Assembly: GCA_043801445.1 (NCBI GenBank) | Contig: JAZDMB010000046.1 | Coordinates: 19,253-83,252 of the forward strand | DNA from: Planctomycetota bacterium | GTDB taxonomy: Bacteria; Planctomycetota; MHYJ01; JACQXL01 | DNA: 64,000 nucleotides | Direction of reading: 5' to 3' | Part shown: positions 1-64,000 of the stretch, one piece after another | Position numbering within the stretch: position 1 is the stretch's first letter | How the letters are laid out: the number at the start of each line of letters is the position of its first letter | Made by a program: the position numbers and the translations under genes | Notes under the pieces: model-generated | What the model saw: the letters and a program-made list of their open reading frames with translations, nothing else | Databases searched by the model: none | What the model was told of the DNA's origin: nothing

Positions 1-464
1 AGGAATTTGGCCGTGCCATGCGTTATCAACGCCGTTTATCCCTATTACTTATTGACTTAGATAATTTCAAAACAATAAATGACACTTATGGCCACAGACA
101 AGGTGACCGTATTTTACAGGAAGTGGGACATTTGCTTCAGTATCATTCCCGGAAGATAGATTCGGTTTGCCGATATGGCGGTGATGAATTTGCAATCATT
201 CTACCGGAAACTACTTCAGAAGGCGCTTATCTTAAGGCTAATAATATTTCGCAACAGATTCAAAATTATCACTTTACCAATATTACTAACCCTAAAAAAC
301 CATTTAAATTGAAAATAAGCACCGGCGTCACTGTTTTATCTGATGACATAAAAACAGCAGACGATATGGTTATTGCGGCTGATAAATTATTATTCAGCGC
401 CAAAGATAAAAAGAATTATGCGTTACGAAGAACCAATTTATCGACCACCTTCAGAAGCAGATAG
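1..464 (+). CDS. Diguanylate cyclase (GGDEF domain), 5'-truncated by window edge
   Basis: DLDNFKTINDTYGHRQGD and RYGGDEF motifs; the frame is open back to the window start. Confidence 0.9.
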   Translation, partial: EFGRAMRYQRRLSLLLIDLDNFKTINDTYGHRQGDRILQEVGHLLQYHSRKIDSVCRYGGDEFAIILPETTSEGAYLKANNISQQIQNYHFTNITNPKKPFKLKISTGVTVLSDDIKTADDMVIAADKLLFSAKDKKNYALRRTNLSTTFRSR

Positions 465-1290
465 CCTTCTTATTCAAGCCTCTATAGGTTGCCCGCACAA
501 TAAATGTACATTCTGCGGGATGTATAAAGAGAAAAAATTCCGCATCAGACCTGCCAGCGAAATTAAGGAAGATATCCTGCTGGCGAAAAAGTGTTATGGC
601 AATACCGTTGAAAGTATCTTTTTCCCTGACGGCAATACTATTATAATGAAGGTTGCTCAATTGGAGGAAATCTTCAAGTTCTCACACCAGACATTTCCTA
701 ATCTCAAAAGAATAACCTTATATGCCTCGGCAAAGTTTCTCAAGTTCAAATCACTGGAAGACCTCAAACGGCTTAAAACAGCAGGGCTGAATCGACTCCA
801 TAAAGGATTAGAAAGCGGAAACGATGAAGTATTAAAACATATCCAAAAAGGCGCTGATGCAAGATTGATGAAAGAAACAGGCAAAAGAGTCAAAGATGCA
901 GGAATAGAATTAAGCGAGTATGTGCTTATTGGCATCGGCGGAAAAAAATTATGGCAGGAGCATGCCAGAGACACTGCCAATGTCCTGAATGCGATTAACC
1001 CTGATTTTATCCGCTTACGCACATGGGTGCCGGTACCGGTTGCACCGCTTTATAAAGATTACCGAAGCGGAGAATTCCAACTTCTTTCACCGTATGAAGC
1101 ACTTAAGGAAACGCATCTGTTACTGGAAAATCTTGAAGTAACCAGTTTATTCTTAAGCGACCACATCTCTAATTTTGTCAATATTTCAGGTCATTTGCCG
1201 AGGGATAAGGAAAATATGCTGGCAAAAATAAATAGCGCTTTACAATGCGATGAAAATTCTTTTAGACCTGCTATAATTGAGAATCTTTAG
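418..1290 (+). CDS. Radical SAM protein
   Basis: CPHNKCTFC CxxxCxxC motif; YRPPSE N-terminus; likely start ATG 418 (ORF track starts at 373). Confidence 0.85.
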   Translation: MRYEEPIYRPPSEADSLLIQASIGCPHNKCTFCGMYKEKKFRIRPASEIKEDILLAKKCYGNTVESIFFPDGNTIIMKVAQLEEIFKFSHQTFPNLKRITLYASAKFLKFKSLEDLKRLKTAGLNRLHKGLESGNDEVLKHIQKGADARLMKETGKRVKDAGIELSEYVLIGIGGKKLWQEHARDTANVLNAINPDFIRLRTWVPVPVAPLYKDYRSGEFQLLSPYEALKETHLLLENLEVTSLFLSDHISNFVNISGHLPRDKENMLAKINSALQCDENSFRPAIIENL

Positions 1291-1308
1291 GCGTTCAGAT
1301 TTTTGTGA

Positions 1309-2466
1309 TTAGGCGAACAATTTTCTCAGTTTACTCTGATAATTTTTAAAGTTGTAAGACATTTCCAATAAGGTATCCGCTCCGAATTTATTCATAAAAG
1401 CCCTGGCTATTTCAAAAGCCACAACAGATTCACCGACTACAGATGCGGCTGAAACAGCACAAATATCAGACGATTCCACCTGTGCTTTTGACGGGCGTTT
1501 AGTTTTTATGTCTATAGTCGGTAACGGTTTTTTTAGTGTCGGGATGGGCTTTACCGATGCTCTGATAACAATATTTTCACCATTCGTTAACCCGCCTTCT
1601 ATACCGCCTGCGCAGTTAGTCCTTCTTTTCCAGCCACCGTATTTATTGAGAATCGGACGATTATTGTGTATCTCAAACAAATCCATTACTTGAGAGCCGG
1701 GTTTGTCAGAATAGCCAAAGCCCAGTCCAATCTCTACGCCTTTAACCGCGGGTATAGCCATTATTGCCTGAGAAAACCGGGCATCAAGCCTGTCTTCCCA
1801 ATGTGTATGGTCACCTAACCCTACCGGGATGTTAAAACCAACCACCTCAAACACCCCACCAAGTGTATCTCCATTTTTTTCCGTCTCGGCCAAGAGTGTT
1901 TTCCAATCAGAAATAACCTTTTTATCCATAGTATAGAAATAGTTGTCACGATTTTTCAGTATATGGCGGTATTGGAGCGTCTTATTAGCCGGCTGATTTG
2001 TGGGAATAGAACCAATCTGACTGACATAACCAATAACCTTAATATTAAAATAATTCAGAAATGATTTGGCAACAGAGCCGGCAATAACGCGTCCGACAGT
2101 TTCTCTGGCGCTTGAACGCTCTGCTCCCACACGACCATCTAAAGATAAGAATTTCATCGCTGCTGCTAAGTCGATATGGCCGGGCCTAATCTTTGTAAGT
2201 GGTAATATTCTATCAATAGTATCGGCATAATTTCCGACTAATATAGTCAGAGGTGTTCCAATGGTTTTCCCTTTTCGTATACCGCTTAATATTTCTATCT
2301 TATCGGATTCACGGTTCATACGTGGACCCCGACCGGATGCAAGCCTACGGCGCTTCAACTCCGAATATATCTCTTTAATATTTACAGTCAAACCTAATGG
2401 TAATCCTTTTATAATTGCAGTAATGCCTTTCCCATGTGATTCACCAGTCGTAAAATAAGACAACAT
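1309..2466 (-). CDS. aroC: Chorismate synthase
   Basis: TTGESHG, RPGH, ERSSARET, GGIEGG and VKPIPTL motifs. Confidence 0.93.
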   Translation of the reverse strand: MLSYFTTGESHGKGITAIIKGLPLGLTVNIKEIYSELKRRRLASGRGPRMNRESDKIEILSGIRKGKTIGTPLTILVGNYADTIDRILPLTKIRPGHIDLAAAMKFLSLDGRVGAERSSARETVGRVIAGSVAKSFLNYFNIKVIGYVSQIGSIPTNQPANKTLQYRHILKNRDNYFYTMDKKVISDWKTLLAETEKNGDTLGGVFEVVGFNIPVGLGDHTHWEDRLDARFSQAIMAIPAVKGVEIGLGFGYSDKPGSQVMDLFEIHNNRPILNKYGGWKRRTNCAGGIEGGLTNGENIVIRASVKPIPTLKKPLPTIDIKTKRPSKAQVESSDICAVSAASVVGESVVAFEIARAFMNKFGADTLLEMSYNFKNYQSKLRKLFA

Positions 2467-2476
2467 AATATTTTAT

Positions 2477-4750
2477 TTATTTAGGATTAGGCGGTTGATT
2501 ATCTGAAGAATTAGGGACAATCAATGATTTTTCAGCCTCAATGTTCATCTTTTCAAGTTTCTCTTTTATTTCCGGAGGAACCGCGGTTCTTTTTAAGAGT
2601 TTAGAAATTTCCTCTATGATTTTAGAGTATTCTTTCCGTGAAAAATAAAAAGAAAGTAGTTCTATTTTTAATGACCACCATTGCGAACTATCCTCTTTCT
2701 GGTCATCTAAAAGTGCCATGCATGATTTACTGGCTAAATCATATTGCTTGAGATTTTTATAACATTCAATAAGCGCTAAAGTAAATTCCGGTTTACCTGA
2801 AAAATATTTTTCAGCTTCCAACAAATATTGAACAGCTTGATTCCAATCCCCCATTTCAGTGAGAATCAATCCTAAACTACCTATATTCGTTAATAATCTC
2901 GGTTCTAATTCTTTAGTTTTAAATTGGGGATTACTAATAATTTTCTTCAGCATTAAATTGGAATAAGAAAGATGTTTTGACTCTTTAAGTTTACTTGCAA
3001 TTTCTTCCATCAAATCAAAATTGTCATAAGTAATTGATAATATAGCATTCCATACGGAAGCGGTAAGTTTCTCATCGGATTCATTTAATACCGTGAGTAA
3101 GGATGATAAGGTGGTTTTGTCTTTAATTGCTCCCAAAGCATCGGCAGCCAATTGTCTTGTTCGTAAATCTTTATCATTAAGCAAAACTTTTATAATTTCA
3201 GGGCATATCGTTTTATTACCTAATTTACCCAGGGCTTCTATGGTAATCTGTTTAATATCCATGAATTCATCATTAAGAAGCTTAACTAATTGAGGAGCAA
3301 CATCTCCTACCCCAATTTTTCCAAGAGTATTAGAGGCAGACCAACGAACACGGGGTCTTGCATCGTTTATAAATGGCAGAATTTCTACAACACTGCTTGG
3401 CTCTCTAATATCATCAAAAGCATCAATAACAGCTTTAATGATTTTCTCTTCATTTTGATATTTTGGTGATTTAAGAATATCATAGAATCTGGAAACAGCT
3501 AAACGGGCTTCTTGTCCAAAACCTCCGATTGTTTCCACTACAATTAAAATGGTTTCCAATGGGCTAGTATCTATAAGAGCAAGTAAGTGCGGGATTATTT
3601 TAGGATTTTTGATTTTACCTAAAGCAATAATGGCTTTATTCTTCAGATTATCTGCTTCTCTTGGGTCATTTAATATAATTAAAAGTGGCTCTATTGCTCT
3701 CTCGTCACCCAAATCACCCAAAATAATTATTACCATTAAACGAAAATCGTCAATGGAAGCATCTGTTGAATGATTTTTATTGGCCTTCAATAATTCCGTT
3801 AATTTAGATACCATTTGCTTGGCTTTCTCTTGATCCAAAGCTTTCACCTGTTCAAGCGCATACTTCTTCACTATTATAAATTCATCATCTAAAGCATTGG
3901 TCAACAAATTAATCTCGGCTGTAGCATCAGTAAGTCTTCGCGCTTGTTCCAATTTCATTTTCAAAATATCCACTTTCACTAAAGCGATATTCTCAGCGTA
4001 TTGCTTAATAAGTTTATCTTTTTCTTCCATCTGTTTATTATATTCAATAATAGATTGTTCCAACCATCTTTCTCTTGGTTGATTACGATTTAGCATCCAC
4101 CATTTCGTCCATTCCTCTTTGGTATTAAATCTCTGACGGGTTATTATGTTCAAGGTGTTAATAATCTCAGAATTAAATTCGCTTTTACGGCCGGTCAATA
4201 AACCTATTAAAAATGGAATGCTCCGTTTGCTGGGAACAAAAGACAAGCCTCTGATTAAATTTTGCCGGATTGCCTCTGACTTTTCAGGTTGATTCAAATA
4301 TTTTATAATGATTTTGGCGACCATCTCGGTTTCGGAATTGCTGAAAATGGAAAAAATATACGGTTGGAATGCGGGGTTACCTGTCTCTAAAATATGAATT
4401 ACTTCTTCAATAAACCGTTCATTTTTACGACTGCCTAAAGTCTTCAGTACCGATTTGACTGCTTCTTCATTATCGCTTTTTAATGCTTCGGATATTATTT
4501 TATTTGCTTTTCTTGAATTTAAACTAAGCAGCCTCTCGGCAGCTAGGTCTCTTCCGGTGGCATCAGATGCATAAAGTCTTTTCTTGAGATGCTCCGGCTC
4601 ATTATAGACATCAGTTTCTTTTATTTTCTCTTCTGCGAGTAAAAACCCCTCACGATCCGGCGCCGGTATCATCTCTTTGGAACCCTGAGCGCGACAGGAA
4701 CTTAATATACCAGCTGAAATAATTACGATGCCGAATAAAAATATTCTCAT
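2477..4750 (-). CDS. HEAT/PBS-repeat lipoprotein with C-terminal TPR-like helices
   Basis: LSSC lipobox; repeated ALGKI/L..LL.D helical units. Confidence 0.75.
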   Translation of the reverse strand: MRIFLFGIVIISAGILSSCRAQGSKEMIPAPDREGFLLAEEKIKETDVYNEPEHLKKRLYASDATGRDLAAERLLSLNSRKANKIISEALKSDNEEAVKSVLKTLGSRKNERFIEEVIHILETGNPAFQPYIFSIFSNSETEMVAKIIIKYLNQPEKSEAIRQNLIRGLSFVPSKRSIPFLIGLLTGRKSEFNSEIINTLNIITRQRFNTKEEWTKWWMLNRNQPRERWLEQSIIEYNKQMEEKDKLIKQYAENIALVKVDILKMKLEQARRLTDATAEINLLTNALDDEFIIVKKYALEQVKALDQEKAKQMVSKLTELLKANKNHSTDASIDDFRLMVIIILGDLGDERAIEPLLIILNDPREADNLKNKAIIALGKIKNPKIIPHLLALIDTSPLETILIVVETIGGFGQEARLAVSRFYDILKSPKYQNEEKIIKAVIDAFDDIREPSSVVEILPFINDARPRVRWSASNTLGKIGVGDVAPQLVKLLNDEFMDIKQITIEALGKLGNKTICPEIIKVLLNDKDLRTRQLAADALGAIKDKTTLSSLLTVLNESDEKLTASVWNAILSITYDNFDLMEEIASKLKESKHLSYSNLMLKKIISNPQFKTKELEPRLLTNIGSLGLILTEMGDWNQAVQYLLEAEKYFSGKPEFTLALIECYKNLKQYDLASKSCMALLDDQKEDSSQWWSLKIELLSFYFSRKEYSKIIEEISKLLKRTAVPPEIKEKLEKMNIEAEKSLIVPNSSDNQPPNPK

Positions 4751-4885
4751 AATTATAAATTATAACTTATGTTTTTTCATCGTCAATACAAAAACACATG
4801 AAAATTCTTGCTTATTTTCATAAAAAATATATAAATAAACAATTCGTATGAGATATTTAACAATCAAAGGACTACCTGAAAAATT

Positions 4886-5860
4886 ATGGGTGCTCATTCA
4901 AAATCACAAGGGCTAAAATATAAGCTGTGGATCGCTTATATTCTTTTGTCTATCATCCCCACCTTATTTTTCATCTATCTATTAAGTAATGGATTTATTG
5001 TAAATCTTCAGAAGAATAATATCACTGCAAATCAACTAATCACATTGGGAATCGGAATAGGTGCTATTGTTTTAATGTCCATATCAGCCCTATTTTTATT
5101 GTACCGTCCTATTTCATCATTGGATCAAATCAGCAAGAAAACAATGGGTCTTGTCAAAGAATATATTCCCAAAGATACCATATCTGATGCCACCGATGAA
5201 GTGGAAAGATTAAATCTTTCTTTTATGGGAATATTTAAAGAAGTTCAGTTGAAAGTACATGAAGCCAATAAATATGCTCAAGAATTAAGCGAACTCAACC
5301 AAAAATTATTGCAGATGGCAGTTAAAGATGGTCTTACCTCACTATACAATCAAATCTATATAAAAGAAAGATTGGATAATGAACTCAAACGAGCCCAACA
5401 GTTCAATCAACCTCTTGCCATTATGATGATAGACATTGATAATTTTAAGAAAATCAATGATTCCTATGGCCACTTAGTGGGTGATAATTGTCTTCAAGCA
5501 ATAAGCCGTTTAATCAAGGATAGTATCAGAAACATTGATATACCTGCACGCTACGGGGGCGAAGAATTTTTGGTTATTCTACCAAACACAAAAAGCGATG
5601 AAGCTTTCAAAATTGCTGAAAAAGTCCGTCAATACATCTCCGACCACCCATTACAAACAATGTCGTCTTTGTCTCAAAACCTCATAGAGAACCAAAGCCA
5701 GCAGAATAATAAAACCGTTTCAATTACGGTCAGTATTGGAGTTGAATGTTATTCGCAAATCTCAGATATCCAAACTACCGATGAACTGATTCGGGCGTCA
5801 GATAACGCCCTTTATCAAGCTAAGAAAAAAGGTAAAAATCAAGTGTCTTTAGCTGTATAA
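4886..5860 (+). CDS. Membrane-anchored diguanylate cyclase (2 TM, HAMP-like linker, GGEEF)
   Basis: DGLTSLYN, DIDNFKKINDSYGH, RxxD I-site (RNID) before RYGGEEF. Confidence 0.92.
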   Translation: MGAHSKSQGLKYKLWIAYILLSIIPTLFFIYLLSNGFIVNLQKNNITANQLITLGIGIGAIVLMSISALFLLYRPISSLDQISKKTMGLVKEYIPKDTISDATDEVERLNLSFMGIFKEVQLKVHEANKYAQELSELNQKLLQMAVKDGLTSLYNQIYIKERLDNELKRAQQFNQPLAIMMIDIDNFKKINDSYGHLVGDNCLQAISRLIKDSIRNIDIPARYGGEEFLVILPNTKSDEAFKIAEKVRQYISDHPLQTMSSLSQNLIENQSQQNNKTVSITVSIGVECYSQISDIQTTDELIRASDNALYQAKKKGKNQVSLAV

Positions 5861-5888
5861 TTTTAATGTGCTATATTAGGAGGTTATC

Positions 5889-7067
5889 ATGAAAAAATTA
5901 ACACTGCCTGAAATGCCTATTATGGGTAAACGAATCCTTGCCAGGGTGGATTATAACGTCCCGACAAACGATAAGGGCACCATTACTGATGATACTCGTA
6001 TCCGGGCAACCTTACCGACTCTCAATCATATTCTAAGCAATAAAAGCAAATTAATTTTAATGACCCATTTAGGACGTCCTAAAGGAAAAGATGAGAAATT
6101 TAAATTAGATAAAATTGCCGTCATGTTAGAACAACTTCTTAAACGTCCTATAAAAAAACTTGATGACTGCATCGGAGAAAATGTCGAGAAAACGGTCTCC
6201 AAGATGAAAGAAGGCGAAGTTGTTCTGTTAGAAAATTTAAGATTCTACCCGGAAGAAGAAGCAAATAACAATAACTTCTCCAAGAAACTCGCCTTATTAG
6301 GCGATTTATATATCAATGATGCTTTTGCCTGTTCTCATCGGGCCCATGCCTCTATTGTAGGTGTTAACCGCTACCTGAAATCCGGTGCCGGATTACTCCT
6401 ATCCAAAGAAATAGAATATCTCTCTAAAATCATGGAATCACCCCAAACTCCTTATATTGCCATTTTAGGAGGCGCTAAAGTCTCCGATAAAATCACGATT
6501 ATAGAAAATCTTATGACCAAGGTCAACGCTATCATCATCGGCGGCGGAATGGCTTACACATTCTTAAAAGCCCGGGGTAAAAAAATCGGAGCTTCCAAAT
6601 TGGAAAAAGATTCTCTTGATGTCGCCTCCAGAATACTTTCAAATGCCAAAGAATCAAATGTAGAAATCGTTCTGCCCATAGACCATCTGGTCACCAATAA
6701 TATCGACGGCAAAGGACATATTAAAATAGAAAAAGAAAATATATCTGATGGATTCAGCGGCGTTGATATCGGCCCGGAAACAATCAAATTATTCACCTCC
6801 AAATTACAGCCGGCCCAAACCGTTGTTTGGAACGGCCCTTTAGGAATATTTGAAATAGATAAATTTTCAGAGGGAACCCGTTCGATTGCCTCGGTACTGG
6901 CATCGCTGAAGGCTACGACTGTTATCGGCGGCGGCGAAACAGTTGCGGCAGTAGAAAAATTCGGATTCGCCCGCAAAATGTCCCATATCTCCACGGGCGG
7001 TGGCGCATTCTTGGAATTTTTGGAAGGGAAGGAATTGCCGGGTATCGCTGCATTAACAAATAAATAA
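5889..7067 (+). CDS. pgk: Phosphoglycerate kinase
   Basis: RVDYNVP, HLGRP, LLENLRF, GGAKVSDK, HISTGGGA. Confidence 0.97.
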   Translation: MKKLTLPEMPIMGKRILARVDYNVPTNDKGTITDDTRIRATLPTLNHILSNKSKLILMTHLGRPKGKDEKFKLDKIAVMLEQLLKRPIKKLDDCIGENVEKTVSKMKEGEVVLLENLRFYPEEEANNNNFSKKLALLGDLYINDAFACSHRAHASIVGVNRYLKSGAGLLLSKEIEYLSKIMESPQTPYIAILGGAKVSDKITIIENLMTKVNAIIIGGGMAYTFLKARGKKIGASKLEKDSLDVASRILSNAKESNVEIVLPIDHLVTNNIDGKGHIKIEKENISDGFSGVDIGPETIKLFTSKLQPAQTVVWNGPLGIFEIDKFSEGTRSIASVLASLKATTVIGGGETVAAVEKFGFARKMSHISTGGGAFLEFLEGKELPGIAALTNK

Positions 7068-7172
7068 CAGCCGGCTAAGTTTATGGCAAAATTTCACCCG
7101 TTAAACCGACAGTGAATATTATCTCTTGGTTAATATTAACATTCCCCTGTAAGAAATTATCTGTTAAAAATC

Positions 7173-9254
7173 ATGCGGATGCAGTTAATAAATATCCTCA
7201 AACGGATTTATAACCCGTTGCTCACCAAACAGTTTAAAATAAGTTTGATAGCAATGGTTTATCTTTTAATCTGCTATACGTTATTGAGGCTGGGATTCTT
7301 TCTGGTAAATCACGGTTTTTTCAGTGATATTGGAACCGGTGAAATTATCCGGGCATTTCTCTACGGCATCCGTTTTGACATATCTGCCCTATTAATGATT
7401 AACGGCCCATTATTACTGCTTTATAATCTTCCGCTTAAATTAATCAATCGGAAATATTTCAAACTTATTCTACTGGTTCTATTCTTGTTATTAAACCTGA
7501 TATTCATCACCGTCAACTTAGCCGATTACGGTTATTTCCCGGTCACACAGCGCCGGTTGATGTCTGAGATTTATATTATGTTTGTTGATATAATGAGAAT
7601 GTTACCGAGTATGTTCTCTGATTACTATTATCTGTTTTTAGCGCTGGCAGTTGGCGGAATGATATTTATATTTACTGTCTGGCGCCTATTTAAAAAATTG
7701 GATAACTTAATCATCTACCAGCCCAATTTATGGCGAGATATTGGATGCCTTATCCTGTTAATCGGATTAATCACAATAGGAGTAAAAGGCGGTATTCAGA
7801 GAAAACCTATCCGTCAGGCGCATGCCTTTTGGTCTGCCAATCGGATTACCGGATACCTTACTCTGAATTCATCATTCACTACAATAAAAAGTCTCTTCCA
7901 AGCCGGTTTACCGCGTCATAGTTTTTTACCTGACAACGAAGCATCAGCAGAGTTAACCGCAATGCTGTGCCAGAAAAATGAGCAGATGATTGATGCGCAA
8001 TATCCTTTTCTGCGCCGGAAATCATTCCCGGACGCTCCCCAAAAACCAAATCTGGTTGTCTTCATTATGGAAAGCTGGACAGCAGATTATATCGGCTCTC
8101 TCTCCGGACAGACGCCATCCGCCACTCCTTTTTTTGACAGTCTTACAATAAGCGGCACGCTATTTACCAACTTCTTAGCCAATGGCCACCGTTCGGTCGT
8201 GGCTATACCATCCATTCTTGATTCTATTCCCGGTTTTTACTCCAACTCTCTTTCAGGCGTAGCCGCAGCGAAGTCCCGATTATTTCGGGGAAAAGGAAAC
8301 TCATTTATAGAATCACAATCTGAAGTAAATAACTACATCGGATTAGGTAACATATTGCTCAAGCAAGGGTACACCACCTCGTGTCATCATGGTGCCCGCC
8401 GAGGAGCGCTGGGTTTTGATATCCATTCGAAACTTTCAGGTTTTCTCAATTATTATGGTATGGAGGATTACCTGAAGTCCGGCGGTTCCAGCCGTGATAC
8501 GGTTTGGGGCGTGTGGGATGAGGAGTTTTTCCAGGATGCGCTATGCCGGATGGATAAATTCCAATCGCCTTTCTGCTCGGTGATATTCTCGCTCACTTCT
8601 CATGAACCCTTCAGGATTCCGCCGCACCGGCAAAAGTTATTCGAACAATATGCCGATGAAACCAATCTCCAGATAGCATTGCGCTATTCCGATTACAGCC
8701 TGCAACAATTCTTTCAAATAGCCCGGAAAAAACCATGGTTTGAAAACACTATTTTCATTATTACAGCCGACCATACCACTCATTCCAAAATGAATAATTT
8801 CTATTCCTGCTTCCATATCCCCCTATTGATTTATGCGCCCCGATGCTCCGATACGGGGCGTCCCGACCGAAGCGTCGGAGCGCCCGGATTGATTGCCCCG
8901 CAAATATGCAATACAATCGGCTCTCAGGTGGATATCCTGCCCACCATTCTGGACCTCTTGCATATTTCTGCCACTCACAACTCAATGGGTTCCTCGCTCA
9001 TGGATACTGAACGCACGCATTATACCGTGGTTACTGACGGTTCTATGTATGGAATTTTCAACAACCAATTTGTCCTGCTCAACGACCTTGAGAAAAACTT
9101 CGGATTATATAATTATCATCTCGACCCTATCTTGAAAAATGATATTCAGATAGAATATCCGGACGCAGCGCAAAAGTTAAGACACAGTCTCCTTGCCTAT
9201 ATCCAGTCTGTGTCCAATGCCATTGCCCAGAACAAAATCTGCCCGCCCCGTTAG
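7173..9254 (+). CDS. LTA synthase-family membrane sulfatase/phosphotransferase
   Basis: N-terminal TM segments; NLVVFIMESW, SHEPF, ITADH and SQVDILPT motifs; carries repeat insertions. Confidence 0.85.
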   Translation: MRMQLINILKRIYNPLLTKQFKISLIAMVYLLICYTLLRLGFFLVNHGFFSDIGTGEIIRAFLYGIRFDISALLMINGPLLLLYNLPLKLINRKYFKLILLVLFLLLNLIFITVNLADYGYFPVTQRRLMSEIYIMFVDIMRMLPSMFSDYYYLFLALAVGGMIFIFTVWRLFKKLDNLIIYQPNLWRDIGCLILLIGLITIGVKGGIQRKPIRQAHAFWSANRITGYLTLNSSFTTIKSLFQAGLPRHSFLPDNEASAELTAMLCQKNEQMIDAQYPFLRRKSFPDAPQKPNLVVFIMESWTADYIGSLSGQTPSATPFFDSLTISGTLFTNFLANGHRSVVAIPSILDSIPGFYSNSLSGVAAAKSRLFRGKGNSFIESQSEVNNYIGLGNILLKQGYTTSCHHGARRGALGFDIHSKLSGFLNYYGMEDYLKSGGSSRDTVWGVWDEEFFQDALCRMDKFQSPFCSVIFSLTSHEPFRIPPHRQKLFEQYADETNLQIALRYSDYSLQQFFQIARKKPWFENTIFIITADHTTHSKMNNFYSCFHIPLLIYAPRCSDTGRPDRSVGAPGLIAPQICNTIGSQVDILPTILDLLHISATHNSMGSSLMDTERTHYTVVTDGSMYGIFNNQFVLLNDLEKNFGLYNYHLDPILKNDIQIEYPDAAQKLRHSLLAYIQSVSNAIAQNKICPPR

Positions 9255-9346
9255 AAAGACCCGTAATGAGTTCGTCAGACAAACTATTGTTCTCACCTTT
9301 ATTATTGGACTTTCTAACGGGGTGAAGATGCATCAATGTCTTGCTA
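9243..9346 (+). mobile_element. MITE-like element, CCCCGTTAGAAAG...CTTTCTAACGGGG plus a 3' tail (copy 1)
   Basis: 13-bp perfect inverted repeats bounding 9246-9322; flanked by CTGC/CTGC; same length as the purL copy. Confidence 0.7.
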
Positions 9347-9395
9347 CTGCCGTGAGCGCGATATTAAATAACAACCGATAACCATCTCATCATCT

Positions 9396-9426
9396 ATCCC
9401 TTACGGGATACTATTAAACCGAATAC
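9396..9426 (-). repeat. Dispersed repeat GTATTC..TTAATAGTATCCCGTAAGGGAT
   Basis: Copies also at about 23196-23226 and 54983-55014; partial copy at about 34066. Confidence 0.75.
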
Positions 9427-9650
9427 TGTCAGGTATCAGATAATTATACTTTTACTTGCGGTATAGGAAAGTATAAAAAAGTAAGCGGATTCAGCTAATT
9501 TAACTGTATTGAAGACTTATTTCTATGCTATTTAATATGCTTAATCAGTTTTATCTGCTTAATCAGTTTACTAATTTCTTGACAATTATTACGATTGTTT
9601 GGAATAATTTATCATTAATCTAATTAAACTTATCAATAATAAAATAAGGA

Positions 9651-11180
9651 GTGTCTATGGCAGTTATTCTTGACGGCAAACATCTGACGATTGAAGACGT
9701 GGTAAAGGTTGCCCGCAACTATGCAAAAGTGGAATTGCATCCGGCGGCTATAGAAAGAATAAATGTCTGCCGGACAATGCTTAACGAAAAAATAGAGAAC
9801 CACGAAATAATGTACGGCGTTACGACCGGCATCGGCGAATTTTCAGAAGTGGCGTTAACACCCGAGCAATCCGAGAAATACCAGAAATATCTTATCTATT
9901 CACACGCCGCCGGTATCGGCGAACCCATACCCGAAGATGCGGTCAGGGCTGCGATTCTGTCAAGAATCAACGTGCTCTGCAACGGCCTTTCAGGCCCGAG
10001 ATTAATCATCGTCCAGACACTGGTTGAGATGCTCAATAAAGGCGTCACGCCGGTGATGTGCCAGCGCGGTTCGGTCGGCGCCTGCGGTGATTTGTCTCCG
10101 ATGGCTCAGATGGCTTTAGTCCCGATGGGCGAAGGCGAGGCATTTTATAAAGGCAAAAGATTACCCGGCGCTGAAGCTATGAAACAGGCCGGTATTCCCA
10201 CCATTAAGTATGAACAAAGAGACGGATTAGCATGCATCAACGGCTCTAATGTCATCACCGCTATGGGCTGCCTCCAATTATATGATGCGGACCAATGGCT
10301 CAGAACCCATGATATTGCCGCGGCTATGACGCTGGAAGCAATCAATGCCAATATGAAGGCATACGACGACCGATTACATCAGGCGCGCGGTTATCCCGGT
10401 TCTATTACCTGCGCTGAAAATATCAGACGGCTGACCGAAGGCAGCGAACTCCTGCAGCGCAAAGGCAAAAAGGTCCAGGATGCCTACAGCCTGCGCTCTA
10501 CGCCTCAGGTAGCCGGCGCCGCCAAGGATACCTTTAAATTCTCTCGCCAGATGTTTGAGATTGAACTCAACGGCGTGGGCGATAATCCACTCTTCTTCCC
10601 CAAAGATAAAACCGTCATAACCGGCGCTAATTTCCAGGGAACACCGCTGGCATTCGCCCTGGAGTTTTTAGGCATTGCCATAACCACGGTCTGTGTCTTA
10701 TCGGAACGAAGACTTAATAGACTGCTTAATTCGCATCTCTCGCAGGGATTACCGTCATTCCTGACCAAAGGCGCCGGAATGTTCTCAGGTCTGATGCTAT
10801 CACAGTATACGGCCGGCGCATTAGTCTGCGAAAACAGATGTCTCTGCACCCCGGCGGCTGTTGGTTCTATCCCGGCTGCGGCTGACCAGGAGGATTTTGT
10901 CAGTATGGGTATGACCAGCGCCATCAAGACCCGCCAGATAATAGATAATGCCTATGGAGTTTTAGGAATTGAGTTTATCGCAGCGGCCCAGGCATTTGAT
11001 TTCCGAGCGCCGGTTAAACCGGCTCCGGCAACTAAAGCGGCTTATGATGTCATCCGCAAGTATGTCGCTCATCTTGAAGAAGACCGGCCTCTATTTGATG
11101 ATAACAACGCTATGGTAAAAGTCGTCCGTTCAGGCGAAATACTTGCTGCAGCGGAAAAAATTACCGGAAAACTTAAATAA
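9651..11180 (+). CDS. hutH: Histidine ammonia-lyase
   Basis: YGVTTG, LIYSHAAG, GSVGACGD, VQDAYSLR, QEDFVSMG; adjacent to hutU. Confidence 0.9.
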   Translation: MSMAVILDGKHLTIEDVVKVARNYAKVELHPAAIERINVCRTMLNEKIENHEIMYGVTTGIGEFSEVALTPEQSEKYQKYLIYSHAAGIGEPIPEDAVRAAILSRINVLCNGLSGPRLIIVQTLVEMLNKGVTPVMCQRGSVGACGDLSPMAQMALVPMGEGEAFYKGKRLPGAEAMKQAGIPTIKYEQRDGLACINGSNVITAMGCLQLYDADQWLRTHDIAAAMTLEAINANMKAYDDRLHQARGYPGSITCAENIRRLTEGSELLQRKGKKVQDAYSLRSTPQVAGAAKDTFKFSRQMFEIELNGVGDNPLFFPKDKTVITGANFQGTPLAFALEFLGIAITTVCVLSERRLNRLLNSHLSQGLPSFLTKGAGMFSGLMLSQYTAGALVCENRCLCTPAAVGSIPAAADQEDFVSMGMTSAIKTRQIIDNAYGVLGIEFIAAAQAFDFRAPVKPAPATKAAYDVIRKYVAHLEEDRPLFDDNNAMVKVVRSGEILAAAEKITGKLK

Positions 11181-11190
11181 GAGAATACTT

Positions 11191-11311
11191 AACCACAAAG
11201 AACACAAGGAATTCTTGGTGACCTTTGTTCACTTTGTGGTGAAAATTAATTTTATCTTGGTTTCATGGCCTGCCTGCGCGAAGCCTTCGGCGAAGGCACG
11301 GTCTCCTTCTA
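11191..11311. repeat. Intergenic palindromic cluster (CACAAAG/CTTTGTG hairpin plus composite element)
   Basis: 11252-11311 is a near-exact reverse complement of 56161-56218. Confidence 0.8.
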
Positions 11312-11347
11312 GAAATTATCTGTGGTTTTAAACGGAGAAATTATTTT

Positions 11348-13018
11348 ATGGAATACGAACCTGTTCAAGCTCCGCGCGGCACGAAAATCTCCTGTAAATC
11401 ATGGCAGACCGAAGCGCCGATGCGGATGCTGATGAATAATCTCGACCCTGAAGTAGCCGAAGACCCGAAGAATCTGGTGGTCTACGGCGGTTCAGGCAGA
11501 GCCGTCCGCAATTGGGATTGCTTCCACAAGATTGTAAAAATACTGAAAGACCTTAATGATGACGAAACTTTATTAGTCCAATCCGGCAAACCGGTCGCGG
11601 TATTTAAAACCCACGAATTTGCGCCCAGGGTCCTGATTGCCAACAGCCTGCTCGTTCCGGCCTGGGCGAACTGGGAATATTTCCGTGAACTGGAATCAAA
11701 AGGTCTGACGATGTACGGACAGATGACAGCCGGCAGTTGGATTTATATCGGGACCCAGGGCATCTTACAAGGCACATACGAAACGTTCGCTGCCGCGGCT
11801 GAAAAGCACTTTTCCGCCAAAGGCGGATCCGCCTCTGGAGGACAAGGCAACCTCAGAGGCAAATTAGTCGTCTCAGCCGGCTTGGGCGGTATGGGCGGCG
11901 CACAGCCTCTCGCGGTTACTATGAATAAAGGCGTTTTTCTGGGCATAGAAACAGACCCGGAACGGATTATGCGCCGCATCAAAAACGGATATTGTAATAT
12001 CATGGCTGAAAGACTGGATACTGCCCTACGACTGGTGCGTACTGCCAAAAAGAACCGCGAACCGCTTTCAGTCGGACTGGTCGGTAACGCCGCTGAAATA
12101 CTGCCTGAAATGGTCAAGCAGGGCGTTGTGCCTGACCTGGTAACAGACCAGACCTCGGCGCATGATACGCTCAACGGCTATATCCCCAAAGGATTATCTC
12201 TGGAAGAAGCCAAAGCGCTGCGTAAATCCAATCCAAAAAAATATATGCAGTTGGCTGTTGAATCCATCGTCATCCATACTAAGGCAATGATTGATTTGCA
12301 GAAGATGGGCTCAATCGTATTTGAATACGGCAATAATATCCGCCAGCAGGCAAAATTAGGCGGCTTGTCAAATGCCTTTGATTTCCCCGGCTTTGTGCCG
12401 GCTTATATCAGACCGCTTTTCTGTGAAGGCAAAGGACCATTCAGATGGGTAGCGCTATCCGGCGACCCCAAAGACATCTATACCACCGATGAAATAATCT
12501 GTAAGAAATTCAAGTCTAATAAGAAACTGGTCCGCTGGATAAAAATGGTTCGGGAAAGTATCCAATTCCAGGGATTACCGGCGCGGATTTGCTGGCTGGG
12601 ACAGGGCGAACGCGCCAAATTCGGCGAAATTCTCAATCATCTGGTTAAGACAGGCAAAGTATCGGCTCCGATTGTCATCGGCAGAGACCATCTGGATACC
12701 GGCTCGGTCGCATCGCCATACCGCGAAACAGAAGGAATGAAAGACGGCAGTGATGCCATTGCCGACTGGCCTATTCTCAATGCCCTGCTCAATACCGCTT
12801 CAGGCGCCACCTGGGTATCGGTTCATCACGGCGGCGGTGTGGGCATCGGATATTCCATACATGCCGGTATGGTTACAGTAGCAGACGGCACAAAATTGGC
12901 ATCCAAAAAACTGGCGCTGGTTCTTAATAATGACCCGGGTATCGGCGTAGTTCGTCACGCTGATGCCGGCTATGAACAGGCGATTCAGACCGCACAGCAA
13001 CATAATATAAGAATGTAA
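11348..13018 (+). CDS. hutU: Urocanate hydratase
   Basis: [41 protein letters not shown]. Confidence 0.97.
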
Positions 13019-13056
13019 ACATCAATCGGAATCCGTCACATCAAAAGTTAATAATG

Positions 13057-13282
13057 GGACACAGATAAATACAGAGACTTCGCCTACACAGATTAACAGA
13101 ATTTATTTATAAGGAAACCATGAGACCAAGAAAATTACTCCTGTTTTTCCTGGTCTCCTTATAGAAATTATCCGCCTGCCCGACCTTTCGGTCGTTCGGG
13201 CGGGTGTCTATCTGCGTTCATCTGTGTCCTATGTGTCTCTGCGTTCTCTGCCTGCCCTCCGAAGCATTGCATAGGAGGGTGG
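13057..13282. repeat. Nested palindromic repeat cluster
   Basis: CACAGAT...ATCTGTG outer arms enclosing TTATAAGGAAACC...GGTCTCCTTATA and a 30-bp element at 13175-13204. Confidence 0.8.
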
Positions 13283-13380
13283 GTTCATTATTTAATCTGC
13301 CTGCCTACTTGGTGTAATCTACGGTTATGTTTTCGTGTCGGTGTATTGGAAAAAATGAGGAATAAAGAAGAGTATATTAT

Positions 13381-13824
13381 TTATCCTTGTTTCAGGTATT
13401 TGACGTCGAGTTTATCCTTTTCCCGGCCGGTTGATTCCTTATTTTTGATAAGGTCTGATTTAGACAATAACGGAATTTTCAGATTTTCCACATCGATATT
13501 TTTCCGTTTAGGATACGCTTTTTTAAACTCAACTCCGTCAATTTGGGTGATAATATCAATTCTCCTGGGTGCCACGCCGATCTGGAAAATAATGCCTTTC
13601 TTGCAGAAAGTCTTTTCGTTAATCATGGCCATCGGCGCTTTGAATTCAGAAAGCGATTGATATATTTTAGCGGAGTTTTCAGGGGTGTTCTCAACCCAGA
13701 TATCAAGGTCGCCGGTGGCTCTGGGGTATCCGTAGGCGCCCATTGCATAAGCACCGACTACAAGGAATTTAACATCATTGCTTGATAAGAGCTGCAACAT
13801 TTCTTTGTAATCTTCGTTCAGCAC
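13381..13824 (-). CDS. Predicted nucleotidyltransferase (DUF6036/MNT-like)
   Basis: VVGAYAM...PRATGDLD motif and C-terminal K..TGREKD. Confidence 0.75.
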   Translation of the reverse strand: MLNEDYKEMLQLLSSNDVKFLVVGAYAMGAYGYPRATGDLDIWVENTPENSAKIYQSLSEFKAPMAMINEKTFCKKGIIFQIGVAPRRIDIITQIDGVEFKKAYPKRKNIDVENLKIPLLSKSDLIKNKESTGREKDKLDVKYLKQG

Positions 13825-13969
13825 TGCCTGACTCCTTTAATGACCACAATTCAGAGGTTAATTCCCAGATAAAAGCGATGCGTTCGCCGGGCGATGTTTT
13901 CATATAATCCGACTCGGGCAATTCCGCCATTTTTTTGATGGTGATGTTATTCCTTTTTACCTTTATCAT
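13775..13969 (-). CDS. Small partner protein of the nucleotidyltransferase
   Basis: 64 aa, overlaps the NTase start; SPGERI...RRLQRNV pattern. Confidence 0.55.
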   Translation of the reverse strand: MIKVKRNNITIKKMAELPESDYMKTSPGERIAFIWELTSELWSLKESGSAERRLQRNVAALIKQ

Positions 13970-13975
13970 GATATT

Positions 13976-14003
13976 ATTATATCTTTTTGGCAGGTAAAGT
14001 CAA
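13976..14003 (-). promoter_or_regulatory. Sigma70-like promoter, probably leaderless
   Basis: TTGACT-N16-TATAAT on the minus strand, ending 6 nt before ATG 13969. Confidence 0.5.
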
Positions 14004-14462
14004 GAAAAATCATCACCGCCGAAAACGCGAAACCGGAATAACTATAAGGAAACCAAGATAAAATTAATTTCCACCATTTATCCCATTTTGGGACAAAGAC
14101 ACAAAAAGAAAATGTCGAAGTTACAAGTGTAGAAGGTTAATTATACAGTTAATTATACACGATACCCCCTATACCCTCACTACGCATAGAGGAGTCCCAC
14201 TCCCTGCTATAGGGAGCCCTATATCCCCCAAATGGAGTTGTGGTAGGTAGGTAAATTGTATAATTAATCTTCTTTACTAACAAAAGGTTCTTAGTTCTCG
14301 CGAAAGACGAACCTTTCTGGACTATAAGGTAATTTTGGACTAATTGTGGTGTTTTTAAGTGTACCAGAAAGTACTTAACAATCACACCCCGGTAAATTCA
14401 GTATCCGCCGCGGATTTAATCACCTCAGAGACGCAAAGAACACGGATTGAAACTGGTGTGTG

Positions 14463-16679
14463 TCACCGGACCCCTGCTAAGGAGAGAAGATACAGCGCAA
14501 TCACTAACTGAAATAAAATTAACGCTGCGATTATCCAGGTTTGTTTAGTTATCGCGCTGAGCAAATTCGAGTATTGGTCTGTCCATGGCTTGACGTTTTG
14601 GTACTGTTCCGGCTGGGCGGGCGACCAATCCAGCCGCCCGGTTAAAAGCCCGAAGACTTCCTTGTCCCAAGTCAGCGCTAAGTAGCTGGTGGCTAGGACA
14701 TTGTCTGTTGCGGTATTAACGGCTTTGCAGGCATACGCCCCCACTGCCCGAGCATTGGCAAATAGCACCGGGTCCAGCTCCAGATATCGGCTGGAGATGT
14801 GGAAAAAAATCACCCCTTTCGGCGCCAGGCGTTTTTTGTATTCGTTCAGGGCTTCGGTGGTTATCAGGTGCACCGGAACGTAGTCACCGCTGAAGGCGTC
14901 TATGACTATCAGATTATAGTAATTTTCCGGCGATTGCCTGATGGACATCCGGCCGTCGCCCGCGATAATCTCGGTCCGGGCCGCGCAGTTTTTCAGATAG
15001 GTAAACCGCTCTTTCGCGATGGCTATAATTTCGGGGTTTATTTCGAAAAAGTCCATGGTTTGCCCGGCCTTACCATAGGACGCCAAGACACCGGCACCCA
15101 GCCCAATCAACCCGATTTTGTCCGGATTGAAAAGAGGCGAAATCAGGACTTGACTCAGCGGAGCGGCCGCGTGGTAATAGGCTATCGGTATCAGCTCTTT
15201 TTCCTTGGCCAGGTACTGACCCCCGTGTATGGTATTGCCGCTGAGCAGCAATATCTTGTCTTTGTCCTGATAGATTTTGTTGACGCCGTAATAATTACGG
15301 CTCCGATAGATAATGTTGTGGTCCGACCAAAGATAGTCGATGAGCGGGCTGGCCGACATGGCCAGCAGGAGCAATAAAATGGCGCTGAGCATTGCCGGCT
15401 TGTCTTTGAATCTCGAAAAGACCCAACAAATGGCTATCAGAACCACGACCCCGGAGATATTATAGCCCCCGAATATCATGGGCCAAACCACCAAAAGCGC
15501 CAGGAGCCCAAGCGCCAAGAGCACATCCCGTTTGGGAAATGAGAGTTTCGGCCGGTCCAGCGTCATGGCCAGCGCAATCAGGACCAATCCGGCCAGGAAT
15601 TCAATGGTCGATGACGCTATCAGGGGAATGAGCCAGCTGACAAAAACGCCGCCCAAAAATCCGCCCAGAGAAAGTATCAGATAGAAGGATGTCAGATTAC
15701 GGTTATCCCGGGGCTTGGATTGGTAAAGCTCGCTCTGGCAAAACATACAGACCAAAAACAATAACACCAGATACGCGGGTAAAGTGATGCTGGTTTCAAA
15801 AAACATGGTCACGGTCAGGAAGTAGACGATGGTGCTCAGGGCCAGGATGATATGAATCTGGCTCCGGATCCAGACCGGGCACCAGTAGTTCTTTTTGAAT
15901 ACCAGGATAAATGACCCCAGATAGATAGCCAAGGGAAGCATCCATAACAGCGGCATCGGGGCAATATCGCAGGTCAGGATATTGGTAACGGACAGGAACA
16001 TTATCACGCCGGCGGCTCCGAGTAGAAACCATTTTACGGCATCTCGGCGGCTGACGCGGACCGGCAAGTCTTCATCTTTTGCAACGGCGGTTTTTCTGAC
16101 TTTTATCAGGGCCAAGGCGGCCAGATACAATAAGGCCAAGGCGAAATAGCCGATGCGCCAAATCCTGAGCTGGTCGTTGAGGTCCCAGTATAGCTCGAAT
16201 ATAAAGGGATAAGTAATTAAAGCGGCGAATGACCCTAAATTGGATACGGCGTACAAGATATAAGGATTGGCCTTTTCTTCAAGTTCGGATGATGCCAGCC
16301 AGTTTTGGAATATAATGCTGGTGGTGGAGAGGAAGAAAAACGCCAGCCCGACGGCCATGGAAAGGAACCAGAAAATATTCAGCACCATGGGGATGCCGAA
16401 TAAGGCTTCCGGCGCCGGCAATGCCCGGCCCGGAAAGAAGAGAAATGTCAGCGCTAACAGGCCCAGATGGATATAACGATAGCGATAGATGCCCCATTTC
16501 CGGAGCGCGAGGTGGGAAAAAAGATAGCCCAGAAACAGAGTCGCCTGGAAGAAGACCATGGTCGCGCCCCAGACTGAGTACACGCCTCCGAAATGCGGCA
16601 GCATGACTTTGGCTACGATAAATTCGATCTGGAATAAAAGGAATGCCGCTATGAACACGATGACCGAAATAATGTACAT
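14463..16679 (-). CDS. Membrane-fused spermidine synthase-like/SAM-dependent transferase
   Basis: Multiple TM helices followed by IGLGAG, DGR, IDAFS and WTD motifs; likely start ATG 16679; visibly more GC-rich than its neighbours. Confidence 0.85.
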   Translation of the reverse strand: MYIISVIVFIAAFLLFQIEFIVAKVMLPHFGGVYSVWGATMVFFQATLFLGYLFSHLALRKWGIYRYRYIHLGLLALTFLFFPGRALPAPEALFGIPMVLNIFWFLSMAVGLAFFFLSTTSIIFQNWLASSELEEKANPYILYAVSNLGSFAALITYPFIFELYWDLNDQLRIWRIGYFALALLYLAALALIKVRKTAVAKDEDLPVRVSRRDAVKWFLLGAAGVIMFLSVTNILTCDIAPMPLLWMLPLAIYLGSFILVFKKNYWCPVWIRSQIHIILALSTIVYFLTVTMFFETSITLPAYLVLLFLVCMFCQSELYQSKPRDNRNLTSFYLILSLGGFLGGVFVSWLIPLIASSTIEFLAGLVLIALAMTLDRPKLSFPKRDVLLALGLLALLVVWPMIFGGYNISGVVVLIAICWVFSRFKDKPAMLSAILLLLLAMSASPLIDYLWSDHNIIYRSRNYYGVNKIYQDKDKILLLSGNTIHGGQYLAKEKELIPIAYYHAAAPLSQVLISPLFNPDKIGLIGLGAGVLASYGKAGQTMDFFEINPEIIAIAKERFTYLKNCAARTEIIAGDGRMSIRQSPENYYNLIVIDAFSGDYVPVHLITTEALNEYKKRLAPKGVIFFHISSRYLELDPVLFANARAVGAYACKAVNTATDNVLATSYLALTWDKEVFGLLTGRLDWSPAQPEQYQNVKPWTDQYSNLLSAITKQTWIIAALILFQLVIALYLLSLAGVR

Positions 16680-16988
16680 CTTTAATCTTAGTAATCTGGG
16701 GACATATGCGCCCAGTGCGTTTCTACCGATACTCGCTGATGGTTCGCTATGCCCGGTCACGGTAGTGTTTCCCGGGCTCGTGGAACAGACCACACATTTT
16801 TTTAGCCCTTTATCTATGCGTCTTTGCGGGCACGGTTTTTATAAAATGCACTGATTCCGGGTCAGCCACGAATTTACCGCACCTGCCCGAATGAACATTC
16901 GTTCAGGCGGGGAGACACAGAGAACACAAAGAAATCAGTCTGCTGTACCAAGAATTTACCAGATTTCCACTCCTTAGAGTTAATAAAA

Positions 16989-18092
16989 TCATTCACCTAA
17001 TTGAAGTTCAATCTTACTTGGTATTTCCCTTACCTTAATAGGCATCTGATCTAATTTCCGTGCCTCTTCATAGGCTGATAATGCTTCTTTAATTCTGCCT
17101 AAATTAAAAAGAATATCAGCTTTCTTATACCAAGCCTCTGTATACTTGGGGTCAATTTCTAATGCTTCTTCACAGGCTGATAATGCTTCTTCATTTCTAC
17201 CTAACTTTACAAGCGTAACACTTTTACCATACCAAGCCTTTTTATGCTTCGGGTCAATCTTTAATGTTTCTTCACAGGCTAATAATGCTTCTTCATATTT
17301 TTCTAAATTAAAAAATATATTACCTTTCTTGTACCAAGCCTTTTTATACTTCGGATCAATCTTTAATGTTTCTTCACAGGCTAATAATGCTTCTTCATAT
17401 TTTTCTAAATTAAAAAATATACTACCTTTCTTATACCAAACCTCTTTATCCTTGGGGTCAATCTTTAATGCTTCATTGCAGGTTGATAATATATCTTCAT
17501 TTATTTTATAATTAAATGGATCTAATCTCTGTGCTTCTTCATAGGCTGATAATGATTCTTGATATCTGCCTAACTCTCTAAGTACACCACCTTTATTATA
17601 CCACGCATTTTTATCCTTGGGGTCAATCTTTAATACTTCTTCAAGTGCTAATAATGCTCCTTCATTTCTGCCTAACTTTACGAGTGTAACGCCTTTATTA
17701 TACCATGCCTTTTTATCATTTAGATCAATCTTTAATGCTTCATCAAAGGCTGATAATACATCTTCATCTATTATTTTACTATTAAATGGATCTAATCTCT
17801 GTGCTTCTTCATAGGCTGATAAGGCTTCTTCATATCTGCCTAACTTTACAAGTGTAACACCTCTATTATACCATGCCTTTTTATCATTCGGATCAATCTT
17901 TAATGCTTCATCAAAGGCTGATAACGCTTCTTCATTTCTGTCTAAATTTAAAAGTGAACAACCTTTATCAAACCAAGCATTTTTATCTTTATTCACATTT
18001 AATTCACTATTTACCAAACCTTTAGAAGCACATCCAGCAAAAATACTACCAGCTATTAATAACATGCCATAAATTACTATTATCTTTTTCAT
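16989..18092 (-). CDS. TPR-repeat lipoprotein
   Basis: FAGC lipobox; 34-aa AWY.KG..L..LGRYEEAL repeats. Confidence 0.9.
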   Translation of the reverse strand: MKKIIVIYGMLLIAGSIFAGCASKGLVNSELNVNKDKNAWFDKGCSLLNLDRNEEALSAFDEALKIDPNDKKAWYNRGVTLVKLGRYEEALSAYEEAQRLDPFNSKIIDEDVLSAFDEALKIDLNDKKAWYNKGVTLVKLGRNEGALLALEEVLKIDPKDKNAWYNKGGVLRELGRYQESLSAYEEAQRLDPFNYKINEDILSTCNEALKIDPKDKEVWYKKGSIFFNLEKYEEALLACEETLKIDPKYKKAWYKKGNIFFNLEKYEEALLACEETLKIDPKHKKAWYGKSVTLVKLGRNEEALSACEEALEIDPKYTEAWYKKADILFNLGRIKEALSAYEEARKLDQMPIKVREIPSKIELQLGE

Positions 18093-18284
18093 ACATTATC
18101 CTTATAATTCCGTGTTAGCCACAGAGGCATAATAAAGTCAAAAGTAAAAAGTATTAAGTAAAAAGTCAGAGCTTTTACCATTTAACTTCTAACTTTCAAC
18201 TTAACATCTCCACACCAGTGCCTGACGGCAGGCAGGGACACAGAGAAATCGGTCTGCTGTCCACCGAATTATCCCACCGTCATG

Positions 18285-20402
18285 TTACTCTGCATTCTGG
18301 TAACAAATCTTCATAAACGCTTCAGACAATCTCTTACAAAGCGCTATATTTCCTTCACTTTCTCCTAAATCAATATCTGATAACTTAATTGTATCACGAT
18401 TCTTCTTTAACCATACACTCCATAACTCATAATCTGATTTAGTTGGTACATCATTGCTAATACTGGCCAATAAACTCAAGGTTATAAAAGAATCCTCTCG
18501 TACCTTCTCAAAATATCCCCCTTCTGCTTTCAGTAGGACAACCAGATATTCTACGCCTCTAACGTCTCTATTCCGGAATAAGCATTCGGCTAAAGCCCGC
18601 CTTGCCCTTAAAGAATCTTTTAGATTCTCATGCTGGAAAAGATTAGCAATGACATCACTATCTTCCTTTGTCAAATATGTTGGGATAAAGGTCGCACCCC
18701 TAAAGCGGATCTGTTCATCTTTGGTAGTTTCCAACAGTTTTACTAAAGGAGGCATCAAGTCCCGTCCGCATAACCCTATCCACATCTGTGCTTCTGAAGA
18801 CGAGAACCCTTTCATTTGACCGGTCAAGACACGTTGTAGTCCTTGGCTACAGGCATCCACTGCCATTTTCTCATTAGTTTTCTTCAGACGCAAGTAAGCT
18901 ACCACAAATTCACCCGGGCTATACAACGCCCCTTTCGTCAGGAAATCACTGAGTTCTTGCTCCTTCATACCCTTAATTTTATCATAATTGCCAAAACTCG
19001 CCCTTAACACAAGATTTTGCAGATATTGCTCAAAGAAATTCTCCGGTGCTTTTGGTGTGGCTTTACTAACACTGAAGCATTTCCAATTGCCATCCTTAAA
19101 TTGCCAAAATCCTTCTTGAGAACCTACCCAGATAGAACCATCTTTGCCTTGAATAATTTGACGACAAAGATTATTTCCAGGTATTTCTTTCCCCTTCAGC
19201 ATACTTATCTTATTACCCTTGATTACCACAGGTTTATCCCTCAATATTAGCCAGATATCTCCATTACTTGCTTGCAAATATGATTTAACTCCCCCATGCC
19301 CTTCAGGAGCAAGGTGGATTTGTTCCCCATCAAATCTGAACCCACGCCAATTATCAAATAGCCAAATACTGTTATCCGACGAATAAAATGACACATTCAC
19401 AGATATTTCATCATAGGGTTTAGGAAAAGAAATTTGCTTCCATTCTTTGCCATCCCAAGATGTTGCGCAACCTCTACCGAAAAACCATAATTTACCATCT
19501 TTGGTTTCAAGAATCTGGCAGGTATAACCAGGGTCTTTGTACCATTTATAGGTATTATCAGCAAACTCGGCTACACCGTACATATCACCCACCCACACCG
19601 TCCCATTAATTGCCTGATAGAACGCTATCGGACCACTATTCAGCAATTTCTCCCACTTATTCCCATCAAACCTGAACAATGCAGGCCAGACCTTTGCCCA
19701 AATCATACCGTCCCGGTCAAGATACCAATCATAGAGCATGGACTGCATCTTGTCATCCACAAAAGCGTTTTTCCATTGCTTACCATCAAATAGCCGGCCA
19801 CCCCTTTGTCTAAGAAAAATATATCCGTTTTTAGATACCAGCCAATTCTTCCAGACGGTTTTATTTGCAATAAACGCCTCATATTGAGCGGCAATTGCCT
19901 CTTCGTCAGAATTAAATATATCATGGAGGACATTATTCTTGAATATGGCTGAACCGTTAAATGTATCTGCCCAGATGCGTCCATCAGCCAGAACATAAAT
20001 ATTCTTCACGGTATTCTTAGTCCATCGCTGAAAATACCCCTTGCCGGTTTCGGTTCTTGGTTGAGGTGTTTTTCCGCCAGCGAAATACTCTTTTTCCACA
20101 TTTTCAGGCGTCCAGTCTTTTTCAATAGGTAATATTTGATATGCTGATTCTTTAATATTCCACACCACCACACCACAAGAAGTCCCGGCGACAACATAAT
20201 TATCTCCTATTAATGCAAGACATCTCACATCGTCATAAGAAGGCTTCTGCATAAGGTCACCATAGTTAAGCGAAAGATACTTGTCATCATACGGCATATC
20301 CGTTAGGAATACATGATCATTATTATCCCCAGTAAACGCGAGAGCTGAAAATAATGACAGTAAAACCAACACTCTAACTGATATGCTAAAAAGTTTTATC
20401 AT
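18285..20402 (-). CDS. Secreted beta-propeller protein with C-terminal HEAT-like domain
   Basis: Signal peptide; repeated DG.IW/FDG..W blades. Confidence 0.6.
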   Translation of the reverse strand: MIKLFSISVRVLVLLSLFSALAFTGDNNDHVFLTDMPYDDKYLSLNYGDLMQKPSYDDVRCLALIGDNYVVAGTSCGVVVWNIKESAYQILPIEKDWTPENVEKEYFAGGKTPQPRTETGKGYFQRWTKNTVKNIYVLADGRIWADTFNGSAIFKNNVLHDIFNSDEEAIAAQYEAFIANKTVWKNWLVSKNGYIFLRQRGGRLFDGKQWKNAFVDDKMQSMLYDWYLDRDGMIWAKVWPALFRFDGNKWEKLLNSGPIAFYQAINGTVWVGDMYGVAEFADNTYKWYKDPGYTCQILETKDGKLWFFGRGCATSWDGKEWKQISFPKPYDEISVNVSFYSSDNSIWLFDNWRGFRFDGEQIHLAPEGHGGVKSYLQASNGDIWLILRDKPVVIKGNKISMLKGKEIPGNNLCRQIIQGKDGSIWVGSQEGFWQFKDGNWKCFSVSKATPKAPENFFEQYLQNLVLRASFGNYDKIKGMKEQELSDFLTKGALYSPGEFVVAYLRLKKTNEKMAVDACSQGLQRVLTGQMKGFSSSEAQMWIGLCGRDLMPPLVKLLETTKDEQIRFRGATFIPTYLTKEDSDVIANLFQHENLKDSLRARRALAECLFRNRDVRGVEYLVVLLKAEGGYFEKVREDSFITLSLLASISNDVPTKSDYELWSVWLKKNRDTIKLSDIDLGESEGNIALCKRLSEAFMKICYQNAE

Positions 20403-20465
20403 AATACTCCTCCTGTATTTTGTCTTATAGAGTATTGTAATCTAGGAACACATACTTATTTATTG

Positions 20466-20495
20466 TCAGTTTACCAGACAAGCTAATCCGAGTCA
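20466..20495 (-). promoter_or_regulatory. Sigma70-like promoter
   Basis: TTGACT-N17-TAAACT on the minus strand upstream of the propeller gene. Confidence 0.4.
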
Positions 20496-20601
20496 AGGAA
20501 AAATTAGGAGGTAGTGTATAAGTATGAAGTATGTAGTAGTTAGTATATAGTATGAAGTAGGAAGTAGTCGGAGGAAGTTAAAGGTTAGAAGTTTTAACTT
20601 G

Positions 20602-21009
20602 TTACTTTTCCGCCTGACTGTTTTGAGATATTTCAATCAGCACACCGGACGTGTCTTTTGGGGATAGGAAATTTACCAGATGTCCGCCTGCGCCGATTTT
20701 GGGTTCGGCATAAAGCGGTTTATATCCTTTTGATTCAAGTTGTTTCATCATTGCCTTTATGTCTTCTACTCCGAAACAAATATGATGGACTCCTTCTCCG
20801 CGTTTCTCCAGGAATCTGGTTACTGCTTCTTCTCCGGTTAATGGCTCAACTAATTCCAAGACGGTATTGGCAATCGTTAATTTGGCTGTTTTGACCTTCA
20901 TTGCCGGAACTTCTTCTATGTGTGCCGGTAATCCCAATCCGTTCTGGTAGAAAGGCAGTGTTTTTTCTATGGATTTTACCGCAATACCGATGTGGTTCAG
21001 TTTAAGCAT
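20602..21009 (-). CDS. mce: Methylmalonyl-CoA epimerase
   Basis: HIGIAV, RGEGVHHICF, GVLIE; next to the mutase. Confidence 0.9.
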   Translation of the reverse strand: MLKLNHIGIAVKSIEKTLPFYQNGLGLPAHIEEVPAMKVKTAKLTIANTVLELVEPLTGEEAVTRFLEKRGEGVHHICFGVEDIKAMMKQLESKGYKPLYAEPKIGAGGHLVNFLSPKDTSGVLIEISQNSQAEK

Positions 21010-21086
21010 ATAATAGTTATAAGTTACAGGTTACAAGTTATAAGTTTATTAAACCTGAAACCTCTAACTTGAAACTTCCAACTTTC

Positions 21087-22763
21087 TTAGAATATCACGG
21101 CTCCTTTATATTCTCCAAAGACATCTCTAAGACTCTGCGAGATTTCTCCTAATGTGGCATTAGATTTGATTGCCTCAATTATCGCCGGCATAAGGTTGTC
21201 TTTGGATTGAGCAATTGTTTTCAGGTTGTTTAATGAATCAATTACCAGTTTGTTATTTCTGTTTTTCTTATACCGGTTAATTTTGGCTACCTGTTTTTTC
21301 TGTAATGCAGATGTAACCTTCAATGTATTGATTTTATACGATTCCTTAGCGGTAAATTTATTAACACCGACAATGATGCGCCGGTTATTTTCTATTTCCT
21401 TTTGATATTCATAGGCGCTCCTGGAGATTTCTTTCTGATAGAATCCGGTTTCAATGGCTTTGGTCGCACCGCCCAATTTGTCAATTTGATTGATATAATC
21501 AGTTGCTTCAATTTCTAATTTATCCGTGAGATTTTCCAGATAATATGAACCGCCCAATGGGTCAATTATCCGGCTGACCGCTGTTTCATAAGCGATGAGT
21601 TGCTGTGTTCTCAACGCAATCTGGACTGATTTTTCGGTCGGTAATGCCAATGCTTCATCGCGGGAGTTGCTATGCAGGCTCTGTGTTCCGCCAAGCACCG
21701 CAGTCATCGCCTGTAAGGCAACACGGGTAACGTTATTATCCGGCTGTTGAGCGGTGAGGGTGCAGCCGGCTGTCTGGGTATGGAAACGCAGCATCATTGC
21801 CCTCGGGTCGGTTGCCTTGAATCTTTCCTTCATAATCTTTGCCCAGAGCCTTCTGGCGGCGCGGAATTTGGCTATTTCTTCAAAGAAGTCGTTATGGGCA
21901 TTGAAGAAAAAAGATAATCTTTTACCGATTTCATTTACCCCGTTAGAAGCGTCCGATGCAGAAGCATTAAGATTACCGGTAGATTTATCCTTTTTATCGT
22001 GTTCGCTTCTAACGGGGTTTATATCAAGCCTCCGTTCGAGGCAGGTTTTTACATAACTGATTCCGTTGGCTAATGTGAATCCGATTTCCTGAGCCGCGGT
22101 TGAGCCGGCTTCCCTGATGTGATAACCGCTGACGCTGATAAAATTCCATTTCGGCAGGTTCTTAATGCAATATTCAATAGTATCCACAACCAATCTCAAG
22201 GACGGTTCAGGCGGGAATATATAGGCGCCGCGGGCAATGTATTCCTTGAGGATGTCATTCTGGACTGTTCCGGAAATATCAGCCACTTTGACTTTTTGTC
22301 TTTCTGCGAGGACCAGATACATTGCCAGGAGAATGGCGCAGGTGGCGTTGATGGTCATTGAGACGCTGATTTTGTCAAGAGGAATCTCGTCAAACAGGAT
22401 TTCCATATCAGCCAGAGAAGAGATATTGACGCCGGTTTTGCCTACTTCGCCGAGGCTCATCGGATGGTCTGCGTCATAGCCCATCTGGGTGGGTAAATCA
22501 AAGGCAATACTCAGACCGGTTTGGCCACGTTTGAGCAGGAATTTACAACGACGGTTGGTTTCTTCAGCCGTTGCGAATCCGGAGTATTGCCGCATTGTCC
22601 AGAGTTTGCCTCGATACATCGTCGGATGAACGCCACGAGTGAAAGGATATTCACCGGGCAAGCCAAGTTTATCCAGACCCTGAACAGAAGGGCTGGGTTC
22701 AGCAATGTCTTCCCCGTCTCGACGGGATTCCTTTGTCGGGAGTGGCGAATAAAATTGCTTCAT
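21087..22763 (-). CDS. Methylmalonyl-CoA mutase, substrate-binding subunit (split type)
   Basis: [34 protein letters not shown]; no B12-binding domain. Confidence 0.92.
21938..22017. mobile_element. 80-bp MITE-like element in frame in the mutase
   Basis: CCCCGTTAGAAGCG...CGCTTCTAACGGGG flanked by TTTA on both sides; 84 nt = 28 aa. Confidence 0.85.
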
Positions 22764-22884
22764 TATGATATCTATAGATAATTAAATCTTTGTAAACGGA
22801 TTAAACAGATATATAAATAGATTAAACCTGCTTGACGGCAGGTAGATCCGCAAAATCAGCTAAATCCGTTTACTTATGGCTAAA

Positions 22885-23082
22885 TTATCTTGCTAATAAT
22901 CTCGTTATTTTTTTCACGAATGGCTTGGAAGAAATCTCTGCTTTTTGCCTGAGCCCTCGTCGTCGTTTGGCTGATTTCGTAGAGAGCAGATGGCTTTTGC
23001 CCTGTTTGTTTCGCATTAGTTTACCGGTTCCGGTAAGGTGCACTCTTTTTGCTACTGCTTTACGTGTTTTCATCTTAGGCAT
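22885..23082 (-). CDS. rpmI: 50S ribosomal protein L35
   Basis: MPKMKTRKAVAKR...TGTGK...HLL. Confidence 0.95.
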   Translation of the reverse strand: MPKMKTRKAVAKRVHLTGTGKLMRNKQGKSHLLSTKSAKRRRGLRQKAEISSKPFVKKITRLLAR

Positions 23083-23234
23083 ATTTGTTTTCTCCTTTCG
23101 TGTTGTTTTCTATCTGCCCGACAACGGTCAGGCGGAAAGACAAAAGTTGACCGTTTAATTCATTGAATAATTAAATAACCTTGAGATACCTAACGGTATT
23201 CTATTTAATAGTATCCCGTAAGGGATTGCTAATA

Positions 23235-23738
23235 TCATTTAGGCCCTAAAACAAGTGTTAAACGAGGACCTTCCGGAGAAATATGTTTTTCTATTTTAGA
23301 GTATTCCGTTAGTTCCTTCTTGATTCTTTCCATCAGGCGGAATCCTATGTCCCGATGAGTGTTTTCCCTGCCCTTAAAAAAGAGACTGAATATTACTTTA
23401 TTGCCTTTTGCAAGGAATTCTTTCGCCTTTTTCAATCTTACCTGAATATCGTGTTCTTCGGTAATAGGACGGAGCCTTAATTCTTTTATTTTTCCCTGAT
23501 GATGTTGTTTATTTTCCTTCTGTTCCTTTTTATGTTGTTCATACTTAAATTTGCTGTAACTCATTATTTTGCAGACAGGCGGCGCGGCGTCAGGAGAGAC
23601 TTCCACCAAATCGTATCCTCTTTCATAAGCCATTTTCAGCGCATCTGCTGTTTGGATAACTCCGATATGAGCGCCTGCTTCATCAACAACTCTCACGGTT
23701 GTTATCCTGATACGTTCGTTTATTCTTAAATTTTTAAT
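23235..23738 (-). CDS. infC: Translation initiation factor IF-3
   Basis: RINERI, DLVEVSP, PPVCKIM, FKGRE; extended to an ATT start at 23738 with AAGGAG 7 nt upstream. Confidence 0.93.
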   Translation of the reverse strand: MKNLRINERIRITTVRVVDEAGAHIGVIQTADALKMAYERGYDLVEVSPDAAPPVCKIMSYSKFKYEQHKKEQKENKQHHQGKIKELRLRPITEEHDIQVRLKKAKEFLAKGNKVIFSLFFKGRENTHRDIGFRLMERIKKELTEYSKIEKHISPEGPRLTLVLGPK

Positions 23739-23771
23739 ATCCTTTCTCCTTTCTTTATGATAAAATTATTT

Positions 23772-25505
23772 CTATATTTTACGTGATATGTTTTCTTCCG
23801 TTATTCTTTTAATAAAGCTTTCCAGGGAACAAGAACCTGTGGTCCCCTTACCTCTTTCGCGTACTGCCACAGTCAAATCTTTTTCTTCCTTATCACCAAC
23901 AACAAGAATATAAGGTATTTTTTGATTGGAAGCATTTTTGATTCGTTCTGATAATCTTTCATTGCGCAGGTCTGCTTCCGCGCGGAATCCTGATGACAAT
24001 AATTCGGAAAGTATTTTATTGGCATACTGATGCTGTTCCGGAACTACCGGCAATACAATAGCCTGAACCGGTGAAAGCCAAAGCGGAAATGCGCCACCGT
24101 AATGCTCAATTAATACGCCGAAGAATCTTTCTAACGACCCTAAAAGCGCGCGGTGAATCATTATCGGCTTTTGCCTGGTGCCGTCGTCTGCGCTGTAGTA
24201 TAAATCAAAACGTTCGGGCAGGTTGAAATCAACCTGAACAGTAAAGCACTGCCAGTCGCGACCGAGCGAATCCTTGATATCAATATCCATCTTGGGACCA
24301 TAAAAGACCGCCTCGCCTTCGTCCACGGAATACGGCAATCCGGTATCTTCAACCGCCTCCTTGAGAATAGCGGTTGCCTTATCCCAGTTTTCAATCGTGC
24401 CGACATATTTGTCTTTTGGCCTGGTTGATAATCTCATTTTAAACTCGGTGAATCCAAAAGAGCGAAAAATATGCAAGCCGAATTTAATTACGTCCTTGAC
24501 CTCTTTAAGCAGTTGGTCAAAGCGGCAGAAGATATGGGCATCATCCTGGGTAAACCCGCGCACCCTGAAAAGACCCTGCAGCACTCCGGAGCGTTCATAA
24601 CGGTAGACTGTGCCCAGTTCTGCCCAGCGAATCGGCAAATCACGGTAACTACGCACAGTGCTTTTATAGACCAGGATATGGCCGGGACAATTCATTGGTT
24701 TCAGAATATATTCCTGGCCGTCAATATCTATCGGCGAATACATATTTTCGTGATAGAAATCCCAATGGCCCGAGGTTTTCCACAGGCCGATGCGGGCAAT
24801 ATGCGGCGCGAAGATTAATTCATATCCGTTTTTAAGATGTTCGTTTCTCCAGAAATCCTCGATTGTCTTACGGATGATAGCGCCTTTGGGATGCCAGAAA
24901 ACCAGACCCGGGCCGGCATCATCATACTGGATGCTGAATAAATCAAGATCCTTGCCCAATCTGCGGTGGTCACGTTTTTTTACCTCTTCGCGGTGTTTCA
25001 GGAATGCATCCAATTCTTCCCTGGTAAAGAAAACGGTCCCATAAATCCGCTGGAGCATCTTGTTCTTTTCATTGCCGCGCCAGTAAGCGCCTGTCGCAGA
25101 GAAAAGTTTATAATGTTTTACTAAACCTGTCCTCTCAATGTGAGGACCACGGCACATATCCGTGAAATTACCGTGTTTATAGAAAGTGATTTTATCATCA
25201 GGAAGCTCATTAATCATTTCTGTCTTATAAGGCTCGTTTTTCATCTTTTCAAGAGCCTCAGAACGGCTCAATTCGCTCCGTTCAAACTTAACATCAGTTT
25301 TAACGATTTTTGACATCTCTTCTTCTATCTTTATCAGGTCATCTTGAGTAAAAGGTGTCTGGGTATCAAAATCGTAATAAAATCCCTCCTCAATAGACGG
25401 ACCAATAGCTAATTTAACTTCAGGGAAAAGCCTTTTGACAGCATCTGCCATAATATGTGACGTGGAGTGCCTGAGAGTCTCTATTTCTATATTTAGCTTA
25501 TTCAT
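23772..25505 (-). CDS. thrS: Threonine--tRNA ligase (no N-terminal TGS domain)
   Basis: LRHSTSH, CRGPH, KPMNCPGH, RVRGFTQDDAH, HRALLGSLERF. Confidence 0.97.
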   Translation of the reverse strand: MNKLNIEIETLRHSTSHIMADAVKRLFPEVKLAIGPSIEEGFYYDFDTQTPFTQDDLIKIEEEMSKIVKTDVKFERSELSRSEALEKMKNEPYKTEMINELPDDKITFYKHGNFTDMCRGPHIERTGLVKHYKLFSATGAYWRGNEKNKMLQRIYGTVFFTREELDAFLKHREEVKKRDHRRLGKDLDLFSIQYDDAGPGLVFWHPKGAIIRKTIEDFWRNEHLKNGYELIFAPHIARIGLWKTSGHWDFYHENMYSPIDIDGQEYILKPMNCPGHILVYKSTVRSYRDLPIRWAELGTVYRYERSGVLQGLFRVRGFTQDDAHIFCRFDQLLKEVKDVIKFGLHIFRSFGFTEFKMRLSTRPKDKYVGTIENWDKATAILKEAVEDTGLPYSVDEGEAVFYGPKMDIDIKDSLGRDWQCFTVQVDFNLPERFDLYYSADDGTRQKPIMIHRALLGSLERFFGVLIEHYGGAFPLWLSPVQAIVLPVVPEQHQYANKILSELLSSGFRAEADLRNERLSERIKNASNQKIPYILVVGDKEEKDLTVAVRERGKGTTGSCSLESFIKRITEENISRKI

Positions 25506-25515
25506 TATTTTATAT

Positions 25516-26697
25516 TTATAGTAACGACATTTCTTTGCCAACAGATTGGCATATTTCTAAAACCTTGTTAAGTTCATTATCAGTATGAGTAGCCATATAA
25601 CTGGTACGGATAAGCGAACCGTCCGGAGGTACCGCCGGAGAAATTACCGGATTAGCAAAAACACCTTTATCAAAAAGTTTACGCCAGAATTTAAAAGTAA
25701 CCATATCCTCACCAAATATTAAAGGGATAATCGGCGTTTGAGTCGGACCGATATTAAATCCTAACCGAAGATATTCCTTATGCATTCGTCGTGTAATCTG
25801 CCAGAGGCGGTCTCGCCTTTGCGGTTCAGACTTGATAATCTTGAGAGCGGCTAAAACCGTTGCAACTGCCGATGGCGGCATACTTGCGCTAAAAATAAGC
25901 GCGCGGGCATTATGCTTGATGTAACTGATGACTGTGTCTTCTCCGGCAATAAAACCGCCCAATGAAGCAAATGATTTACTGAAAGTCCCCATTACCAAAT
26001 CGACATCTTTTTCCACATGAAAATGTTCAGCGGTTCCTCTGCCATTTGCCCCCATCACTCCGATTCCATGGGCATCATCCACCATCAAACGAGCTTTAAA
26101 TTTCCTTTTCAATTTAACTATTTCAGCAAGATTAGCTAAATCTCCTTCCATGCTAAAAACACCATCAATAATAATCAAAGCATTGGAAGGATCCGGCAGT
26201 TCTGATAAAACCCGTTTCAGGTCAGCCATATCGTTGTGTTTGTATTTAATGATTTTTCCAAAAGATAACCGGCAACCATCAACAATACTGGCATGATTGC
26301 CCCTATCAATAATGGCAACATCGTTTTTACCTACAATCGTGGAAATCACTCCTTGATTGGTCTGAAAACCGGTTGAGAAAATGAGCGCGCTTTCCTTATG
26401 CATAAAGGAAGCCAATTCTTGCTCGAGTTCCTCATGAATATCCAGTGTGCCGTTGAGGAATCGAGAGCCGGTGCACCCGGAACCGTATTTTTCTATGGCT
26501 CGGATTGATGCTTCCTTAACCGCAGGATGCTGGGTAAGACCGAGGTAATTATTTGAACCAATCATTATCATCTTGCGGCCATCAATCAAAACCTCGGTAT
26601 CAGCACCAGATTGAATGGCTTTGAAATAAGGATAATACCCTTGCTTCTTCGCCTCTTTGACACGCGTATACTTATAACACTTGGAAAATATTTCCAT
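25516..26697 (-). CDS. Alpha-oxoamine synthase (serine palmitoyltransferase/BioF/Kbl family)
   Basis: SNNYLGL, GSRFLNG, NHASI, DDAHG, GTFSKS. Confidence 0.88.
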   Translation of the reverse strand: MEIFSKCYKYTRVKEAKKQGYYPYFKAIQSGADTEVLIDGRKMIMIGSNNYLGLTQHPAVKEASIRAIEKYGSGCTGSRFLNGTLDIHEELEQELASFMHKESALIFSTGFQTNQGVISTIVGKNDVAIIDRGNHASIVDGCRLSFGKIIKYKHNDMADLKRVLSELPDPSNALIIIDGVFSMEGDLANLAEIVKLKRKFKARLMVDDAHGIGVMGANGRGTAEHFHVEKDVDLVMGTFSKSFASLGGFIAGEDTVISYIKHNARALIFSASMPPSAVATVLAALKIIKSEPQRRDRLWQITRRMHKEYLRLGFNIGPTQTPIIPLIFGEDMVTFKFWRKLFDKGVFANPVISPAVPPDGSLIRTSYMATHTDNELNKVLEICQSVGKEMSLL

Positions 26698-26748
26698 AAA
26701 GCTTTTTCTTTATATCTTTAAAATATAACTGTCAACTATTTCTCATCT

Positions 26749-27642
26749 TTAATCCGGATGGAATTCCAAGCTTTTGAAGCCATCCATTTGAGTGCGAATA
26801 TCAGTGATGATTTCCTGAGGTGTTTGATATCTGATTTCTTTTTCTTTAGCCATCATTTTTTCAATAAAATACAAAACGAGCGGAGAAATACGGCGGTTCT
26901 TTATTTCGTCAGATTTAATGTTTGCCAAGACCTGCTGCGCCATCACTTCAAGATTATTCGTCCCGGTGAAAGGTGGTTTGCCGGTAATCATATGATATAA
27001 TGTCGCTCCGAGCGAATAAATATCACTGCGGATATCTATCGTCATCTGACCGCGCGACTGCTCAGGCGACATATATCCAATAGTGCCGGAAGTAGTCACT
27101 GCCCTTTCATCTTGATTATTTTCGCTTACTATCGACTGCGCGAATCCCAAATCGCATAATTTTATTATCCCAATTTTTTTATTCAATAAAAGATTATCAG
27201 GTTTAATATCGCGATGCAGAATATTTTGTTTCTGCAAATAATCCAACGCATCGGCAACCTGCATAATAATGAGCAATGATAATTCCTCATTAAGACCGGC
27301 AATCTTTCCTGCCTTGTCTCGGGCTTGGTCAATTAATTGCTGAACAGATTCGCCTTCTACATATTCCATCACCGAGTAATGTATTCCGTTAACACCTTCC
27401 GGCGGGGTAACATAATATCCCTTAACAATATGGGAATGATTGAATTTAATCAAAAGCGCTGATTCTCTTTGGAAACTGTAAAATAAAGAAATATTGCGGG
27501 CGGTCTTTGGATAAATAATTTTAATGGCAACCAATCTATTGCTTTTTACTTCCAGCGCCTTGAAAACAATACCCATCCCGCCAACGCCTAATCGCCCTAA
27601 AATTTGATAGCCTGGCAGAGTTTCCGATTCTTTATTTACCAT
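26749..27642 (-). CDS. Hanks-type Ser/Thr protein kinase
   Basis: LGVGGMG, VAIK, HRDIKPDN, DLG, GTIGYMSPEQ. Confidence 0.93.
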   Translation of the reverse strand: MVNKESETLPGYQILGRLGVGGMGIVFKALEVKSNRLVAIKIIYPKTARNISLFYSFQRESALLIKFNHSHIVKGYYVTPPEGVNGIHYSVMEYVEGESVQQLIDQARDKAGKIAGLNEELSLLIIMQVADALDYLQKQNILHRDIKPDNLLLNKKIGIIKLCDLGFAQSIVSENNQDERAVTTSGTIGYMSPEQSRGQMTIDIRSDIYSLGATLYHMITGKPPFTGTNNLEVMAQQVLANIKSDEIKNRRISPLVLYFIEKMMAKEKEIRYQTPQEIITDIRTQMDGFKSLEFHPD

Positions 27643-27773
27643 AATATATTAAATAAATGAATAAGTGTCTTGGCGGCAAATATTAATATAATTTCATATA
27701 AAATTAAAATGATAATATAAAAAGTATTATATTCCTTGATATATTAAATGCAATAGATATTTAATAAATATAT

Positions 27774-29489
27774 ATGAGTCCACTCCAGCAAAAAAAACTT
27801 TTTGGCGAGATTGCCCGCGGGATGAGACTGGTAACTGAGGAACAGATTAACGAAGCGCTAAAAATCCAGAAATCAACGGCCGGTGATAAAGGACATAAGA
27901 AGATAGGTGAAATCCTCGTAGAAAAAAGCATTCTAAAGCTATCTCAGGTTACGGCAATTCTCGCTAAACAATATAATCTTAGATTCGTCAGTTTTTCATC
28001 AATCAAAATACCGAATGAAGTAATTAAATCGGTGCCCAAAGCCACTGCTATCGAGCATAAAATTATTCCTCTGCAGAAAAAAGGTAATGTTTTAACATTA
28101 GCTTCATCTGTTCCTTTAGATGTTTTCAATATAGATAATCTGTGTTTTATGCTTGGCTGCAGTATCGAAGTAGTACTGGCATTACCCGATGAGATAAATC
28201 AGTCAATTGCCAAATATTATGGTTCCTCAGTTGAGGATTACAGCAATTTAGTCGGCGATATTGATGAAAATGATATTTCTATCCGGACAGGAAAAGATGA
28301 AGAAGTTATCACAGACGAGGCGCCGATTATTCGTCTCGTTCAAACTATCATTGCAGACTCGGTCAAAAACGGAGTCAGTGACATTCATATTGAACCGATG
28401 GAAAAAACACTGAGAATCCGTTATCGAATAGACGGTGTTTGCCAGGAAATAGAATCGCCTCCGAAAAGACTTCAGTCCTCAATGATTTCCCGCGTTAAAC
28501 TGATGGCCGGAATGGATATTGCCGAGAAACGCAAGCCCCAAGATGGTAGAATTCCTATTTCCGTTGAAGGCAAAGAGTTTGATATCCGTGTTTCATCACT
28601 TCCATCACAATACGGAGAAAGCATGGTTCTTCGTCTTTTGGAAAAACAATCATTGGTAACGTTAGAAGACCTTGGTTTCCATCCCGATGATTATCGCAGA
28701 TTCCAGTCTATCATAAAAAGGCCCAATGGTATTTTTCTGGTTACCGGTCCGACCGGTTCAGGCAAAACCACTACTCTTTACGCAGCTATAAAGGAATTAA
28801 ATAAACCTAACGTTAAAATTATTACGGCTGAAGACCCGGTTGAATATGTATTAAGCGGGGTGAATCAATGCCGTGTTCGTTCTGATATCGGATTTACTTT
28901 TACTTCCATAATCAGATCAATGTTACGCCAGGCACCTAATATTATTCTGGTTGGTGAAATCAGAGATGTAGAAACCGCAGACATAGCCATTCAGGCTGCA
29001 CTGACAGGCCATCTGGTATTCAGCACTCTTCACACCAATGATGCTCCTTCAGCCATAACACGCTTGTTGGATATGGGCGTAAAACCTTTTCTTGTTGCCG
29101 CTTCGATTCAGGCGATAATGGCTCAAAGATTAATCCGTATTTTGTGTCCTAAATGTAAACAGCCGTATATTCCGGAAGAATCAGAGCTTGCTATGATAGG
29201 ACTGACACCTAAAGACATTTCAGGCCATAATATTTATAAAGCTGTCGGCTGCAAGGAATGCAAGGAAGGTTATAAAAGCAGAAAAGGAATTTTTGAATTA
29301 TTGGAGATGAGTTCTACGCTTAAGGAAATGACTTTTCATAAAGAGTCAACCATAAAAATTTATGAGGAAGCCAAAATAAGCGGAGGAATGGTTTCTCTCT
29401 TAGATGACGGGGTCAGAAAAATACTTAGTGGACTTACCACTATTGAAGAAGTAATATCACTAAGCCGACGCGAAGATTTATCATATTAA
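27774..29489 (+). CDS. PilB/GspE assembly ATPase with MshEN-like N-terminus
   Basis: SDIHIEP, PQDGR, GPTGSGKTT, EDPVE, tetra-Cys motif. Confidence 0.92.
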   Translation: MSPLQQKKLFGEIARGMRLVTEEQINEALKIQKSTAGDKGHKKIGEILVEKSILKLSQVTAILAKQYNLRFVSFSSIKIPNEVIKSVPKATAIEHKIIPLQKKGNVLTLASSVPLDVFNIDNLCFMLGCSIEVVLALPDEINQSIAKYYGSSVEDYSNLVGDIDENDISIRTGKDEEVITDEAPIIRLVQTIIADSVKNGVSDIHIEPMEKTLRIRYRIDGVCQEIESPPKRLQSSMISRVKLMAGMDIAEKRKPQDGRIPISVEGKEFDIRVSSLPSQYGESMVLRLLEKQSLVTLEDLGFHPDDYRRFQSIIKRPNGIFLVTGPTGSGKTTTLYAAIKELNKPNVKIITAEDPVEYVLSGVNQCRVRSDIGFTFTSIIRSMLRQAPNIILVGEIRDVETADIAIQAALTGHLVFSTLHTNDAPSAITRLLDMGVKPFLVAASIQAIMAQRLIRILCPKCKQPYIPEESELAMIGLTPKDISGHNIYKAVGCKECKEGYKSRKGIFELLEMSSTLKEMTFHKESTIKIYEEAKISGGMVSLLDDGVRKILSGLTTIEEVISLSRREDLSY

Positions 29490-29513
29490 CCCGGATTATT
29501 AATAGGAGTAAAT

Positions 29514-30587
29514 ATGGCAGCTGAATTGGATAAATTATTAGATTTGGTTATAGCAAAAAATGCTTCGGATTTACACTTGACTGTAGGATTACCGCCTGTC
29601 ATCAGATTGCATCGTCATCTTAAACAACTAGATCATCCAATGCTTACTAAACACGATACGATTGCCTTTATGCGTGCAGTAACCACGGAAAAAAAACAGC
29701 AGGAAATAAAAGAACGGGGCGGCTGTGATTTCGGTTTCACTTACGACAAAAAGGCGCGTTTCCGCGTAAGTATTTATACACAAAAAGGACAGGTGGGTTT
29801 GGAATTCCGTCTGATACCATCTAGGATAAAAAAATTAGATGAAATCGGACTGCCTGAAACAATAAAAAAACTGCTAACCAGACCGCGGGGATTAATTCTT
29901 GTAACCGGTCCGACCGGTTGCGGCAAGACCACTACCCTTGCCTCAATGATAGATTATATTAATACCGAAACGAGTTGCCATATTATTACCATAGAAGACC
30001 CTATAGAATATTACCATCAGCATAAAAAATCCATTATCACCCAGCGTGAAGTTTATCATGATATTACTTCATTTTCTGATGCTATTGTCAAAACACTCAG
30101 AATGGACCCGGATGTGATTCTGGTGGGTGAAATGCGTGATTTGGATACGATTCAGACTGCGATTACCGCAGCCGAAACAGGCCATCTGGTTTTTGCCACA
30201 CTTCATACTACAGGCGCGGCAAGAACGATTAATCGTATCGTAGATGCATTTCCACACGAACAACAAGAACAGGTACGCACCCAATTAGCATCTTCACTTC
30301 TGGTAGTTATCTCGCAGGTCCTGATACCTACGGCGGACTGCAAAGGCGTTGTGGCAGCCTTTGAAATAATGGTTTCAACTCCGGCTATAGAACATCTCAT
30401 AAGAGAGAATGAGCCTCATAAAATTATCTCCTCAATCCAGACCGGCGGTAAATTGGGAATGGTCCTTTTGGATGATTATCTTTTTAAATTATTCAACGAG
30501 GAAAAAATTACCTATCAGGATATGATGGACTATGCCCAGAATCCGTCTAACCTGGCAATGAAGTTTCAGGGATCAGAAGAAGAATAA
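29514..30587 (+). CDS. pilT: Type IV pilus retraction ATPase
   Basis: ASDLHL, GPTGCGKTT, EDPIE, GEMRD, AAETGHLV. Confidence 0.9.
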   Translation: MAAELDKLLDLVIAKNASDLHLTVGLPPVIRLHRHLKQLDHPMLTKHDTIAFMRAVTTEKKQQEIKERGGCDFGFTYDKKARFRVSIYTQKGQVGLEFRLIPSRIKKLDEIGLPETIKKLLTRPRGLILVTGPTGCGKTTTLASMIDYINTETSCHIITIEDPIEYYHQHKKSIITQREVYHDITSFSDAIVKTLRMDPDVILVGEMRDLDTIQTAITAAETGHLVFATLHTTGAARTINRIVDAFPHEQQEQVRTQLASSLLVVISQVLIPTADCKGVVAAFEIMVSTPAIEHLIRENEPHKIISSIQTGGKLGMVLLDDYLFKLFNEEKITYQDMMDYAQNPSNLAMKFQGSEEE

Positions 30588-30666
30588 TCAGGTACCAAAG
30601 GCAGGAAAACTTGCGACTATACCTTTCTGCCGTCCCGCTGTGACTTTTTGGGAAGCGGGTTTGATT

Positions 30667-30882
30667 ATGTTTTTAAATATCAAAGTAATAACAAAAGCAT
30701 CTAAGAATCAAATCAAAAAAGAAGCTGCACAATACAAGGTCTATCTGACTGCAGCGCCTATTAATGGTAAAGCAAATGATGCGCTTATTGAGATATTAGC
30801 GGGCTATTTCCATATCACCAAACAGCAGATTAAAATAGTCCGAGGCTTAAAATCCAAGCATAAAATGGTGGAGATAATATAG
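30667..30882 (+). CDS. DUF167/YggU family protein
   Basis: APINGKAN...G.KSKHK; likely start ATG 30667. Confidence 0.8.
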   Translation: MFLNIKVITKASKNQIKKEAAQYKVYLTAAPINGKANDALIEILAGYFHITKQQIKIVRGLKSKHKMVEII

Positions 30883-31038
30883 ACCAATATCCGTTATTTA
30901 GGACACAAATTTTCGCAGATAATTTTTATAAGGAGACTGGGAAACCAAGATTATAATTTCTGTCCTCATGGATTATTAATCTGTGTAGACAGAGCCTCTG
31001 TATTTATCTGCGTCCTGTTTTTCCTGACGGATCCCGGA

Positions 31039-33894
31039 TTATTTTATACAGACAGACATCACTTCTTTTAAGGTTGTAAATCCTTTTATAACTTTTTCAA
31101 TGCCATCTTGTTTTAGTGTTATCATTCCTTCTTTTATCGCTACTGCTCCTAAGTCTGCCGGTGTCGGTTTTTTGTGTATCATCGATTTGATTGCGTCACT
31201 TGATACAAGAAGTTCATAAATGCCCATTCTGCCCCGATATCCTCTGTTATTACAGTTCTGGCATCCGTCTTCTTTAGGTCTGAATAACATCAAATCACTT
31301 GAATATTTAAACTCCGAATCAAATAATGAATTATTCCCATATTCGCTTCTTATTATGTCAAATTCTTCCTTGGTAGGATGGTATTCTTCTTTACATTTAG
31401 GGCAGAGCGTTCTCAGGAGTCTTTGGGCAAGTATTCCAAGCAGAGCATCAGCAAAAGAGAATGGGTCTATGCCCATTTCAAGTAAACGTGTAACAGTTTC
31501 CGGAGCGTTATTTGTATGCAGGGTGCTGAATACAAGATGGCCGGTCAGAGACGCTTCCACACCCGTAGAGGTGGTTTCCAAATCACGCATTTCGCCGACC
31601 ATAATGACATCGGGGTCGCCTCTGAGGAATGATTTCATTGCTCTTTCAAAGGTGAATCCTATCTTTGCGTGGGTCTGAACCTGACGCAGTTGGTATTGCG
31701 TTATTTCTACCGGGTCTTCTGCAGTCCAGATTTTCATATCAGGGGTATTAATATGGCCCAGCGCGGAATGTAAAGTGGTGGTTTTGCCTGAGCCGGTCGG
31801 GCCTACTACCAGACAGATACCATAAGGTTTATCTAATATTGCTTTCATTTTATCAAAGACTTTGGGGTTCATACCGAGTTTCTCTAAGGGGATAGGCTTG
31901 CTCGATGCCAATATTCTCATGACCACGTCTTCATTGCCTCCGACCGTGGGTATCGTGGCGATACGTAATTCGATATCCAATTTACCGAAGTTTTTAAATT
32001 TAATCTTACCGTCCTGGGGCAATCTTCGGTCGGATATATCGAGATTGGACATAATTTTCAGGCGGGAAACTATCGCATTTTTATAGTGTTTTGGAATCTT
32101 CATGAGTTCCTGACATGAGCCGTCTATTCTGAGTCTGACGACAGTATCGCCATCGGTATAGGGCTCGATATGAATATCTGATGCCCGGCGCGCATAGCCC
32201 TGTTCTATTATCTGGTTAACCAACCGGACGATAGCTGAATCGTTTTCTTTTAATTCTTCCGGCGTGGCATCTTCTTTTGTCTGCTTGTCAATTTCGTCCT
32301 GTAATTCACCTAAAATCTCTTCGACATTTTCCGTAACAGGAGTGTCTGTCTTCGACACGCCATAGAAATGGTCGATGATTCTTATGATATCGTCTTTGGT
32401 GCTGACGCAGAATTTTATATTTGCTGATTTAAATTTATATTGGATGTTGTCCCTTTTAACGATATCCTTAGGGTCTTCCATAACAACCGTGATGGTATTA
32501 TCTGCTTTGAAGATTGGAACCCATAGCTCGTTTTTTAGCGTTTCCAAGGTAAGGTCTTGAATCAATTCTACGGGAATCTGCATTTCCTGGTTAAAATTAA
32601 TGAACTCTGTTCTAAAATAATAACCATAGCATTTCCCGATTTCTGCAGGTGAAAGATGATATTCTCCAATCAAGACATGTTCTGGCGAGTCGTTATTGTC
32701 TTTGGCTTTTTTCAATGCCTCATCAAGTTTTTCCTGAGAAATGAGATTGGCTGAAACAATAGCATCATATTTGCTGTGCTTGCCGACAATCCTTTTTTGC
32801 CTGCTCATAGCGATGCCCATTGTTGTTGCAATTTCTCTTGCTCCCTCTATGTCTTTATCAGTAAAAAAAAGATTACTTTTCTTGTTTATTAATTCAATAA
32901 CGCCGTTTACTTCTCCTCCAAAGATTAAAGGAAAGACAAGAATGTTCTTGGTGCGCTTATGAAATTTCTCATCCCAGCGCTTATCAAACCTGATTTCAGG
33001 GCTTATTTTTATGAGTTCAGAATCATTATAAACATCATCAATCTTCAGCATTTTATTGTTTTTGGCTGCAAATCCCGCAATGCTGTTGTTATCAAACCCT
33101 ACTCTTATTTCCTCTATATCTTCCTGAACATGACTCTTGGCAACTAATTCATTAGATGTTTTATCCAGCATATAGATGGTAATATTATCAATTTCGAAGA
33201 GTTTTTCCAAATCGTTTGAAATGGAAGGTAATATATCATCAAAATTTCCTGCGGAATGAATCTTATCGGTGATTCTTTTTATTTTCTTCTGATATTCTAT
33301 TTCACGTTGGCTATCTTCAAATGATTTTATTTTATAAAGGTCCGGAGCCAGAGAATCTGCTATTTGCTGGAGAATTTGCACATCCTTATTGGGGAAGCCC
33401 TCGTCAACAGAGCCTTTATTATTTATAGCCTGAATAACACCCTGTATTTTTCCTTTTAATATTACAGGAATACAGATTACTTGTTTTGTTCTATATCCGG
33501 TCAGTTGGTCCCAACTGCGGTCAAAATGAAGTCCGGTATAATTCTGCTGTATTTCCGAGTTATCGTAAGCATCCTTAATGTTTACTACCTTAATATTTTT
33601 TGCCGCATATCCGGCGATACTATTGTTAGTTATAGGTATTGAAATAGCCTTGACCTCATTACCATCTTTTACTCTTGAGATGATAATATTATCCATTGTA
33701 TCCACCACATAGATTGTCATACGGTCGGCATTAATTGTCTCTTTTGCCTTTAACGCAGTTCCTATTAAAAGGTCATTGAGATTATCTGCACCGCGTATAG
33801 TCTCCGTTACTTCTTTTATTGATGGCGATGCACCCGATGCAACAGCAACGGTGGTACTTCCAGACTCCGATAATTTTTTGGAAAAGAGTCCCAT
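31039..33894 (-). CDS. GspE/PilB ATPase with two N-terminal GAF domains
   Basis: Two GAF units (IAG..A, DQLTGYRTK, INKK) followed by a complete secretion ATPase. Confidence 0.88.
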   Translation of the reverse strand: MGLFSKKLSESGSTTVAVASGASPSIKEVTETIRGADNLNDLLIGTALKAKETINADRMTIYVVDTMDNIIISRVKDGNEVKAISIPITNNSIAGYAAKNIKVVNIKDAYDNSEIQQNYTGLHFDRSWDQLTGYRTKQVICIPVILKGKIQGVIQAINNKGSVDEGFPNKDVQILQQIADSLAPDLYKIKSFEDSQREIEYQKKIKRITDKIHSAGNFDDILPSISNDLEKLFEIDNITIYMLDKTSNELVAKSHVQEDIEEIRVGFDNNSIAGFAAKNNKMLKIDDVYNDSELIKISPEIRFDKRWDEKFHKRTKNILVFPLIFGGEVNGVIELINKKSNLFFTDKDIEGAREIATTMGIAMSRQKRIVGKHSKYDAIVSANLISQEKLDEALKKAKDNNDSPEHVLIGEYHLSPAEIGKCYGYYFRTEFINFNQEMQIPVELIQDLTLETLKNELWVPIFKADNTITVVMEDPKDIVKRDNIQYKFKSANIKFCVSTKDDIIRIIDHFYGVSKTDTPVTENVEEILGELQDEIDKQTKEDATPEELKENDSAIVRLVNQIIEQGYARRASDIHIEPYTDGDTVVRLRIDGSCQELMKIPKHYKNAIVSRLKIMSNLDISDRRLPQDGKIKFKNFGKLDIELRIATIPTVGGNEDVVMRILASSKPIPLEKLGMNPKVFDKMKAILDKPYGICLVVGPTGSGKTTTLHSALGHINTPDMKIWTAEDPVEITQYQLRQVQTHAKIGFTFERAMKSFLRGDPDVIMVGEMRDLETTSTGVEASLTGHLVFSTLHTNNAPETVTRLLEMGIDPFSFADALLGILAQRLLRTLCPKCKEEYHPTKEEFDIIRSEYGNNSLFDSEFKYSSDLMLFRPKEDGCQNCNNRGYRGRMGIYELLVSSDAIKSMIHKKPTPADLGAVAIKEGMITLKQDGIEKVIKGFTTLKEVMSVCIK

Positions 33895-34193
33895 ATTTAC
33901 ATCCTTTATTACCCCTTGCGGGGCTTCTTCAATGAAGCTCGCCCTATTAGGGATTTACCCATTACTAAACTTTTTAATTGCAGATATCCCGGTAGTGATT
34001 GTATTAAATATATTAATAATATATACAAAAAATACAATAAATTAAACACAAATTACATTAACACAGCCCGTAAGGGATAGGTGCTGAGTTAGAGCATAAT
34101 TAGTTAATACGGTAATAAAGTTGCCCCCTAACATAGTCCCGTTAGGAATACCTAACAGCCCGTACGGGGTATCCAGTCAGGAATAAGATAAAA

Positions 34194-35321
34194 TTATTTA
34201 CCACCTTGCTTTTCGCTTTTACTTTTAAGTTGGTCAATAACCACTAATTCCTTTACAGGAGTTCCATCGCTCCATTTACCCATATAACGTTGTTGTGAGG
34301 TATTACCCAGAGCATACTCACTGTCCTTCCCGTAAAAAGCACAGTTGGTCAAGGCATCAAAAAGCTTCCAGTAGGCATAATAATCCAAGGCATTTACATT
34401 TGGTGAATGTCGTGGACTACCACTGAATCCAATAGGTGAGAAATGGTTTGCAACCAGGGCTGGCTTACCGTAATAATCCGATACAACTATCACGAGGTTT
34501 TTATTCTCGGCTGGAATCAGGGTGCTCTCCTCTAATATCTTTTTGGCATCATTATCACCTACCACTCTGTCATTGTCACCGACTACGTTAAGCATCAAGG
34601 TAGAAGATGATATCTTACTCAGTTCTGCTAATTCAATTACTGTAGTTGCCCCAGGCTGAACTATCATAATAGCCTTAGGCTCTGGTAATCTTTCTGATTT
34701 AGCTAATGCGGCTATGTTCGCAGTAATAATTCCACCCATAGAATGCCCCACCATACCAAACCTGTCCAGTTCAGGTGATATATGTCCTTCTCCTTGAAGA
34801 CGCTTGATAGCATCTTTTATGGCATTAATAGCGTTTGGAATAAATAGTTTTGGCTGGGTCTGTAAATCAGCCTGATAACGGGGAAAAACAACGATATTAC
34901 CTTTCTTAACAAGATGTTCAATCCAAGCTCCGTAAATTTTCGGATTCATCCCGCCCCAGCCATGATTGAATACTATCAATGGGGCTGATTTTAACGTAGG
35001 TGACATAGGTTCAAATATCCAGTATTGGTCATCACCTTCCCCATAAACGTTTTCCATTACTCCGGAATGGGAATAATTTGTGCCTCCGGGACCAGATACG
35101 GGTTGTTCGGGTGGTTTGGGCGTTTCTTTTTCTCGCCCAGCAGGGCGAGACTCGCCAGCGGCAGGGGCTGCAGATAGTTTGTCTTGTGCAAATATGACTA
35201 TGCCACCTGCCCGAACTGGCATCTGGTCAGGCGGTAAAGAAACCAACAAAATTACGGTCAATATTCCCATACAGACATTTTTTATTTTCATAATCATTCG
35301 CATTATTGATAGATATAACAC
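34194..35321 (-). CDS. Secreted alpha/beta hydrolase
   Basis: HGWGG oxyanion motif, GHSMGG nucleophile elbow; signal peptide. Confidence 0.82.
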   Translation of the reverse strand: MLYLSIMRMIMKIKNVCMGILTVILLVSLPPDQMPVRAGGIVIFAQDKLSAAPAAGESRPAGREKETPKPPEQPVSGPGGTNYSHSGVMENVYGEGDDQYWIFEPMSPTLKSAPLIVFNHGWGGMNPKIYGAWIEHLVKKGNIVVFPRYQADLQTQPKLFIPNAINAIKDAIKRLQGEGHISPELDRFGMVGHSMGGIITANIAALAKSERLPEPKAIMIVQPGATTVIELAELSKISSSTLMLNVVGDNDRVVGDNDAKKILEESTLIPAENKNLVIVVSDYYGKPALVANHFSPIGFSGSPRHSPNVNALDYYAYWKLFDALTNCAFYGKDSEYALGNTSQQRYMGKWSDGTPVKELVVIDQLKSKSEKQGGK

Positions 35322-35611
35322 TAAAATATTATTAATCGATTATTATCTGAATTCCAGACTATGCACTGCGCAACACTACGTATAACACGAGTCTGCTATT
35401 AGAACATAATAGTAAGCTTGCCGAACCATAGTTAGAGATGTCTCGCAAGGTTTCAGGGATGTCCTCGAATGGTTCGGGGATGTCCCAGAACGATTCACTG
35501 AGGGCGGTATGGCACTGAATAATTCGTCATCAGCGATGAACGATTGGGTTACCTACTTGGCATATATTAGCATAAAGCCCCAGTGGGATAAACTCCGGGC
35601 AAAGAAGCATA

Positions 35612-35669
35612 CCCGCCTGACCGGCGCCCCGCCCGGATGGACATCCGTTCGGACGGGCAGTCGGGCAGG
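35612..35669. repeat. 30-bp palindromic element nested inside another copy of the same family
   Basis: CCCGCCTGACCGGCGC[CCCGCCCGGA...TCGGACGGG]CAGTCGGGCAGG, located inside an AGCATAGAG heptamer hairpin. Confidence 0.8.
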
Positions 35670-35695
35670 GAGTAAAAATGCTCTATGCTTCCCCT

Positions 35696-38600
35696 TTATG
35701 GTCCTTCGTAACTCAAAACCCAGTCAGCCAAAGTCGGTGTTGCGGCCGTATCTGTTGTAGAAAAATTGGCTCTCAGTTTGATACTCGTAACACCGTTCAG
35801 AGCCGGATATGTTGCCAGGTTAGTACCGGACGAAACACCGGTAATCAGCACAGAATCGGAAGAATTTAAGACATCTACGGTAAATGTAGTACCTGTAGGT
35901 AAGGTGCTAGTATAGGTCAAGGCACCCCATGAAGAAACAGATACAGGAGCAATTATCGCAGAGGTATAGGTACCAATAGTAGTAGTTGTATAAGTCGCCG
36001 GAACATCAGCAAAGTTAACTGTTGGTTTACTGGCAAAGGTGCCACCATATTGGACATAGAGCCGACCAGCGCTACCTGCACCGCCATTATAGGCATAACT
36101 AACATTACGACATAGGCCACCACTTCCGGCGCTGGCATCGATACTACTCGTAGTCCCCAAATTTGAGATTTGATTAGCATAAATAATAATAGAGCCACCG
36201 GCACCGCCGCCACCAGGCCCATTGTTTGAATAGTGCGCATTTGCACCAGCGGTGCCAGCAGGAACAGGCGAACTATTTACTCCAGCAGTGCCATTACTTA
36301 TAATAGAAGCCCCTGAAGCAATATTGAGTATATTTGCTCCGATAAAGATAATACCACCGCCATTACCGCCATTGGCACCGTACGCACTTGAAACATTTGC
36401 AGCACCACCACCCACAGTAATACCACCACCGGCACCACCGCCGCCGCCTAAATAGGCACGGGTATTAAGCCCATTCGATGTTCCCCATCCATCATTTCCG
36501 CCGCCGCCACCATGGCCACCAGTGAATGGACTTGCAGAAGTCGAAGTTCCACCTGTGCCTCCAATAGTTCCACTAGGGTCTGGTGTTCCATTTGTACCAC
36601 CAATACCATCAACTCCAACAGACGCATGACCGCCGCCACCACCCGAACCACCAAGCCTATAATTAGTAAATGCAGTATAATACAAAGCACCGCCTCCGCC
36701 GCCACCACTCCCTGCTGCGCCTGCACCACCAGTATAAGTAGTCCCAGCATTCACTCCGCCTCCGCCGCCGCCGCCCTGACCTGCATTACCATTAGCAGCA
36801 TAAGTTCCACCTGAACCGCCTGTGCCATTATATGACTCTCCGCCAGGGGCATTGCTACCGTATGCTACCCCTGTCCCGCCTCTAAATCCTGAGCCCGTTG
36901 CATTGATTCCGTTAGCCACATTAACCTGAAGTGTGCCGGAGGCACGGAATGCAATCACGCCGCCGGTAGTTCCATTCCAACCCGTGCAAATAATTGAGCC
37001 GCCGGTATTGATAGTTACATCAGTATAATTCGGGATGCGCTGGACCTGAACTCTACCGTTTCCTGTACCATCGTAAGCATAACTTAGATTAGAATCTACT
37101 GTCATAGAGGAGGTAGATAACCATGTAATTCTCTTAACTTCATATTGTCCAATTGCTGCAAGTTGGTCACCAGTTGCGCCTTTTATACGAATAATCATTA
37201 TCTCATCACCCACGGCAAAGCCGGGGGTAGGTATTGCCACGCCGGAAGAAATAGTCAACTGACCGGATGCGACACTCAGATTAATCTGCCATAGCACACC
37301 GTCAGGCGCAGTGCGTCCGTTAAATCCATTGGTTACCACATTGATATTGAAACTGTTCGATAATACGATTAGCGGACCATCTGCACCGTTGCCGGAGTTA
37401 ATACGGGCAAGCGCAATATCAGTCGCACCTGTAGCGGTTGGCGCACAACTACTAAATGTACCTGTCGTAAAAGTGGTTTCTAACCAGTTACCAAGGGTCC
37501 GATTTACACCCACTGTTGTCCCGGCAGAGTTAGTCGCACTAATTCTGAAATAGTAAGGCACATTTGCAGAAAGACCTGTGATAGTATCGCTAATAACAAC
37601 ATTACTTGAACCGACTAATGACTGAACAGTAGTAGTAAAACCATAAGAAGAACTTAATCCCCATTGAAAAGAAGCATTGGTTGCCAAGCCATTTGGATTG
37701 ACGATACCATTCACGAACGCAGAGGTATAGGTAGAAGTATAGGTCGCCGCTGTAGTTTCAACAACTGGTGCTCCGTTTGACGGACTATAAAAATTACTGT
37801 AACCCACTCCCCACTCAGACAAAATCGGTGTTGCACTGGTATTGATCGTTGAGAAATTACTTCGTAATCTAATACCGGTAACTCCGGTCAGCGAAGTCGG
37901 ATAGTTATTTGAAAGGTCCGTCCCAGATGGGACAGCAGTAACTAACAAATTATCAGAAGAATCCAAGACATCCACTGTAAATGTCGTATTTGTAGGCAGG
38001 GTGTTAGTAAATGTTAATATGCCCCACGAGGTTACTCCGGCTGGAGCGATTACCGTTGAGGTATAGGTACCGGAAATAATGCAAGGTAGCGAGGTATCCG
38101 TCGTAGCCACAAGACCGGAATAGTTAGTAGATGAAAATGGAACGGTACCGGAAAAAGAGACATATCGGGCATAAGTCCGACCACCACCACCTGCGCCACC
38201 ATTATACAATAAATAAGTATTAGGACCAGGATTTCCACCACCATTACCGCCAATTGCGCTAACACTACCTAAATTTGATATGGAGTTAGCAAAAAGGATA
38301 ACAGAGCCGCCGGCACCGCCACCACCACCGCCCCGGTAAATATCATAATTATTACTATAACCACCAACCGCACCAACCGCACCGGCATTACCATTAGCCA
38401 CAACAGATGCCGCTGAAGCAATATTGAGTACATTTGCTCCGATAAAGATGATACCACCGCCGGGACCACCGGCACCACCGGTCACACTATACCCGTCAAG
38501 CTGATAACCACCGCCGCTGGCGCCGCCACCACCACCCATATATGCCCGCTGATTTAGTGTAGATGAATCTGTCCTGCCATCAGAACCACCGCCGCCACCG

Positions 38601-41263
38601 CCACCGGCATTACTATAACAAAAAATATTATTCCATGTGCCATTACCGCCAGCGCCACCAGAAGACACGGAACCAGTAGCGCCATTAGAAGAAGATGAAG
38701 CAGGATATCCACCGCCGTTTCCTGCAGAACCATTACCGCCGCCACCGCCACCACCACTATTACAAAAGTATATATAGGTGGTATAGAAACTACTACCACC
38801 ATATGCCCCGCCACCGCCACCGCCACCATTTCCTATTGCGGCTGCCCCACCATTAAAAACACTAGTAGCAATATTTGCCCCACCGCCGCCACCACCACCC
38901 TGTCCAACATTACCAACGGCATTATAAGTTCCACCACTGCCGCCAGTGCCGTTATATGATTCTCCACCAACGGCAACAACATTATATGCCTGACCACCTA
39001 CTCCGCCTAAAAATCCTAAGCCCGTTGCATTGATTCCGTTAGCCACATTGACTTGAACCGTGCCATTTGCCCTGAATGCAATCACACCAAAGGTAGTAGT
39101 TCCGTTCCATGTATTACAGATAATAGAGCCACTAGTATTGATAGTCACATTAGTATAATTCGGGACACGTTGAAGAACTACAAACTGATTTGAGGTGGTA
39201 TTTCCAAGATTAGTATCATTGGCACCGTCACCATACCAATTGACCTTGTTAGCGGTAAATGTAACAATCCATGGCGAACTAGTAGTAACAGATAAGACTC
39301 TAAGGAATTCGTAGTTACCGACATTGGGATAAACCGTAGATATTCCTTTTAGATTGATTAAGATTACCTCATCACCCACGGCAAAAGTGTTAGTGGGTAT
39401 AGTGGTTACAAGGGTTGCAGTATTTGTGCCGAGTGCTGAGACGCGAGAGTTCCAGCCATCAGCCGGTGTTCTGGTCTGAGATTTGGTTACGTTGGCTTGA
39501 TTATTTGCCACGTTAAGGTTAAATGTTCCTGCAACAGTTACTGAACCATCTGTACCGGTGCCATAGTCAATACGAGAAAGTGTAACATCAGCCGCACCTG
39601 TAGTTGATGCAGTATTTAAAAATGTGCCGGTTGTAAAAGTTGTTTCGAACCAATTCCCGAATGTCTGATATTTAGTAATTGTTTCCCCGGCAGAGTTAGT
39701 CGCTCTGAGTCTGAAGAAATAAGTCCTGTTTTCAGAAAAACCTGTGATAGCAGCATTAATAATAACATCACTTGTGCCACTGCCTAAAAGCTGTAAATCA
39801 GTATTATTGCCATAAGATGTGCTTAAACCCCATTCGAAATAGGCAGTGGTTGCCAATCCGTTAGGATTAACAGTGCCGTTTAATCTGGCTGAAATACAAG
39901 TAATATTGTCCGCCGTATTAATAACGCAGGTTGGCGGTGCCGGTGTGGTGGTAAATGTCAGATTACCTCCCAAGCTTGTCCCGGCAGTAGAAGTTGCGGC
40001 AACCCTGAAATTATATAGCGTATTTGTAGAAAGACCGGTTGCTGTATATGAAACCGCAACACTCGTAGTACCGTTGCTGATAAACTGTGAATCAGTTGTT
40101 ACTGAATACGAAGTATTCAGGCCATACTCGAAATATACATATGTGTCAAGCCCGTTAGGAATAACCGTGCCGTTTAATCTGGCTGAGCCATAAGAAATAT
40201 TATCGGCCGGGTCAGTAATGCAGGTCGGCGCTGAACCGGACGTATTACCGGTAGTAAGAGTTAGATTATCCCCATAGGTTGTTCCGAAACTATTGGTTCC
40301 GCTGACCCTGAAATTATACACTGAATTTGATGTTAATCCCGATATATTAGCTGAGACCGTAAGACTAATCGCCCCGCTGCCTATTGACTGTGAAGTTGTG
40401 GTATTCTCATATGAAGTAGTTGAACCATGATTGAAAAAGGCATTTGTACTAATTCCATTAGGATTAACCGTGCCGTTTAATGTGGCTGAATTAGTAGTGA
40501 TATTGGTAGCAGGTTTAGTGACACATGTTGGTACCGGTGGTGCTGTGGTGGTAAATGTCCGATTAGTTCCATAGGTTATTCCGGCAAAACTGGTTGCGAC
40601 AATCCTGAAATTATATTGTGTATTTTCCGTTAATCCTCCTATATCAGTATTAATCAGAACAATATTTGTTCCGCTACCGACGGCCAAAGAAGTTGTGGTT
40701 ACAGTATAAGAAGTAGTCAAACCATACTGAAAATAGGCAGATGTAGCAATGCCATTAGGAATGACACTACCATATAATCTGGCTGAGTTATAAGTAATAT
40801 TAGTAGCAGGATTAGTGACACAGGTCGGTGGTGTTCCTGCAGTAATAAAAGTCTGATTTGCCCCATTGTATGTAATACCGTTTCTGGTTGCCTTGATTCT
40901 GAAGTTATAGGCTGTATTGGCTGCTAATCCCGTCAGGTTAACAGAGACATTGATAGCGCTTGTGCCGGAGCCAATAAATTGATAACCGGTGTTGGAGCCA
41001 TATGATAAAGTTAGACCATACTCAAAATATACATTAGTATCAGCACCATTAGGGTTAACCGTGCCGTTTAATATAGCAGAAGACTGAACGATATTAGTGG
41101 CTGGATTGGTAGTAATTGAGATTGGTCCGAGGCTACTACTTCCGCTATCACTAATGCTTCCACCGCCGGAGTCGCCGCTGCCACCACAGCCGCCATAATT
41201 AAAGACAACAACAAATGCTACAATAAATATAAATGATGCAATCTTTATCCATACTTTATTCAT
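35696..41263 (-). CDS. 1855-aa surface (lipo)protein: FN3-like repeats plus two glycine-rich modules
   Basis: Signal peptide with GGC; six ~100-aa A.L.G.V.PNG..T...F.YG repeats; duplicated Gly-rich regions. Confidence 0.8.
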   Translation of the reverse strand: MNKVWIKIASFIFIVAFVVVFNYGGCGGSGDSGGGSISDSGSSSLGPISITTNPATNIVQSSAILNGTVNPNGADTNVYFEYGLTLSYGSNTGYQFIGSGTSAINVSVNLTGLAANTAYNFRIKATRNGITYNGANQTFITAGTPPTCVTNPATNITYNSARLYGSVIPNGIATSAYFQYGLTTSYTVTTTSLAVGSGTNIVLINTDIGGLTENTQYNFRIVATSFAGITYGTNRTFTTTAPPVPTCVTKPATNITTNSATLNGTVNPNGISTNAFFNHGSTTSYENTTTSQSIGSGAISLTVSANISGLTSNSVYNFRVSGTNSFGTTYGDNLTLTTGNTSGSAPTCITDPADNISYGSARLNGTVIPNGLDTYVYFEYGLNTSYSVTTDSQFISNGTTSVAVSYTATGLSTNTLYNFRVAATSTAGTSLGGNLTFTTTPAPPTCVINTADNITCISARLNGTVNPNGLATTAYFEWGLSTSYGNNTDLQLLGSGTSDVIINAAITGFSENRTYFFRLRATNSAGETITKYQTFGNWFETTFTTGTFLNTASTTGAADVTLSRIDYGTGTDGSVTVAGTFNLNVANNQANVTKSQTRTPADGWNSRVSALGTNTATLVTTIPTNTFAVGDEVILINLKGISTVYPNVGNYEFLRVLSVTTSSPWIVTFTANKVNWYGDGANDTNLGNTTSNQFVVLQRVPNYTNVTINTSGSIICNTWNGTTTFGVIAFRANGTVQVNVANGINATGLGFLGGVGGQAYNVVAVGGESYNGTGGSGGTYNAVGNVGQGGGGGGGANIATSVFNGGAAAIGNGGGGGGGAYGGSSFYTTYIYFCNSGGGGGGGNGSAGNGGGYPASSSSNGATGSVSSGGAGGNGTWNNIFCYSNAGGGGGGGSDGRTDSSTLNQRAYMGGGGGASGGGYQLDGYSVTGGAGGPGGGIIFIGANVLNIASAASVVANGNAGAVGAVGGYSNNYDIYRGGGGGGAGGSVILFANSISNLGSVSAIGGNGGGNPGPNTYLLYNGGAGGGGRTYARYVSFSGTVPFSSTNYSGLVATTDTSLPCIISGTYTSTVIAPAGVTSWGILTFTNTLPTNTTFTVDVLDSSDNLLVTAVPSGTDLSNNYPTSLTGVTGIRLRSNFSTINTSATPILSEWGVGYSNFYSPSNGAPVVETTAATYTSTYTSAFVNGIVNPNGLATNASFQWGLSSSYGFTTTVQSLVGSSNVVISDTITGLSANVPYYFRISATNSAGTTVGVNRTLGNWLETTFTTGTFSSCAPTATGATDIALARINSGNGADGPLIVLSNSFNINVVTNGFNGRTAPDGVLWQINLSVASGQLTISSGVAIPTPGFAVGDEIMIIRIKGATGDQLAAIGQYEVKRITWLSTSSMTVDSNLSYAYDGTGNGRVQVQRIPNYTDVTINTGGSIICTGWNGTTGGVIAFRASGTLQVNVANGINATGSGFRGGTGVAYGSNAPGGESYNGTGGSGGTYAANGNAGQGGGGGGGVNAGTTYTGGAGAAGSGGGGGGALYYTAFTNYRLGGSGGGGGHASVGVDGIGGTNGTPDPSGTIGGTGGTSTSASPFTGGHGGGGGNDGWGTSNGLNTRAYLGGGGGAGGGITVGGGAANVSSAYGANGGNGGGIIFIGANILNIASGASIISNGTAGVNSSPVPAGTAGANAHYSNNGPGGGGAGGSIIIYANQISNLGTTSSIDASAGSGGLCRNVSYAYNGGAGSAGRLYVQYGGTFASKPTVNFADVPATYTTTTIGTYTSAIIAPVSVSSWGALTYTSTLPTGTTFTVDVLNSSDSVLITGVSSGTNLATYPALNGVTSIKLRANFSTTDTAATPTLADWVLSYEGP

Positions 41264-41778
41264 ACCATTCTCCTTTTATATAAGGTTGATTCTGATATTA
41301 TATATTGCGTTTTCAGATTTTAACCGCCAAGCAGATAAATAAGATTAGCACTAAATTTTCACGAGATTTTTATAGTATTAATCTTGTGATTTTATCATTT
41401 CATTTTCCTTTAAGTTAACCTCCACTATTTTACTTCTAGCCATATTTATATCTATGAATTTAAAAATTGTCAAGTAATATTATATAAATTTCCTGCCCCT
41501 ATTAATCATGATTATTCATAAAATGTTTGGATTAATGACATCCTGTTTAAGATTGCTTCGTCCCTGACGGGACTTCCCTGGAATAGCAGTCCCGTAGGGG
41601 CGTCGCGCTGTTTCTCATAACACTTTTGGGACAACCTGATCAGAAAATGGTTGTTACAAATGAAATGATTGTAAGAAAATGAGCGTAGGGGAAAAGTCAA
41701 TCCCGACAGAGTCTGTCGGGATTGACTACATACCCGCCTGACCTGATAACCAATCAGGCAGGTCTCGAAATAACAATA

Positions 41779-42849
41779 CTACAATGTCTTGATTATCTTG
41801 TCCATTGCGGCAAGCAATTCCTTTAATTCCTGTACAGTAGTATCACCCATATGGGCAATGCGGAATGTGGTATCCTTAAGTTTGCCATAACCGGCAGATA
41901 TCATATAACCAACCTGAGCAAGTTCTTCGTTGAGTTTCTTGATATCAATCTTACGGATATTATCGGCTGTGGTCATTGTAATGGATTCATAACCAGGTTC
42001 AGTAAATAGTTTAAATCCGTTATCCTTGACCCACTCACGGCAGATTTTTGCCAGTTCTTTATGACGATTGAATCTGTTATCCAATCCTTCTTTGAGCATC
42101 TGATCTAATTGATAATTCAATGCGAATAGATGCGAAACAGAAGGCGTGGTCGGAGTCTGGTTTTTGGCATCAAAAGCATCAAATTCCACGAAGTCAAAAT
42201 AGTAGCCACGATTCTTGACCTGTTTGGCTCTTTCCAAAGCCCTGTTACTTACCGAACAGATGGCAAAGCCCGGCGGTAATGCAAACCCTTTCTGGGTGCT
42301 TGCCAGACAGACATCAATATTCCATTTGTCCACTTCTATCTTCACGCCAGCCATTGAACTCACGGCATCAACCATGAAAAGAACGTCAGGATATTTTTTG
42401 ACCACCTCAGCAATTTCAGCCAATGGATTCAGCACACCAACCGAAGTTTCGTTATGAGTAATAAAAACCGTGTCATACTTGCCGGTGGCTAATTCCTTAT
42501 CAACCATTTCAGGTTTTATGGCTTTGCCGAGTTCAACCTTGAACGGATCTGCTTCCTTGCCGTTGGCAATAGAGATTCCATACCATCTCTCGCCGAATTC
42601 ACCGCAGATAAAATGAGCGGCTCTTTTGTTAACGCAGTTGCGGACACATGCCTCCATCAAGCCGGTGCCTGAAGAGGTCGATAAATATATCTTATTCTTG
42701 GTATAAAGCAGCTGCTGAAGTTTCGCCTTAACATCGCCATGTAGCGCGGCATATTCCTTGGTCCGATGCCCTATCATCGGTGTCGCCATTGCGTTTAATA
42801 CACCGGGATAAACCTCTACGGGACCAGGGATAAACAATTTCTTGTGCAT
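41779..42849 (-). CDS. Class V PLP aminotransferase (serine/phosphoserine-type)
   Basis: IPGPV, HNETS.G, DAVSS, STQKG..LPPG, FRIAHMG. Confidence 0.88.
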   Translation of the reverse strand: MHKKLFIPGPVEVYPGVLNAMATPMIGHRTKEYAALHGDVKAKLQQLLYTKNKIYLSTSSGTGLMEACVRNCVNKRAAHFICGEFGERWYGISIANGKEADPFKVELGKAIKPEMVDKELATGKYDTVFITHNETSVGVLNPLAEIAEVVKKYPDVLFMVDAVSSMAGVKIEVDKWNIDVCLASTQKGFALPPGFAICSVSNRALERAKQVKNRGYYFDFVEFDAFDAKNQTPTTPSVSHLFALNYQLDQMLKEGLDNRFNRHKELAKICREWVKDNGFKLFTEPGYESITMTTADNIRKIDIKKLNEELAQVGYMISAGYGKLKDTTFRIAHMGDTTVQELKELLAAMDKIIKTL

Positions 42850-42870
42850 AAATTTCTCCTTCCTTTACTT

Positions 42871-44316
42871 TTATTTCTGTATTTTGATTTTATTTATGTC
42901 GTAATTTATTCTACTGATAACAACACCACTCAACAATTTCGGATAGAAATCAGTGGATTTCTGGGGCATCCGCTCGTTATGGATAGAAACATTTTTGACT
43001 TCCTCAATCTTAGTCGGGTTAAGAATGAAAGCCATCTGGTATTTTCCTCTCTGCACCTTTTCTATAGCTTCATCTTCAGAGCGGATATAATTAACCTTTT
43101 CCTCATTAGCAACCTGCTCTTTGGTAATATTCAATAATTTTTCAAGAATCAACGAATGCAAAATAGTTACATCCAATCTCTTCCAAATAGAAGAACGTTT
43201 CTCCGTGATAATCTTCTCAATCATCTTATCATCCTTAAGAGTAAGCATGTAGTATTTTTTTATTCCATTAACAACCAAGCCAAAAGCATGGGCAGTCTGA
43301 CCGGTCATACGAAGATCTTCTATCAAGTCCGTCCTAGCTAATTTTTCTTCCTTTGGAAAACGACAAGGATACTCATTAAGCCAGAGATATTGGGATATCT
43401 TCTTGAGGAAACTATTAGATGAAAAATTCTTTAGGCCAAAAATCAACCGATGGGTTGGTAAAACGGTTAATCCTTTGTCATCCATATTAATAAATGTCAT
43501 CATCCTATTTTCGTAAGACTCATTGCCGATGCATTTTAGGCTCAGTGCGCGCATCTCGTTTCGGTAATTGAGTGCGGTTTCATAACGATGATGACCGTCG
43601 GCAATAAAAACATCCTTATTTTTCATTGTATTTTGGACGATTTTAATTATCCGTGAGTCGGTAACCTTCCATAATTTATTGATTACCCCGTAATCATCCT
43701 TCAATTCCACATTCGGTTCCTTTTTTGCCGTAATTTTATTCAAGGCAGAATTGATGGTTAATTTCGGGTCGGAATAGAGCATGAATATCTGACCGGTGGA
43801 ACCGCCGGTCGCACGCATCTGATTTAATCTATCCTGTTTGGGTTTAAGCAATGTTCGTTCATGAGGATGGACGCCCCGGCCAAAGTCCTTCAAACGCATC
43901 AGGGCAATAAAACCTTTTCTGACCTGCAATTGTTTACCTGCCCGAACTGACGGCCGGTCAGGCGGGGAAGAAACGCCTTTAACCCGCCTGACCGGTAATC
44001 CAGTCGGGCAGGTCGGCGAATAATATTCCTGATGATAGGCATAAATAGCCCGCTTGGTATCATGAACCAATATTTTCTTGCTTAACCATTCTTCAATAGT
44101 TTCGCCGGCCCGGCTGTATTTATTATTATGTTCGTCATCGCTCTTGAGATCTTTACCCTTGGTAATGCGGACTAAATTATAAGGATGTCTCTTGTAGTAG
44201 ATATCCTGCATCTCGGGCGTGATTTTATCGTATGGCTGAGTCAGCACCAATCCGTAATTTTTGATTTTAGATTTGCTATACAATACTCCTAAAAATGGTA
44301 ATATCTCGGTCGTCAT
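42871..44316 (-). CDS. DUF1015 family protein
   Basis: PYD, PHERT, IADGHHRY, MPQKSTDFYPK; likely start ATG 44316. Confidence 0.88.
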   Translation of the reverse strand: MTTEILPFLGVLYSKSKIKNYGLVLTQPYDKITPEMQDIYYKRHPYNLVRITKGKDLKSDDEHNNKYSRAGETIEEWLSKKILVHDTKRAIYAYHQEYYSPTCPTGLPVRRVKGVSSPPDRPSVRAGKQLQVRKGFIALMRLKDFGRGVHPHERTLLKPKQDRLNQMRATGGSTGQIFMLYSDPKLTINSALNKITAKKEPNVELKDDYGVINKLWKVTDSRIIKIVQNTMKNKDVFIADGHHRYETALNYRNEMRALSLKCIGNESYENRMMTFINMDDKGLTVLPTHRLIFGLKNFSSNSFLKKISQYLWLNEYPCRFPKEEKLARTDLIEDLRMTGQTAHAFGLVVNGIKKYYMLTLKDDKMIEKIITEKRSSIWKRLDVTILHSLILEKLLNITKEQVANEEKVNYIRSEDEAIEKVQRGKYQMAFILNPTKIEEVKNVSIHNERMPQKSTDFYPKLLSGVVISRINYDINKIKIQK

Positions 44317-44379
44317 CCTTACAATACTCCTTTCTTCCTCTGGGCGTCCCGACAAAAACTGTCGGGATAATAGGCATAA

Positions 44380-44739
44380 TTATCGAGTTAAGTTTTTCAA
44401 TTCATCGACAGCACTCTTGAGATTTTTAGTAATGCTGTAAAAATTAGAGAGTTTGAAAATCTTAAAGGCCTCCTTTACGGTTGGTTTAGGATTAACAAAA
44501 ACTATGGCACCTTTGTGTTCATCCAATGAATCAATAAAAGAAATGAATAGACCAATACCCGGGCTTCCCATATAATTTACCTTGGATAAATCCACGACGA
44601 ATTTCCAGATTTTACGGACGAATAAATCACGAAAGACCGTTAATAGCGTCCCAGATGTTTCATTATTCAAAATACCATTCAACGATATTAAATAGATATC
44701 TTTCTCGAGCTGTTTTGTGTCAATAAAAAGTTCAAGCAT
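44380..44739 (-). CDS. STAS-domain anti-sigma factor antagonist
   Basis: DLSKVNYMGSPGIG. Confidence 0.8.
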   Translation of the reverse strand: MLELFIDTKQLEKDIYLISLNGILNNETSGTLLTVFRDLFVRKIWKFVVDLSKVNYMGSPGIGLFISFIDSLDEHKGAIVFVNPKPTVKEAFKIFKLSNFYSITKNLKSAVDELKNLTR

Positions 44740-44743
44740 TTAA

Positions 44744-45670
44744 TTATTTCTTAGTAAAATCAATAAGTTTCTCAGCAACAGCATCGCCCACCCGTCCCTG
44801 TCCTTCAACAGAAGATGCGCCTAAATGAGGAGTTAATAATATCTTTTCACCCAAAGCGATAAGAGGATTATCAGGTAAAATCGGCTCTTTTTCATAAACA
44901 TCTATTGCCGCTCCGGCAATAGTTCCGGCTTTCAGCGCTTCAGCTAAATCCTGTTCATTAATAATTCCGCCGCGTGCGCAGTTGATAATAAATGCCGTCT
45001 TTTTCATCTTAGCAATAGATGATTTATTAATCATGTTCTTGGTTTCAGGCGTCTTCGGAGTATGGATGCTGATATAATCGCTTTGCTTATAAATTTCATC
45101 TAATGAAAGCATCATTTTAATACCTAATTGAGTAATTTGTGCCGGAATTGTTTTCAGATAAGGGTCATAAGCAATAATAGTCATACCTAATGCATTTGCT
45201 CTTTTAGCAACCTCAAAGCCAATGCGACCAATACCGATAAGTCCCAATGTCTTCTTATATAATTCTGTTCCTTCTAATCTCTTTTTTTCCCACTTGCCCT
45301 GTTTCATTGTGCTGTCCGCTATATGTATTTTCCTGGCCAGTGCAAACATCATCCCTATAGTTAATTCTGCGACTGAAATAGATGATGCCTCAGGAGTATT
45401 TTCCACGCGGATATTAGCCTTTTTGGCTGCTTCAGCATCAATGTTATCCATACCCACGCCACCACGGACAATCAATTTTAACTTCTTTCCCTTTTCAATA
45501 ACATCTTTGGTCGCCTTGGTAGCACTGCGTATTACTAAAATTTCACAATCTCCTACTATCTGCAACAAATCCTGGGGTGTGATACCTGATTTATCATCTA
45601 CGGTTAACCCGTTCTTACGCATCTTTTCGATAGCCGCATTATCAATTTTGTCACATATTAATACTTTCAT
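44744..45670 (-). CDS. serA: D-3-phosphoglycerate dehydrogenase-like (short form, no ACT domain)
   Basis: GVGMDNID, GIGRIG, INCARG, TPHLGAS. Confidence 0.8.
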   Translation of the reverse strand: MKVLICDKIDNAAIEKMRKNGLTVDDKSGITPQDLLQIVGDCEILVIRSATKATKDVIEKGKKLKLIVRGGVGMDNIDAEAAKKANIRVENTPEASSISVAELTIGMMFALARKIHIADSTMKQGKWEKKRLEGTELYKKTLGLIGIGRIGFEVAKRANALGMTIIAYDPYLKTIPAQITQLGIKMMLSLDEIYKQSDYISIHTPKTPETKNMINKSSIAKMKKTAFIINCARGGIINEQDLAEALKAGTIAGAAIDVYEKEPILPDNPLIALGEKILLTPHLGASSVEGQGRVGDAVAEKLIDFTKK

Positions 45671-45977
45671 TTCCCCCTCCTTGCTTACTAAATTATAATG
45701 TATTTTTATTTATTTGTATACTTATAAAAAAAATCGTCAATATTTATAGGATTAAATTCGGTGATGATATATAAATTAGCAAGCGAATTTAACAGGTGGA
45801 AGAACACGAATCAGACGAATAAGGCGACCTGTCCGAATAACCATTCGATCGGGCGGGTAAGACGATTTAGAATTATTCGCTAGCACCCCGCGGGGTGTGA
45901 AGGATTCGTTCCATTCGTACTATTCGTGTTTAGTATTAATTCAGTTTAATCAGTTAAATCCTGTTGTTTATTTGATT

Positions 45978-47105
45978 ATGATTTTTCTAAAACAACTATG
46001 GTTTAAGGCAGTCCAACAAAACCAAAAGGGAGTTATTTATTTACTCGTAAGATTGTTTTTCAAATTACTCTCATTGTTTTATCTAATCCTCATAAAACTA
46101 CGCATCTTGCTCTATCAAAAAGGTATTATAAAATCATCAAAATTACCAGCCTATATTATCAGTGTCGGAAACATTACGGTGGGAGGCACCGGAAAAACAC
46201 CCTTCGTGAATTATCTATCTGAGACACTCACCAAAAATTCATCGGAAGAAAACTCTTCGGAGCATCCCTGTACCAGAAACAAATCCGCCTTCGGCGGAAA
46301 AGTCGGTATCCTAAGCAGAGGATATGGAAGCCGCCGTAAACAGATTTCAGATGATGAATCCTTTCCTTTGCCTGATAATGTGGTAAGAATTGTTACTCCC
46401 AATAGAATTATCGGCGGTACAGAACTTATAGAAAGACACGGGATAAAAACCATAATTCTTGACGACGGTTTTCAGCATCTGAAATTAAAACGAGATATAA
46501 ACTTAATTATCATCGATGCAACCAATTCTTTCGGAAACGGCTGGGTTTTACCGGGAGGAATTTTAAGAGAACCGCTGTCCTGTTTGAATCGCGCAGATAT
46601 TTTTGTCATTACACATACGGATCTTGTCACACGAGAACAATTATCCGCATTAGAATCAAAATTAAGCCATTATAATAAAAAGATTATCAGAACAATCCAT
46701 AAACCTCAATACCTGGTATTAATCAACCCGCCTGACCGGATGACCAGTCAGACAGGTCAAACACCCGATAAGAAAGTTGAATTGTCAGAAATAAGAGGTA
46801 AAACTGCCTGGGGATTTTGTGGCATCGGCAATCCGTATCAATTCCATAAAACACTTGAACCACTCTGTAACATAAAAGGTTTTTCTATTTTTTCCGACCA
46901 TTATTACTACTCCACAAATGATTTATCTATTATATTTGATAAGGCAAAAGATAAGAAGTCAGAACTATTTATCACTACAGAAAAGGATGCGTTAAGACTA
47001 AAAGACATAAAGATACGAAATGAAATGCCAATATATTACCTGAAAATAAAAATAGAGGTTATTGGGGGAGAAGATATTATACAAAGCATAGAGCATAGGA
47101 CTTAG
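45978..47105 (+). CDS. lpxK: Tetraacyldisaccharide 4'-kinase
   Basis: VGNITVGGTGKTP, LSRGYG, LDDGFQH, LREP, TTEKD; likely start ATG 45978. Confidence 0.93.
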   Translation: MIFLKQLWFKAVQQNQKGVIYLLVRLFFKLLSLFYLILIKLRILLYQKGIIKSSKLPAYIISVGNITVGGTGKTPFVNYLSETLTKNSSEENSSEHPCTRNKSAFGGKVGILSRGYGSRRKQISDDESFPLPDNVVRIVTPNRIIGGTELIERHGIKTIILDDGFQHLKLKRDINLIIIDATNSFGNGWVLPGGILREPLSCLNRADIFVITHTDLVTREQLSALESKLSHYNKKIIRTIHKPQYLVLINPPDRMTSQTGQTPDKKVELSEIRGKTAWGFCGIGNPYQFHKTLEPLCNIKGFSIFSDHYYYSTNDLSIIFDKAKDKKSELFITTEKDALRLKDIKIRNEMPIYYLKIKIEVIGGEDIIQSIEHRT

Positions 47106-47162
47106 AGTATCCCGGTCCATCCGGACGCTCTATGCTCTACGCTCCACGCCCTACACTATTAT

Positions 47163-48302
47163 ATGCTCTACTATCGTATTATTGATGTTAACAGTAATCG
47201 GGCCAGGGAAGCAACACGCGTTATTGAGGATTATGCACGTTTCATCCTTGAAGATGCAACATTATATAACCAGATTCGCTCTATCAGGCATAATCTCATC
47301 AAAATATTATCACCGATAACGCCTAACTTATTATATTCACGCGATATCGAAATGGATTTAGGAAAAAACACTATTAGTAATAAAAAGAATTTGCCGGAGA
47401 TAATCATATCAAGTTTCAGGCGTCTCTCAGAAGCACTACGTTCAATCACAGAATACCTGAAGATACAACCTGCCAGAACGGGTGCCCCCTGCCCGAACGA
47501 CTGTTCGGTCGGGCGGGTGTCGGGCTGGTCACCAGCTCTTGCCACAAGAATAGAAAAACTTAGATTCGAGGCTTATCAATTAGAGCAAGGATTTTTCTAC
47601 CTGCTTTATCCCAAGCAATTACTCCAAAAAATAAGACTTTATGTTCTGGTTCCCGAGAAAATAGATAATCGGCCCATAGATAAAATTATCACCGAATTAA
47701 TTAAAGGTGGCGCTGACGCCATCCAGTTACGAGCCGAAAAACTGAACGATAAGGAATTACTTATACTGGCAAGGAAGATAAGAAAAATAACGCGCCATGC
47801 AAATATGCTATTTATTGTTAACGACCGAATTGATATTGCTTTATTAAGCCAGGCAGACGGGATTCATTTGGGAGAAACTGATATTTCAATCCGTGATGCC
47901 AGACGATTATTAGGTTCTGATAAAATTATCGGAGCAACCAGCCATTCAATAGAAGAAGCGCTTGATGCGGAAAAGAACGGCGCCGATTATATTTCAGTTG
48001 GCCCATTCTTCCCATCTCCAACCAAACCATTACTTAAACCGCGTGGATTTGGCTACCTAAAAAATATCGCTAAAAAGATTCATATTCCTTATATTGCTAT
48101 CGGCGGAATAAATAAAACAAATTTACCTGTTTTATTAAAGACACATAAAAAACTATTTAAATCACCTATCAAAATCGCTGTCTCATCTGCTATATTAACC
48201 AGGCCCTTGCACGCAGGGGCTTGGTTAACCGATGAAAATATCTGTAGTACAACCAGACAGATAAAAACATTAATATTAACCACTCAAACTGGACACAAAT
48301 GA
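47163..48302 (+). CDS. thiE: Thiamine-phosphate synthase with N-terminal ThiD2 domain
   Basis: R.ID.N.NRARE..RVIED N-terminus; QLR, NDR, GIHLG, SPTK, AIGGI. Confidence 0.9.
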   Translation: MLYYRIIDVNSNRAREATRVIEDYARFILEDATLYNQIRSIRHNLIKILSPITPNLLYSRDIEMDLGKNTISNKKNLPEIIISSFRRLSEALRSITEYLKIQPARTGAPCPNDCSVGRVSGWSPALATRIEKLRFEAYQLEQGFFYLLYPKQLLQKIRLYVLVPEKIDNRPIDKIITELIKGGADAIQLRAEKLNDKELLILARKIRKITRHANMLFIVNDRIDIALLSQADGIHLGETDISIRDARRLLGSDKIIGATSHSIEEALDAEKNGADYISVGPFFPSPTKPLLKPRGFGYLKNIAKKIHIPYIAIGGINKTNLPVLLKTHKKLFKSPIKIAVSSAILTRPLHAGAWLTDENICSTTRQIKTLILTTQTGHK

Positions 48303-48505
48303 ACAGGGATCAAACTGGAAAATTTATAAGAAGACTAACCAAGTCGGTAAAGAAAACAGAAATTGTTCATCCTGCTCTCATGGATTCCTTATAAAAATAA
48401 TCTTCAACGATAAAGATAGGTTATGCGCGTCGCCCCTAAGGGCGCCGCCCATTAGAAGCAGCAGGGTAAAATTGTTGACTTTGTTAACAATCTCAACTTA
48501 TTCCA

Positions 48506-49048
48506 TCACTTTCCAGTAATGCCAGCCGAGACAATAAAAGCCATTACTTCCGGTCCGTCTTTATCAATTGGCGTTAATCTATCCCGTGGTACGATGAGAA
48601 GATTGCCGGCAAAATTATATGCTTGAGGAATATACACTGCAACCGAGTTTTGAATGCCAAGCGTATCAAGATTTTCCTTGGTAATAAAACCCAATATCTT
48701 TACGTCAGAATCAGAGGATAAGGTTACTAAAACAGGCTTATCAAATATCTTTTTATCACCGACAAAGGCATCCATCAGATCTTTTGCAGAAGAATAAAGC
48801 AGTTTTACAAAAGGTAATCTTTTAAAAATGTTATCAATAATTTTCAATACACTTTTTGCAAGGATATTTGAAGCAAAGAACCCGACCAGTGTAATCAAAA
48901 ATAGAGTAATAACAAATCCTACACCGGGGATAGGTATATGTAAGATACCGTCTATTTTGATAAATACGACATATACGACATAAATAGTAACTACGGACGG
49001 AACTACAAACAGCAATCCTTTAAGAAAATATGACATCAATCTTTTCAC
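48506..49048 (-). CDS. DUF502 membrane protein
   Basis: R.PFVK.LYS..K, YIP..YNFAG, SAG. Confidence 0.8.
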   Translation of the reverse strand: MKRLMSYFLKGLLFVVPSVVTIYVVYVVFIKIDGILHIPIPGVGFVITLFLITLVGFFASNILAKSVLKIIDNIFKRLPFVKLLYSSAKDLMDAFVGDKKIFDKPVLVTLSSDSDVKILGFITKENLDTLGIQNSVAVYIPQAYNFAGNLLIVPRDRLTPIDKDGPEVMAFIVSAGITGK

Positions 49049-49061
49049 AAAGTACTCCTTG

Positions 49062-49141
49062 CATCGTTAGAAGCGTTCATAAAGGTTGGTTAGAACATAG
49101 TAACGGTTTAGAATTATTGCTTTTGTTCGCTTCTAACGGGA
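49062..49141. mobile_element. Intergenic 80-bp MITE-like element (same subfamily as the mutase insert)
   Basis: CGTTAGAAGCG...CGCTTCTAACG with a 52-nt interior. Confidence 0.7.
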
Positions 49142-49168
49142 TGAGAAGCTAACAAAACTTACTACTGC

Positions 49169-52100
49169 TTACCACCTTAATGGTTTCTGCCATGATTCCT
49201 TAAGATCTGATAGCGATTCATCAATGATTAACGAATTATCCAAGCCTTTAACTTTAAGCATTTTCTCCTTAATGGTTTTACCTATCAATCCGAAAGGGCA
49301 ATCAGCCATAAGTTTTTCAAAATCCGCCTTATGTTCAGGTTTAATTTCTACCAAGAAACGAGAATTGGATTCTGAGAAAAGAATAATATCATCCCTAATG
49401 GCGGTTAGCGATGAACGGTTAGCGGTGAGCGCCGCTGACCGCTCAAATGGCACAGCGGTAGCAAGGCACTGCTGCATCTTCACCCCGTTAGAAAGTCCTC
49501 CATTATGTTTTAATTCATCACTTATATCTTTATCATCATTCGTGTTCTTTCTAACGGGGCAGGCGGAAATATCAATCTCAAGTCCGACATCACCGGCAAA
49601 AGCCATTTCAGCTGCAGATACTGCCAATCCGCCTTCTGATAAATCATGACAGGCAGATACAAAACCCTTACGAATCGCTTCTGAAACAGCAATCATTATC
49701 TGACGTCCAAGCACAGCATCCACCTGAGGCACATTCTTTCCCAAATGACCAAGCAGGTCATAATAATGCGAACCTCCTAATTCATTATTGGTCATTCCGA
49801 CAATATATATTAAATCGCCGGCTTCTTTGATGTCCATTGAAACAGTTTGACGCACATCATCAATCACAGAAATAGCTGATATTAATAATGAATATGGAAT
49901 AGAAATAGTCTTTTTGGCTGAAACCCTATATTCATTATTGAGACTATCTTTTCCCGAAATAAAAGGTGTTTCATAAATATGTGCGATATCATAACAACCT
50001 TGAGCGGCTCTGACAATAGCGCCTAATTGTTTGGGATTACCCGCATTCCCCCAGCAAAAATTATCCAATAAAGCGGTCTGTTGAGGATTGCCGCCTACGG
50101 CCACGATATTTCTTAATGCCTCATCAATTGCAGATGCGGCCATATGATATGGGTCTATATCGCCATATTTTGGATTCATACCGTTTGATACGCAAAGTCC
50201 GCGATAAGAATCTAAAATCGGCCTGAAGACACAGGCATCTCCGGGCCCATCATTATTCTTGCCCTGTAACGGCTTAAGCACGCTGCCACCCTGAACCTCG
50301 TGGTCATATTGCCTGATGACCCATTCCTTAGAACATATATTCAGCATTGCCAGAATTTGATTTAAGATTTTACCAAAATCTTGAGAAGGCATAAATTCAG
50401 GCTCTTTTAACTTAGGCTCAGACCATTCAGCCGATAATTCCATCTTCGGTAAACCGTTATGTAGAAACTCCATTTCCAAGGTGCCCACTAAATTACCGTT
50501 GTATTTCAAAACCAATTTTTTATCATCGGTGAATCGTCCGATAATAGTGGCTTCTACACCTTCACGATTAAACAATTCCAGAATATCTTTCTCGTATTTG
50601 GGCGGAACAGATAAAACCATCCGTTCCTGCGCTTCAGAAATCCAGATTTCAGTATAAGACAACCCCTGATATTTAAGAGGCACTTTTCCCAGTTCAACGA
50701 TACATCCAAGGTCTTCAGCCATCTCCCCAACAGCGGAAGAAAGCCCACCGCCACCGCAGTCAGTTATAGCAGAATAATAACCCAAATCTCTTGCTCGCAG
50801 TAAAATATCCATCATCTTTTTTTCTGTGATGGCGTTCCCAATCTGGACCGCACCGGAAGAAATCATTTCAGACTTTTCATCCAATTCGAGCGATGCAAAA
50901 GTAACACCATGAATACCGTCACGACCTGTTCGTCCGCCGACTAAAAGTATCAAATCACCGGACTGCGAATGCTTGAAACATTTATTCCTGGGCATAATGC
51001 CTATCGTTCCGCAATATACAAGCGGATTAGCCAGATACCGGTCATCAAAATATAGCGCTCCATTCGCTGTCGGTATGCCCATCCGGTTACCATAATCCCT
51101 GACACCGGATACAACACCTTTGAATATCCTTTTAGGATGAAAAACACCATCCGGTAATTTTTCTAACGGGAAAGATGGTGAGGCGAAACAGAAAACATCA
51201 GTATTCAAAATAGGTTTAGCACCCAACCCGCAACCAAGCACATCCCTAATAACTCCGCCGATACCGGTCCCGGATCCGCCATAAGGCTCTATTGCCGAAG
51301 GATGATTATGAGTCTCCACTTTAAAACAAACCGCATTATTCTTATCGAATTCAATAATGCCGGCATTATCCTTAAACACAGAAATACACCACGCCTTATT
51401 TAATTCGTTGGTTACCCGCATCACGGTTTGTTTTAGAAGATTATCTATCTTTTGGGTAGTGATTTTACCGCCAGCTGATTCCACCTGATATTTAATAATG
51501 CCTCTCAATGTTTTATGCTTGCAATGTTCACTCCAAGTCTGAGCAATAGTTTCCAGCTCAATGTCAGTCAGATTGCGTTGCTGTTTAAGAGAATAGTCCC
51601 TGATGGTTTTCATCTCATGCACATTTAATGAAAGATTCCGATTCTTACTGATTGTAAAAAGAGCATCATCGGACACATCAATTAGAGCTATCGTATCTAA
51701 TTTAAATGAATACAAAGGTGCATCCGGTATTTCGGCGAGCATTTTATGACCAATAAAAACATTCTCTATGACGTTATTGGCAAATATCTTTGAAGAAAGC
51801 CGAAGGATATCATTATGTGAAATATTCCCGTTGATATAATATTTACGACCTGTCCGAACAGATTTGATTCTGAACCCGGAATCATTAATGGCTTTAAGAA
51901 GACTTGATTCTACCGGGTCCATTACGCCCGGTTTAAGAAATACCGTAACCACCTGATGAGCGTCATTCTTAAATATTTCCAACGGTTTATTTATAGAATA
52001 TTCTTGAACCGTCTTATCAGAAAGAATATCGCCGGAAATAATATCGACATCACCATCAATTAACTCACCGTCCAAAACATAGATAGAAACAAAACGAACA

Positions 52101-52204
52101 TCATCAATACCCGCAACTCCGAACTCAATAATATCCTGCTTGACAAATGCGCCAATCGGGTCTGGCAATCCCGATTTCAGAACAACCTCTATCTGATAAA
52201 TCAT
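49169..52204 (-). CDS. purL: Phosphoribosylformylglycinamidine synthase PurL with PurS-like N-terminal domains
   Basis: QTWSEHCKHK, VETHNHPS, GRDGIHG, QYDHEV, SGKDSL, HDLSEGGL. Confidence 0.96.
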   Translation of the reverse strand: MIYQIEVVLKSGLPDPIGAFVKQDIIEFGVAGIDDVRFVSIYVLDGELIDGDVDIISGDILSDKTVQEYSINKPLEIFKNDAHQVVTVFLKPGVMDPVESSLLKAINDSGFRIKSVRTGRKYYINGNISHNDILRLSSKIFANNVIENVFIGHKMLAEIPDAPLYSFKLDTIALIDVSDDALFTISKNRNLSLNVHEMKTIRDYSLKQQRNLTDIELETIAQTWSEHCKHKTLRGIIKYQVESAGGKITTQKIDNLLKQTVMRVTNELNKAWCISVFKDNAGIIEFDKNNAVCFKVETHNHPSAIEPYGGSGTGIGGVIRDVLGCGLGAKPILNTDVFCFASPSFPLEKLPDGVFHPKRIFKGVVSGVRDYGNRMGIPTANGALYFDDRYLANPLVYCGTIGIMPRNKCFKHSQSGDLILLVGGRTGRDGIHGVTFASLELDEKSEMISSGAVQIGNAITEKKMMDILLRARDLGYYSAITDCGGGGLSSAVGEMAEDLGCIVELGKVPLKYQGLSYTEIWISEAQERMVLSVPPKYEKDILELFNREGVEATIIGRFTDDKKLVLKYNGNLVGTLEMEFLHNGLPKMELSAEWSEPKLKEPEFMPSQDFGKILNQILAMLNICSKEWVIRQYDHEVQGGSVLKPLQGKNNDGPGDACVFRPILDSYRGLCVSNGMNPKYGDIDPYHMAASAIDEALRNIVAVGGNPQQTALLDNFCWGNAGNPKQLGAIVRAAQGCYDIAHIYETPFISGKDSLNNEYRVSAKKTISIPYSLLISAISVIDDVRQTVSMDIKEAGDLIYIVGMTNNELGGSHYYDLLGHLGKNVPQVDAVLGRQIMIAVSEAIRKGFVSACHDLSEGGLAVSAAEMAFAGDVGLEIDISACPVRKNTNDDKDISDELKHNGGLSNGVKMQQCLATAVPFERSAALTANRSSLTAIRDDIILFSESNSRFLVEIKPEHKADFEKLMADCPFGLIGKTIKEKMLKVKGLDNSLIIDESLSDLKESWQKPLRW
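49459..49562 (-). mobile_element. 104-bp MITE-like element in frame in purL
   Basis: Inverted repeats bounding 49483-49559; CCGC/CCGC flanks; 108 nt = 36 aa. Confidence 0.8.
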
Positions 52205-52405
52205 ATGGAAATAAGTTTAATTATAATTTCAAATAACTTATTCTACAACTAAAACTGTTTTTGTCAATACAAATGGTTTTTTCTATTGACCCCTTACCCC
52301 ATTAGAGATATACTATTTTAAATAACCACAGTTTAATAATTTCCTTCATTTAAAGTTCTTAATATTACTGGCAACATGATTGACACCGTAATCAAAAACA
52401 CCTAA

Positions 52406-54520
52406 ATGAATAGAATAAATTGCAGAACACGAATCGAACAAATAATAACGAATTACACAAATATCATAAATAAAATTATTAGCGCTCATTCGTCTTTATT
52501 CGTCTTTATTCATGTTACTCGTTTTAATACAATTGCTTTATCCTTACTGTTGGTCTTTACTCTATCCTCACTAATAAAGGCGCACCACGAATTACTGCCT
52601 GCTCCTGAACGGGAGTATCTCAAACTCATCTCACTACATCCATTTAAGGATAAACTAATCTCACTCCGATGCTCACGAGCGGAGTGCCCCGTATCCCCGC
52701 AGGGCATCGGGGCACAAGGAAACTACGATTTCTTTATTACAATTGTCGAATCAGCGCCGGATACCTTTGATATCATTTTTTATATAGAAAATTCTCTGTT
52801 CAAAAGGGCCGTACGCTCTTCCAAGGAAATATTACTCTATCGCAGCGATACAAAAATCACTGATAAATTTATTCTGGAAAGTGACATATCAGGAGTCTCA
52901 AGCTTGAAATATTTTGCTCATAAGCCGTTCGAGACAAGTATTAAGGTATCTGCCAAAACTTCCGACAATGAACCAATCTCGGTAAAAACAGATATCCAGA
53001 TAGGTTCGCCCCCGCCATCTATAATTTTCATCGTAACATTTATATTGATAATACTAATTGCGATAATCAGTGTTTATTTACCACAAAAGGGTAAATTGAA
53101 CATTGAACATGAACATTGTTCACTGCGTATAATGAATATACTTAATAACGTTTTTATTTATCGTCTCTTTAAAAGCCGATTCTTTATCTTCCTATTAAAA
53201 CTTCCTTTTGTCCTGATTTTTATCTTCATCATCTTCAGCGGATTATTCGGCAGCGTATACAAAAACATCAGCAATTTTATAGTCGGTCCTGTATGGCTTT
53301 TATTTATTTCCATACTGGCGTTGCTTGGCGGAAAATTCTGGTGCCTAATATGCCCATGGAATACGCTTTCTGATTGGCTGCAGGGCGCTTGTTTTTCCGG
53401 TGATTCCAATTCATTAAATCTCAAGGTGCCTAAAATATTGCGCAATTATTGGATAGCAATATTCCTTTTTATACTGATAATCTGGTTAGAATACAGCATC
53501 GGAATGACTGATAAAGCAAGGTTAATTGCGTATCTGGCGATGATTACCTTCGGCATCACCTTTATCTGGGCTATATTCTTTCATCGCAAATCATTCTGCC
53601 GGTACGGTTGTCCGGTCGGCGCAATATGCGGATTATACGGACTCTTTGCGCCATTGGAATTAAGAAGCAATAATAAAGATATCTGTAATAATTGCAAAAC
53701 TAAAGATTGCATTACGGAGCGACAGCGGAGTCCCGACCCAATCGGGAAGGGTAACCAAAAGGGAATCGGCTGTCCGGTATATGAATATCCTGCTACTATT
53801 AAAAATAATCTTTATTGCATCTACTGCACCGAATGCATCAAAACCTGCCCGAACGATAATATCGCCATAAATCTACGGCTGCCGGCTAAAGATATGTTCA
53901 AGCAAAATCCTTTGCATCTGAGCGAGGTATTCATAATTATCACCATACTGGCGTTATCCGTATTCGGCGCTTTGAACATCAGCAGTATTCATTTCAATAT
54001 TCTGGATTGGTCGCGGGCAGCTTTTAACGCCTCCGAATCTATTACCCAATTATTGTTGATGACCTGTTTGATTATAGCGTTTACAGTTCTATTTTTCCTT
54101 TTATCTTTTATTGCCCGTCTCAATGTAAATATTATTGCCTATGCATTTTTGCCTGTAGCACTATTCAATCATATTGCCAATACTTTCAAATTGATGAATA
54201 TGCGCGGTCAGGAAATAATCTCGCTCATATCAGACCCCTTCGGACTCTCGTGGAATCTTTTCGGAACCGCCGGCTATGTGCCCAAGCCGATTATCGGTCC
54301 CGGCAGTGGCAATTGGTCTGACCGCTTAATATCAAACCCGACTGCTATCAACCCGTTGATTCTGATACTTGCTCCCATAATGATTATCGGGTTACTATAT
54401 TCAGCATTTCTAACCTATCGTTTAATTAAAAACAACAACAAACCAGCCATGTTTTTCCTGTTATTTATCATCCCGATGATTATTATTGTCTGGTTTAATT
54501 GGTGGCTGATGGATAAATAA
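52406..54520 (+). CDS. Membrane 4Fe-4S binding protein (NosR/NapH-like)
   Basis: FWCLICP, FCRYGCP, CIYCTECIKTCP; TM helices; start uncertain. Confidence 0.8.
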   Translation: MNRINCRTRIEQIITNYTNIINKIISAHSSLFVFIHVTRFNTIALSLLLVFTLSSLIKAHHELLPAPEREYLKLISLHPFKDKLISLRCSRAECPVSPQGIGAQGNYDFFITIVESAPDTFDIIFYIENSLFKRAVRSSKEILLYRSDTKITDKFILESDISGVSSLKYFAHKPFETSIKVSAKTSDNEPISVKTDIQIGSPPPSIIFIVTFILIILIAIISVYLPQKGKLNIEHEHCSLRIMNILNNVFIYRLFKSRFFIFLLKLPFVLIFIFIIFSGLFGSVYKNISNFIVGPVWLLFISILALLGGKFWCLICPWNTLSDWLQGACFSGDSNSLNLKVPKILRNYWIAIFLFILIIWLEYSIGMTDKARLIAYLAMITFGITFIWAIFFHRKSFCRYGCPVGAICGLYGLFAPLELRSNNKDICNNCKTKDCITERQRSPDPIGKGNQKGIGCPVYEYPATIKNNLYCIYCTECIKTCPNDNIAINLRLPAKDMFKQNPLHLSEVFIIITILALSVFGALNISSIHFNILDWSRAAFNASESITQLLLMTCLIIAFTVLFFLLSFIARLNVNIIAYAFLPVALFNHIANTFKLMNMRGQEIISLISDPFGLSWNLFGTAGYVPKPIIGPGSGNWSDRLISNPTAINPLILILAPIMIIGLLYSAFLTYRLIKNNNKPAMFFLLFIIPMIIIVWFNWWLMDK

Positions 54521-54589
54521 TGATACAAACCCAATGGAACAAATGAACCTGTTTGACCGCAAGCAAAAGCTTACTTTACTGAATTGTAT

Positions 54590-54895
54590 ATGAAAAAGTG
54601 CCCTTTTTGTGCCGAGGAAATCCAGGACGACGCCATCAAATGCCGATACTGCAATGAGTTCCTAAACAAGCCCAAGTGGTATTTCAAGACCACCTTTATA
54701 ATTATTGCATTCTTATGTGTTGGTCCATTGATGTTACCCCTCATCTTGTTTAATCCCCATTACAACAAATGGATAAAAGTTATCCTAACCATTGTTTGTC
54801 TGGTAGCCGGATATTATATGACTATAGCTCTTATTGACTCCATCAATATGCTCAAAGACCTATACCGCGACTTAGGGCAATACACATCATATTAA
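54590..54895 (+). CDS. Zinc-ribbon membrane protein
   Basis: [17 protein letters not shown] plus two TM helices. Confidence 0.75.
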
Positions 54896-55184
54896 ACAGT
54901 ATCCATCAAATAGAACGCAGATTTTCACAGATAAATGCAGCTAATATAAGAGGTTTTGAGTGAATTACTCTTTCAATTAACTGTATTCTATATTAATAGT
55001 ATCCCGTAAGGGATAGAACAGATAAAATCCCCCTATTTCATCCTTTGTCAAAGATGAATTTACAAAAACTTTCGGTTAATAACTACTATAACAAAGACAC
55101 TAAATCATTTTTTTTGTTTACTATAGGTTAAGACTTTGTTAACGAGGTAACATTTTCCATACCTGATGCCGATTTTGTGCATAA

Positions 55185-55449
55185 TAGACCGTAAGTCCGT
55201 GGCAAATAGACCGTAAGTATCTGGCACATAGACCATAAGTATCTGACATATAGACCGTAAGTATATGGCACATAGACCGTGAGTATCTGGCATATAGACC
55301 GTGAGTATTTGGCATATAGACTGGGAGTATGTGGCATATAGACCGGGAGTATGTGGCATATAGACTGGGAGTATGTGGCATATAGACTGGGAGTATATGG
55401 CACATAGACTGGGAGTATGTGGCACATAGACCGTAAGTAGTTTGGCAGA
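55185..55449. repeat. Tandem array of 12 x 22 bp (TAGACYGKRAGTATNTGGCAYA)
   Basis: Units start every 22 nt from 55185 to 55427, with no spacers. Confidence 0.92.
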
Positions 55450-55507
55450 TACACTTAATACTGACCTTAAATACCCCCCTGCCCTATCCTACCCCCTCTG
55501 TCTCCTT

Positions 55508-55537
55508 TTGACCTCTGTTGACCTCTCTTGGCCTATA
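55508..55537 (+). promoter_or_regulatory. Three 10-bp direct repeats (TTGACCTCTS), candidate operator
   Basis: TTGACCTCTG TTGACCTCTC TTGGCCTATA about 50 nt upstream of the HTH gene. Confidence 0.4.
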
Positions 55538-55586
55538 AAATGCTTTTTATATTGATTTTATTGGTGGTAATTTTAAAATATTAATT

Positions 55587-56069
55587 ATGCCTCAGAAAAT
55601 ATTTTTCAGTCTAAAGGAAGCCGCGGAATATCTGGGTATAAGTTACCGGACGATAAGACGTCTGGTTAAAGACAATAAATTACCCGCCTTGCAGGTGGGA
55701 CATCAGTGGAGAATAAAAATATCAGATTTGGAAGAATATGTTTCCAAAAGCATCAGGCAAAAAGGATTGGTCGGCGCCAAACCTTTATTTTTTAATCCAT
55801 TAGTTTTAGAACGATATAAAAAAGATAAAGAAAAATATTATATTTTTGACCAGGCATTTCACGGAAAGTTCGGGATAAGAAGTGAATGGTATAACCAATT
55901 CTTTCCGGCAACTGCGCATATCACCACTTTGAAAGAAGTGCCGTACAGAAAAGTCAAACTCAAATCAGGAATGGTGGTAATAAATATTGATACGGATGTT
56001 TATTATAGAACTATTGCGGAAAGCGATGAACATCTTCACTGGCTAAAACATTTAATACATCAACAGTAA
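55587..56069 (+). CDS. Excisionase-family (HTH_17) DNA-binding protein with an uncharacterised C-terminal domain
   Basis: SLKEAAEYLGISYRTIRRLV...LPALQVGHQWRI. Confidence 0.8.
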   Translation: MPQKIFFSLKEAAEYLGISYRTIRRLVKDNKLPALQVGHQWRIKISDLEEYVSKSIRQKGLVGAKPLFFNPLVLERYKKDKEKYYIFDQAFHGKFGIRSEWYNQFFPATAHITTLKEVPYRKVKLKSGMVVINIDTDVYYRTIAESDEHLHWLKHLIHQQ

Positions 56070-56375
56070 TAAAATAATATAATTCCGTATTCGTTAAACC
56101 TGCCCGACTAGTCAGGCGGGTAGGACACAGATTTTCGCAGATACACGCTGATAATTTTTATAAGGAGACCGTGCCTTCGCCGAAGGCTTCGCGCAGGCAG
56201 GCCACGAAACCAAGATTAATTCCTTCTTGTATTCCTGGGTTCCTTATAAATAAAATCCTGTTAATCTGCATATTTGCAAAGCAAATCAACGTTCCATTAT
56301 ATCTGATATGACTGATTCCGTATAATTATTATTTTCTTTGTGTTCTTTGTGTCTTTGTGGTAAACTAAAGTTATT

Positions 56376-57461
56376 ATGCGTAAATATAATGTTGCCATTG
56401 TCGGAGCCACTGGGCTGGCTGGACTAGAGACCATAAAAATACTTGCAGAACGTAAATTCCCTGTCAGCGAATTACGATTATTTGCTTCTGCAGGGTCAGC
56501 AGGAAAAAGTATAAAGTATCAAAGTAAAAAGATAAAAGTAAAGGAAATAAATAATAATGCATTCAAGGATATAGACATTGCCTTTTTTGCGGTTGATGGT
56601 TCAATCAGCAAGAAGTGGGCGCCGGTGGCAGTAAAGAGCGGAGCATTAGTAATTGACAAATCCAGCGCATTCAGGATGGATAAAAACGTGCCTCTGGTTA
56701 TTCCTGAAATAAACCTGCAGGCAATTGAAGAAAAGATAATAGATGAAAGAAAAAAGATGAAAGATAATAACCAAAAACTCTCATCTCTCATCTCTCATCT
56801 TTCATCTCTTCCCATGATTATTGCCAGCCCTAATTGCTCAACCGTTCCTTTGGCAATGATTCTAAAACCTCTCAACGATTATGCGAAAGTAAAAAGGGTC
56901 GTGGTATCCACTTATCAATCCGTTTCAGGTGCAGGACTGAAAGCAGTGCAGGAAATGGAGCAACAAACAAAACGGATTCTCCAACGAACAACGAGCAACG
57001 AGCAACGAACGACTAAACCTTTTGCCTTCAACGCCATCCCCCAAATAGATTCTTTCGGCTCAGATGACTACACCGGTGAAGAAACGAAAATGATAAATGA
57101 AACTCTCAAGATACTTGATGACTATTCTATAAAGATAACAGCCACCTGTGTGCGGATTCCGGTCTATTGCGGGCATAGCGAATCGGTCAACATCGAGACA
57201 GCCAGACCTATAACGATTACTACAATCAGAAAATTATTAATCAAAACAAAAGGTGTCACGGTAATGGACAATCCACAAAATGGTATTTATCCGATGCCGA
57301 TAGAGGTTGCAGGCAAAGACGATGTATATGTAGGCAGGATTCGTAAAGACCCGACAGTCAAGAACGGGCTGAATCTCTGGCTGGTATCGGACAACCTGCG
57401 CAAAGGCGCCGCACTTAATGCAGTCCAAATAGCGGAATACCTTATTAATCGTTTTTTGTAG
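56376..57461 (+). CDS. asd: Aspartate-semialdehyde dehydrogenase
   Basis: GATG, SSAFRM, PNCST, YQSVSGAG, TCVRIPV..GHS, DNLRKGAA. Confidence 0.96.
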   Translation: MRKYNVAIVGATGLAGLETIKILAERKFPVSELRLFASAGSAGKSIKYQSKKIKVKEINNNAFKDIDIAFFAVDGSISKKWAPVAVKSGALVIDKSSAFRMDKNVPLVIPEINLQAIEEKIIDERKKMKDNNQKLSSLISHLSSLPMIIASPNCSTVPLAMILKPLNDYAKVKRVVVSTYQSVSGAGLKAVQEMEQQTKRILQRTTSNEQRTTKPFAFNAIPQIDSFGSDDYTGEETKMINETLKILDDYSIKITATCVRIPVYCGHSESVNIETARPITITTIRKLLIKTKGVTVMDNPQNGIYPMPIEVAGKDDVYVGRIRKDPTVKNGLNLWLVSDNLRKGAALNAVQIAEYLINRFL

Positions 57462-57567
57462 TTAGTTGTTCATTCACCGCAGATACGCAAAGATGTTAAG
57501 TTAGAAGTTAAAGGTTAAAAGTCCTAACTTTTTACTTACTACTTTTTACTTTTAACTTTATTATTCC

Positions 57568-59436
57568 ATGAATCAATACGATATCATTGTCGTCGGCGCC
57601 GGACACGCCGGGATAGAAGCCGCTTTGGTTTCTGCACGGATGGGTTGTTCCACGCTTCTTTTAACCATCTCTTTTGATTCTATCGCCCAGATGTCTTGTA
57701 ATCCCGCAATCGGTGGTTTAGCCAAGGGCCAGTTGGTTCGTGAGATTGATGCTCTGGGCGGTGAAATGGCTCGCGCCACTGATTATTCGGGCATCCAATT
57801 CCGTATTCTCAATACCGGTAAAGGTCCGGCTGTCCAATCTCCCCGCGCCCAATGTGATAAAAAAGAATATCACCTTTATATGCGAAAGGTATTAGAAAAT
57901 CAGGATAACCTTACTCTCAAAGAGTTGATGGTTGAAGAGATTATTGTGGACCATAATAAAGTAGTTGGTATTAAATCCCAAATCACAAATCTCAAATCTC
58001 AAATCCCGAATGAATATTACGCCAAGGCAGTCATCATCACCACAGGCACTTTTATGAAAGGGCTGATACATATCGGCGAAGAACAGTTCCCCGGCGGCAG
58101 AATCAACGAGCCGTCAGCCGAAAATATTTCAGCAAGTTTAAAGAAGATTGGATTGGAATTGGGACGCCTTAAGACCGGCACTCCCCCACGACTTGATACC
58201 CGAACCATAGATTATTCAAATCTGAGAGTTCAAAACGGTGATGAACCACCCAAACCTTTTTCATTCTCTACTGACCGAATTACCCAAAAACAGATTCCGT
58301 GTTATATAACTCATACCAATAAAAATACACACGAGATTATCAAGAAGAATTTACACCGCGCACCGCTTTATACAGGGCAGATTAAAGCCATCGGCCCGCG
58401 ATACTGCCCTTCGATTGAAGACAAGATAGTCAGATTTGCCGAGAGAGACCAGCACCAGATTTTTCTTGAGCCGGAAGGAAAAAACATTCATGAAGTCTAT
58501 TGTAACGGTATCTCAACCAGTCTGCCCCGTGATGTGCAGGAAGAAATGGTCCATTCGATTGATGGTTTAGAAAAAGCTAAATTTATCCGCTACGGCTATG
58601 CCATAGAATATGATGTGATCTTACCATATCAGATAAAGCCATCGCTTGAAACCAAGAAAATAGAGAATCTCTTTTTGGCAGGCCAGATAAACGGAACATC
58701 AGGTTACGAAGAAGCCGCAGCTCAGGGAATTATGGCTGGTATCAATGCTGTATTGAAAATCAGGAAAGAACCTGCCTGCGCCGAGGCTTCGGTAGGCAGG
58801 CCTCTTTTTATGCTCTCCAGAAGTGATGCCTATATCGGCGTCTTGGTAGATGATTTAGTAACACTGGGACCAACCGAACCGTATCGGATGTTCACTTCGC
58901 GCGCCGAATACCGCTTGCTACTGCGTTCCGACAATGCCGATAGACGTCTGATGCCTTACGCATTTAAGTTGGGGTTGCTCAATAAAGAACTACAGCACAG
59001 ATTACATAGTAAAGAAGAACTCATACAGAAAACAATCACTTTATTAAATAAATCATTTTCTAATGGTAAATCATTCAAAAGACTATTAAAACAACCTGAA
59101 ATCAGGCTTAAAGAATTAGAAGAAAAATCAAAACAATTACGATTACTGAATCTTACCGATGACATAAGGGAACAGGTTGAAATCGAAGTCAAATATGAAG
59201 GCTATATCCAGCGACAATTGCGTCAGATTGAACGGGCTAAGAAAATGGAGGATTATTTATTACCAGCCGAATTTGATTACAATAAAATAAAACATCTCAG
59301 CAAAGAAGCCAGGACCCAATTAAACAAATTCACGCCGTTATCCTTAGGCCAGGCAAGCCGTATCGCCGGCGTATCACCGGCAGATATTTCAGTTCTTATG
59401 ATATATTTCCTGAAGAAAAATAAAACCGCTGATTAA
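57568..59436 (+). CDS. mnmG: tRNA uridine-5-carboxymethylaminomethyl modification enzyme MnmG
   Basis: GAGHAG, MSCNPAIGG, KTGTPPR, GPRYCPSIEDK, GYEEAAAQG, RMFTSRAEYRL. Confidence 0.98.
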   Translation: MNQYDIIVVGAGHAGIEAALVSARMGCSTLLLTISFDSIAQMSCNPAIGGLAKGQLVREIDALGGEMARATDYSGIQFRILNTGKGPAVQSPRAQCDKKEYHLYMRKVLENQDNLTLKELMVEEIIVDHNKVVGIKSQITNLKSQIPNEYYAKAVIITTGTFMKGLIHIGEEQFPGGRINEPSAENISASLKKIGLELGRLKTGTPPRLDTRTIDYSNLRVQNGDEPPKPFSFSTDRITQKQIPCYITHTNKNTHEIIKKNLHRAPLYTGQIKAIGPRYCPSIEDKIVRFAERDQHQIFLEPEGKNIHEVYCNGISTSLPRDVQEEMVHSIDGLEKAKFIRYGYAIEYDVILPYQIKPSLETKKIENLFLAGQINGTSGYEEAAAQGIMAGINAVLKIRKEPACAEASVGRPLFMLSRSDAYIGVLVDDLVTLGPTEPYRMFTSRAEYRLLLRSDNADRRLMPYAFKLGLLNKELQHRLHSKEELIQKTITLLNKSFSNGKSFKRLLKQPEIRLKELEEKSKQLRLLNLTDDIREQVEIEVKYEGYIQRQLRQIERAKKMEDYLLPAEFDYNKIKHLSKEARTQLNKFTPLSLGQASRIAGVSPADISVLMIYFLKKNKTAD

Positions 59437-59493
59437 ACGGATTTCTGCCTAATCCGCCAAATCTGCGGTTAAAATGGATGCAGGCCGTAATGA

Positions 59494-60852
59494 TTAGTAT
59501 CTCCTTTTAATATATCTCTTAATAGTACGTATCCCCAAATATCTATAGCCATCGGTCAAAGCCGTTGTCAGACCGCCGTTATAATTAATATTAGCATTGC
59601 CACCAATGTCAACATCCACAGTACTACTGCTGGTAACCAAAGAACAAGTATCCTCTTTATCTTCAGCAATTACGCATCCATTAACGGTTGGAGTACCTAC
59701 AAGACTTACCTGTTCATGAGCAGCAAAAAGACCGACAAGAGCGCTGGAAGTAGAACCTCTCATCTTTAAATCTTTTCCAGACATGCAGGCAATATTACCA
59801 CCGCTTGGATGAGGAGATATACAAGGACTTCCCGACATCTCAATATACCCTTCCGCCAAGACACTTACCGGCCATGGAGTAGCTATTGAACCGGGAGAAC
59901 TGGTTATTTTCACATTACCACTCTCAAAATAAAATACGCCACTATCTGTTATACCGGTACCACTTCTACTCCAGAGTTGAGTAGCCGCAGCATAACTCCA
60001 ACCGGTTGGGGTAGCAAGAAGATTATTAAACTGGTCATAAACTTTGCCATCGGTCTTAAAAATATGGGTGCCTAAATATTTGTAAGTAGCCGGATTAATA
60101 GGTGGAATATAGGTAGCAGGAGCATAAGGTGTAATGGTTCCTCCAACAGTACCGGTGTTGTTTACAGCGCCTGTAGAAGTCACATCTCCGGATATATTTG
60201 CACTACCTGATACAGTAACCGGACCATTTGCCTGGATATCGCCTTCAGCACCGGTAATGGAAGCATGACCATATACATTAAGCGAACCACCCACTACCAA
60301 AGCGCCGCTAGCTATATAATTTGCTTCTTTATATTGGATTAATCCTTCAACTACCTGTGTTTGCGAACGTTGCAGAGGGTCATTACCGCCACCCCAGCCC
60401 TCAACCGTAATTTTAACAATATTATCTTTATCAACTAATGCGCTGCCGCCTAAAGCAGTATCGTCATTATTTTCTAATTTAACCCAAAAGGTGTTGCCGT
60501 AATAATTAATATTTCGGCACCATTGAATAGAAGTGGAAAGAGAAGTAGGTGTTATATTAAGAGAAGTTGCAGAAGCTGCATAAGTACCGGAAGCAGTGTT
60601 GCTGACACTGAGTTGAGAGCTCCAACAACCTGTTGTTGTATATGATTGAAGCAAATAAGCAGAAGATGCTTCAAATCCACTTAAGGCAGTCTGTTGATAA
60701 CTTTGGTCATCAATAGAAGACGTAAGTTGTTGTTGTTGAGCGCCTGAGGTTAAAACAAAAGCAATACCTAATCCGGCAATAATTACCGTGATAAGCATAA
60801 CTAAAACCATTATAGCCCCTTTTTCGTTCTTATTATTGCACATAGAATACAT
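59494..60852 (-). CDS. PilX-like minor pilin with C-terminal beta-helix-like domain
   Basis: KGAIMVLV N-terminal helix; last gene of the pilin trio. Confidence 0.7.
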   Translation of the reverse strand: MYSMCNNKNEKGAIMVLVMLITVIIAGLGIAFVLTSGAQQQQLTSSIDDQSYQQTALSGFEASSAYLLQSYTTTGCWSSQLSVSNTASGTYAASATSLNITPTSLSTSIQWCRNINYYGNTFWVKLENNDDTALGGSALVDKDNIVKITVEGWGGGNDPLQRSQTQVVEGLIQYKEANYIASGALVVGGSLNVYGHASITGAEGDIQANGPVTVSGSANISGDVTSTGAVNNTGTVGGTITPYAPATYIPPINPATYKYLGTHIFKTDGKVYDQFNNLLATPTGWSYAAATQLWSRSGTGITDSGVFYFESGNVKITSSPGSIATPWPVSVLAEGYIEMSGSPCISPHPSGGNIACMSGKDLKMRGSTSSALVGLFAAHEQVSLVGTPTVNGCVIAEDKEDTCSLVTSSSTVDVDIGGNANINYNGGLTTALTDGYRYLGIRTIKRYIKRRY

Positions 60853-61015
60853 CCTTAAAATCAGCCACCCCGCTTGGGCGGGACTCCGCTGTCGCTTCGC
60901 AGACCCGTCCCGATGAATATCGGGAGAACACAGAGAAAGAAATTAAATTTAATTATCCGTGTTTATCTGCCTGCCCGACCTTTCGGTCGTTCGGGCGGGT
61001 GGTTACGAAATATTA

Positions 61016-61873
61016 TTATTGCGGATTTAACAAAACCACATCGGTTTTACAATCAACTATTATTGGTTTTTGTCCGGCACCGAGTACGCCACCGAACCAA
61101 AGATTGATTCTGACCCGATTACCATTACTACCGCTGGTAACCAAATTATTATTCTTATCACGGAGACTGAATATCGGGTCATTTGCTCCATCATTATTAA
61201 TATCAAGATATCTATTAGTCGCAACGGTTATAATATTACCGCCTAAATTTACCTGTTCTTGAAGAACACCCCCTGCATTATATACGTATTTCCATAAATT
61301 ACCTGTATCAAAAGAATCTATAATATCTCCATCTCCATTATAATCTAAATGCGTGGTGGCTTCAACAAGATTGGGAGTTGGATTATTCGGCACAAAATCA
61401 TATATAATATACCAGTTCTGATTGTCATTTGCGCCCCAGTATATTGCGCCTGTTGCAGGATCCCAGTAGTTACCTCCGACCTTTACCGGAACTTTCAGGG
61501 TAAGAGTCGCATAATTATTAGATGTAGTGGGCATACTTCCTGTTATAACAAAGCATTCATTTATATCTTCTTTTATAATGTCTGTTAGTCGCATCCCTTC
61601 AGATTCCAAGTAAGACTCCATTGCTCCCTCAGTATATATATTCTGTGAACTTATAATAACATACATTGCTCCAACAAGCATACCGGTCAGTATGGTTACT
61701 ACTATCATAAGCTCAATCAAGGTAAACCCCGTTAGAGATAGGTCGCCCGTAGGCGACCGTTCTGTCTTATAAACAATAGTTTTATCCTTCTGGGACGGAT
61801 TATATAAGAGTTTACCAATAGTTGCTTTAGACATCTCTAACTGGGTAAACCCTTCTTGCGAATTAGTATTCAT
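61016..61873 (-). CDS. Prepilin (PilW/GspJ-like) with a repeat insertion in its leader
   Basis: GFTLIELMIV motif preceded by a 41-aa insert. Confidence 0.8.
   Translation of the reverse strand: MNTNSQEGFTQLEMSKATIGKLLYNPSQKDKTIVYKTERSPTGDLSLTGFTLIELMIVVTILTGMLVGAMYVIISSQNIYTEGAMESYLESEGMRLTDIIKEDINECFVITGSMPTTSNNYATLTLKVPVKVGGNYWDPATGAIYWGANDNQNWYIIYDFVPNNPTPNLVEATTHLDYNGDGDIIDSFDTGNLWKYVYNAGGVLQEQVNLGGNIITVATNRYLDINNDGANDPIFSLRDKNNNLVTSGSNGNRVRINLWFGGVLGAGQKPIIVDCKTDVVLLNPQ
61727..61845. mobile_element. 119-bp MITE-like element at the prepilin G-F-T site
   Basis: CCCCGTTAGAGAT...ATCTCTAACTGGG flanked by TAAA/TAAA. Confidence 0.85.
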
Positions 61874-61875
61874 AA

Positions 61876-62358
61876 TTAGTATCTGTTATGCCTGGAAAAA
61901 ATAGTCCTTGTTACATACTCATTATATACGCTTGCACTAGTATTCCCTTTTATTCGCCATCTAACAGTAATTTTAATGTCATAAAGTTTACACGCGGATA
62001 GATTATTATGACAACTACTACCAGAACCATCAAGATTGGTGCCGTGGTCGCTGCATTGAATTTGTTCTATCCTGCCGGCTTGTGTCCAGCCGGTAGGAGC
62101 AGTCAAACCGGTCACCGCAAAATAAGTTCCGCTTATACCATGAATAGACGTAAAATCTTTGCCTCTAACCTCTTCTAGTTGAGCCGCAGCAGCATTGCGA
62201 GCAATATCATATTCTCGTGATGTTTCTTTCTGCAATACCCCCCCACTCAATACCGATAATAAAGTCAAAGTTCCAATGGTCAACAATACCATTGCTATTA
62301 TTACCTCTATAAGTGTAAAACCTGAAAAACAAACTTCACTGGTCGTATGATTTCTCAT
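61876..62358 (-). CDS. Prepilin (PilV/GspI-like)
   Basis: GFTLIEVIIAM. Confidence 0.8.
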   Translation of the reverse strand: MRNHTTSEVCFSGFTLIEVIIAMVLLTIGTLTLLSVLSGGVLQKETSREYDIARNAAAAQLEEVRGKDFTSIHGISGTYFAVTGLTAPTGWTQAGRIEQIQCSDHGTNLDGSGSSCHNNLSACKLYDIKITVRWRIKGNTSASVYNEYVTRTIFSRHNRY

Positions 62359-62581
62359 AATCTTTTATTTAACAATACAGAAAATTATAAACACGAATAG
62401 CGCGAATTCGGTGAACAACACGAATATTAAAATATAATTCCTTATTCGCGTGATTCGTGTTCCTATTTTTCTTATCCCTTAAACCCTTTGTAATTATACA
62501 CACCAGACAGACCGTTGTCAATAGAAAAATCAAAGAATCTATATAAGCAGCTAAAAGTTCCAACTTTTTACTTGCTACTTG

Positions 62582-62685
62582 CCCCGTTCGAAAGTACCAT
62601 AATTAGAGATAAAGATAAACATATTAGTCTTTCACCCCGTTCGAGAACTTTCTAACGGGCTGAAGATACAGCAAAAACCTGCTCT
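62582..62685 (+). mobile_element. Degenerate copy of the tailed MITE-like element
   Basis: CCCCGTTCGAAAG...CTTTCTAACGGGCTGAAGATACAGCA. Confidence 0.65.
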
Positions 62686-62718
62686 GTTTTTTACTTTTAA
62701 CTTTATGATTATAGTGCT

Positions 62719-63849
62719 ATGCTGATTCAAAGATATGTAATGCGTGAATGGCTTATAAGTTTTCTGATAGTAACCACTGTCTTATTAGCCATCGTTCTCC
62801 TGATAGTTCCCTTTTTCCAGTTCCAGAAATATACGGCTCTTGATGAAGAATTTGTTTTCAAGGTATTACCGTATTTTGTTCCCATTTCTTTAGTGTATAT
62901 AATTCCCCTGGCAGTATTGCTTTCCTGTATCTTTGTTTTCGGACGGCTTTCAGAAGATAACGAAATTCTGGCAATAAAATCATCAGGCATACCGCTGTTA
63001 CGAATAATCAGACCCATATTTCTCCTGACAATATTTTTATCTATCGGAATATTCATGATAAATACCCAATTAATACCATATTGTTATTCTAAAACCCGCC
63101 AGTTAACTATCAACGCATTTAAGAATCGCATATTTACAGACTCCCGCGGAGCGGACGAAATAAAACTACCTGAAGGGAAAATCAGTTATGCTAACCGCGA
63201 TAAGGGAATCTTTAACTCCGTCCGCTTACTTCAATTCGACTCCAACAAAGACCAATTGGTGAAAGAAATTAACGCGCACCAGGGAAAATTCGAACTTGAT
63301 GAGGAAAATGCCCAATTCTCATTAAACCTCAATAAGGTCTATACCACCCTCTGGGAAAAAGAAAAACAAACCAATCAATCGACGAAAGAAATTAATAACA
63401 AACGCATTATCCCGCGTATGATCGCATCAGGCGGCCTTATTTACCGGTTGGACATATCCAATCTATTTGCTCCTTCCCGCAAGAATTTTGCCAGCCTGAC
63501 AAACAATGAATTGAACCTACTGCTTATCGAATATAAAAACAATCCCACCAAAACCAGACAGGTCCTTTCAAACAAATACCAACGCTATTCATCCGGACTG
63601 ACACCTTTAATTTTTGCTTTTATCGGCATACCCATCGGAATATTAATCCGTAAAGGCAGTCGTGTGGCAGGCGTTGGCATCAGTATGCTCCTCGTATTCG
63701 TCGGTTATTATCCTCTAATGATGTTAGGTAATCTCATCGGCACCAAAAAAGATATTTTACCGGTATCTATCTCTGTCTGGCTAAGTGATATTGTTTTCGG
63801 ATTAGTCGGTCTGATATTATTATATTACCTCATAAAACATGATAAATAA
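62719..63849 (+). CDS. lptF: LptF/LptG family LPS export permease
   Basis: IPLAVLL...FGRLSEDNEILAIKSSG; six TM helices. Confidence 0.85.
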   Translation: MLIQRYVMREWLISFLIVTTVLLAIVLLIVPFFQFQKYTALDEEFVFKVLPYFVPISLVYIIPLAVLLSCIFVFGRLSEDNEILAIKSSGIPLLRIIRPIFLLTIFLSIGIFMINTQLIPYCYSKTRQLTINAFKNRIFTDSRGADEIKLPEGKISYANRDKGIFNSVRLLQFDSNKDQLVKEINAHQGKFELDEENAQFSLNLNKVYTTLWEKEKQTNQSTKEINNKRIIPRMIASGGLIYRLDISNLFAPSRKNFASLTNNELNLLLIEYKNNPTKTRQVLSNKYQRYSSGLTPLIFAFIGIPIGILIRKGSRVAGVGISMLLVFVGYYPLMMLGNLIGTKKDILPVSISVWLSDIVFGLVGLILLYYLIKHDK

Positions 63850-64000
63850 AAGTTTACTTCCATCTATAAGGAAACTTGATGCCTACATTCTGAAATCATT
63901 CTTATTCGCATTAATCATATCTACTCTATCTCTAATCGGTTTATATATCGTCATCCATTTCTTTACCAACATCAGTGATTTCATAGAAGTATCACAGGAA
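63839..64000 (+). CDS. LptG-family permease, 3'-truncated by window edge
   Basis: MINKSLLPSIRKLDAYILKSFLFALII...; overlaps the lptF stop. Confidence 0.7.
   Translation, partial: MINKSLLPSIRKLDAYILKSFLFALIISTLSLIGLYIVIHFFTNISDFIEVSQE

Follow-up and report, generated by a model that had tools for sequence, protein, structure and literature searches.

Short palindromic repeats inserted in frame into conserved genes of a groundwater Planctomycetota genome

Conserved genes within a 64,000-nt stretch of a Planctomycetota genome (hereafter the window; contig C19, positions 19253-83252, of the groundwater MAG G000, which comprises 2.31 Mb in 62 contigs at 40% GC) are interrupted in frame by small palindromic elements. 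The peptides that a first-pass annotation had singled out as foreign correspond to exact DNA insertions in 10 genes, each missing from a same-genus genome, from 12-29 relatives or from solved structures, which bears out the claim that inserted repeat DNA encodes them. Insertion is exact, occurs without target duplication and is recent, and the same protein loops have been struck again in different lineages. The elements are probably non-autonomous selfish DNA of the REP/RPE kind that has been copied to hundreds of places in G000. This is a known kind of element, here unusually dense and mostly intragenic.

One example is the LTA-synthase/sulfatase-like gene (7173-9254), which holds a 33-nt family E insert at 8259-8291 (..AGTCCCGATTATTTCGGGG) and a 45-nt family C2 insert at 8835-8879 (..CCCCGATGCTCCGATACGGGGCG..), both absent in the same-genus genome G001. 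Likewise absent there is a 30-nt family B double hairpin at 11813-11842 of hutU (11348-13018), whose 10 encoded residues correspond to a 10-residue gap relative to the urocanases in the PDB. The acyl-CoA mutase gene (21087-22763, minus strand) contains a family F element of ~82-84 nt (21937-22018), an inverted repeat in which 15-nt perfect terminal inverted repeats flank a variable core; the site lies outside the contig coverage of G001, and query residues 243-274 stand against four residues of structure 4r3u. In the hydrolase gene (34194-35321), a minus-strand copy at 35206-35234, a putative insert placed in family A by its nhmmer match, encodes PPDQMPVRAG directly downstream of a signal-peptide-like stretch. 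The DUF1015 gene (42871-44355) carries two family A copies 16 nt apart, a strain-polymorphic 30-nt copy on the minus strand (43937-43966) and an inverted second copy on the plus strand (43983-44012), which together form a REPIN-like doublet.

Further downstream, lpxK (45897-47105) harbors a 57-nt family B-long element containing the SAFGG peptide (46238-46294) and a plus-strand 30-nt family A-like copy encoding PPDRMTSQTG (46728-46757), and the thiE-containing ORF (47163-48302) harbors a 60-nt nested family A pair (47469-47528); all three are absent in G001. The thiE 60-mer consists of one 30-nt unit within the loop of another, the inner unit matching family A. In purL (49169-52204), a composite of a P3 unit, a tail and a family F unit (49397-49561) includes 138 nt that G001 lacks, in gaps of 78 nt (49397-49474) and 60 nt (49497-49556). 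Its peptide matches six further ORF places in G000. One composite recurs at 7 loci, and the nesting that had been proposed is confirmed. The 4Fe-4S membrane protein gene (52406-54520) has a 51-nt family C double hairpin (52662-52712) and a 33-nt family E-like insert encoding RQRSPDPIG (53714-53746), and mnmG (57568-59436) has a 30-nt family G palindrome encoding PACAEASVGR (58771-58800); G001 lacks all of them.

The per-gene list of the first-pass annotation holds in most cases, but asd and the prepilin gene are not supported as recent insertions. The AT-rich palindromic insert of asd (56376-57461), an inverted repeat at 56733-56816 that supplies residues 120-147 where ASD structures in the PDB have about five, is shared with G001 and single-copy, with no repeat peak elsewhere in G000. 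The prepilin gene (61016-61873) has a 36-nt family H element in its leader region (61725-61760), which G001 also has and which is therefore not placed as recent. Most families are present between genes as well as inside them, as had been claimed; examples from the window are the intergenic copies of family A at 13175-13204, 16882-16911 and 60970-60999, and those of family F at 62580-62663, 9244-9325 and 49065-49138.

DNA-level comparison with G001 (69% complete) revealed 11 clean gaps exclusive to G000 in 7 genes, measuring 30, 30, 30, 33, 33, 45, 51, 57, 60, 60 and 78 nt, all 11 of which are multiples of 3. In the reciprocal case, thiE of G001 alone has a 30-nt copy, located after window position 47801. 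No target duplication accompanies these 11 filled/empty pairs, except for one possible 6-nt GCGCCC repeat at 8835-8879; family F is represented among them only within the composite purL gap and never isolated alone. Filled/empty polymorphism was also found between strains: the 30-nt DUF1015 copy at 43937, filled in G000, is missing from a contig of run X1 and from another of run X2, and in an X3 contig 43920-44018 is replaced by 37 nt, making it 60 nt shorter. A 98%-identical strain is represented by a 6930-nt contig that spans 42800-49114 with 132 differences. Since sites differ between two congeneric species, and one site between 98%-identical strains, insertion is recent. Repeats evidently disturb assembly, a repeated segment being found no more than 80 nt from 48 of the 124 contig ends, and this could suggest that the hairpins are assembly or binning artefacts, i.e., chimeric joins or MAG errors. 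However, independent contigs of other runs read through the lpxK and thiE inserts, the families searched for recur in 8 to 13 of the other MAGs examined, the number varying by family, and the reading frames remain open, leaving an artefact with a negligible probability.

Alignment to orthologs led to the same picture. Of 29 aligned relatives, 26 lack PACAEASVGR of mnmG; among the other three, G008 and G015 fill this loop with a different insert, whereas G011 (L030) has a gap one residue shorter. Residues ~886-935 of purL and both DUF1015 peptides are each missing in 12 of 12. Different hairpin inserts in the same loops were found in relatives for mnmG (G008, G015), purL (G008) and DUF1015 (G001, G004, G006), and throughout, insert-bearing ORFs stay open and the flanking protein sequence stays conserved. 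Such repeated strikes across lineages would be expected if the inserts were retained for a benefit to the host, whether as RNA hairpins that tune translation or mRNA stability or as protein loops with a function, and family A copies in ORFs do show an orientation bias (38 opposite versus 20 same, p 0.025) and a frame bias (p 0.03). Nevertheless, a few permissive loops explain repeated insertion equally well, the sites vary between congeners and even between strains, and the carrier genes are unrelated housekeeping enzymes. Moreover, the peptide inserted in mnmG is predicted to be disordered: in an AlphaFold model with a mean pLDDT of 89.2, residues 405-410 score <50 and form a coil after helix 380-398 (the DUF1015 model is poor, with a mean pLDDT of 61.7). 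Host benefit thus appears very unlikely as the reason for retention.

Genome-wide clustering, another of the checks proposed earlier, extends these observations beyond the window. Ten models seeded from it yielded 248 loci in a profile search of the 2.31-Mb genome, 172 of them (~70%) inside ORFs as assigned by our crude ORF caller; under strict criteria, 117 of the 1571 ORFs with 150 aa or more hold 138 copies. The loci belong to several sequence families, labelled A, B/B-long, C/C2, E, F, G, H and P3, which agrees with the claim of several families, and they comprise GC-rich imperfect palindromes, with units of 30-57 nt and, in one family bounded by terminal inverted repeats, of 75-84 nt. Most window inserts were found again at other sites in G000, predominantly within ORFs: 41 of 48 copies for the B model, 35 of 44 for B-long, 13 of 14 for C, 29 of 30 for C2, 10 of 15 for E1 and 9 of 15 for H.

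Family A is represented in G000 by 90 copies (nhmmer, E<0.01), of which 58 are in ORFs, 29 are intergenic and 3 lie at ORF edges. Chance can be excluded, since its pattern has 88 matches in G000 and the reversed-pattern control none. The same pattern gave 27 matches in G001, 0-14 in the 8 further genomes from its family, 2-4 in family f4 and none in the remaining 49 genomes searched; family A is thus confined to one family-level clade plus one neighbouring family. Families B and F have a similar range, somewhat wider in the order (also family f5), with 0 matches in 15 class-level genomes. The outer 9-bp stem of family A is invariant, and all 47 distinct copies share a C.A mismatch at pair 3-28; because conserved stem pairs never vary, covariation gives no support for the stem. 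Compared with shuffled sequences, folding is modest for single 30-nt units (z -1.4 to -3.7) and strong for an 82-nt element (z -7.4). Family A is open, and used, in five of its six frames; the TGA-containing frame is almost unused.

Flanks were inspected for the 77 full family A copies. A flank repeat, as target duplication would leave, is absent in 53 of them, and the GTAG/CGTC tetranucleotide that tags one end of REPs was not found on these flanks. Upstream, the 4-mers CATC, AATC and CTTT are the commonest, and C.T. precedes 25 of the 77 copies against a background of 5.5%, a preference that may reflect selection for Lys/Glu/Asp-rich loops instead of a target site. Family A orientation has no link to GC skew (p 0.34, p 0.73), so that insertion into lagging-strand single-stranded DNA gains no support.

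Family F is built differently, with 12-15-bp terminal inverted repeats (CCCGTTAGAAAG .. CTTTCTAACGGG), a length of 75-84 nt and several sub-families that share the same ends; termini and length are kept, and the core varies widely among copies and genomes. By length class (mod 3), its copies number 16/5/0 in genes versus 9/4/9 between genes. One class thus counts 0 of 21 genic and 9 of 22 intergenic copies, indicating that the multiple-of-3 lengths of genic family F are a selection filter. The earlier claim that inserted lengths are multiples of 3 therefore stands for the 11 gaps and for family A, whose unit is 30 nt inside and between genes alike (exactly this length in 46 of the 58 copies in ORFs and in 22 of the 29 intergenic ones), but is partly trivial for family F.

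Transposases of five families were searched in G000 with no match inside the window, in agreement with the first-pass annotation. The genome has three Y1 (HUH) types, one IS110 and two DDE_Tnp_1 genes, and the search for a transposase with matching flanks gave a negative answer: as far as examined in this fragmented MAG, none of these genes is flanked by element ends. The Y1 genes of contigs C14 and C58 sit between inverted repeats of their own (GGGACAGACCACATATTTTC, GGTGACACACACCTT) and not between members of families A-H; of the C14 type there are at least two identical copies, truncated by contig ends, and the Y1 gene on C43 is cut by a contig end. Y1 homologues are patchy among relatives, and none was found in the 69% complete G001, though it holds dozens of elements.

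It is conceivable, if rather doubtful, that one of these Y1 tyrosine transposases mobilises the elements in trans, which would make them RAYT/TIRYT-like, unusually coding-tolerant REPs. The presence of three types, one of them multicopy, agrees with this idea, as do the exact ends free of target duplication, the conserved asymmetric stem mismatch and the nesting of units in the loops of other units; however, the unrelated repeats around the Y1 genes, the lack of the tag on family A flanks, the missing homologue in G001 and the absence of a strand bias relative to GC skew all argue against it. Alternatively, the elements could spread by a non-transposase or undescribed route, such as templated insertion at breaks, hairpin gene conversion or a structure-specific recombinase, and would then be a new class of coding-adapted mobile hairpin. 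The G000 searches linked no enzyme to the elements, the unit is just 30 nt, ~70% of loci are intragenic, and family F combines constant termini and length with a highly variable core, all in line with such a route. Yet this argues from absence in fragmented MAGs, and short palindromes, in-frame inserts, nesting and lack of duplication each have known precedent; such a route is therefore unlikely.

If the elements are selfish DNA of the REP/RPE kind, the preferred reading, genic copies would survive because their unit length is a multiple of 3 (family A) or has been filtered (family F). Stop codons are probably rare in the elements because these are GC-rich, and the encoded short peptides, rich in Gly, Pro, Arg, Ser and Asp, may be tolerated as disordered surface loops. 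In the most speculative step, units would move as single-stranded hairpins through a structure-specific enzyme acting in trans, for which the Y1 transposases of G000 are candidates. A bolder reading sees ultra-small 30-nt mobile hairpins adapted to coding sequence that use a structure-specific mechanism other than RAYT/REP. It draws together the multiple-of-3 unit, the mostly stop-free frames, the loop-compatible peptides, the presence in well over a hundred genes per genome and the loops struck repeatedly, and its chances appear slim; if true, the elements would be a main source of new protein loops in this clade of small-genome groundwater Planctomycetota.

Selfish DNA that writes itself into proteins has so far been a curiosity known mainly from Rickettsia, and G000 adds a case of higher density and smaller units in a lineage recovered from groundwater metagenomes. 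It also offers an experiment of nature showing which loops can take up 10-50 additional residues in conserved enzymes, with the same loops struck again. Annotators and phylogeneticists are cautioned that what looks like a lineage-specific "indel" in these genomes is a repeat insertion. Additionally, a 30-nt unit with an invariant mismatch provides a defined substrate for seeking the mobilising enzyme.

Among known systems, MITEs resemble family F only, through its terminal inverted repeats, its 75-84 nt and its same-ended sub-families; unlike MITEs, these elements show no target duplication, the fragmented MAG yielded no parent IS sharing their ends, and families A, B, C, E and G fall far under the usual MITE size. 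Palindrome-associated elements derived from IS200/IS605 insert without duplication beside a fixed target of 4-5 nt and show a replication-related strand bias; G000 shows no duplication, a partial flank bias (25 of 77 copies), no GC-skew link and, on searching, no TnpB gene. REPINs, the partners of RAYTs, are non-autonomous, clade-specific imperfect palindromes that sometimes form inverted doublets. Family A is similarly a short (20-40 nt class), many-copied, non-autonomous and clade-specific imperfect palindrome, and the two DUF1015 copies (43937-43966 and 43983-44012) are an inverted doublet. In contrast to REPIN/RAYT systems, the RAYT-like genes of G000 lack these units at their flanks, the units move one at a time (in the DUF1015 pair, one copy is polymorphic independently of the other), and the elements are mostly intragenic (172 of 248), whereas REPINs are predominantly extragenic.

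Closer in location are the intragenic REPs. GTAG- and CGTC-tagged REPs, as one survey describes them, are 20-40-bp stem-loops that occur within genes singly, as dimers or in groups, the groups encoding 20-30 or more residues, with the highest intragenic numbers in Opitutus terrae (PVC) and R. conorii (Di Nocera et al., 2013, PMC3733652). The same survey places most of these REPs between genes and uses the term "TIRYT" for Y1 genes whose long flanking inverted repeats have no relation to REPs (PMC3733652). G000 likewise has short stem-loops inside genes for known proteins in a member of the PVC group, and its C14 and C58 Y1 genes resemble TIRYT as described there. The differences are that family A lacks the GTAG or CGTC tag and that ~70% of G000 loci are in ORFs as opposed to mostly intergenic, although exact densities are not comparable. 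The "distinct system" proposed in the first-pass annotation is consequently only partly supported, as in-frame REP/RPE inserts, including those of O. terrae, have already been published (PMC3733652).

Hairpin DNA is also tolerated inside protein-coding sequence in mitochondria, in organelle genomes and with other sizes and presumably other origins. The GC clusters of yeast mitochondria are one such case. Another is the hairpin-forming DNA reported in mitochondrial protein-coding genes of Nematomorpha (PMC6649704).

The RPEs of Rickettsia are, with the intragenic REPs, the nearest likeness. These comprise RPE-1 to RPE-10, with units of ~100-150 bp. As described in two reports, RPEs are palindromic repeats of several families, some of them intergenic, located in frame in unrelated housekeeping genes and encoding peptides thought compatible with the protein fold; their size is given as ~150 bp and their number as 44 insertions, nearly half in ORFs (PMC10969869, PMC3733652). 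G000 shares with them the in-frame inserts in conserved, undisrupted genes, the several families and the intergenic copies. It departs from them in its unit size, mostly 30-57 nt, and its 172 ORF loci, the unit comparison being one of described size; in its host, a groundwater Planctomycetota MAG instead of an obligate intracellular alphaproteobacterium; and in its GC-rich elements within a 40%-GC genome. The G000 repeats are thus a denser, smaller and more varied version of the Rickettsia case.

In-frame hairpin inserts in conserved genes, the central observation of the first-pass annotation of this stretch, are confirmed by comparisons of the proteins with solved structures and with up to 30 related genomes, and of the DNA with G001, the sole same-genus genome. 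The MAG under study (G000; 2,310,769 bases in 62 contigs, 40% GC, no N, 95% complete according to its genome record) carries the window at positions 19253-83252 of its contig C19. The nearest named records to its MnmG protein are Planctomycetota MAGs, some of them labelled Brocadiia, and the runs holding the stretch are metagenomes from groundwater and freshwater sediment, with no RNA run among those listed. Alignment of the urocanase (hutU) with all its PDB counterparts leaves a clean gap of 10 residues, residues 243-274 of the acyl-CoA mutase lie opposite four residues in 4r3u, and residues 120-147 of ASD lie opposite about five residues in 2qz9. Of 29 aligned relatives, 26 lack the MnmG peptide PACAEASVGR, G001 (87.5% identity) among them; of the remaining three, two (G008 and G015) carry different inserts in this loop and G011 is aligned with a one-residue-shorter gap. 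Likewise, residues ~886-935 of PurL are missing from 12 of 12 aligned relatives, including G001 (91%), as are both DUF1015 peptides from 12 of 12.

Alignment of the DNA with G001 shows gaps with sharp edges, the sequence being present in G000 only: two in the LTA-synthase-like gene (33 and 45 nt), one in hutU (30 nt), two in lpxK (57 and 30 nt), one in the thiE ORF (60 nt), two in purL (78 and 60 nt), two in the gene for the 4Fe-4S membrane protein (51 and 33 nt) and one in mnmG (30 nt). The reciprocal case also occurs, a 30-nt copy in thiE being present in G001 and missing in G000, and one DUF1015 loop has two contents, a B-long unit in G001 and two A units in G000 (A, B and the like are our labels for short hairpin repeat families). 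Inserts specific to the lineages of relatives are GC-rich hairpins too. The claim of about 20 foreign peptides in about 12 genes is thus essentially right, with two weaker cases. In asd (56733-56816), an AT-rich palindrome with GATGAAAGA-type arms does supply an insert of 23-28 residues, but it is single-copy in the genome and common to G001; the prepilin element is also common to G001, and hence weaker. The MnmG model, built on a 25-sequence alignment (mean pLDDT 89.2, pTM 0.91), places the insert in the coil after helix 380-398, as a stretch (405-410) with pLDDT <50. For DUF1015 the model is of low quality (mean pLDDT 61.7) and shows little more than an unstructured insert region (114-141) flanked by two strands. 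The thiE-like ORF itself (47163-48302, 379 aa) has a long N-terminal part before the thiamine-phosphate synthase-like sequence starts, so it may be a fused or lengthened gene.

A short-word BLAST against the G000 genome found 46 repeated stretches in the window. Genome-wide there are 1457 repeated segments, a set that also takes in protein-level repeats; 1299 of them are ≤200 nt (643 intergenic, 516 in ORFs as called by our own caller, 140 across an ORF edge). Profile searches that took the exact inserts of the window as seeds gave 90 copies of family A (58 in ORFs), 48 of B (41), 44 of B-long (35), 14 of C (13), 30 of C2 (29), 15 of E1 (10), 50 of F (22), 15 of H (9), 9 of P3 (all in ORFs) and 2 of G (both in ORFs). 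Merged, the hits of these ten models form 248 loci: 172 lie in ORFs (148 different ORFs), 66 between genes and 10 at the edges of ORFs; a strict set, restricted to ORFs of ≥150 aa and copies ≥20 codons from both ends, holds 138 copies in 117 of 1571 ORFs. Both the locus and the strict counts are lower bounds, because the families modelled are those seen in the window and the ORF calls are our own. A genome-wide scan for perfect stems of ≥9 bp returned 338 hairpins, compared with 122 after local shuffling of the sequence. Most elements escaped it on account of conserved mismatches in their stems, and repeat families were therefore used instead. Single-linkage clustering of the repeated segments collapsed the many AT-rich intergenic families into a single component and also drew in protein-level repeats, so it served as a guide only. 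No Rfam family reached its gathering score on the window.

The AT-rich intergenic families avoid genes: the largest cluster, of 319 segments, has 236 intergenic and 25 in ORFs. Such repeats are very abundant genome-wide (in the window, for example, at 13026-13327, 30903-30974 and 56101-56364), include AGCCACAGATTACACAGAT (a 14-mer of which has 54 copies), ATTCGTGTGATTCGTGTT and TATAAGGAAACCATGAGACCAAGA, and are almost confined to intergenic DNA; they often join a family A-like hairpin to make a larger unit. Two further repeat tracts lie in the window. An intergenic tandem array at 55140-55464 has a 22-nt period and ~14 copies, with spurious ORFs of ~106 aa on both strands. At 35696-41263, an ORF of 1855 aa contains many Gly-run motifs and long repeats with periods of ~300 and ~2100 nt; because related repeats occur on other contigs, this is a protein-level family separate from the hairpin elements.

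The family A unit, CCCGCC[T/C]GA..TCGGGCAGG, measures 30 nt in 46 of the 58 copies in genes and in 22 of the 29 between genes. Across 47 distinct copies its outer nine pairs do not vary, and among them is a C.A mismatch at pair 3-28, read on the opposite strand as a T.G wobble. With the outer pairs fixed and the inner ones out of register, stem covariation gives no support either way. Genic copies occur in both orientations and in five frames, the TGA-reading frame being almost unused, and encode the peptides PARPDGRSGG (20 copies), LPDLxxGQAG (13), PPDRxxxRAG (10), TRPNDRxVGQA (9) and TCPTGxPVRRV (5). The open frames are used unevenly (p 0.03), and copies lie opposite to the gene more often than along it (38 vs 20, p 0.025). 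No target duplication was seen around family A copies, 53 of 77 having zero matching flank bases and the flanks being unrelated. A C.T. pattern precedes 25 of 77 copies against a background of 5.5%. The flanks are A-rich on the coding strand whichever way the element points, so selection for loops rich in Lys, Glu and Asp, and not a target site, may lie behind the pattern.

The inserted lengths had been described as multiples of 3. For family A this holds as a property of the unit itself, genic or not, but for family F it is a filter acting on genic copies: between fixed end motifs, the length classes modulo 3 are 16/5/0 in genes and 9/4/9 between them. The lengths of B, E and G (30 to 33 nt) come from window inserts, full-length copies outside ORFs being too few to show a fixed unit length. 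Family F maintains both its length and the inverted ends of 12-15 nt, and its core differs widely among sub-families and genomes. In G000 and three relatives (G004, G008 and G009), its ends are CCCGTTAGAAAG..CTTTCTAACGGG, with a total of ~73-76 nt and a strongly variable core of ~50 nt; ends and size are conserved and the interior is free. The proposed nesting of elements is borne out by the thiE 60-mer, a family A unit within the loop of a second A-like unit. One composite, with a second hairpin in the loop of family A, is repeated at 7 loci; in purL three units follow one another as a chain, and the DUF1015 copies form an inverted doublet with 16 nt between them. The small dispersed repeats of cyanobacteria are another family that nests.

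The families extend to relatives. The family A pattern matches 88 times in G000, 27 times in G001, 0-14 times in 8 other genomes of the same taxonomic family and 2-4 times in another family of the order (f4), with none in 49 other genomes searched from the order, class and phylum and none in a reversed control. Family B, counted on forward and reverse so that palindromic sites count twice, gives 35 in G000, 31 in G001 and up to 61 in G008; it occurs in the family-level clade of G000 (f1), in f4 and in a third family (f5), and is absent from 15 class-level genomes. Family F has 45 sites in G000 and 30 in G001; five further f1 genomes have 3-35 each, a single f4 genome has 2 and a single f5 genome has 1, and G002, G003 and the class-level genomes have none. 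Strains also differ. A 6930-nt contig of metagenome run X1, with 132 differences, covers 42800-49114 and carries the lpxK and thiE inserts. At 43937, exactly 30 nt, precisely the family A unit, are missing in X1 (on that contig or another) and in one contig of run X2, and a contig of run X3 has 37 nt in place of 43920-44018. As all four runs consist of contigs, this evidence extends to presence and bridging and no further; the MAG may itself derive from the sample of one of these runs, and the contigs of the four runs show many joints and loose ends at repeats, as repeats cause in assemblies.

As originally noted, no transposase turned up in the window among the families searched: none of the Y1_Tnp genes (three types, on contigs C14, C58 and C43), the single IS110 gene or the two DDE_Tnp_1 genes of G000 falls within it, and TnpB (PF07282) and rve (PF00665) have no match in the 95% complete genome. 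The Y1_Tnp genes at G000:C58:40276-41036 and G000:C14:16186-16961 encode 231-236 aa, and each lies inside its own 15-21-nt inverted repeat, of which a few solo copies occur elsewhere. Of the C14 type there are at least two identical copies, interrupted by contig ends, the second starting at the C14 end and having its C-terminus at the C5 end. Upstream of the C58 gene, C58:41080-41480 holds 400 nt of irregular GGGGTATCCC / GGTATATCCC-like repeats, with an 86% identical copy at C16:28077-28413. A search for a transposase sharing the ends of the elements came out against both genes, neither being flanked by families A-H. Y1 homologues are patchy among relatives, with none found in G001 and no clear correlation with element load, and element orientation shows no association with GC skew. 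On these grounds no mobiliser is assigned; a hairpin-specific HUH enzyme acting in trans is the best guess, and a doubtful one.

Two known systems offer the closest comparison. RPEs are about 150 bp long and fall into ten families, with 44 insertions in R. conorii, almost half of them in ORFs (PMC10969869). REPs within genes are described from several species of other phyla, Opitutus terrae and R. conorii having the most, as single elements, dimers or groups encoding 20-30 or more residues, and Rhodopirellula baltica has tagged REPs and many tyrosine transposases (PMC3733652). The TIRYT of the same paper resembles the C14 and C58 Y1 genes with their own flanking inverted repeats, and its list of intragenic REPs (Additional file 3) may affect how exceptional the density found here is. 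Literature searches returned no description of the present elements in Planctomycetota. Compared with what both papers describe, the units here are smaller, the copies mostly intragenic and the families many for one small genome; in contrast to the REPs so described, they have neither a GTAG or CGTC tag nor a flanking RAYT gene. The proposal of a distinct non-autonomous system finds only partial support; the best reading is that of selfish hairpins of the REP/RPE type whose presence in coding sequence is tolerated.

Follow-up and report, generated by a model that had tools for sequence, protein, structure and literature searches.

How a repeat can hold its ends and its length while its interior diverges is the question raised by six short elements in a 64,000-nucleotide stretch of the genome of a Planctomycetota bacterium (hereafter, the window). 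A sequence-only reading had described conserved ends, a fixed length, and divergent interiors, and had suggested either a ruler-like constraint set by paired protein sites or active diversification or capture of the interior, as in a spacer or guide. All six copies are real and lie where they had been placed, at 9246–9322 (77 bp), 21938–22017 (80 bp), 49062–49141 (80 bp), 49483–49559 (77 bp), 61727–61845 (119 bp), and 62582–62660 (79 bp). The conservation of the ends holds for three of the six, which have two perfect 10-nt ends, but the other three are imperfect: copy 49062 reads CATCGTTAGA...TCTAACGGGA, copy 61727 has the lower-strand terminus CCCAGTTAGA, and copy 62582 reads CCCCGTTCGA...GCCCGTTAGA, with the right end given on the lower strand. 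The divergence of the interiors was confirmed, with ungapped identities of 20/51 between copies 9246 and 49483 and 19/52 between copies 21938 and 49062; gapped alignment gives 27/53 and 35/60, respectively.

The window copies are members of a family, about 80–90 strong, of miniature non-coding mobile elements dispersed through the 2.3-Mb genome and defined by terminal inverted repeats of 13–15 bp that start with CCCCGTTAGA. With up to one mismatch, the window contains CCCCGTTAGA 14 times, where 2.96 would be expected, and none of 100 shuffles reached that number. Genome-wide, the exact 9-mers number 88 and 99 against an expectation of about six per strand and form 64 pairs within 400 bp, while a tolerance of one mismatch yields 82 non-nested pairs, mostly of 60–125 bp. 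The 64 pairs with exact ends (CCCGTTAGA to TCTAACGGG) fall into groups of 60–68 bp (6 pairs), 75–81 bp (41), 115–123 bp (11), and 132–294 bp (6), so that the length is not fixed, and the middle group covers every length from 75 to 81 bp. Continuous length variation in a larger sample, which the sequence-only reading had itself named as counting against its proposal, is thus what the genome contains. A ruler acting at fixed spacing likewise does not fit, as identical ends enclose spans from 35 to 277 and members of the same subfamily differ by shifts of 1–3 bp and by a 10-bp deletion.

The interiors are subfamilies related by descent and not diversified spacers: 33 of 61 short copies fall into five subfamilies of 5–11 members sharing at least 70% interior identity. 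An interior that is actively diversified or captured (as a spacer, as a guide, or in a DGR-like manner), or a length set by a protein ruler, was suggested by window copy pairs that are equal in length and very different inside, yet this explanation is now hardly credible given the descent of the subfamilies, the variable lengths, and a pattern of ordinary, transition-dominated substitution in which changes from adenine (98 of 244) match the adenine content of the interior (40.8%). Within the genome, the interiors match only other copies; a phage search and a plasmid search, each with one copy, returned nothing, and Rfam gave no match in the window. A DGR and a CRISPR-like spacer or guide were rejected as candidates, there being no adenine-specific change and no outside matches in the searches just named, and the copies being dispersed and not arrayed.

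The constraint on the ends is real, although its apparent strength is partly an artefact of finding copies by their ends. A search seeded with interiors recovered 99 places, 80 of which were already known from their ends, and about 10 of the remaining 19 are copies with two or three end mismatches or with one end missing. Divergence from the subfamily consensus is 4.2% for the ends but 13.0% for the interiors, i.e., the ends change about three times more slowly, and protein recognition is the likeliest cause. The premise that MITEs would erode evenly from end to end is unsafe, since multiplication is open only to copies whose ends still work. Perfect pairing of the terminal stem extends over a median of 12 nt, to which an outer C:G pair is added. 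At arm positions 10–13, 33 of 81 copies are complementary throughout, using eight different 4-mers, whereas random re-pairing yields 7.1 such copies on average and never more than 15. This covariation of the two arms points to pairing, and, when folded as single-stranded DNA, the copies are predicted to close via the terminal stem (z-scores between −3.0 and −5.8).

Insertion is precise and accompanied by a 4-bp duplication, and relatives carry the empty sites. The simple-class element at 21934..22021 (− strand; the 80 bp of 21938–22017 plus 4-bp direct-repeat flanks) lies in frame within a methylmalonyl-CoA mutase gene (21087–22763, − strand; Pfam MM_CoA_mutase), which gains 28 aa. Its flanks are TTTA on the + strand at 21934–21937 and 22018–22021, equal to TAAA on the gene strand; the target is A/TAAA/T, the 80 bp and 4 bp sum to 84 bp and keep the frame, and the orthologues of all 10 relatives examined lack the insert (..LDINEIGKR..). 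The long-class element at 61723..61849 (− strand; the 119 bp of 61727–61845 plus a 4-bp duplication, TAAA on the + strand and TTTA on the gene strand) has an inner hairpin, GGTCGCC-CGTA-GGCGACC, adjoining one end and sits in frame inside the G/FTLIE motif of a prepilin-like gene (61016–61873, − strand), next to an ORF with the Pfam N_methyl motif (61876–62358). The protein reads MNTNSQEGFT[41 aa]LIELMIVV, and because the insert terminates in ..SLTGFT the prepilin G/FTLIE site is rebuilt. The orthologue in a relative of the same genus (G001) carries a different element about 25 bp away, flanked by TTCA. Among tail-less copies in general, exact 4-bp flanking repeats were found in 12 of 35, whereas random re-pairing of flanks produced 1.6 on average and at most 6 across 1000 trials.

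More numerous is a tail class (47 of 82 copies), in which the mobile unit, with a modal length of 108 bp, reaches beyond the repeats; here no convincing duplication was seen, exact 5-mers occurring in 7 of 49 cases against a random maximum of 5. The tail that had been noticed in both copies 9246 and 49483 is genuine. The 108-bp unit at 9244..9351 (+ strand) consists of CG, the 77-bp hairpin module 9246–9322, a 24-nt tail (9323–9346) terminating in CTTGCTA, and CTGCC at 9347–9351, which repeats the CTGCC of 9239–9243. A sulfatase-family gene (7173–9254; Pfam Sulfatase) carries this insertion at its 3′ end, its ORF now stopping within the element, and the site is empty in G001, where the orthologous gene end reads aaaatCTGCCgagaacgc without the 108 bp. 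The 108-bp unit at 49454..49561 (− strand; hairpin module 49483–49559, tail 49459–49482) lies in frame within a PurS-PurL-type FGAM synthase gene (49169–52204, − strand; Pfam AIRS, AIRS_C, and PurS) and adds 36 aa (CPVRKNTNDDKDISDELKHNGGLSNGVKMQQCLATA); the insert is absent from all 11 relatives examined, G001 reading ..ISSLPFSTGSQKRDDIILFSE.. at this place. The remaining two tail-class copies in the window are intergenic. Copy 49062..49168 (+ strand; hairpin module 49062–49141, tail to 49168 ending ..AAAACTTACTACTGC) abuts the PurL stop codon, has an eroded left end, and was detected via its interior, which is 86.5% identical to that of copy C10_5772 and belongs to a subfamily also present in other genera, with near-identical interiors in relatives G004 and G006. 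Copy 62582..62686 (+ strand) has degenerate ends, the tail CTGAAGATACAGCAAAAACCTGCTCTG, and a second CCCCGTTCGA internally at 62635, and belongs to subfamily 3. Overall, the elements add 28–41 residues in frame to housekeeping enzymes, and metagenome assemblies break at element positions.

The sequence-only reading had advised a search for an enzyme gene lying between such ends, and one was found on another contig of this genome (C12:55470–55748). The full unit is 279 bp long, and its sole gene encodes not a known transposase but an 86-aa single-domain GIY-YIG nuclease (Pfam PF01541, E 1.5e-14, residues 1–68; no other domain). The right repeat itself supplies the final codons (..LSLTG), and the flank supplies the stop codon. 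Across 11 homologues, residues Y3, Y5, Y16, G18, R26, H30, and E62 never vary; by profile, the UPF0213 proteins 1zg2 (E 1.6e-13) and 1ywl, and then SLX1, come closest among solved structures, and a match to an NCBIfam group I intron endonuclease is weak (24 bits, below the cut-off of 56). We propose that the short copies are probably non-autonomous derivatives dependent on this nuclease, and that the GIY-YIG protein is the probable enzyme moving them.

Gene and repeats go together across phyla, with both arms changing in match. Among homologues of at least 60% identity in relatives, the left repeat lies upstream of the ATG in 9/9 and the right repeat overlaps the last codons in 8/9. The best 80 loci from a public genome collection, from many phyla by record title, have both canonical repeats in 48 cases and an exact inverted repeat of at least 10 nt around the gene in 60, with a maximum of 9 in a shuffled control. 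Variant ends are altered on both arms, as in TTACAG/CTGTAA, TTTGAG/CTCAAA, TTAACAG/CTGTTAA, TACGAAAC/GTTTCGTA, ATAGTGTC/GACACTAT, and CCCTGTTAAATA/TATTTAACAGGG. The variant CCCGATAGTGT occurs 60 times, often paired about 108 bp apart, in a 0.6-Mb genome whose GIY-YIG gene has it, and not once in four other genomes. Two observations count against the link: in four of five variant-end genomes, the genome's own variant occurs only 2–4 times and in no miniature copy, and in genome G041 the miniature pairs have canonical ends although the GIY-YIG gene detected in that genome carries a different variant. The full unit is 274–284 bp long in 46 of 51 loci, it occupies different loci in different genomes, and G004 has the orthologous site without it (homology restarting within about 10 nt of the right end of the unit). 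An exact 4-bp repeat occurs in 14 of 51 loci, where random re-pairing yields 3.5 on average and no more than 10.

Another enzyme might instead move the miniatures in trans, either an unrecognised DDE transposase or a Y1/HUH enzyme (RAYT- or IS200-like), with the GIY-YIG gene as a passenger or a free-riding homing gene. We regard this as unlikely, although the genome has three Y1_Tnp (HUH) genes, the tail class lacks a convincing duplication, in keeping with IS200/IS605, and REP/REPIN sequences moved by RAYT, also cited in the Discussion of PMC11893778, likewise combine conserved hairpin arms with a freer spacer. In favour of the nuclease, a homologue of at least 60% identity to the C12 query was found in 7 of 13 genomes with repeat pairs and 0 of 28 without, counts that are not independent because the relatives are kin. 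The six relatives with repeat pairs that yielded no such homologue include pair-rich genomes (G008, 63 pairs, 92% complete; G004, 30 pairs, 96% complete), which also favours another enzyme. Counting against the nuclease as well, both copies of the GIY-YIG gene in G012 look broken, and the tail, carried by more than half of the family's copies, was not seen beside GIY-YIG genes in 30 loci. Against another enzyme, neither the repeats nor the tail bracket any of the three Y1 genes within 1.5 kb, and exact repeat pairs 200–6000 bp apart enclose the GIY-YIG unit alone, apart from two neighbouring copies. Nor would a passenger retain its C-terminal codons within the repeat or vary in step with both arms from phylum to phylum. 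A lone left repeat with one mismatch lies near the Y1 gene on contig C43.

Among known systems, the nearest is Ssn/SRM (Chenal et al., Nat Commun 2025, PMC11893778), whose nucleases are described in the main text as single-domain GIY-YIG proteins of about 94 aa that are flanked by hairpin repeats and cut adjacent single-stranded DNA, and whose authors remark on an IS-like layout and a parallel with REP/RAYT. Assignment to CDD family cd10448 and site-specific cleavage confined to single-stranded DNA are further marks of the Ssn nucleases. By that account, the two share the single-domain enzyme of about 90 aa, its flanking 5′ and 3′ by a repeat that is also scattered genome-wide in tens to hundreds of copies, and the covariation of enzyme and repeat between lineages. 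They differ in that each flank here is one arm of a single terminal inverted repeat bounding the 279-bp unit, with its right half coding, and in that the elements measure 60–125 bp with stems of 13–15 bp and large loops, in contrast to SRM hairpins of 20–50 nt. The degenerate published SRM motif was absent from the unit ±70 nt and from the copies ±40 nt and shows no genome-wide enrichment, with 9 matches compared with 12 in a reversed control. Target duplications, empty sites, non-autonomous derivatives, and in-frame insertions distinguish the present family; the terms "target site", "duplication", and "MITE" are absent from the main text of PMC11893778, the supplements of which may list these taxa, and MITE-like and RPE-like behaviour of an Ssn/SRM-type system was not found in print.

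The Ssn precedent (PMC11893778) also lends some plausibility to repeats that serve the host and are no longer mobile, either controlling recombination or uptake of single-stranded DNA together with the nuclease, as proposed for NTS/SsnA in Neisseria, or acting as structural or regulatory hairpins. One intact nuclease gene accompanied by many repeats, and one interior subfamily common to three genera, would fit such a role. It is nevertheless quite improbable, more so than another mobilizing enzyme, since insertions vary between species within one genus, copies lie inside essential-type genes, and eroded copies occur.

Compared with other mobile repeats, the family shares with MITEs its small size, lack of coding capacity, and many copies, and likewise has terminal inverted repeats, target duplication of a few bp in the simple class, and subfamilies whose ends recur on a coding element, but the coding partner has a GIY-YIG nuclease only and no known transposase, the arms co-vary, and more than half of the copies lie within a larger 108-bp unit with no clear duplication. 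Like REP/REPIN-RAYT, it has paired inverted arms, a less conserved spacer, lengths confined to a narrow range, and an enzyme gene that is present once and set between its own repeats, whereas the fold is GIY-YIG instead of HUH, the simple class has a target duplication, and the repeats do not flank this genome's Y1 genes. The family also behaves in an RPE-like way, although Rickettsia palindromic elements (RPEs), reportedly described by Ogata et al. in 2000, are not known to have an established enzyme partner and the host phylum here is different. Rickettsia is named among SRM-rich genomes in the Ssn paper (main text of PMC11893778). The GIY-YIG catalytic domain in a selfish element recalls homing endonucleases of the I-TevI type, but there is no separate DNA-binding domain and no intron or intein, and the family has many unrelated sites and non-coding derivatives.

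If the GIY-YIG nuclease is the mobilizing enzyme, it would have to recognise the ends, which would then be kept, and the interior, having no role in movement, would drift or be replaced. The clustered lengths could have arisen because few founders produced the subfamilies and because copies landing in genes would persist only when the reading frame stays. More tentatively, by analogy with the related Ssn nucleases, which cut beside hairpins, the nuclease could see the paired ends as a stem in single-stranded DNA and cut at its base. GIY-YIG enzymes act by hydrolysing DNA and are not known to pass through a strand-transfer intermediate; this leaves the insertion step without a mechanism and counts against the proposal.

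These features suggest a very small, little-described kind of bacterial jumping gene. It is possible, though we put the chance at somewhat below even, that the ~280-bp unit of two inverted repeats and an 86-aa GIY-YIG gene is a self-sufficient transposon of a new enzymatic class, the smallest autonomous one in prokaryotes, which has spread over Planctomycetota, Omnitrophota, Patescibacteria, and other phyla and seeds genomes with miniatures that survive inside genes in frame; in some hosts the unit itself would lie exactly at the prepilin G/FTLIE site, where the nuclease would be made as the removable leader of the pilin. The 2025 work on Ssn in Neisseria, Wolbachia, and Rickettsia left the function of such repeats open, according to its main text (PMC11893778). 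If the nuclease does move the elements, they would form a transposon class beyond those of the DDE, HUH, serine, tyrosine, and Cas1 enzymes with a unit of less than 300 bp, mobility would explain floods of hairpin repeats, and many natural nuclease-and-site pairs could be read directly from matching end variants. The family is also relevant to annotation, through in-frame additions to housekeeping enzymes and assembly breaks at its elements.

The six miniature copies with shared terminal inverted repeats that the sequence-only reading had placed in the window (starts 9246, 21938, 49062, 49483, 61727 and 62582) were recovered at those positions and with the lengths that it gave. Its by-eye ungapped interior counts were also reproduced (20 of 51 positions for 9246 against 49483 and 19 of 52 for 21938 against 49062); with gaps, the same pairs matched at 27 of 53 and 35 of 60 positions. 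The conserved ends that it described hold for the three copies with two perfect ends and not strictly for 49062, 61727 and 62582, which have an imperfect end. The terminal motif CCCCGTTAGA occurred 14 times in the window at one mismatch or fewer, against 2.96 expected, and none of 100 shuffles attained 14. Throughout the source genome G000 (2.31 Mb, 62 contigs), the exact 9-mers CCCGTTAGA and TCTAACGGG were found 88 and 99 times, respectively, where about six per strand are expected. They formed 64 exact pairs with arms at most 400 bp apart, or 82 non-nested pairs if one mismatch was permitted. The fixed length once claimed for the elements did not survive this larger sample, as the exact pairs measured 60–68 bp (n = 6), every value from 75 to 81 bp (n = 41), 115–123 bp (n = 11) or more (n = 6). 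A search of the whole window against Rfam gave no match at gathering score. One candidate, a region repeated at C21:36182 and C5:287 with a lone TCTAACGGG, was rejected as ordinary paralogous genes with no insertion sequence.

Insertion of these elements into genes, and their survival there in frame, is directly evident from comparison with relatives. The methylmalonyl-CoA mutase gene of the window (copy 21938) encodes a 28-aa insert between ..RRLDI and NEIGKR.., whereas the sequence runs uninterrupted (..LDINEIGKR..) in all ten relatives examined; in the orientation of the gene, 80 bp and a second TAAA were added to the target A-TAAA-T, 84 bp in all, which keeps the frame. Similarly, a 36-aa (108-bp) unit in the PurL-type gene (copy 49483) is missing in 11 of 11 relatives examined, and at the 3' end of the sulfatase gene (copy 9246), G000 has 108 additional bases where G001, a genome of the same genus, reads aaaatCTGCCgagaacgc. 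Fifteen of 92 loosely defined pairs lie inside a frame that is open for at least 100 codons on each side, the mutase and PurL copies being those compared with homologues and a prepilin-like gene being judged by motif. Beside its 108-bp unit, the PurL gene (49390–49453, minus strand) carries about 30 further bases (..CGCTCACCGCTAACCG..CGCTAACCGCC..) that are absent from G001, and similar strings are present elsewhere in G000. On contig C46, two 120-bp long-class copies (3683–3802 and 4226–4345) lie 420 bp apart in one open frame. Groundwater metagenome contigs from four runs, compared with window positions 44001–63900, end at the elements at 49114, 49534/49571, 61730 and 62654, so that these repeats evidently fragment short-read assemblies of this organism; among the contig joints listed for the four runs none omits exactly one element, and they are uninformative on polymorphism or expression.

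The divergent interiors had been read as possible spacers or guides, or the spacing of the ends as set by a ruler-like constraint. The distribution of lengths contradicts this reading, and so does the structure of the interiors: five subfamilies (11, 6, 6, 5 and 5 members; interior identity at least 70%) hold 33 of the 61 short copies and differ internally by indels of 1–3 bp, plus one 10-bp deletion. We compared 13 + 13 end positions with the interiors for the five subfamilies and four copies recognised solely by their interiors, and differences from the subfamily consensus affected 40 of 962 end sites (4.2%) versus 244 of 1872 interior sites (13.0%). The adenine-specific change for which a test had been proposed was not borne out, since 98 of the 244 interior changes start from A and the interior is 40.8% A; the interior substitutions are mostly transitions, and a DGR-like signal is absent. 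Searching with the interiors as seeds returned 99 places, 80 of them already known, and the 19 others comprised about ten copies whose ends are eroded or lost and about seven occurrences of an unrelated repeat. Together with the consensus differences, these eroded copies imply that the decay of the ends is real but slower than that of the interiors; the ends are conserved in this relative sense, and their apparent perfection is in part a discovery effect, because copies had been sought via their ends. No match was found with one copy as query in either a phage or a plasmid library. Another hairpin repeat family (..CCACAAAGAACACAAAG...CTTTGTGGT..) was observed at C56:4043–4149 and seven other places in G000, once nested between CCCCGTTAGA-type ends.

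In the short copies, arm complementarity extends past the shared 10 nt. Positions 10–13 of the arms vary by subfamily (AGCG, AGTG, GATA, AATG and others) and are fully complementary in 33 of 81 copies (random mean 7.1, maximum 15), and the terminal stem dominates single-stranded DNA folds (z-scores −3.0 to −5.8), leaving the interior mainly open. This favours ends that must pair, or copying that homogenises the arms, rather than two independent protein sites.

The 82 copies fall into two classes. In the simple class (35 copies), the element spans CCCCG to CGGGG, and an exact 4-bp direct repeat (TTTA, TAAA, TCAA, TTAA and others) flanks 12 copies (randomly re-paired flanks: mean 1.6, maximum 6). 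The tail class (47 copies, or 49 under a second definition) consists of YTGC, a hairpin module and a tail of about 24 nt ending CTTGCTA-CTGC, most commonly 108 bp long as a unit. Its length is divisible by three in 30 of 49 copies, a count that overstates the effect because the copies are kin. No convincing duplication was found for this class: exact 5-mers flank 7 of 49 copies against a random maximum of 5, so that the 5-bp duplication model derived from CTGCC at the empty site in G001 fits just those seven and was rejected, and the right-hand CTGC looks like the unit's own sequence. At three places the tail comes after another, short hairpin, and one hairpin subfamily is found both without the tail (the mutase copy) and with it (C11_36967).

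The sequence-only reading had proposed looking for an enzyme gene bracketed by the same ends, and one was found among the unpaired repeats, on contig C12, with the repeats 277 bp apart. The single ORF of this unit encodes 86 aa (MFYTYVIRS...KRFLSLTG) and consists solely of a GIY-YIG domain (Pfam E 1.5e-14); the ..LSLTG codons are written in the right repeat, the stop codon comes from the flank, and TTTA stands on each side. Contig C24 carries a second, truncated copy. The nearest solved proteins by profile are UPF0213 (1zg2, 1ywl), then SLX1, and the protein has one weak phage match at 37% identity. Among exact repeats 200–6000 bp apart, the only longer spans with the same ends were this unit and a 932-bp span joining two copies. 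Other small GIY-YIG genes of G000 (C25:22780–23250, C3:16200–16620 and C52:31380–31760) directly adjoin tRNA genes, are at most 28% identical and lack CCCCGTTAGA repeats; short hairpins, either CCCGAC..GTCGGG or CCCCGATG..CATCGGGG, flank these three genes, and one of the hairpins is present as three tandem repeats.

Repeat pairs were present in 13 of 41 genomes (40 relatives and G000), all 13 from a single taxonomic order, and homologues of the nuclease with at least 60% identity in 7 of these 13 and in none of the 28 genomes without pairs. At the nine homologous loci of relatives at this identity, the left repeat always lies 0–25 nt 5' of the ATG, and the right repeat overlaps the final codons at eight, lying further away at L007. 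An alternative is that another enzyme, for example of the Y1 type, moves the copies in trans: G000 has three Y1 (HUH) transposase-like genes (C14:16304, C58:40594 and C43:3706), which are alike in their conserved 5' ends and have flanking repeats of their own, and the assemblies of six relatives rich in copies contain no close GIY-YIG gene. Against this, neither the repeats nor the tail described here bracket any of the Y1 genes, and no larger element with the same ends was found in G000. For the GIY-YIG nuclease, the association extends well beyond close relatives. A scan of a public genome collection yielded 590 confirmed relatives, of which the best 80 (49–85% identity) were analysed; by record title, these belong to Planctomycetota, Omnitrophota, many Patescibacteria, Clostridia, Nitrospirota, Thermodesulfobacteriota, Gammaproteobacteria and others. 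Both canonical repeats are present at 48 of these 80 loci, and an exact inverted repeat of at least 10 nt surrounds the gene at 60 (shuffled control median 6, maximum 9).

In variant repeats, both arms have changed jointly, though one is coding and the other non-coding. The variant CCCGATAGTGT occurs 60 times, often paired about 108 bp apart, in the 0.6-Mb genome whose gene bears it and is absent from four other genomes; four other variants tested occur just 2–4 times each in their own genomes, and canonical miniature pairs were found in two of these distant variant-end genomes. Full units measure 274–284 bp at 46 of 51 loci and have an exact 4-bp repeat at 14 of 51 (randomly re-paired flanks mean 3.5, maximum 10). 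Many of their right flanks open with TAA, TGA or TAG independently of the left flank, consistent with a requirement for a stop codon there. At the orthologous site in G004 the full unit is missing, and G001 and G005 carry it at other loci; no tail was found beside the GIY-YIG genes at loci L001–L030. More distant GIY-YIG genes in the relatives G005 (L024) and G008 (L009) lie between the arms of another inverted repeat, CCCCGCACA(N)..TTGC; at L009, a second copy of this repeat comes directly after the first, a hint of a further pair of enzyme and repeat.

Copy 61727 lies within a prepilin-like gene, MNTNSQEGFT[41 aa ..SLTGFT]LIELMIVV, where insertion at the TTTA of GGG-TTT-ACC (window 61723–61849) restores the motif G|FTLIE. 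The full unit occupies the same prepilin motif in 5 of 89 rows (86 distinct places; L033, L034, L053, L058 and L060), and there the nuclease and the mature pilin form one continuous reading frame (..LSLTG|FTLIE..). Translated in the pilin frame, duplication plus repeat gives GFTPLEI, which resembles the pilin motif, and we speculate that the nuclease might be freed as the leader peptide of the pilin. In the orthologous gene of G001 (L141:1730–2000, against window 61640–61900), a different long-class element with an inner hairpin GTCCCGAC..GTCGGGAC, flanked by TTCA, lies about 25 bp from the window insertion; the two are independent events at the same gene start. At the Patescibacteria loci (L063, L065, L068, L069 and others), the ends are T-CCCG...CGGG-A with a duplication of TGAA or TGAG, and the copies often coincide with the start codon of the gene that follows, which a reading of the right flanks suggests to be topA (twice), murA or trmD.

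The closest system to the C12 unit and its miniature copies in the literature covered is Ssn/SRM (PMC11893778). Ssn proteins are described there as single-domain GIY-YIG nucleases (about 94 aa, CDD cd10448) that cleave only single-stranded DNA, beside the hairpin; hairpin repeats (NTS/SRM) flank their genes and also fill the genome. The authors of that work liken the layout to an insertion sequence and to REP/RAYT. The words "target site", "duplication", "MITE", "Planctomyc" and "Patescibacteria" are absent from its main text. Matches to the degenerate SRM motif as published number 9 in G000 and 12 in a reversed control, and none lies in the GIY-YIG unit or any copy, so that the present family is not SRM as defined. 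Four of the nine matches, outside the window, are near-canonical Neisseria-type NTS (TGTCATTCCCG[CT]G...CGGGAATCCAG). The literature covered, which includes few subscription journals, contained no description of a GIY-YIG unit that combines terminal inverted repeats with a target duplication and miniature derivatives. A domesticated role of the repeats, like the one put forward for NTS/SsnA, would agree with much of the data but conflicts with the species-specific insertions. The feature first noticed in the window is thus real and of interest, for a reason other than the one then offered. We infer, rather than observe, the causal role of the nuclease in movement and the chemistry of insertion; the family itself is MITE-like, tied to a tiny GIY-YIG unit and related to the recently described Ssn-type nuclease-and-repeat systems.

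Follow-up and report, generated by a model that had tools for sequence, protein, structure and literature searches.

Hairpins in the window and across the genome

The window, a 64,000-nt stretch of a planctomycete contig, carries among others genes for a DUF1015 protein, LpxK and ThiD2-ThiE, and short GC-rich palindromes are scattered between and within its genes (Table 1). Every copy that a preliminary description had listed is present, including the diverged one at 35628 and the two short ones, of 24 nt at 23113 and of 22 nt at 56099. With up to two mismatches allowed, the pattern matched ten loci in the window (13175, 16882, 35206, 41733, 43937, 43983, 45828, 46727, 47488 and 60970), whereas 100 shuffled versions averaged 0.01 loci, and the reversed pattern used as a control gave no match in any of 31 genomes. 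Five window copies lie within Pfam-supported genes, and heptamer-like flanks accompany those at 13175, 16882, 45828 and 60970. The copy at 13175 is indeed identical to that at 60970, with registers offset by 10 nt in similar flanks, and the copy at 16882 has about 10 near-identical genomic copies, also with similar flanks.

Table 1. Hairpin copies in the window (position 1 is its first nucleotide).
Feature	Position	Strand	Context
30-nt copy	13175..13204	+	Intergenic, edge of heptamer-like array; identical to 60970 copy; no start-codon ORF of at least 100 aa over it
30-nt copy, AATGAACATTCG-core subfamily	16882..16911	+	Intergenic; followed by heptamer-like repeats
24-nt short copy, degenerate outer arms	23113..23136	+	Probably intergenic
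30-nt copy	35206..35235	+	First ~40 codons of an alpha/beta-hydrolase open frame (34194-35321, minus); translation hinges on the true start codon
58-nt nested composite	35612..35669	-	Intergenic, 27 nt past the stop of an 1855-aa gene
30-nt copy	41733..41762	-	Intergenic, directly past an aminotransferase stop
30-nt copy	43937..43966	+	In frame, DUF1015 gene; encodes PPDRPSVRAG
30-nt copy	43983..44012	-	In frame, DUF1015 gene; encodes CPTGLPVRRV; 16 nt from 43937 copy, inverted
30-nt copy	45828..45857	+	Within a ~200-nt intergenic heptamer-repeat foldback block
30-nt copy	46727..46756	-	In frame, lpxK
60-nt in-frame insertion	47469..47528	+	ThiD2-ThiE linker; inner 30-mer 47488-47517
22-nt short copy	56099..56120	+	Intergenic; 9-nt arms, 4-nt loop
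30-nt copy	60970..60999	+	Intergenic; identical to 13175 copy, 10 nt further along a similar heptamer-like flank

Two of these features are composites. At 35612-35669 the 30-nt inner copy 35628-35657, which belongs to a diverged subfamily found nested in at least six genomic places, divides a 28-nt outer copy into parts of 16 and 12 nt. At 47469-47528 the inner 30-mer divides the outer one, a member of a sister family with arms CCTGCCAGA and TCGGGCTGG, into parts of 19 and 11 nt. Six or more nested composites occur across the genome.

The genome-wide motif scan that had been proposed yielded about 228 hairpin loci in the 2.31-Mb genome, a draft assembly of 62 contigs. The element is an imperfect GC-rich hairpin with 9-nt arms (CCYGCCYGA and TCRGGCRGG) enclosing a core of 3-12 nt, of which 12 is the commonest and gives 30 nt. 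The preliminary description took the length to be constant: 30 bp is the mode (103 of 228 loci), but other lengths are common, mostly 19-29 bp (27 bp, n=29; 21 bp, n=15; 28 bp, n=14; 22 bp, n=10; 24 bp, n=8; 29 bp, n=7), with a range of 18-42 nt that includes nested composites of 36-42 bp. The core is variable, as had been stated, though it falls into a small number of repeated subfamilies. Most copies are singlets, 9 pairs lie at most 22 nt apart in mixed orientations, 61 pairs lie less than 1.5 kb apart, and decayed copies with just one good arm are present.

The two arms are consistently unequal. A T stands opposite G at arm position 3 in 194/228 copies and a C opposite A at arm position 7 in 60/95, and the strand carrying the T·G pair is the better folder in 56 of 67 unique 30-mers and, with DNA folding parameters, in 4 of 4 pairs. 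The sole biased flank position is -1, occupied by A in 63/95 copies and by G in 23/95, a weak insertion-site preference for A.

Copies inside genes

Long open frames hold 133 of the 228 hairpins and 95 lie elsewhere, the in-gene class consisting of stop-to-stop frames of at least 150 codons rather than gene calls, with at least the 13175 copy misfiled. Lengths are multiples of three in 118 of the 133 copies in long frames versus 55 of the 95 elsewhere, and the frame that contains TGA is used by 1 of 65 in-frame 30-mers. The hairpins are read in five of the six frames and so give differing peptides. Only copies with a length divisible by three and a stop-free frame persist in genes, where they are translated as 7-14 added residues. 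The preliminary description had further proposed that 30 nt is kept even between genes and that the element is thus intrinsically frame-preserving. Outside long open frames 32/95 copies are indeed 30 bp, but 40/95 are of a length not divisible by three; the frame-preserving claim was therefore too strong, and the excess of multiples of three in long frames means that selection filters length.

Relative to the strand of the host gene, 64 copies have the same and 49 the opposite orientation (p = 0.19), an independence that speaks against both a function at the mRNA level and an mRNA intermediate. This bears on the possibility that the family spreads through RNA, a small hairpin RNA being reverse-spliced or reverse-transcribed into new sites. 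The G·U-type wobble on one strand only would suit such a route, as would the nesting and the association with heptamer arrays, which resemble what is reportedly found for Nostoc elements. However, G·T pairs stabilise DNA hairpins too, so that the wobble does not single out RNA, the 64:49 orientation means that reverse splicing into mRNA does not explain the in-gene copies, and truncated or tailed copies such as reverse transcription would leave are absent. We regard RNA-mediated spread as highly improbable.

Empty sites in relatives and near-identical strains

The inserts in DUF1015, LpxK and ThiD2-ThiE are missing from orthologues. In the same-genus genome G001, exactly 30 nt are absent at each of the sites 43983 and 46727, the insertion at 47469-47528 is missing as exactly 60 nt, and a further gap of exactly 60 nt corresponds to positions 72948-73008 of contig C15; both 60-nt gaps represent a 30-mer nested within another 30-mer. 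G001 also lacks the entire ~200-nt heptamer-repeat foldback block that holds the 45828 copy, and of six hairpins in the compared stretch none is common to the two genomes. The DUF1015 inserts are missing from more distant orthologues as well (G008 and others), which gives the change its polarity.

Closer comparisons came from contigs of two groundwater sequencing runs, X1 and X2, that are about 98% identical in sequence (the X1 contig, of 6930 nt, has 139 differences over 6873 nt). In both, a gap of exactly 30 nt stands in place of each of the copies at 43937 and 43983, so that the two members of the inverted pair are missing together but as two distinct gaps, and both retain the copies at 45828, 46727 and 47488; an X2 contig carries an extra 33 nt inside the 46727 copy, inserted after 46738. 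Since near-identical strains differ by exactly 30 nt, the family still appears to be moving, and insertion has been recent enough to separate strains of ~98% identity. Precise excision of a copy, in place of an insertion, may alternatively explain the strain polymorphisms at 43937.

In total, five empty sites were recovered, which between them account for seven elements, the fragmented G001 assembly having both flanks for 2 of 15 further copies tried, and at these five sites neither duplication nor loss of target sequence was seen. The preliminary description had already argued for insertion without target duplication, and the orthologues, whose gaps measure 30 or 60 bp to the base, favoured precise insertion. 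The hairpins are thus very probably a mobile element that inserts precisely and without duplication, and its insertions are found between genes, within genes and within the cores of other copies.

The same strain comparisons weigh on the idea that the hairpins are host-beneficial sites (terminators, mRNA stabilisers, or protein-binding or nucleoid sites) that are kept by selection and whose spread is incidental. Such roles have been credited to REPs (PMC3733652), several intergenic copies lie a short way past stops (41733 and 35612-35669, the latter by 27 nt), and copies are enriched outside long open frames (95/228). Selection for a host function would nevertheless have to accommodate the 133/228 copies that occupy long open frames, with both orientations and five of the six frames represented, the existence of decayed copies, the differences between ~98% identical strains and the 0/6 copies common to G001; moreover, the hairpins are not followed by a run of T. 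This explanation seems very unlikely to us.

Distribution of the family and candidate enzymes

Among 31 relatives the family is present in 12, all of one order, and copy number ranges from 0 to 121 in related genomes. Identical 30-mers occur within genes of Patescibacteria and Bacteroidota, and members of the family are present in Patescibacteria with genomes of 0.6-0.8 Mb. That subfamilies are common to genera and phyla would reflect strong constraint by the mobilising machinery, horizontal spread, or both. Literature searches returned no description of this hairpin family.

The preliminary description had suggested HUH (Y1/RAYT) chemistry and a search for a RAYT or TnpA gene flanked by the hairpins. 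Three Y1_Tnp genes are present in the genome; they are RAYT-like, with scores of 78 and 73 bits that fall below the curated cut-off of 80. The nearest hairpin to any of the three lies 7.6 kb away and two of their three contigs contain none, and across the genome and its relatives a member of the family was found at 0 of 14 Y1 loci. The Y1 genes are instead bracketed by 15- and 21-nt inverted repeats of their own, which form separate small families of 20 and 9 sites, suggesting that the genes serve those unrelated repeats. With the check for flanking hairpins having failed, we infer HUH chemistry from the anatomy of the element, for which it is a reasonable reading, rather than report it as a finding.

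Gene presence does not follow hairpin presence either among the 31 relatives: Pfam Y1_Tnp was detected in 11/12 hairpin-bearing relatives versus 11/19 of those without hairpins and the RAYT-like NCBIfam model in 10/12 versus 11/19, and G004 has two RAYT-like genes and just one strict hairpin copy. All five hairpin-bearing genomes of other phyla that were tested have Y1/RAYT-like genes. Beside the 194 oriented copies GTAG, CGTC and GACG occur 2, 3 and 4 times, respectively, so that the conserved unpaired tag (GTAG or CGTC) of REPs of the RAYT type is missing. An IS608-like lagging-strand mechanism predicts an orientation bias, and hairpin orientation showed no link to local GC skew (Fisher p = 0.58-1.0), the skew being an unvalidated proxy for replication in a 62-contig draft. 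An HUH/Y1 enzyme as the mover of the hairpins is accordingly a tentative and rather doubtful assignment.

No dedicated enzyme was found adjoining any hairpin copy, and this would also fit copying by the replication or repair machinery of the host, for example through template switching to a hairpin already present or the capture of excised hairpin oligonucleotides at nicks. New copies favour sites within or next to old ones, as the close pairs (9 at 22 nt or less, 61 below 1.5 kb) and nested composites indicate, related genera and strains also differ at the same loops by several unrelated hairpin families that come and go, and the small Patescibacteria genomes have few mobile genes. Template switching, however, usually leaves variable junctions and requires microhomology, whereas the ends are base-exact at 5/5 empty sites; fold-back copying tends toward perfect arms, whereas unequal arms are kept in 194/228 copies; and copy number varies from 0 to 121 although related genomes have housekeeping machinery in common. 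We consider copying by the host machinery improbable.

Discussion

On balance, the best overall explanation is that the hairpins form a family of mobile DNA elements that are non-coding and very small, and we think this somewhat more probable than all other readings. The moving form would be a folded single strand, a proposal based on the consistently unequal arms, owing to which one strand folds better, and on the length, since neither a double-strand cut-and-paste nor a circle mechanism could work with a duplex as short as 30 bp; the chances of such a single-strand hairpin intermediate are about even. Mobilisation would take place in trans, by an enzyme recognising the arm and the shape of the hairpin, for which an HUH/Y1 (RAYT-like) enzyme is the leading, unproven candidate.

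A broader reading, speculative as a whole, would place the hairpins among the smallest known mobile DNA, moving as folded single strands by machinery that is conserved between bacterial phyla. Instead of a private transposase, this machinery may be an enzyme of wide occurrence, Y1-like or housekeeping. Lineage selection among the elements may have led to lengths divisible by three and stop-free frames, able to live within genes, and the outcome would be a continuing, cross-phylum supply of inserted loops, 7-10 residues long, to essential proteins, among them SecA, CarB, UvrD-like helicases and LpxK.

If the hairpins are the mobile element that they seem to be, the lower size limit for mobile DNA would be a single 30-nt hairpin, with its own stem as the only terminal repeats and without target duplication, and mobile DNA would colonise coding sequence at scale, with more than 100 in-frame copies in a 2.3-Mb genome. 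The insertions would inflate the apparent divergence of proteins and break contigs in metagenome assemblies; they would also mark strain-level variation and indicate tolerant loops in essential proteins. Since the same 30-mers occur in several phyla, identification of the mover could bring to light a single-strand DNA insertion activity that is widespread and acts on very short, defined substrates.

Comparison with known systems

Among the closest counterparts are the REP/REPIN sequences and their RAYT proteins, intragenic REPs included, as described by Di Nocera et al. (2013; PMC3733652) and Bertels and Rainey (2011; PMC3116915). On those accounts both are high-copy, imperfect, GC-rich palindromes of 20-40 nt with conserved imperfections that mark one strand, some copies are intragenic, RAYT-like genes are present in the genome and single-strand HUH recognition is suspected. 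Unlike the REPs so described, the hairpins lack an unpaired GTAG or CGTC tag and a RAYT gene flanked by them, are mostly singlets rather than inverted doublets, recur in sequence across phyla, and lie in long open frames in more than half of the cases, whereas REPs are mainly extragenic.

The Rickettsia palindromic elements (RPEs; Ogata et al., 2000, as summarised in PMC10969869) are about 100-150 bp long, have a conserved encoded peptide and do not occur outside Rickettsia, with 44 copies given there for R. conorii. In that summary they resemble the hairpins in being palindromic selfish repeats that lie in frame in unrelated housekeeping genes and are translated as added loops; the hairpins differ from the elements so summarised in their size of 21-30 nt, their five reading frames, their occurrence in several phyla and their number in long frames (133 versus 44 RPE copies in R. 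conorii).

IS200/IS605 elements, for which IS608 is the model, require a pair of unlike subterminal hairpins, and their insertion point lies 3' of a fixed tetra- or pentanucleotide. Points of likeness are insertion that depends on a hairpin and leaves no target duplication, and an imperfect hairpin that sets the active strand; here, in contrast, a single hairpin makes up the entire element, insertion shows a weak site preference (A at -1 in 63/95) with no fixed tetra- or pentanucleotide, and the GC-skew proxy gives no replication-strand bias.

Small dispersed repeats (SDRs) of Nostocaceae, which Elhai and colleagues are said to have described, are reportedly hairpins of 21-27 nt that nest within themselves and lie within heptamer tandem repeats; they are said to have been proposed as the smallest mobile elements, with an RNA intermediate. 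The sequence family and host phyla are different here, and the orientation data do not favour the RNA intermediate proposed for SDRs; the small hairpin size, self-nesting and embedding in heptamer arrays ascribed to them are all found in the present family.

Copy number, length and folding of the hairpin family

A scan for CCTGCCYGA-N12-TCRGGCRGG with up to two mismatches identified 10 loci in the window, every one matching on both strands, compared to a mean of 0.01 matches in 100 dinucleotide-preserving shuffles of the window sequence. These loci coincide with those listed in a preliminary description, and we also recovered the two short copies reported there, of 24 nt at 23113 and of 22 nt at 56099, as well as the diverged one at 35628. 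A 23-nt match at 12100, within a urocanase gene, looks like chance. In the whole genome (2.31 Mb, 62 contigs, 40% GC), a census allowing one mismatch per 9-nt arm and a core of any sequence up to 24 nt counted 228 loci. The length of 30 nt, previously taken as constant, turned out to be only the modal one (103 of the 228), since we also found copies of 27 (29 copies), 21 (15), 28 (14), 22 (10), 24 (8) and 29 nt (7), along with about 20 composites of 36–42 nt in which one copy lies in, or abuts, another. Core sequences do not vary freely but group into a few recurring subfamilies. Copies with one decayed arm are present too, and orphan arms resembled either decayed copies or outer halves belonging to nested composites.

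The two arms do not pair perfectly. On one strand, T stands opposite G at arm position 3 in 194 of 228 copies, and C opposite A at position 7 in 60 of 95 30-mers. With RNA parameters, the strand carrying the T.G pair gave the more stable fold in 56 of 67 distinct 30-mers (means of -16.7 vs -13.6 kcal/mol); it was again the better folder with DNA parameters, in all four pairs compared (about -8 kcal/mol). In folding against shuffled cores, the natural core was worth about 2 kcal/mol of extra stability. Perfect Watson-Crick GC-rich hairpins with an 8-bp stem number just 91 in this genome and include no second large family; such a search misses the family under study because of its built-in non-Watson-Crick positions. 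The imperfections are therefore a conserved trait of the dominant family and not decay.

Empty sites and strain polymorphism

Insertion of the hairpin unit is exact and duplication-free, also into other units. In the same-genus genome G001 (about 82% DNA identity here), gaps of exactly 30 nt occur at 43983 and at 46727. Exactly 60 nt are absent from it at 47469-47528, where the 30-mer at 47488 divides a sister-family 30-mer (arms CCTGCCAGA / TCGGGCTGG) into 19|11, and at 72948-73008 of contig C15, where a 30-mer identical to the 13175 copy is split 19|11 by a second 30-mer. At none of these sites is a flanking base repeated or lost. The empty-site comparison, proposed earlier as the way to challenge precise insertion, thus favours it with gaps of exactly 30 or 60 nt, and the claim that no target is duplicated was borne out by the flanks. 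In a wider survey of two 20-kb regions, both flanks were found in G001 for 2 of 15 copies, its assembly being fragmented, and at one of these two (C12:22247) G001 carries a different, unalignable insert. The identical copies at 13175 and 60970 do lie, as had been noted, in differing registers, 10 nt apart within similar heptamer-like flanks, so that each flank displays the other's site uninterrupted.

The inserts in the DUF1015 gene are also absent from more distant orthologues and are therefore gains in the lineage of this genome. DUF1015 orthologues from five other genomes (loci L002, L004, L005, L006 and L017 of G004, G005, G007, G006 and G001, respectively) bear differing GC-rich hairpin inserts in the same surface region, which makes this region a cross-genus hot spot of independent insertion.

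The timing of insertion is settled by contigs from groundwater metagenome runs. A 6930-nt contig, different at 139 of 6873 positions, misses exactly 30 nt at 43937 and at 43983 and retains the copies at 45828, 46727 and 47488. In a second groundwater run, a contig has the identical two gaps, and the 46727 copy is interrupted by 33 extra bases. Copies have thus turned over recently, the variation being one within a population and not an independent replication, as the runs may include the source sample of the genome itself. Two further runs (X3 and X4) cover the compared stretch solely as short, more divergent pieces, and we interpreted only the parts covered. A contig of groundwater run X2 also has a single base in place of 46241-46298 in lpxK, 58 nt made of other small GC hairpins (e.g., a TCCGCC...GGCGGA stem), so other hairpin families are strain-polymorphic as well. 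At 44402-44662 a contig of X2 skips 259 nt of the 119-codon ORF 44380-44739; this small gene therefore carries a deletion in a near-identical strain.

Insertion sites and clustering of copies

The preference for a given site is weak: position -1 is A in 63 of 95 30-mers (G in 23), +1 is T or G, and +2 is A in 55 of 95. Neighbouring copies less than 1.5 kb apart form 61 pairs vs about 32 estimated for random placement, and nine pairs are at most 22 nt apart; new copies tend to land close to existing ones, and nested copies occupy the core of the outer copy. Eight family copies lie within 4 kb at 24050-27944 of contig C50, several of them within a single 812-codon frame, and three of the eight, each of 24 nt, encode near-identical peptides; either a repeat protein or a hot spot of insertion may account for this cluster.

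Heptamer repeat arrays are abundant and a general trait of this genome, and several intergenic copies lie in or adjoin them. Short period-7 tandem arrays, mostly intergenic, were seen in the window at 18134, 20516, 21015, 47125, 49401, 53095, 56504-57010 and 57498-58011. An intergenic block of about 200 nt at 45790-45960, not present in G001, has ACGAATA-like heptamers in its left part and inverted versions of them in its right part, which make a long foldback; a second small hairpin and the 45828 copy lie inside the block. A 22-nt unit is repeated 12.3 times in tandem at 55179-55451 (87% matches).

Residence in genes and selection on length

Within stop-to-stop frames of at least 150 codons we found 133 of the 228 copies, a rough criterion under which the 13175 copy qualifies though no start-codon ORF covers it. 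Four insertions are in Pfam-supported genes of the window, as listed in the table, and one further window copy falls in a hydrolase frame, among its first 40 codons.

Hairpin copies in Pfam-supported genes of the window
Copy	Host gene	Insertion	Gene support
43937 and 43983	within DUF1015 gene	two insertions	Pfam-supported
46727	within lpxK	one insertion	Pfam-supported
47488 and the enclosing split sister-family copy	ThiD2-ThiE fusion linker	60-nt double copy	Pfam-supported

Among the 133 long-frame copies, 118 have a length divisible by three vs 55 of 95 elsewhere, with 30 nt as the biggest class in both locations (71 and 32 copies, respectively). In-frame 30-mers occupy five of the six frames, and the sixth, which in most copies contains TGA, was used by 1 of 65. 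Since length varies with location and the TGA frame is nearly unused, the element is not intrinsically frame-preserving, contrary to what had been suggested; a purifying filter acts on length and frame within genes, from which other lengths are purged by selection. The dominance of the lineages divisible by three may itself be an outcome of a mostly coding genome. A rival reading is that a selected host function maintains the copies.

Distribution across genomes

The strict pattern was counted 121 times in the genome holding the window, 51 times in G001, and 26, 23, 17, 15, 14, 12, 11, 3, 3 and 1 times in ten further genomes of this order, which represent three of its families. No match was found in the other 19 genomes searched, among them every one of the 15 that belong to different orders within the class, and a reversed-pattern control gave zero in every genome searched. 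Genera at 60-75% identity between orthologous proteins have identical 30-mers in common, core included.

With a 30-mer version specifying 20 bases, a scan taking a single genome per species returned at least 84 stretches, and 80 of the matches listed were examined. Patescibacteria (Nomura-, Sacchari-, Kaiser-, Adlerbacteria and others among the matches listed), Bacteroidota (among them an isolate, Emticicia sp.), Neomarinimicrobiota, Ignavibacteria and Planctomycetota contribute most of these 80, and the cores belong to the subfamilies seen in the present genome. Eight of the 80 are in loci of at least 60% GC and may be chance, and a 'Woesearchaeota' match, from the same sample as a planctomycete bin, may be mis-binned. 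Frames of at least 150 codons contain 54 of the 80; three matches that we checked lie within a UvrD/PD-(D/E)XK helicase-nuclease gene, carB and secA, and five such genomes of other phyla have 1-5 copies apiece. Carriage by phages was rejected, the 30-nt pattern having matched just one contig across the viral collection.

Candidate enzymes and proposed mode of movement

The genome encodes three Y1_Tnp (HUH transposase) genes. Against the NCBI REP-associated tyrosine transposase (RAYT) model, which has a cut-off of 80, the two full-length genes reach 78 and 73 bits, and their proteins keep what we take to be the H-hydrophobic-H motif. These RAYT-like genes (L021 1389-2152 on contig C14 and L022 1183-1943 on contig C58) each lie closely within a perfect 15- or 21-nt inverted repeat, and the repeats occur at about 20 and 9 genomic sites. 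On the contigs, the two genes map to the regions of 16304-16636 (C14) and 40594-40926 (C58). Such Y1 genes with inverted repeats of their own correspond to the TIR-associated tyrosine transposase arrangement of Di Nocera et al. (2013; PMC3733652).

A RAYT/TnpA gene flanked by the hairpins, which had been anticipated, was not found: no hairpin comes closer than 7.6 kb to any of these genes, and none occurs in 14 Y1 loci taken from this genome and its relatives. Among 31 relatives, Y1_Tnp is present in 11 of 12 hairpin-bearing vs 11 of 19 hairpin-free genomes, and the RAYT-like model in 10 of 12 vs 11 of 19; Y1 matches also occur in each of the five element-bearing genomes from other phyla, the Y1 family being widespread regardless. 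Two patescibacterial genomes of 0.6-0.8 Mb (G031 and G033) have seven Y1_Tnp matches apiece, in ORFs of about 225-260 aa, many paralogues for their genome size. The HUH chemistry invoked in the preliminary description fits the anatomy, in that the hairpin is imperfect, one strand is preferred and no target is duplicated, but it fails the association with an enzyme gene that defines such families; HUH mobilization may be proposed from this anatomy.

The moving form would be a folded single strand, since the arms are unequal, one strand folds better, and 30 bp of duplex are too short and too stiff to transpose as a double strand or to pass through a circular intermediate; an enzyme reading the arms would act in trans. 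Two rivals are copying by host replication or repair and an RNA intermediate. The orientation of copies is independent of local GC skew, and also of the strand of the host gene (64 same, 49 opposite, p = 0.19), which disfavours an mRNA-based route.

Comparison with known systems

In the literature searched, also with the arm sequences, we found no description of this family; the supplementary lists of intragenic REPs and repeat families belonging to PMC3733652 might hold relatives. In the window, no known RNA family attained the gathering score and there are no tRNAs; sub-threshold hairpin noise was all that permissive scans of two copies yielded. Among ten gene cassettes of the 23S intervening sequence (IVS) type, encoding four-helix bundles, a single one lies less than 0.5 kb (423 nt) from a hairpin and the others are at least 1.5 kb away, and we rejected a link between the two.

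The family behaves like REPs, Rickettsia palindromic elements (RPEs) and the small dispersed repeats of Nostoc, and it is a member of neither REPs nor RPEs. With RPEs it has in common the in-frame residence in housekeeping genes (PMC10969869), and the tests that define RPEs gave negative results. With REPs it has in common a small imperfect palindrome and a suspected HUH mobilization; the tests defining the REP-RAYT system were also negative, and the family copies lack the GTAG or CGTC tag by which RAYT-type REPs are defined. The small dispersed repeats of Nostoc (Elhai et al. 2008) are reportedly 21-27 nt long, nested and found within heptamer arrays, a behaviour similar to that of the present family.

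Follow-up and report, generated by a model that had tools for sequence, protein, structure and literature searches.

An in-frame MITE from a GIY-YIG nuclease family in the predicted leader of a minor prepilin, and the recurrence of such inserts in prepilin genes

A minor type IV pilin/pseudopilin gene of a Planctomycetota bacterium carries a 119-nt element directly behind its original leader codons, and the sequence comparisons laid out below support its reading as an in-frame MITE that sits in a leader predicted to be discarded and that rebuilds, with its own end, the processing site it had split. Related inserts recur in more than 100 prepilin genes of diverse uncultured bacteria, and the selfish element family in question seems to take regular refuge in leader peptides that are discarded. 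The DNA analyzed (the window) is a stretch of 64,000 nt from a host assembly of 2.31 Mb in 62 contigs with a G+C content of 40%, and the features needed for the argument are as follows (here and below, a slash within a sequence marks an element border in DNA or the processing position in a protein):

61016..61873, minus strand: minor prepilin gene with the insertion, 285 codons plus stop (from the ORF list, translation, TIGR02532 and orthologues)
61019-61726, minus strand: mature part of the interrupted prepilin
61850..61873, minus strand: original leader codons MNTNSQEG, matching the empty-site leaders MNINTQKG (P0004) and MNTHLQKG (G001)
61727..61845, minus strand: 119-nt non-autonomous element, class B MITE of the GIY-YIG nuclease family, read in frame as (T)QLEM...DLSLTG
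61846..61849, minus strand: upstream copy of the target duplication (TSD), TTTA on the minus strand
61723..61726, minus strand: downstream TSD copy TTTA, which with its TTT supplies the codon for Phe(+1) in the predicted mature pilin
61833..61845, minus strand: gene-proximal terminal inverted repeat (TIR) CCCAGTTAGAGAT, one mismatch to the consensus CCCCGTTAGAGAT, encoding ..QLEM
61727..61739, minus strand: distal TIR ATCTCTAACGGGG, whose final GGG is the new Gly(-1) codon
61741..61758, minus strand: subterminal GC hairpin GGTCGCC-tacg-GGCGACC, 2 nt from the distal TIR, encoding RSPTGDL
61876..62358, minus strand: upstream PilV/GspI-like prepilin gene (PF07963, 22.6 bits, cut-off 21.2)

The interrupted gene starts with an ATG at 61871-61873, has its original Gly codon (GGG) at 61850-61852, and encodes a 285-aa product with the N-terminus MNTNSQEGFT-QLEMSKATIGKLLYNPSQKDKTIVYKTERSPTGDLSLTGFT-LIELMIVVTIL... 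That this product belongs among the prepilins is indicated by a G/F-x-x-x-E motif followed by a hydrophobic helix, recognized at residues 49-69, i.e., after the second GFT, by TIGR02532, the model for prepilin cleavage/methylation (17.4 bits, cut-off 16.3); PF07963 also matches there at a sub-threshold score (16.8 bits vs. a cut-off of 21.2). The upstream prepilin gene, which has an ordinary short leader (MRNHTTSEVCFSG/FTLIEV), ends with its stop 2 nt ahead of the ATG of the interrupted one, and a prepilin peptidase gene is encoded elsewhere in the host genome (PF01478, 74.3 bits, G000 C23:9470-9835).

Around the insertion, the minus strand reads GAA GGG TTT A/CC CAG TTA GAG ATG ... CTA TCT CTA ACG GGG/TTT ACC TTG ATT GAG, with GGGTTTACC present twice (61844-61852 and 61721-61729) at a spacing of 123 nt, or 41 codons, this being the total length added by the insertion and placed between two copies of Gly-Phe-Thr. 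The two 13-nt TIRs are complementary at 12 of 13 positions, the hairpin stem is a perfect one of 7 bp, and the 119-nt copy contains no nuclease ORF. Taken as a whole, the element shows what characterizes a MITE: TIRs, a TSD, many small dispersed copies, a longer enzyme-coding form and empty sites.

The empty sites were found in orthologues. The closest database orthologue without the extension, P0004 (77% identical), starts with MNINTQKG/FTLIEVM, while that of G001, a genome of the same genus (84% identical over the mature part), reads ...AAAGGATTTACCTTGATTGAA with no insert at the Gly-Phe-Thr codons, its DNA running uninterrupted as ...CAA AAA GGA TTT ACC TTG ATT GAA. The same G001 gene has a separate class-B copy of 134 nt inside codon 2, 18 nt upstream of the Gly-Phe-Thr site, with the TSD TGAA (ATGAA/element/TGAATACA...), so arranged that the old start now reads MNPVRDD-stop and the annotated protein P0003 begins at an ATG within the element. 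A third case comes from another genus, where P0007 reads MKTINSGFT[PLEI...41 residues...TSLTGFT]LLEVIIV, and its orthologue in G009 is empty (MKTINSGFTLLEV, MKTINSGFTLLEVIIV), with 205 identities in 235 residues once the insert is set aside; the insert of P0007, just as those of P0005 and P0006, was judged from the protein sequence only. The P0007/G009 pair, together with the insertion in 61016..61873, indicates that orthologous genes have been hit independently at identical codons at least twice, and the leader of the gene three times. P0005 and P0006, which share the start MKHNSNIK with an ORF inside another class-B copy of the host genome and have the junction ..RVTG, are probable further cases and were left out of these counts. 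Scanning metagenomes with the orthologue alignment returned five weak, unrelated loci among the matches listed.

The element is one of many in its host. In the window, CCCGTTAGA occurs 10 times against an expectation of 0.34, a count that none of 100 shuffles reached, and throughout the host genome the end motif YTCTAACGGGG is found 124 times vs. 5 for its reversed control, 64 end pairs being spaced 60-132 nt apart; the family has about 60 copies there. These fall into class A, of about 75-81 nt with the ends CCCCGTTAGAAGCG plus extra conserved flanks, and class B, to which 61727..61845 belongs, of about 119-125 nt with the ends CCCCGTTAGAGAT...CCTATCTCTAACGGGG and a subterminal hairpin. Among 58 class-B-type ends from the host genome and the fetched loci, 18 have a perfect stem abutting the end, and these represent 12 different stem sequences, i.e., the pairing is kept while the sequence varies. 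A perfect 4-nt direct duplication flanks 10 of 15 class-B pairs (TCAA three times, TTTA and TAAA twice each, TTAA, TGAG and CTTG once each) and, with boundaries set as for class B, 2 of 22 class-A pairs, and the target deduced from 12 reconstructed empty sites of the host genome is TT[T/G]A, with C as the next base at 7 of the 12. The first-pass annotation had proposed that the element entered GGG TTT ACC, duplicated TTTA and supplied the new Gly from its own end, all of which holds: the insertion is borne out by the empty sites in P0004 and G001, TTTA is present on both flanks in keeping with the duplications seen in the other class-B copies, and the Gly codon is the terminal GGG of the element. 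That there was no insertion at all, the long leader being native to this pilin, has nothing speaking for it beyond the open reading frame; it is refuted by the empty sites of the orthologues and is at odds with the about 60 dispersed copies having the same ends and duplications, which leaves it with a negligible probability.

Other copies in the host genome also touch genes. The copy at C35:66649 lies in a lipoprotein-type signal peptide and brings its own AAGGAG-ATG, two further copies (on contigs C36 and C40) are fused to other ORFs, and one on contig C29 ends 8 nt ahead of the start codon of der. Lengths divisible by three are found in 37 of the 64 end pairs anywhere in the host genome, and the TIR is open in two of the three frames at each end, reading TPLE and NPVRD at one and SLTG and ISNG at the other, with all four of these read-throughs (4/4) seen in natural proteins. 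A classical autonomous insertion sequence was sought as end pairs 500-4000 nt apart, and the sole class-B-ended candidate, of 1709 nt on contig C29, was rejected, as it encloses the GTPase Der and not a transposase. A promoter or small-RNA module, suggested by a TTGAC-17-TATAAT-like spacing in some of the copies, was set aside as the main reading, since the 4-mers on the two flanks repeat each other directly and not in inverted form, and since there are empty sites. No Rfam family matched positions 61000-63000 at E<=1.

A longer form of the element with the following position is present in the host genome:

G000 C12:55470-55748, minus strand: full-length copy with class-B ends and the TSD TAAA

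This form measures 279 nt, of which 275 nt are the element and 4 nt the duplication, is located in the last codons of lepA, and has an ORF of 86 codons (MFYTY...RFLSLTG) that reaches the last base of the element, its stop being the TAA of the target duplication, so that the nuclease ORF has no stop codon within the element. The 86-aa product is a GIY-YIG domain (PF01541, 54.5 bits, cut-off 22.6, residues 1-68 of 86) whose nearest solved relative is the UPF0213 protein BH0048 (1zg2, E 3.7e-9). By tblastn, the host genome has one full copy of the nuclease, one fragment of 21 residues and three more distant GIY-YIG genes, while the nuclease family at large comprises 5203 cluster representatives at E<=0.001 (781 at E<=1e-10), the relatives being mostly 85-130 aa long among the 150 listed. 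We infer, from the shared ends only, that the GIY-YIG nuclease is linked to the mobility of the element.

In the explanation that we consider probable, a MITE resides in the prepilin leader, the rebuilt site is cut by the host peptidase, and the recurrence of such inserts reflects target preference together with purifying selection. A MITE of a tiny GIY-YIG transposon-like element would have inserted into the TTTA of GGG TTT ACC in the minor type IV pilin/pseudopilin gene. As the element ends in ...CTAACGGGG and TTTA was duplicated, the right junction reads Leu-Thr-Gly/Phe-Thr, which would constitute a complete prepilin-peptidase site ahead of the untouched hydrophobic helix, and, since the 123 added bases are in frame and free of stops, translation from the old start would yield a leader of 49 residues instead of 8, much longer than the original and longer than the leaders of the other strict prepilin sites listed in the host genome, which counts against this explanation. 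The precursor would be translated from the old ATG, enter the membrane via its unchanged hydrophobic helix, and be cut by the host prepilin peptidase (the PF01478 protein) after the element-supplied Gly, the site next to the membrane helix. Prepilin peptidases cleave at the membrane face, beside the helix, and cleavage after the rebuilt Gly is most likely, judging from the sequence; such a cut would release a normal mature pilin, making the insertion cheap and allowing it to persist. Processing at the first Gly-Phe, with the mature pilin retaining 41 extra residues, could be argued from the fact that the first site keeps G-F-T-Q-L-E, Glu at +5 included, yet the residues that follow it (MSKATIGKLLYNPSQKDK...) are polar and do not form a hydrophobic helix that would place the site at the membrane, and 29 of the 102 in-frame inserts listed from elsewhere have lost the upstream Gly, which makes this route very improbable.

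How often such inserts occur was addressed at several scales. Across 16 genomes of the order to which the window belongs, 1215 element ends were found vs. 67 for the control, and 9 of the 1215 abut Phe-Thr-x-x-Glu (one in G000, one in G006, three in G015 and four in G013; none for the reversed control). Eight of these prepilin-adjacent ends thus lie outside the host genome, in the 15 other genomes of the order; at four of the eight foreign loci the ends are paired, with lengths of 117, 126, 126 and 195 nt, all in frame and in different pilin genes, and at the other four no left end meeting the criterion was found. A scan of species-representative genomes with the pattern TCTAACGGGGTTYACNYTNNTNGAR, i.e., an element end followed by Phe-Thr-x-x-Glu, returned at least 129 matches on at least 117 stretches vs. 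about 2 expected by chance (arithmetic for uniform composition over 2 x 596 Gb). A hand tally of 80 record titles listed gave Omnitrophota 28, Planctomycetota 19, Patescibacteria/CPR 17, other named groups 8 and unclassified 8, the units being records, not genomes, with some of the genomes appearing more than once.

Among the matches listed, a hydrophobic segment follows the motif in 123 of 129, the remaining six being cut by locus ends (three) or not intact prepilins (three: L040, L089 and L110), and for 113 of the 129 a left end with <=2 mismatches lies no more than 700 nt away. These 113 paired inserts, likewise among the matches listed, comprise 111 distinct sequences of 33 to 284 nt; 96 have identical duplications and 102 have a length that is a multiple of three. 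In the pilin frame, 98 of the 102 in-frame inserts listed are stop-free, as compared with 0 of 102 and 22 of 102 in the other two frames, the latter (frame 2) being the fairer control because frame 1 always meets a stop inside the repeat. In the 102 in-frame cases listed, the upstream Phe is preceded by Gly in 73 and by a different residue in 29, a loss that would be expected from relaxed selection on a disused upstream site; the conservation of the downstream Gly in the at least 129 matches is not evidence, because the search pattern fixed it.

These data bear on whether the insertion has simply damaged the gene, the long leader blocking membrane insertion or cleavage and the ORF being that of a young pseudogene left in frame by chance. 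The insertion does look young (its TSD is perfect and its repeats agree at 12 of 13 positions), and minor pilins are frequently dispensable or redundant. The body of the gene, however, is intact, with 84% identity to the G001 orthologue over 236 residues and no stops (0); dead genes would not have kept 102 of 113 comparable inserts in frame and 98 of them stop-free among the matches listed; and the same matches include old inserts in which the upstream Gly has decayed and the downstream site is intact. We therefore regard gene damage as improbable, and residence in a leader that would be cut off as the better account of this gene. The suggestion of the first-pass annotation that prepilins are a systematic safe harbor for the family is backed by the same-site insert of P0007, the eight cases in the order, the stretches (at least 117) in several phyla and the strong bias towards in-frame, stop-free inserts: prepilins with a doubled GFT and these element ends are recurrent, and the one studied here is not the only carrier.

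The nuclease-coding form recurs in pilins as well. Among proteins of at least 152 aa, 100 carry a nuclease of the 86-aa type (identity up to 81%), and, sorted by motif rules, 39 of the 100 are nuclease-prepilin fusions; the search covered fused forms only and is a measure of what the fusions are made of, not of how frequent fusion is. The 100 long nuclease proteins are composed of the following:

34: ...LTG leading straight into a prepilin motif
5: a prepilin motif no further than 70 residues on (second, nested inserts such as those of P0019 and P0056)
3: onward into a TadE-like G/Qxx(L/T)E
12: onward into a signal- or membrane-like segment
8: nuclease at the C-terminal end
19: other
19: without the end motif

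Why the family should recur in pilins admits more than one answer. The one that we favor combines a modest target preference (TT[T/G]A, then C), which the Phe-Thr codons TTTAC would satisfy, with purifying selection that would purge insertions elsewhere in coding DNA. The alternative of active homing to the prepilin motif, with the nuclease of the family recognizing GG-TTTAC-C-like DNA (a look-alike of the joined ends, GGGG/TTTA/CCCC) and pilins being its dedicated target, draws on the target GGG/TTTA/CC in 61016..61873, which mimics the joined ends of the element, on two or three adjoining pilin genes being occupied in several loci (L013, L018, L038, L054, L076), on the three prepilin-adjacent ends among only 36 in G015, and on the share of prepilins among the long fusion proteins (39/100). 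We nevertheless hold it to be unlikely: the 12 reconstructed empty sites of the host genome show no G-run before TTNA and only the C after it (7/12), most of the copies lie outside pilins (9 of 1215 ends in the order abut the prepilin motif), the family is also present in signal peptides, at gene ends (lepA) and before start codons, and the database scans are unable to measure a preference for pilins because a prepilin context or a fusion was built into their search conditions. With 1 of 9 strict prepilin sites occupied in the host genome, 69,779 TTYA sites, and about 60 elements of which ~1/60 is in a prepilin, a weak TTKAC preference plus the removal of harmful insertions suffices and homing is not required here; on its own, the case in the host genome would also fit an element that landed there by chance.

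A further-reaching possibility, to which we give less credence than to the explanation favored above, is that the elements are 'leader parasites', with ends shaped for read-through in either orientation, an insert that the host leader peptidase excises, and a pilin-fused nuclease that is thereby freed into the cytoplasm. Whichever way such an element were oriented, one junction would read ...Phe-Thr-Pro-Leu-Glu and the other ...Ser-Leu-Thr-Gly/Phe, and the stop-less nuclease ORF of full-length copies would be translated as a pilin leader from the promoter and start codon of the host, the element borrowing host expression and processing for the making of its enzyme. This would amount to a third route to silent residence within genes, beside introns and inteins.

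Inteins and self-splicing introns are selfish gene insertions that remain phenotypically silent through their removal after transcription or translation, and the prepilin element resembles them in being a selfish insertion within a gene that would be silent through later removal; it differs in that the removal would be performed by the host prepilin peptidase at a site rebuilt by the element, with no splicing chemistry. In the literature searched, which takes in a minority of subscription journals, no description was found of mobile elements in prepilin leaders or of a GIY-YIG-based TIR/TSD element in bacteria. Intragenic bacterial MITEs, the Rickettsia palindromic elements (RPEs) among them, are short, inserted in frame and translated within the host protein, as far as the accessible part of the source describes them (PMC10969869), and the likeness of the prepilin element to RPEs, as a short non-autonomous repeat in frame in a coding gene and translated with it, is a functional analogy on that description (PMC10969869). 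RPEs are described there as lying inside mature proteins, whereas the prepilin element lies in a leader predicted to be cut off and recreates the processing site with its own end; unlike RPEs as so described, its family is also marked by TIRs of 13 nt, a TSD of 4 nt and an identifiable GIY-YIG partner of 86 aa.

Closer in its enzyme is Ssn, a group of single-domain GIY-YIG ssDNA nucleases accompanied by NTS/SRM hairpin repeats, whose repeat-gene-repeat layout resembles an insertion sequence according to its authors (Chenal et al. 2025, PMC11893778, in its accessible part). Among the defining features of Ssn are the CDD class cd10448 (GIY-YIG_unchar_3) and the cutting of single-stranded DNA at specific sites close to its repeat. 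Going by that part, Ssn and the prepilin element family have in common a single-domain GIY-YIG protein of ~90-100 aa set between its own dispersed repeats, present in tens to hundreds of copies, and the nuclease found here is indeed a single-domain GIY-YIG protein of about 100 aa (PF01541). Membership in Ssn/SRM is, however, not supported by the SRM motif, the one defining feature tested: the published motif matches neither the element nor the DNA up to 300 nt from the full-length copy (0 in both), and is not enriched in the host genome (9 matches vs. 4-7 in shuffles). The ends also differ, being mutual inverted repeats with a target duplication here and two separate hairpins in Ssn as described in the part of the paper accessible, and the best solved relative of the 86-aa nuclease is a UPF0213 protein. 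Insertion in pilin genes is not mentioned in the accessible part of that paper (PMC11893778).

If true, the reading favored here would describe a general way for selfish DNA to reside harmlessly in genes, with the cell itself removing the insert. For uncultured Omnitrophota, Planctomycetota and CPR, it would explain many puzzling gene models of the 'long-leader' or 'GIY-YIG nuclease-GspG fusion' type, such as P0019, a nuclease-pilin fusion that bears the name GspG at NCBI, and the annotation of long-leader and nuclease-fused pilins should then change. The inserts would, moreover, be natural evidence on the length and variety of prepilin leaders that are tolerated and still (presumably) processed, and the family as a whole is indicative of a GIY-YIG-based TIR/TSD element that is very small (275 nt).

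Nested or tandem inserts, two consecutive elements per pilin leader, were found in two database proteins (P0019 and P0056) and three fetched loci (L013, L057 and L084), and these double-insert leaders read GFTPLE...SLTGFTPLE...SLTG/FTLIE (slash, rebuilt cleavage site), the rebuilt site having evidently served as the target of each new copy. Pilin genes also carry other, or possibly older, inserts: in the same-genus genome G001, from a sister species, the orthologous pilin gene (locus L002, contig C58) harbors a different class-B copy of 134 nt (1837-1970, TSD TGAA) inside codon 2. The original start codon there now opens an isolated ORF of 7 codons, and the protein is annotated from an ATG within the element. 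In the window's own genome (G000), the frame upstream of a major-pilin-like gene (C5, minus-strand position 54105) reads ..SFSYTPSENENITITERSYMRK directly before GFTLIELM; the "YTPSE" in this upstream frame resembles an element's left end that has decayed since an old insertion, in which case the gene would seem to have gained a new start codon just 5' of the cleavage site.

Upstream of the pilin operon, CACGAAT/ATTCGTG words, repeated 5' of the pilV-like gene (window 62380-62470), have similar counterparts upstream of the orthologous pilin genes in two loci from other genera (L003 and L004), and such words may be the operator of the operon. GC-rich hairpin repeats (CCTGCCCGA..TCGGGCGGG) occur at window 13168-13206 and 60963-61001 (97% alike), with related copies at 16875, 43930, 43980 and 47481, and one copy occupies the intergenic space that separates the interrupted pilin gene from its nearest downstream neighbor. 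The window also contains a tandem array of 22-nt units (55140-55464, at least 10 copies) and a periodic repeat with a 102-nt period (16946-18057).

Class-B copies are likewise seen at other gene starts in G000:

C35:66649-66768, carries AAGGAG-N8-ATG, in frame with a lipoprotein-type signal peptide (..SLTG-FTLLCIWMFLIVFSGC)
C36 near 82, reading continues into another ORF
C40:6605-6725, reading continues into another ORF
C29:57242-57441, end 8 nt upstream of the der start codon

As the left end of some class-B copies shows TTGACC-17 nt-TATAAA-like spacing, these copies may bring a promoter along. At a gene end, the last codons of lepA hold the full-length nuclease-bearing element (C12:55470-55748), whose repeat supplies LepA with a new C-terminal ..SKPR-stop.

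The shorter class A relatives (about 77-80 nt; ends CCCCGTTAGAA[A/G]...) are represented in the window by three copies and by partial ends:

9246-9322, class A copy
21938-22017, class A copy
49483-49559, class A copy
near 49132, 51162 and 62651, class A partial ends

Their flanks are conserved too, with GCTTCTCAG/CTGAGAAGC or GTGAAGATGCA at one border and GCAGG at the opposite one, and base pairing of these flanks with the class A repeat can form a local hairpin. Because the 4-nt duplication is present in only 2 of the 22 class A pairs, the real borders of class A and its way of spreading are unlike those of class B. G000 further encodes three more distant single-domain GIY-YIG genes:

C25:22909-23130, class A element at C25:23511-23587
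C52:31518-31643, class A element at C52:30945-31023
C3:16327-16506

Two of the three are close to these class A elements (within about 600 nt), a proximity suggestive of a second nuclease-repeat pair in this genome.
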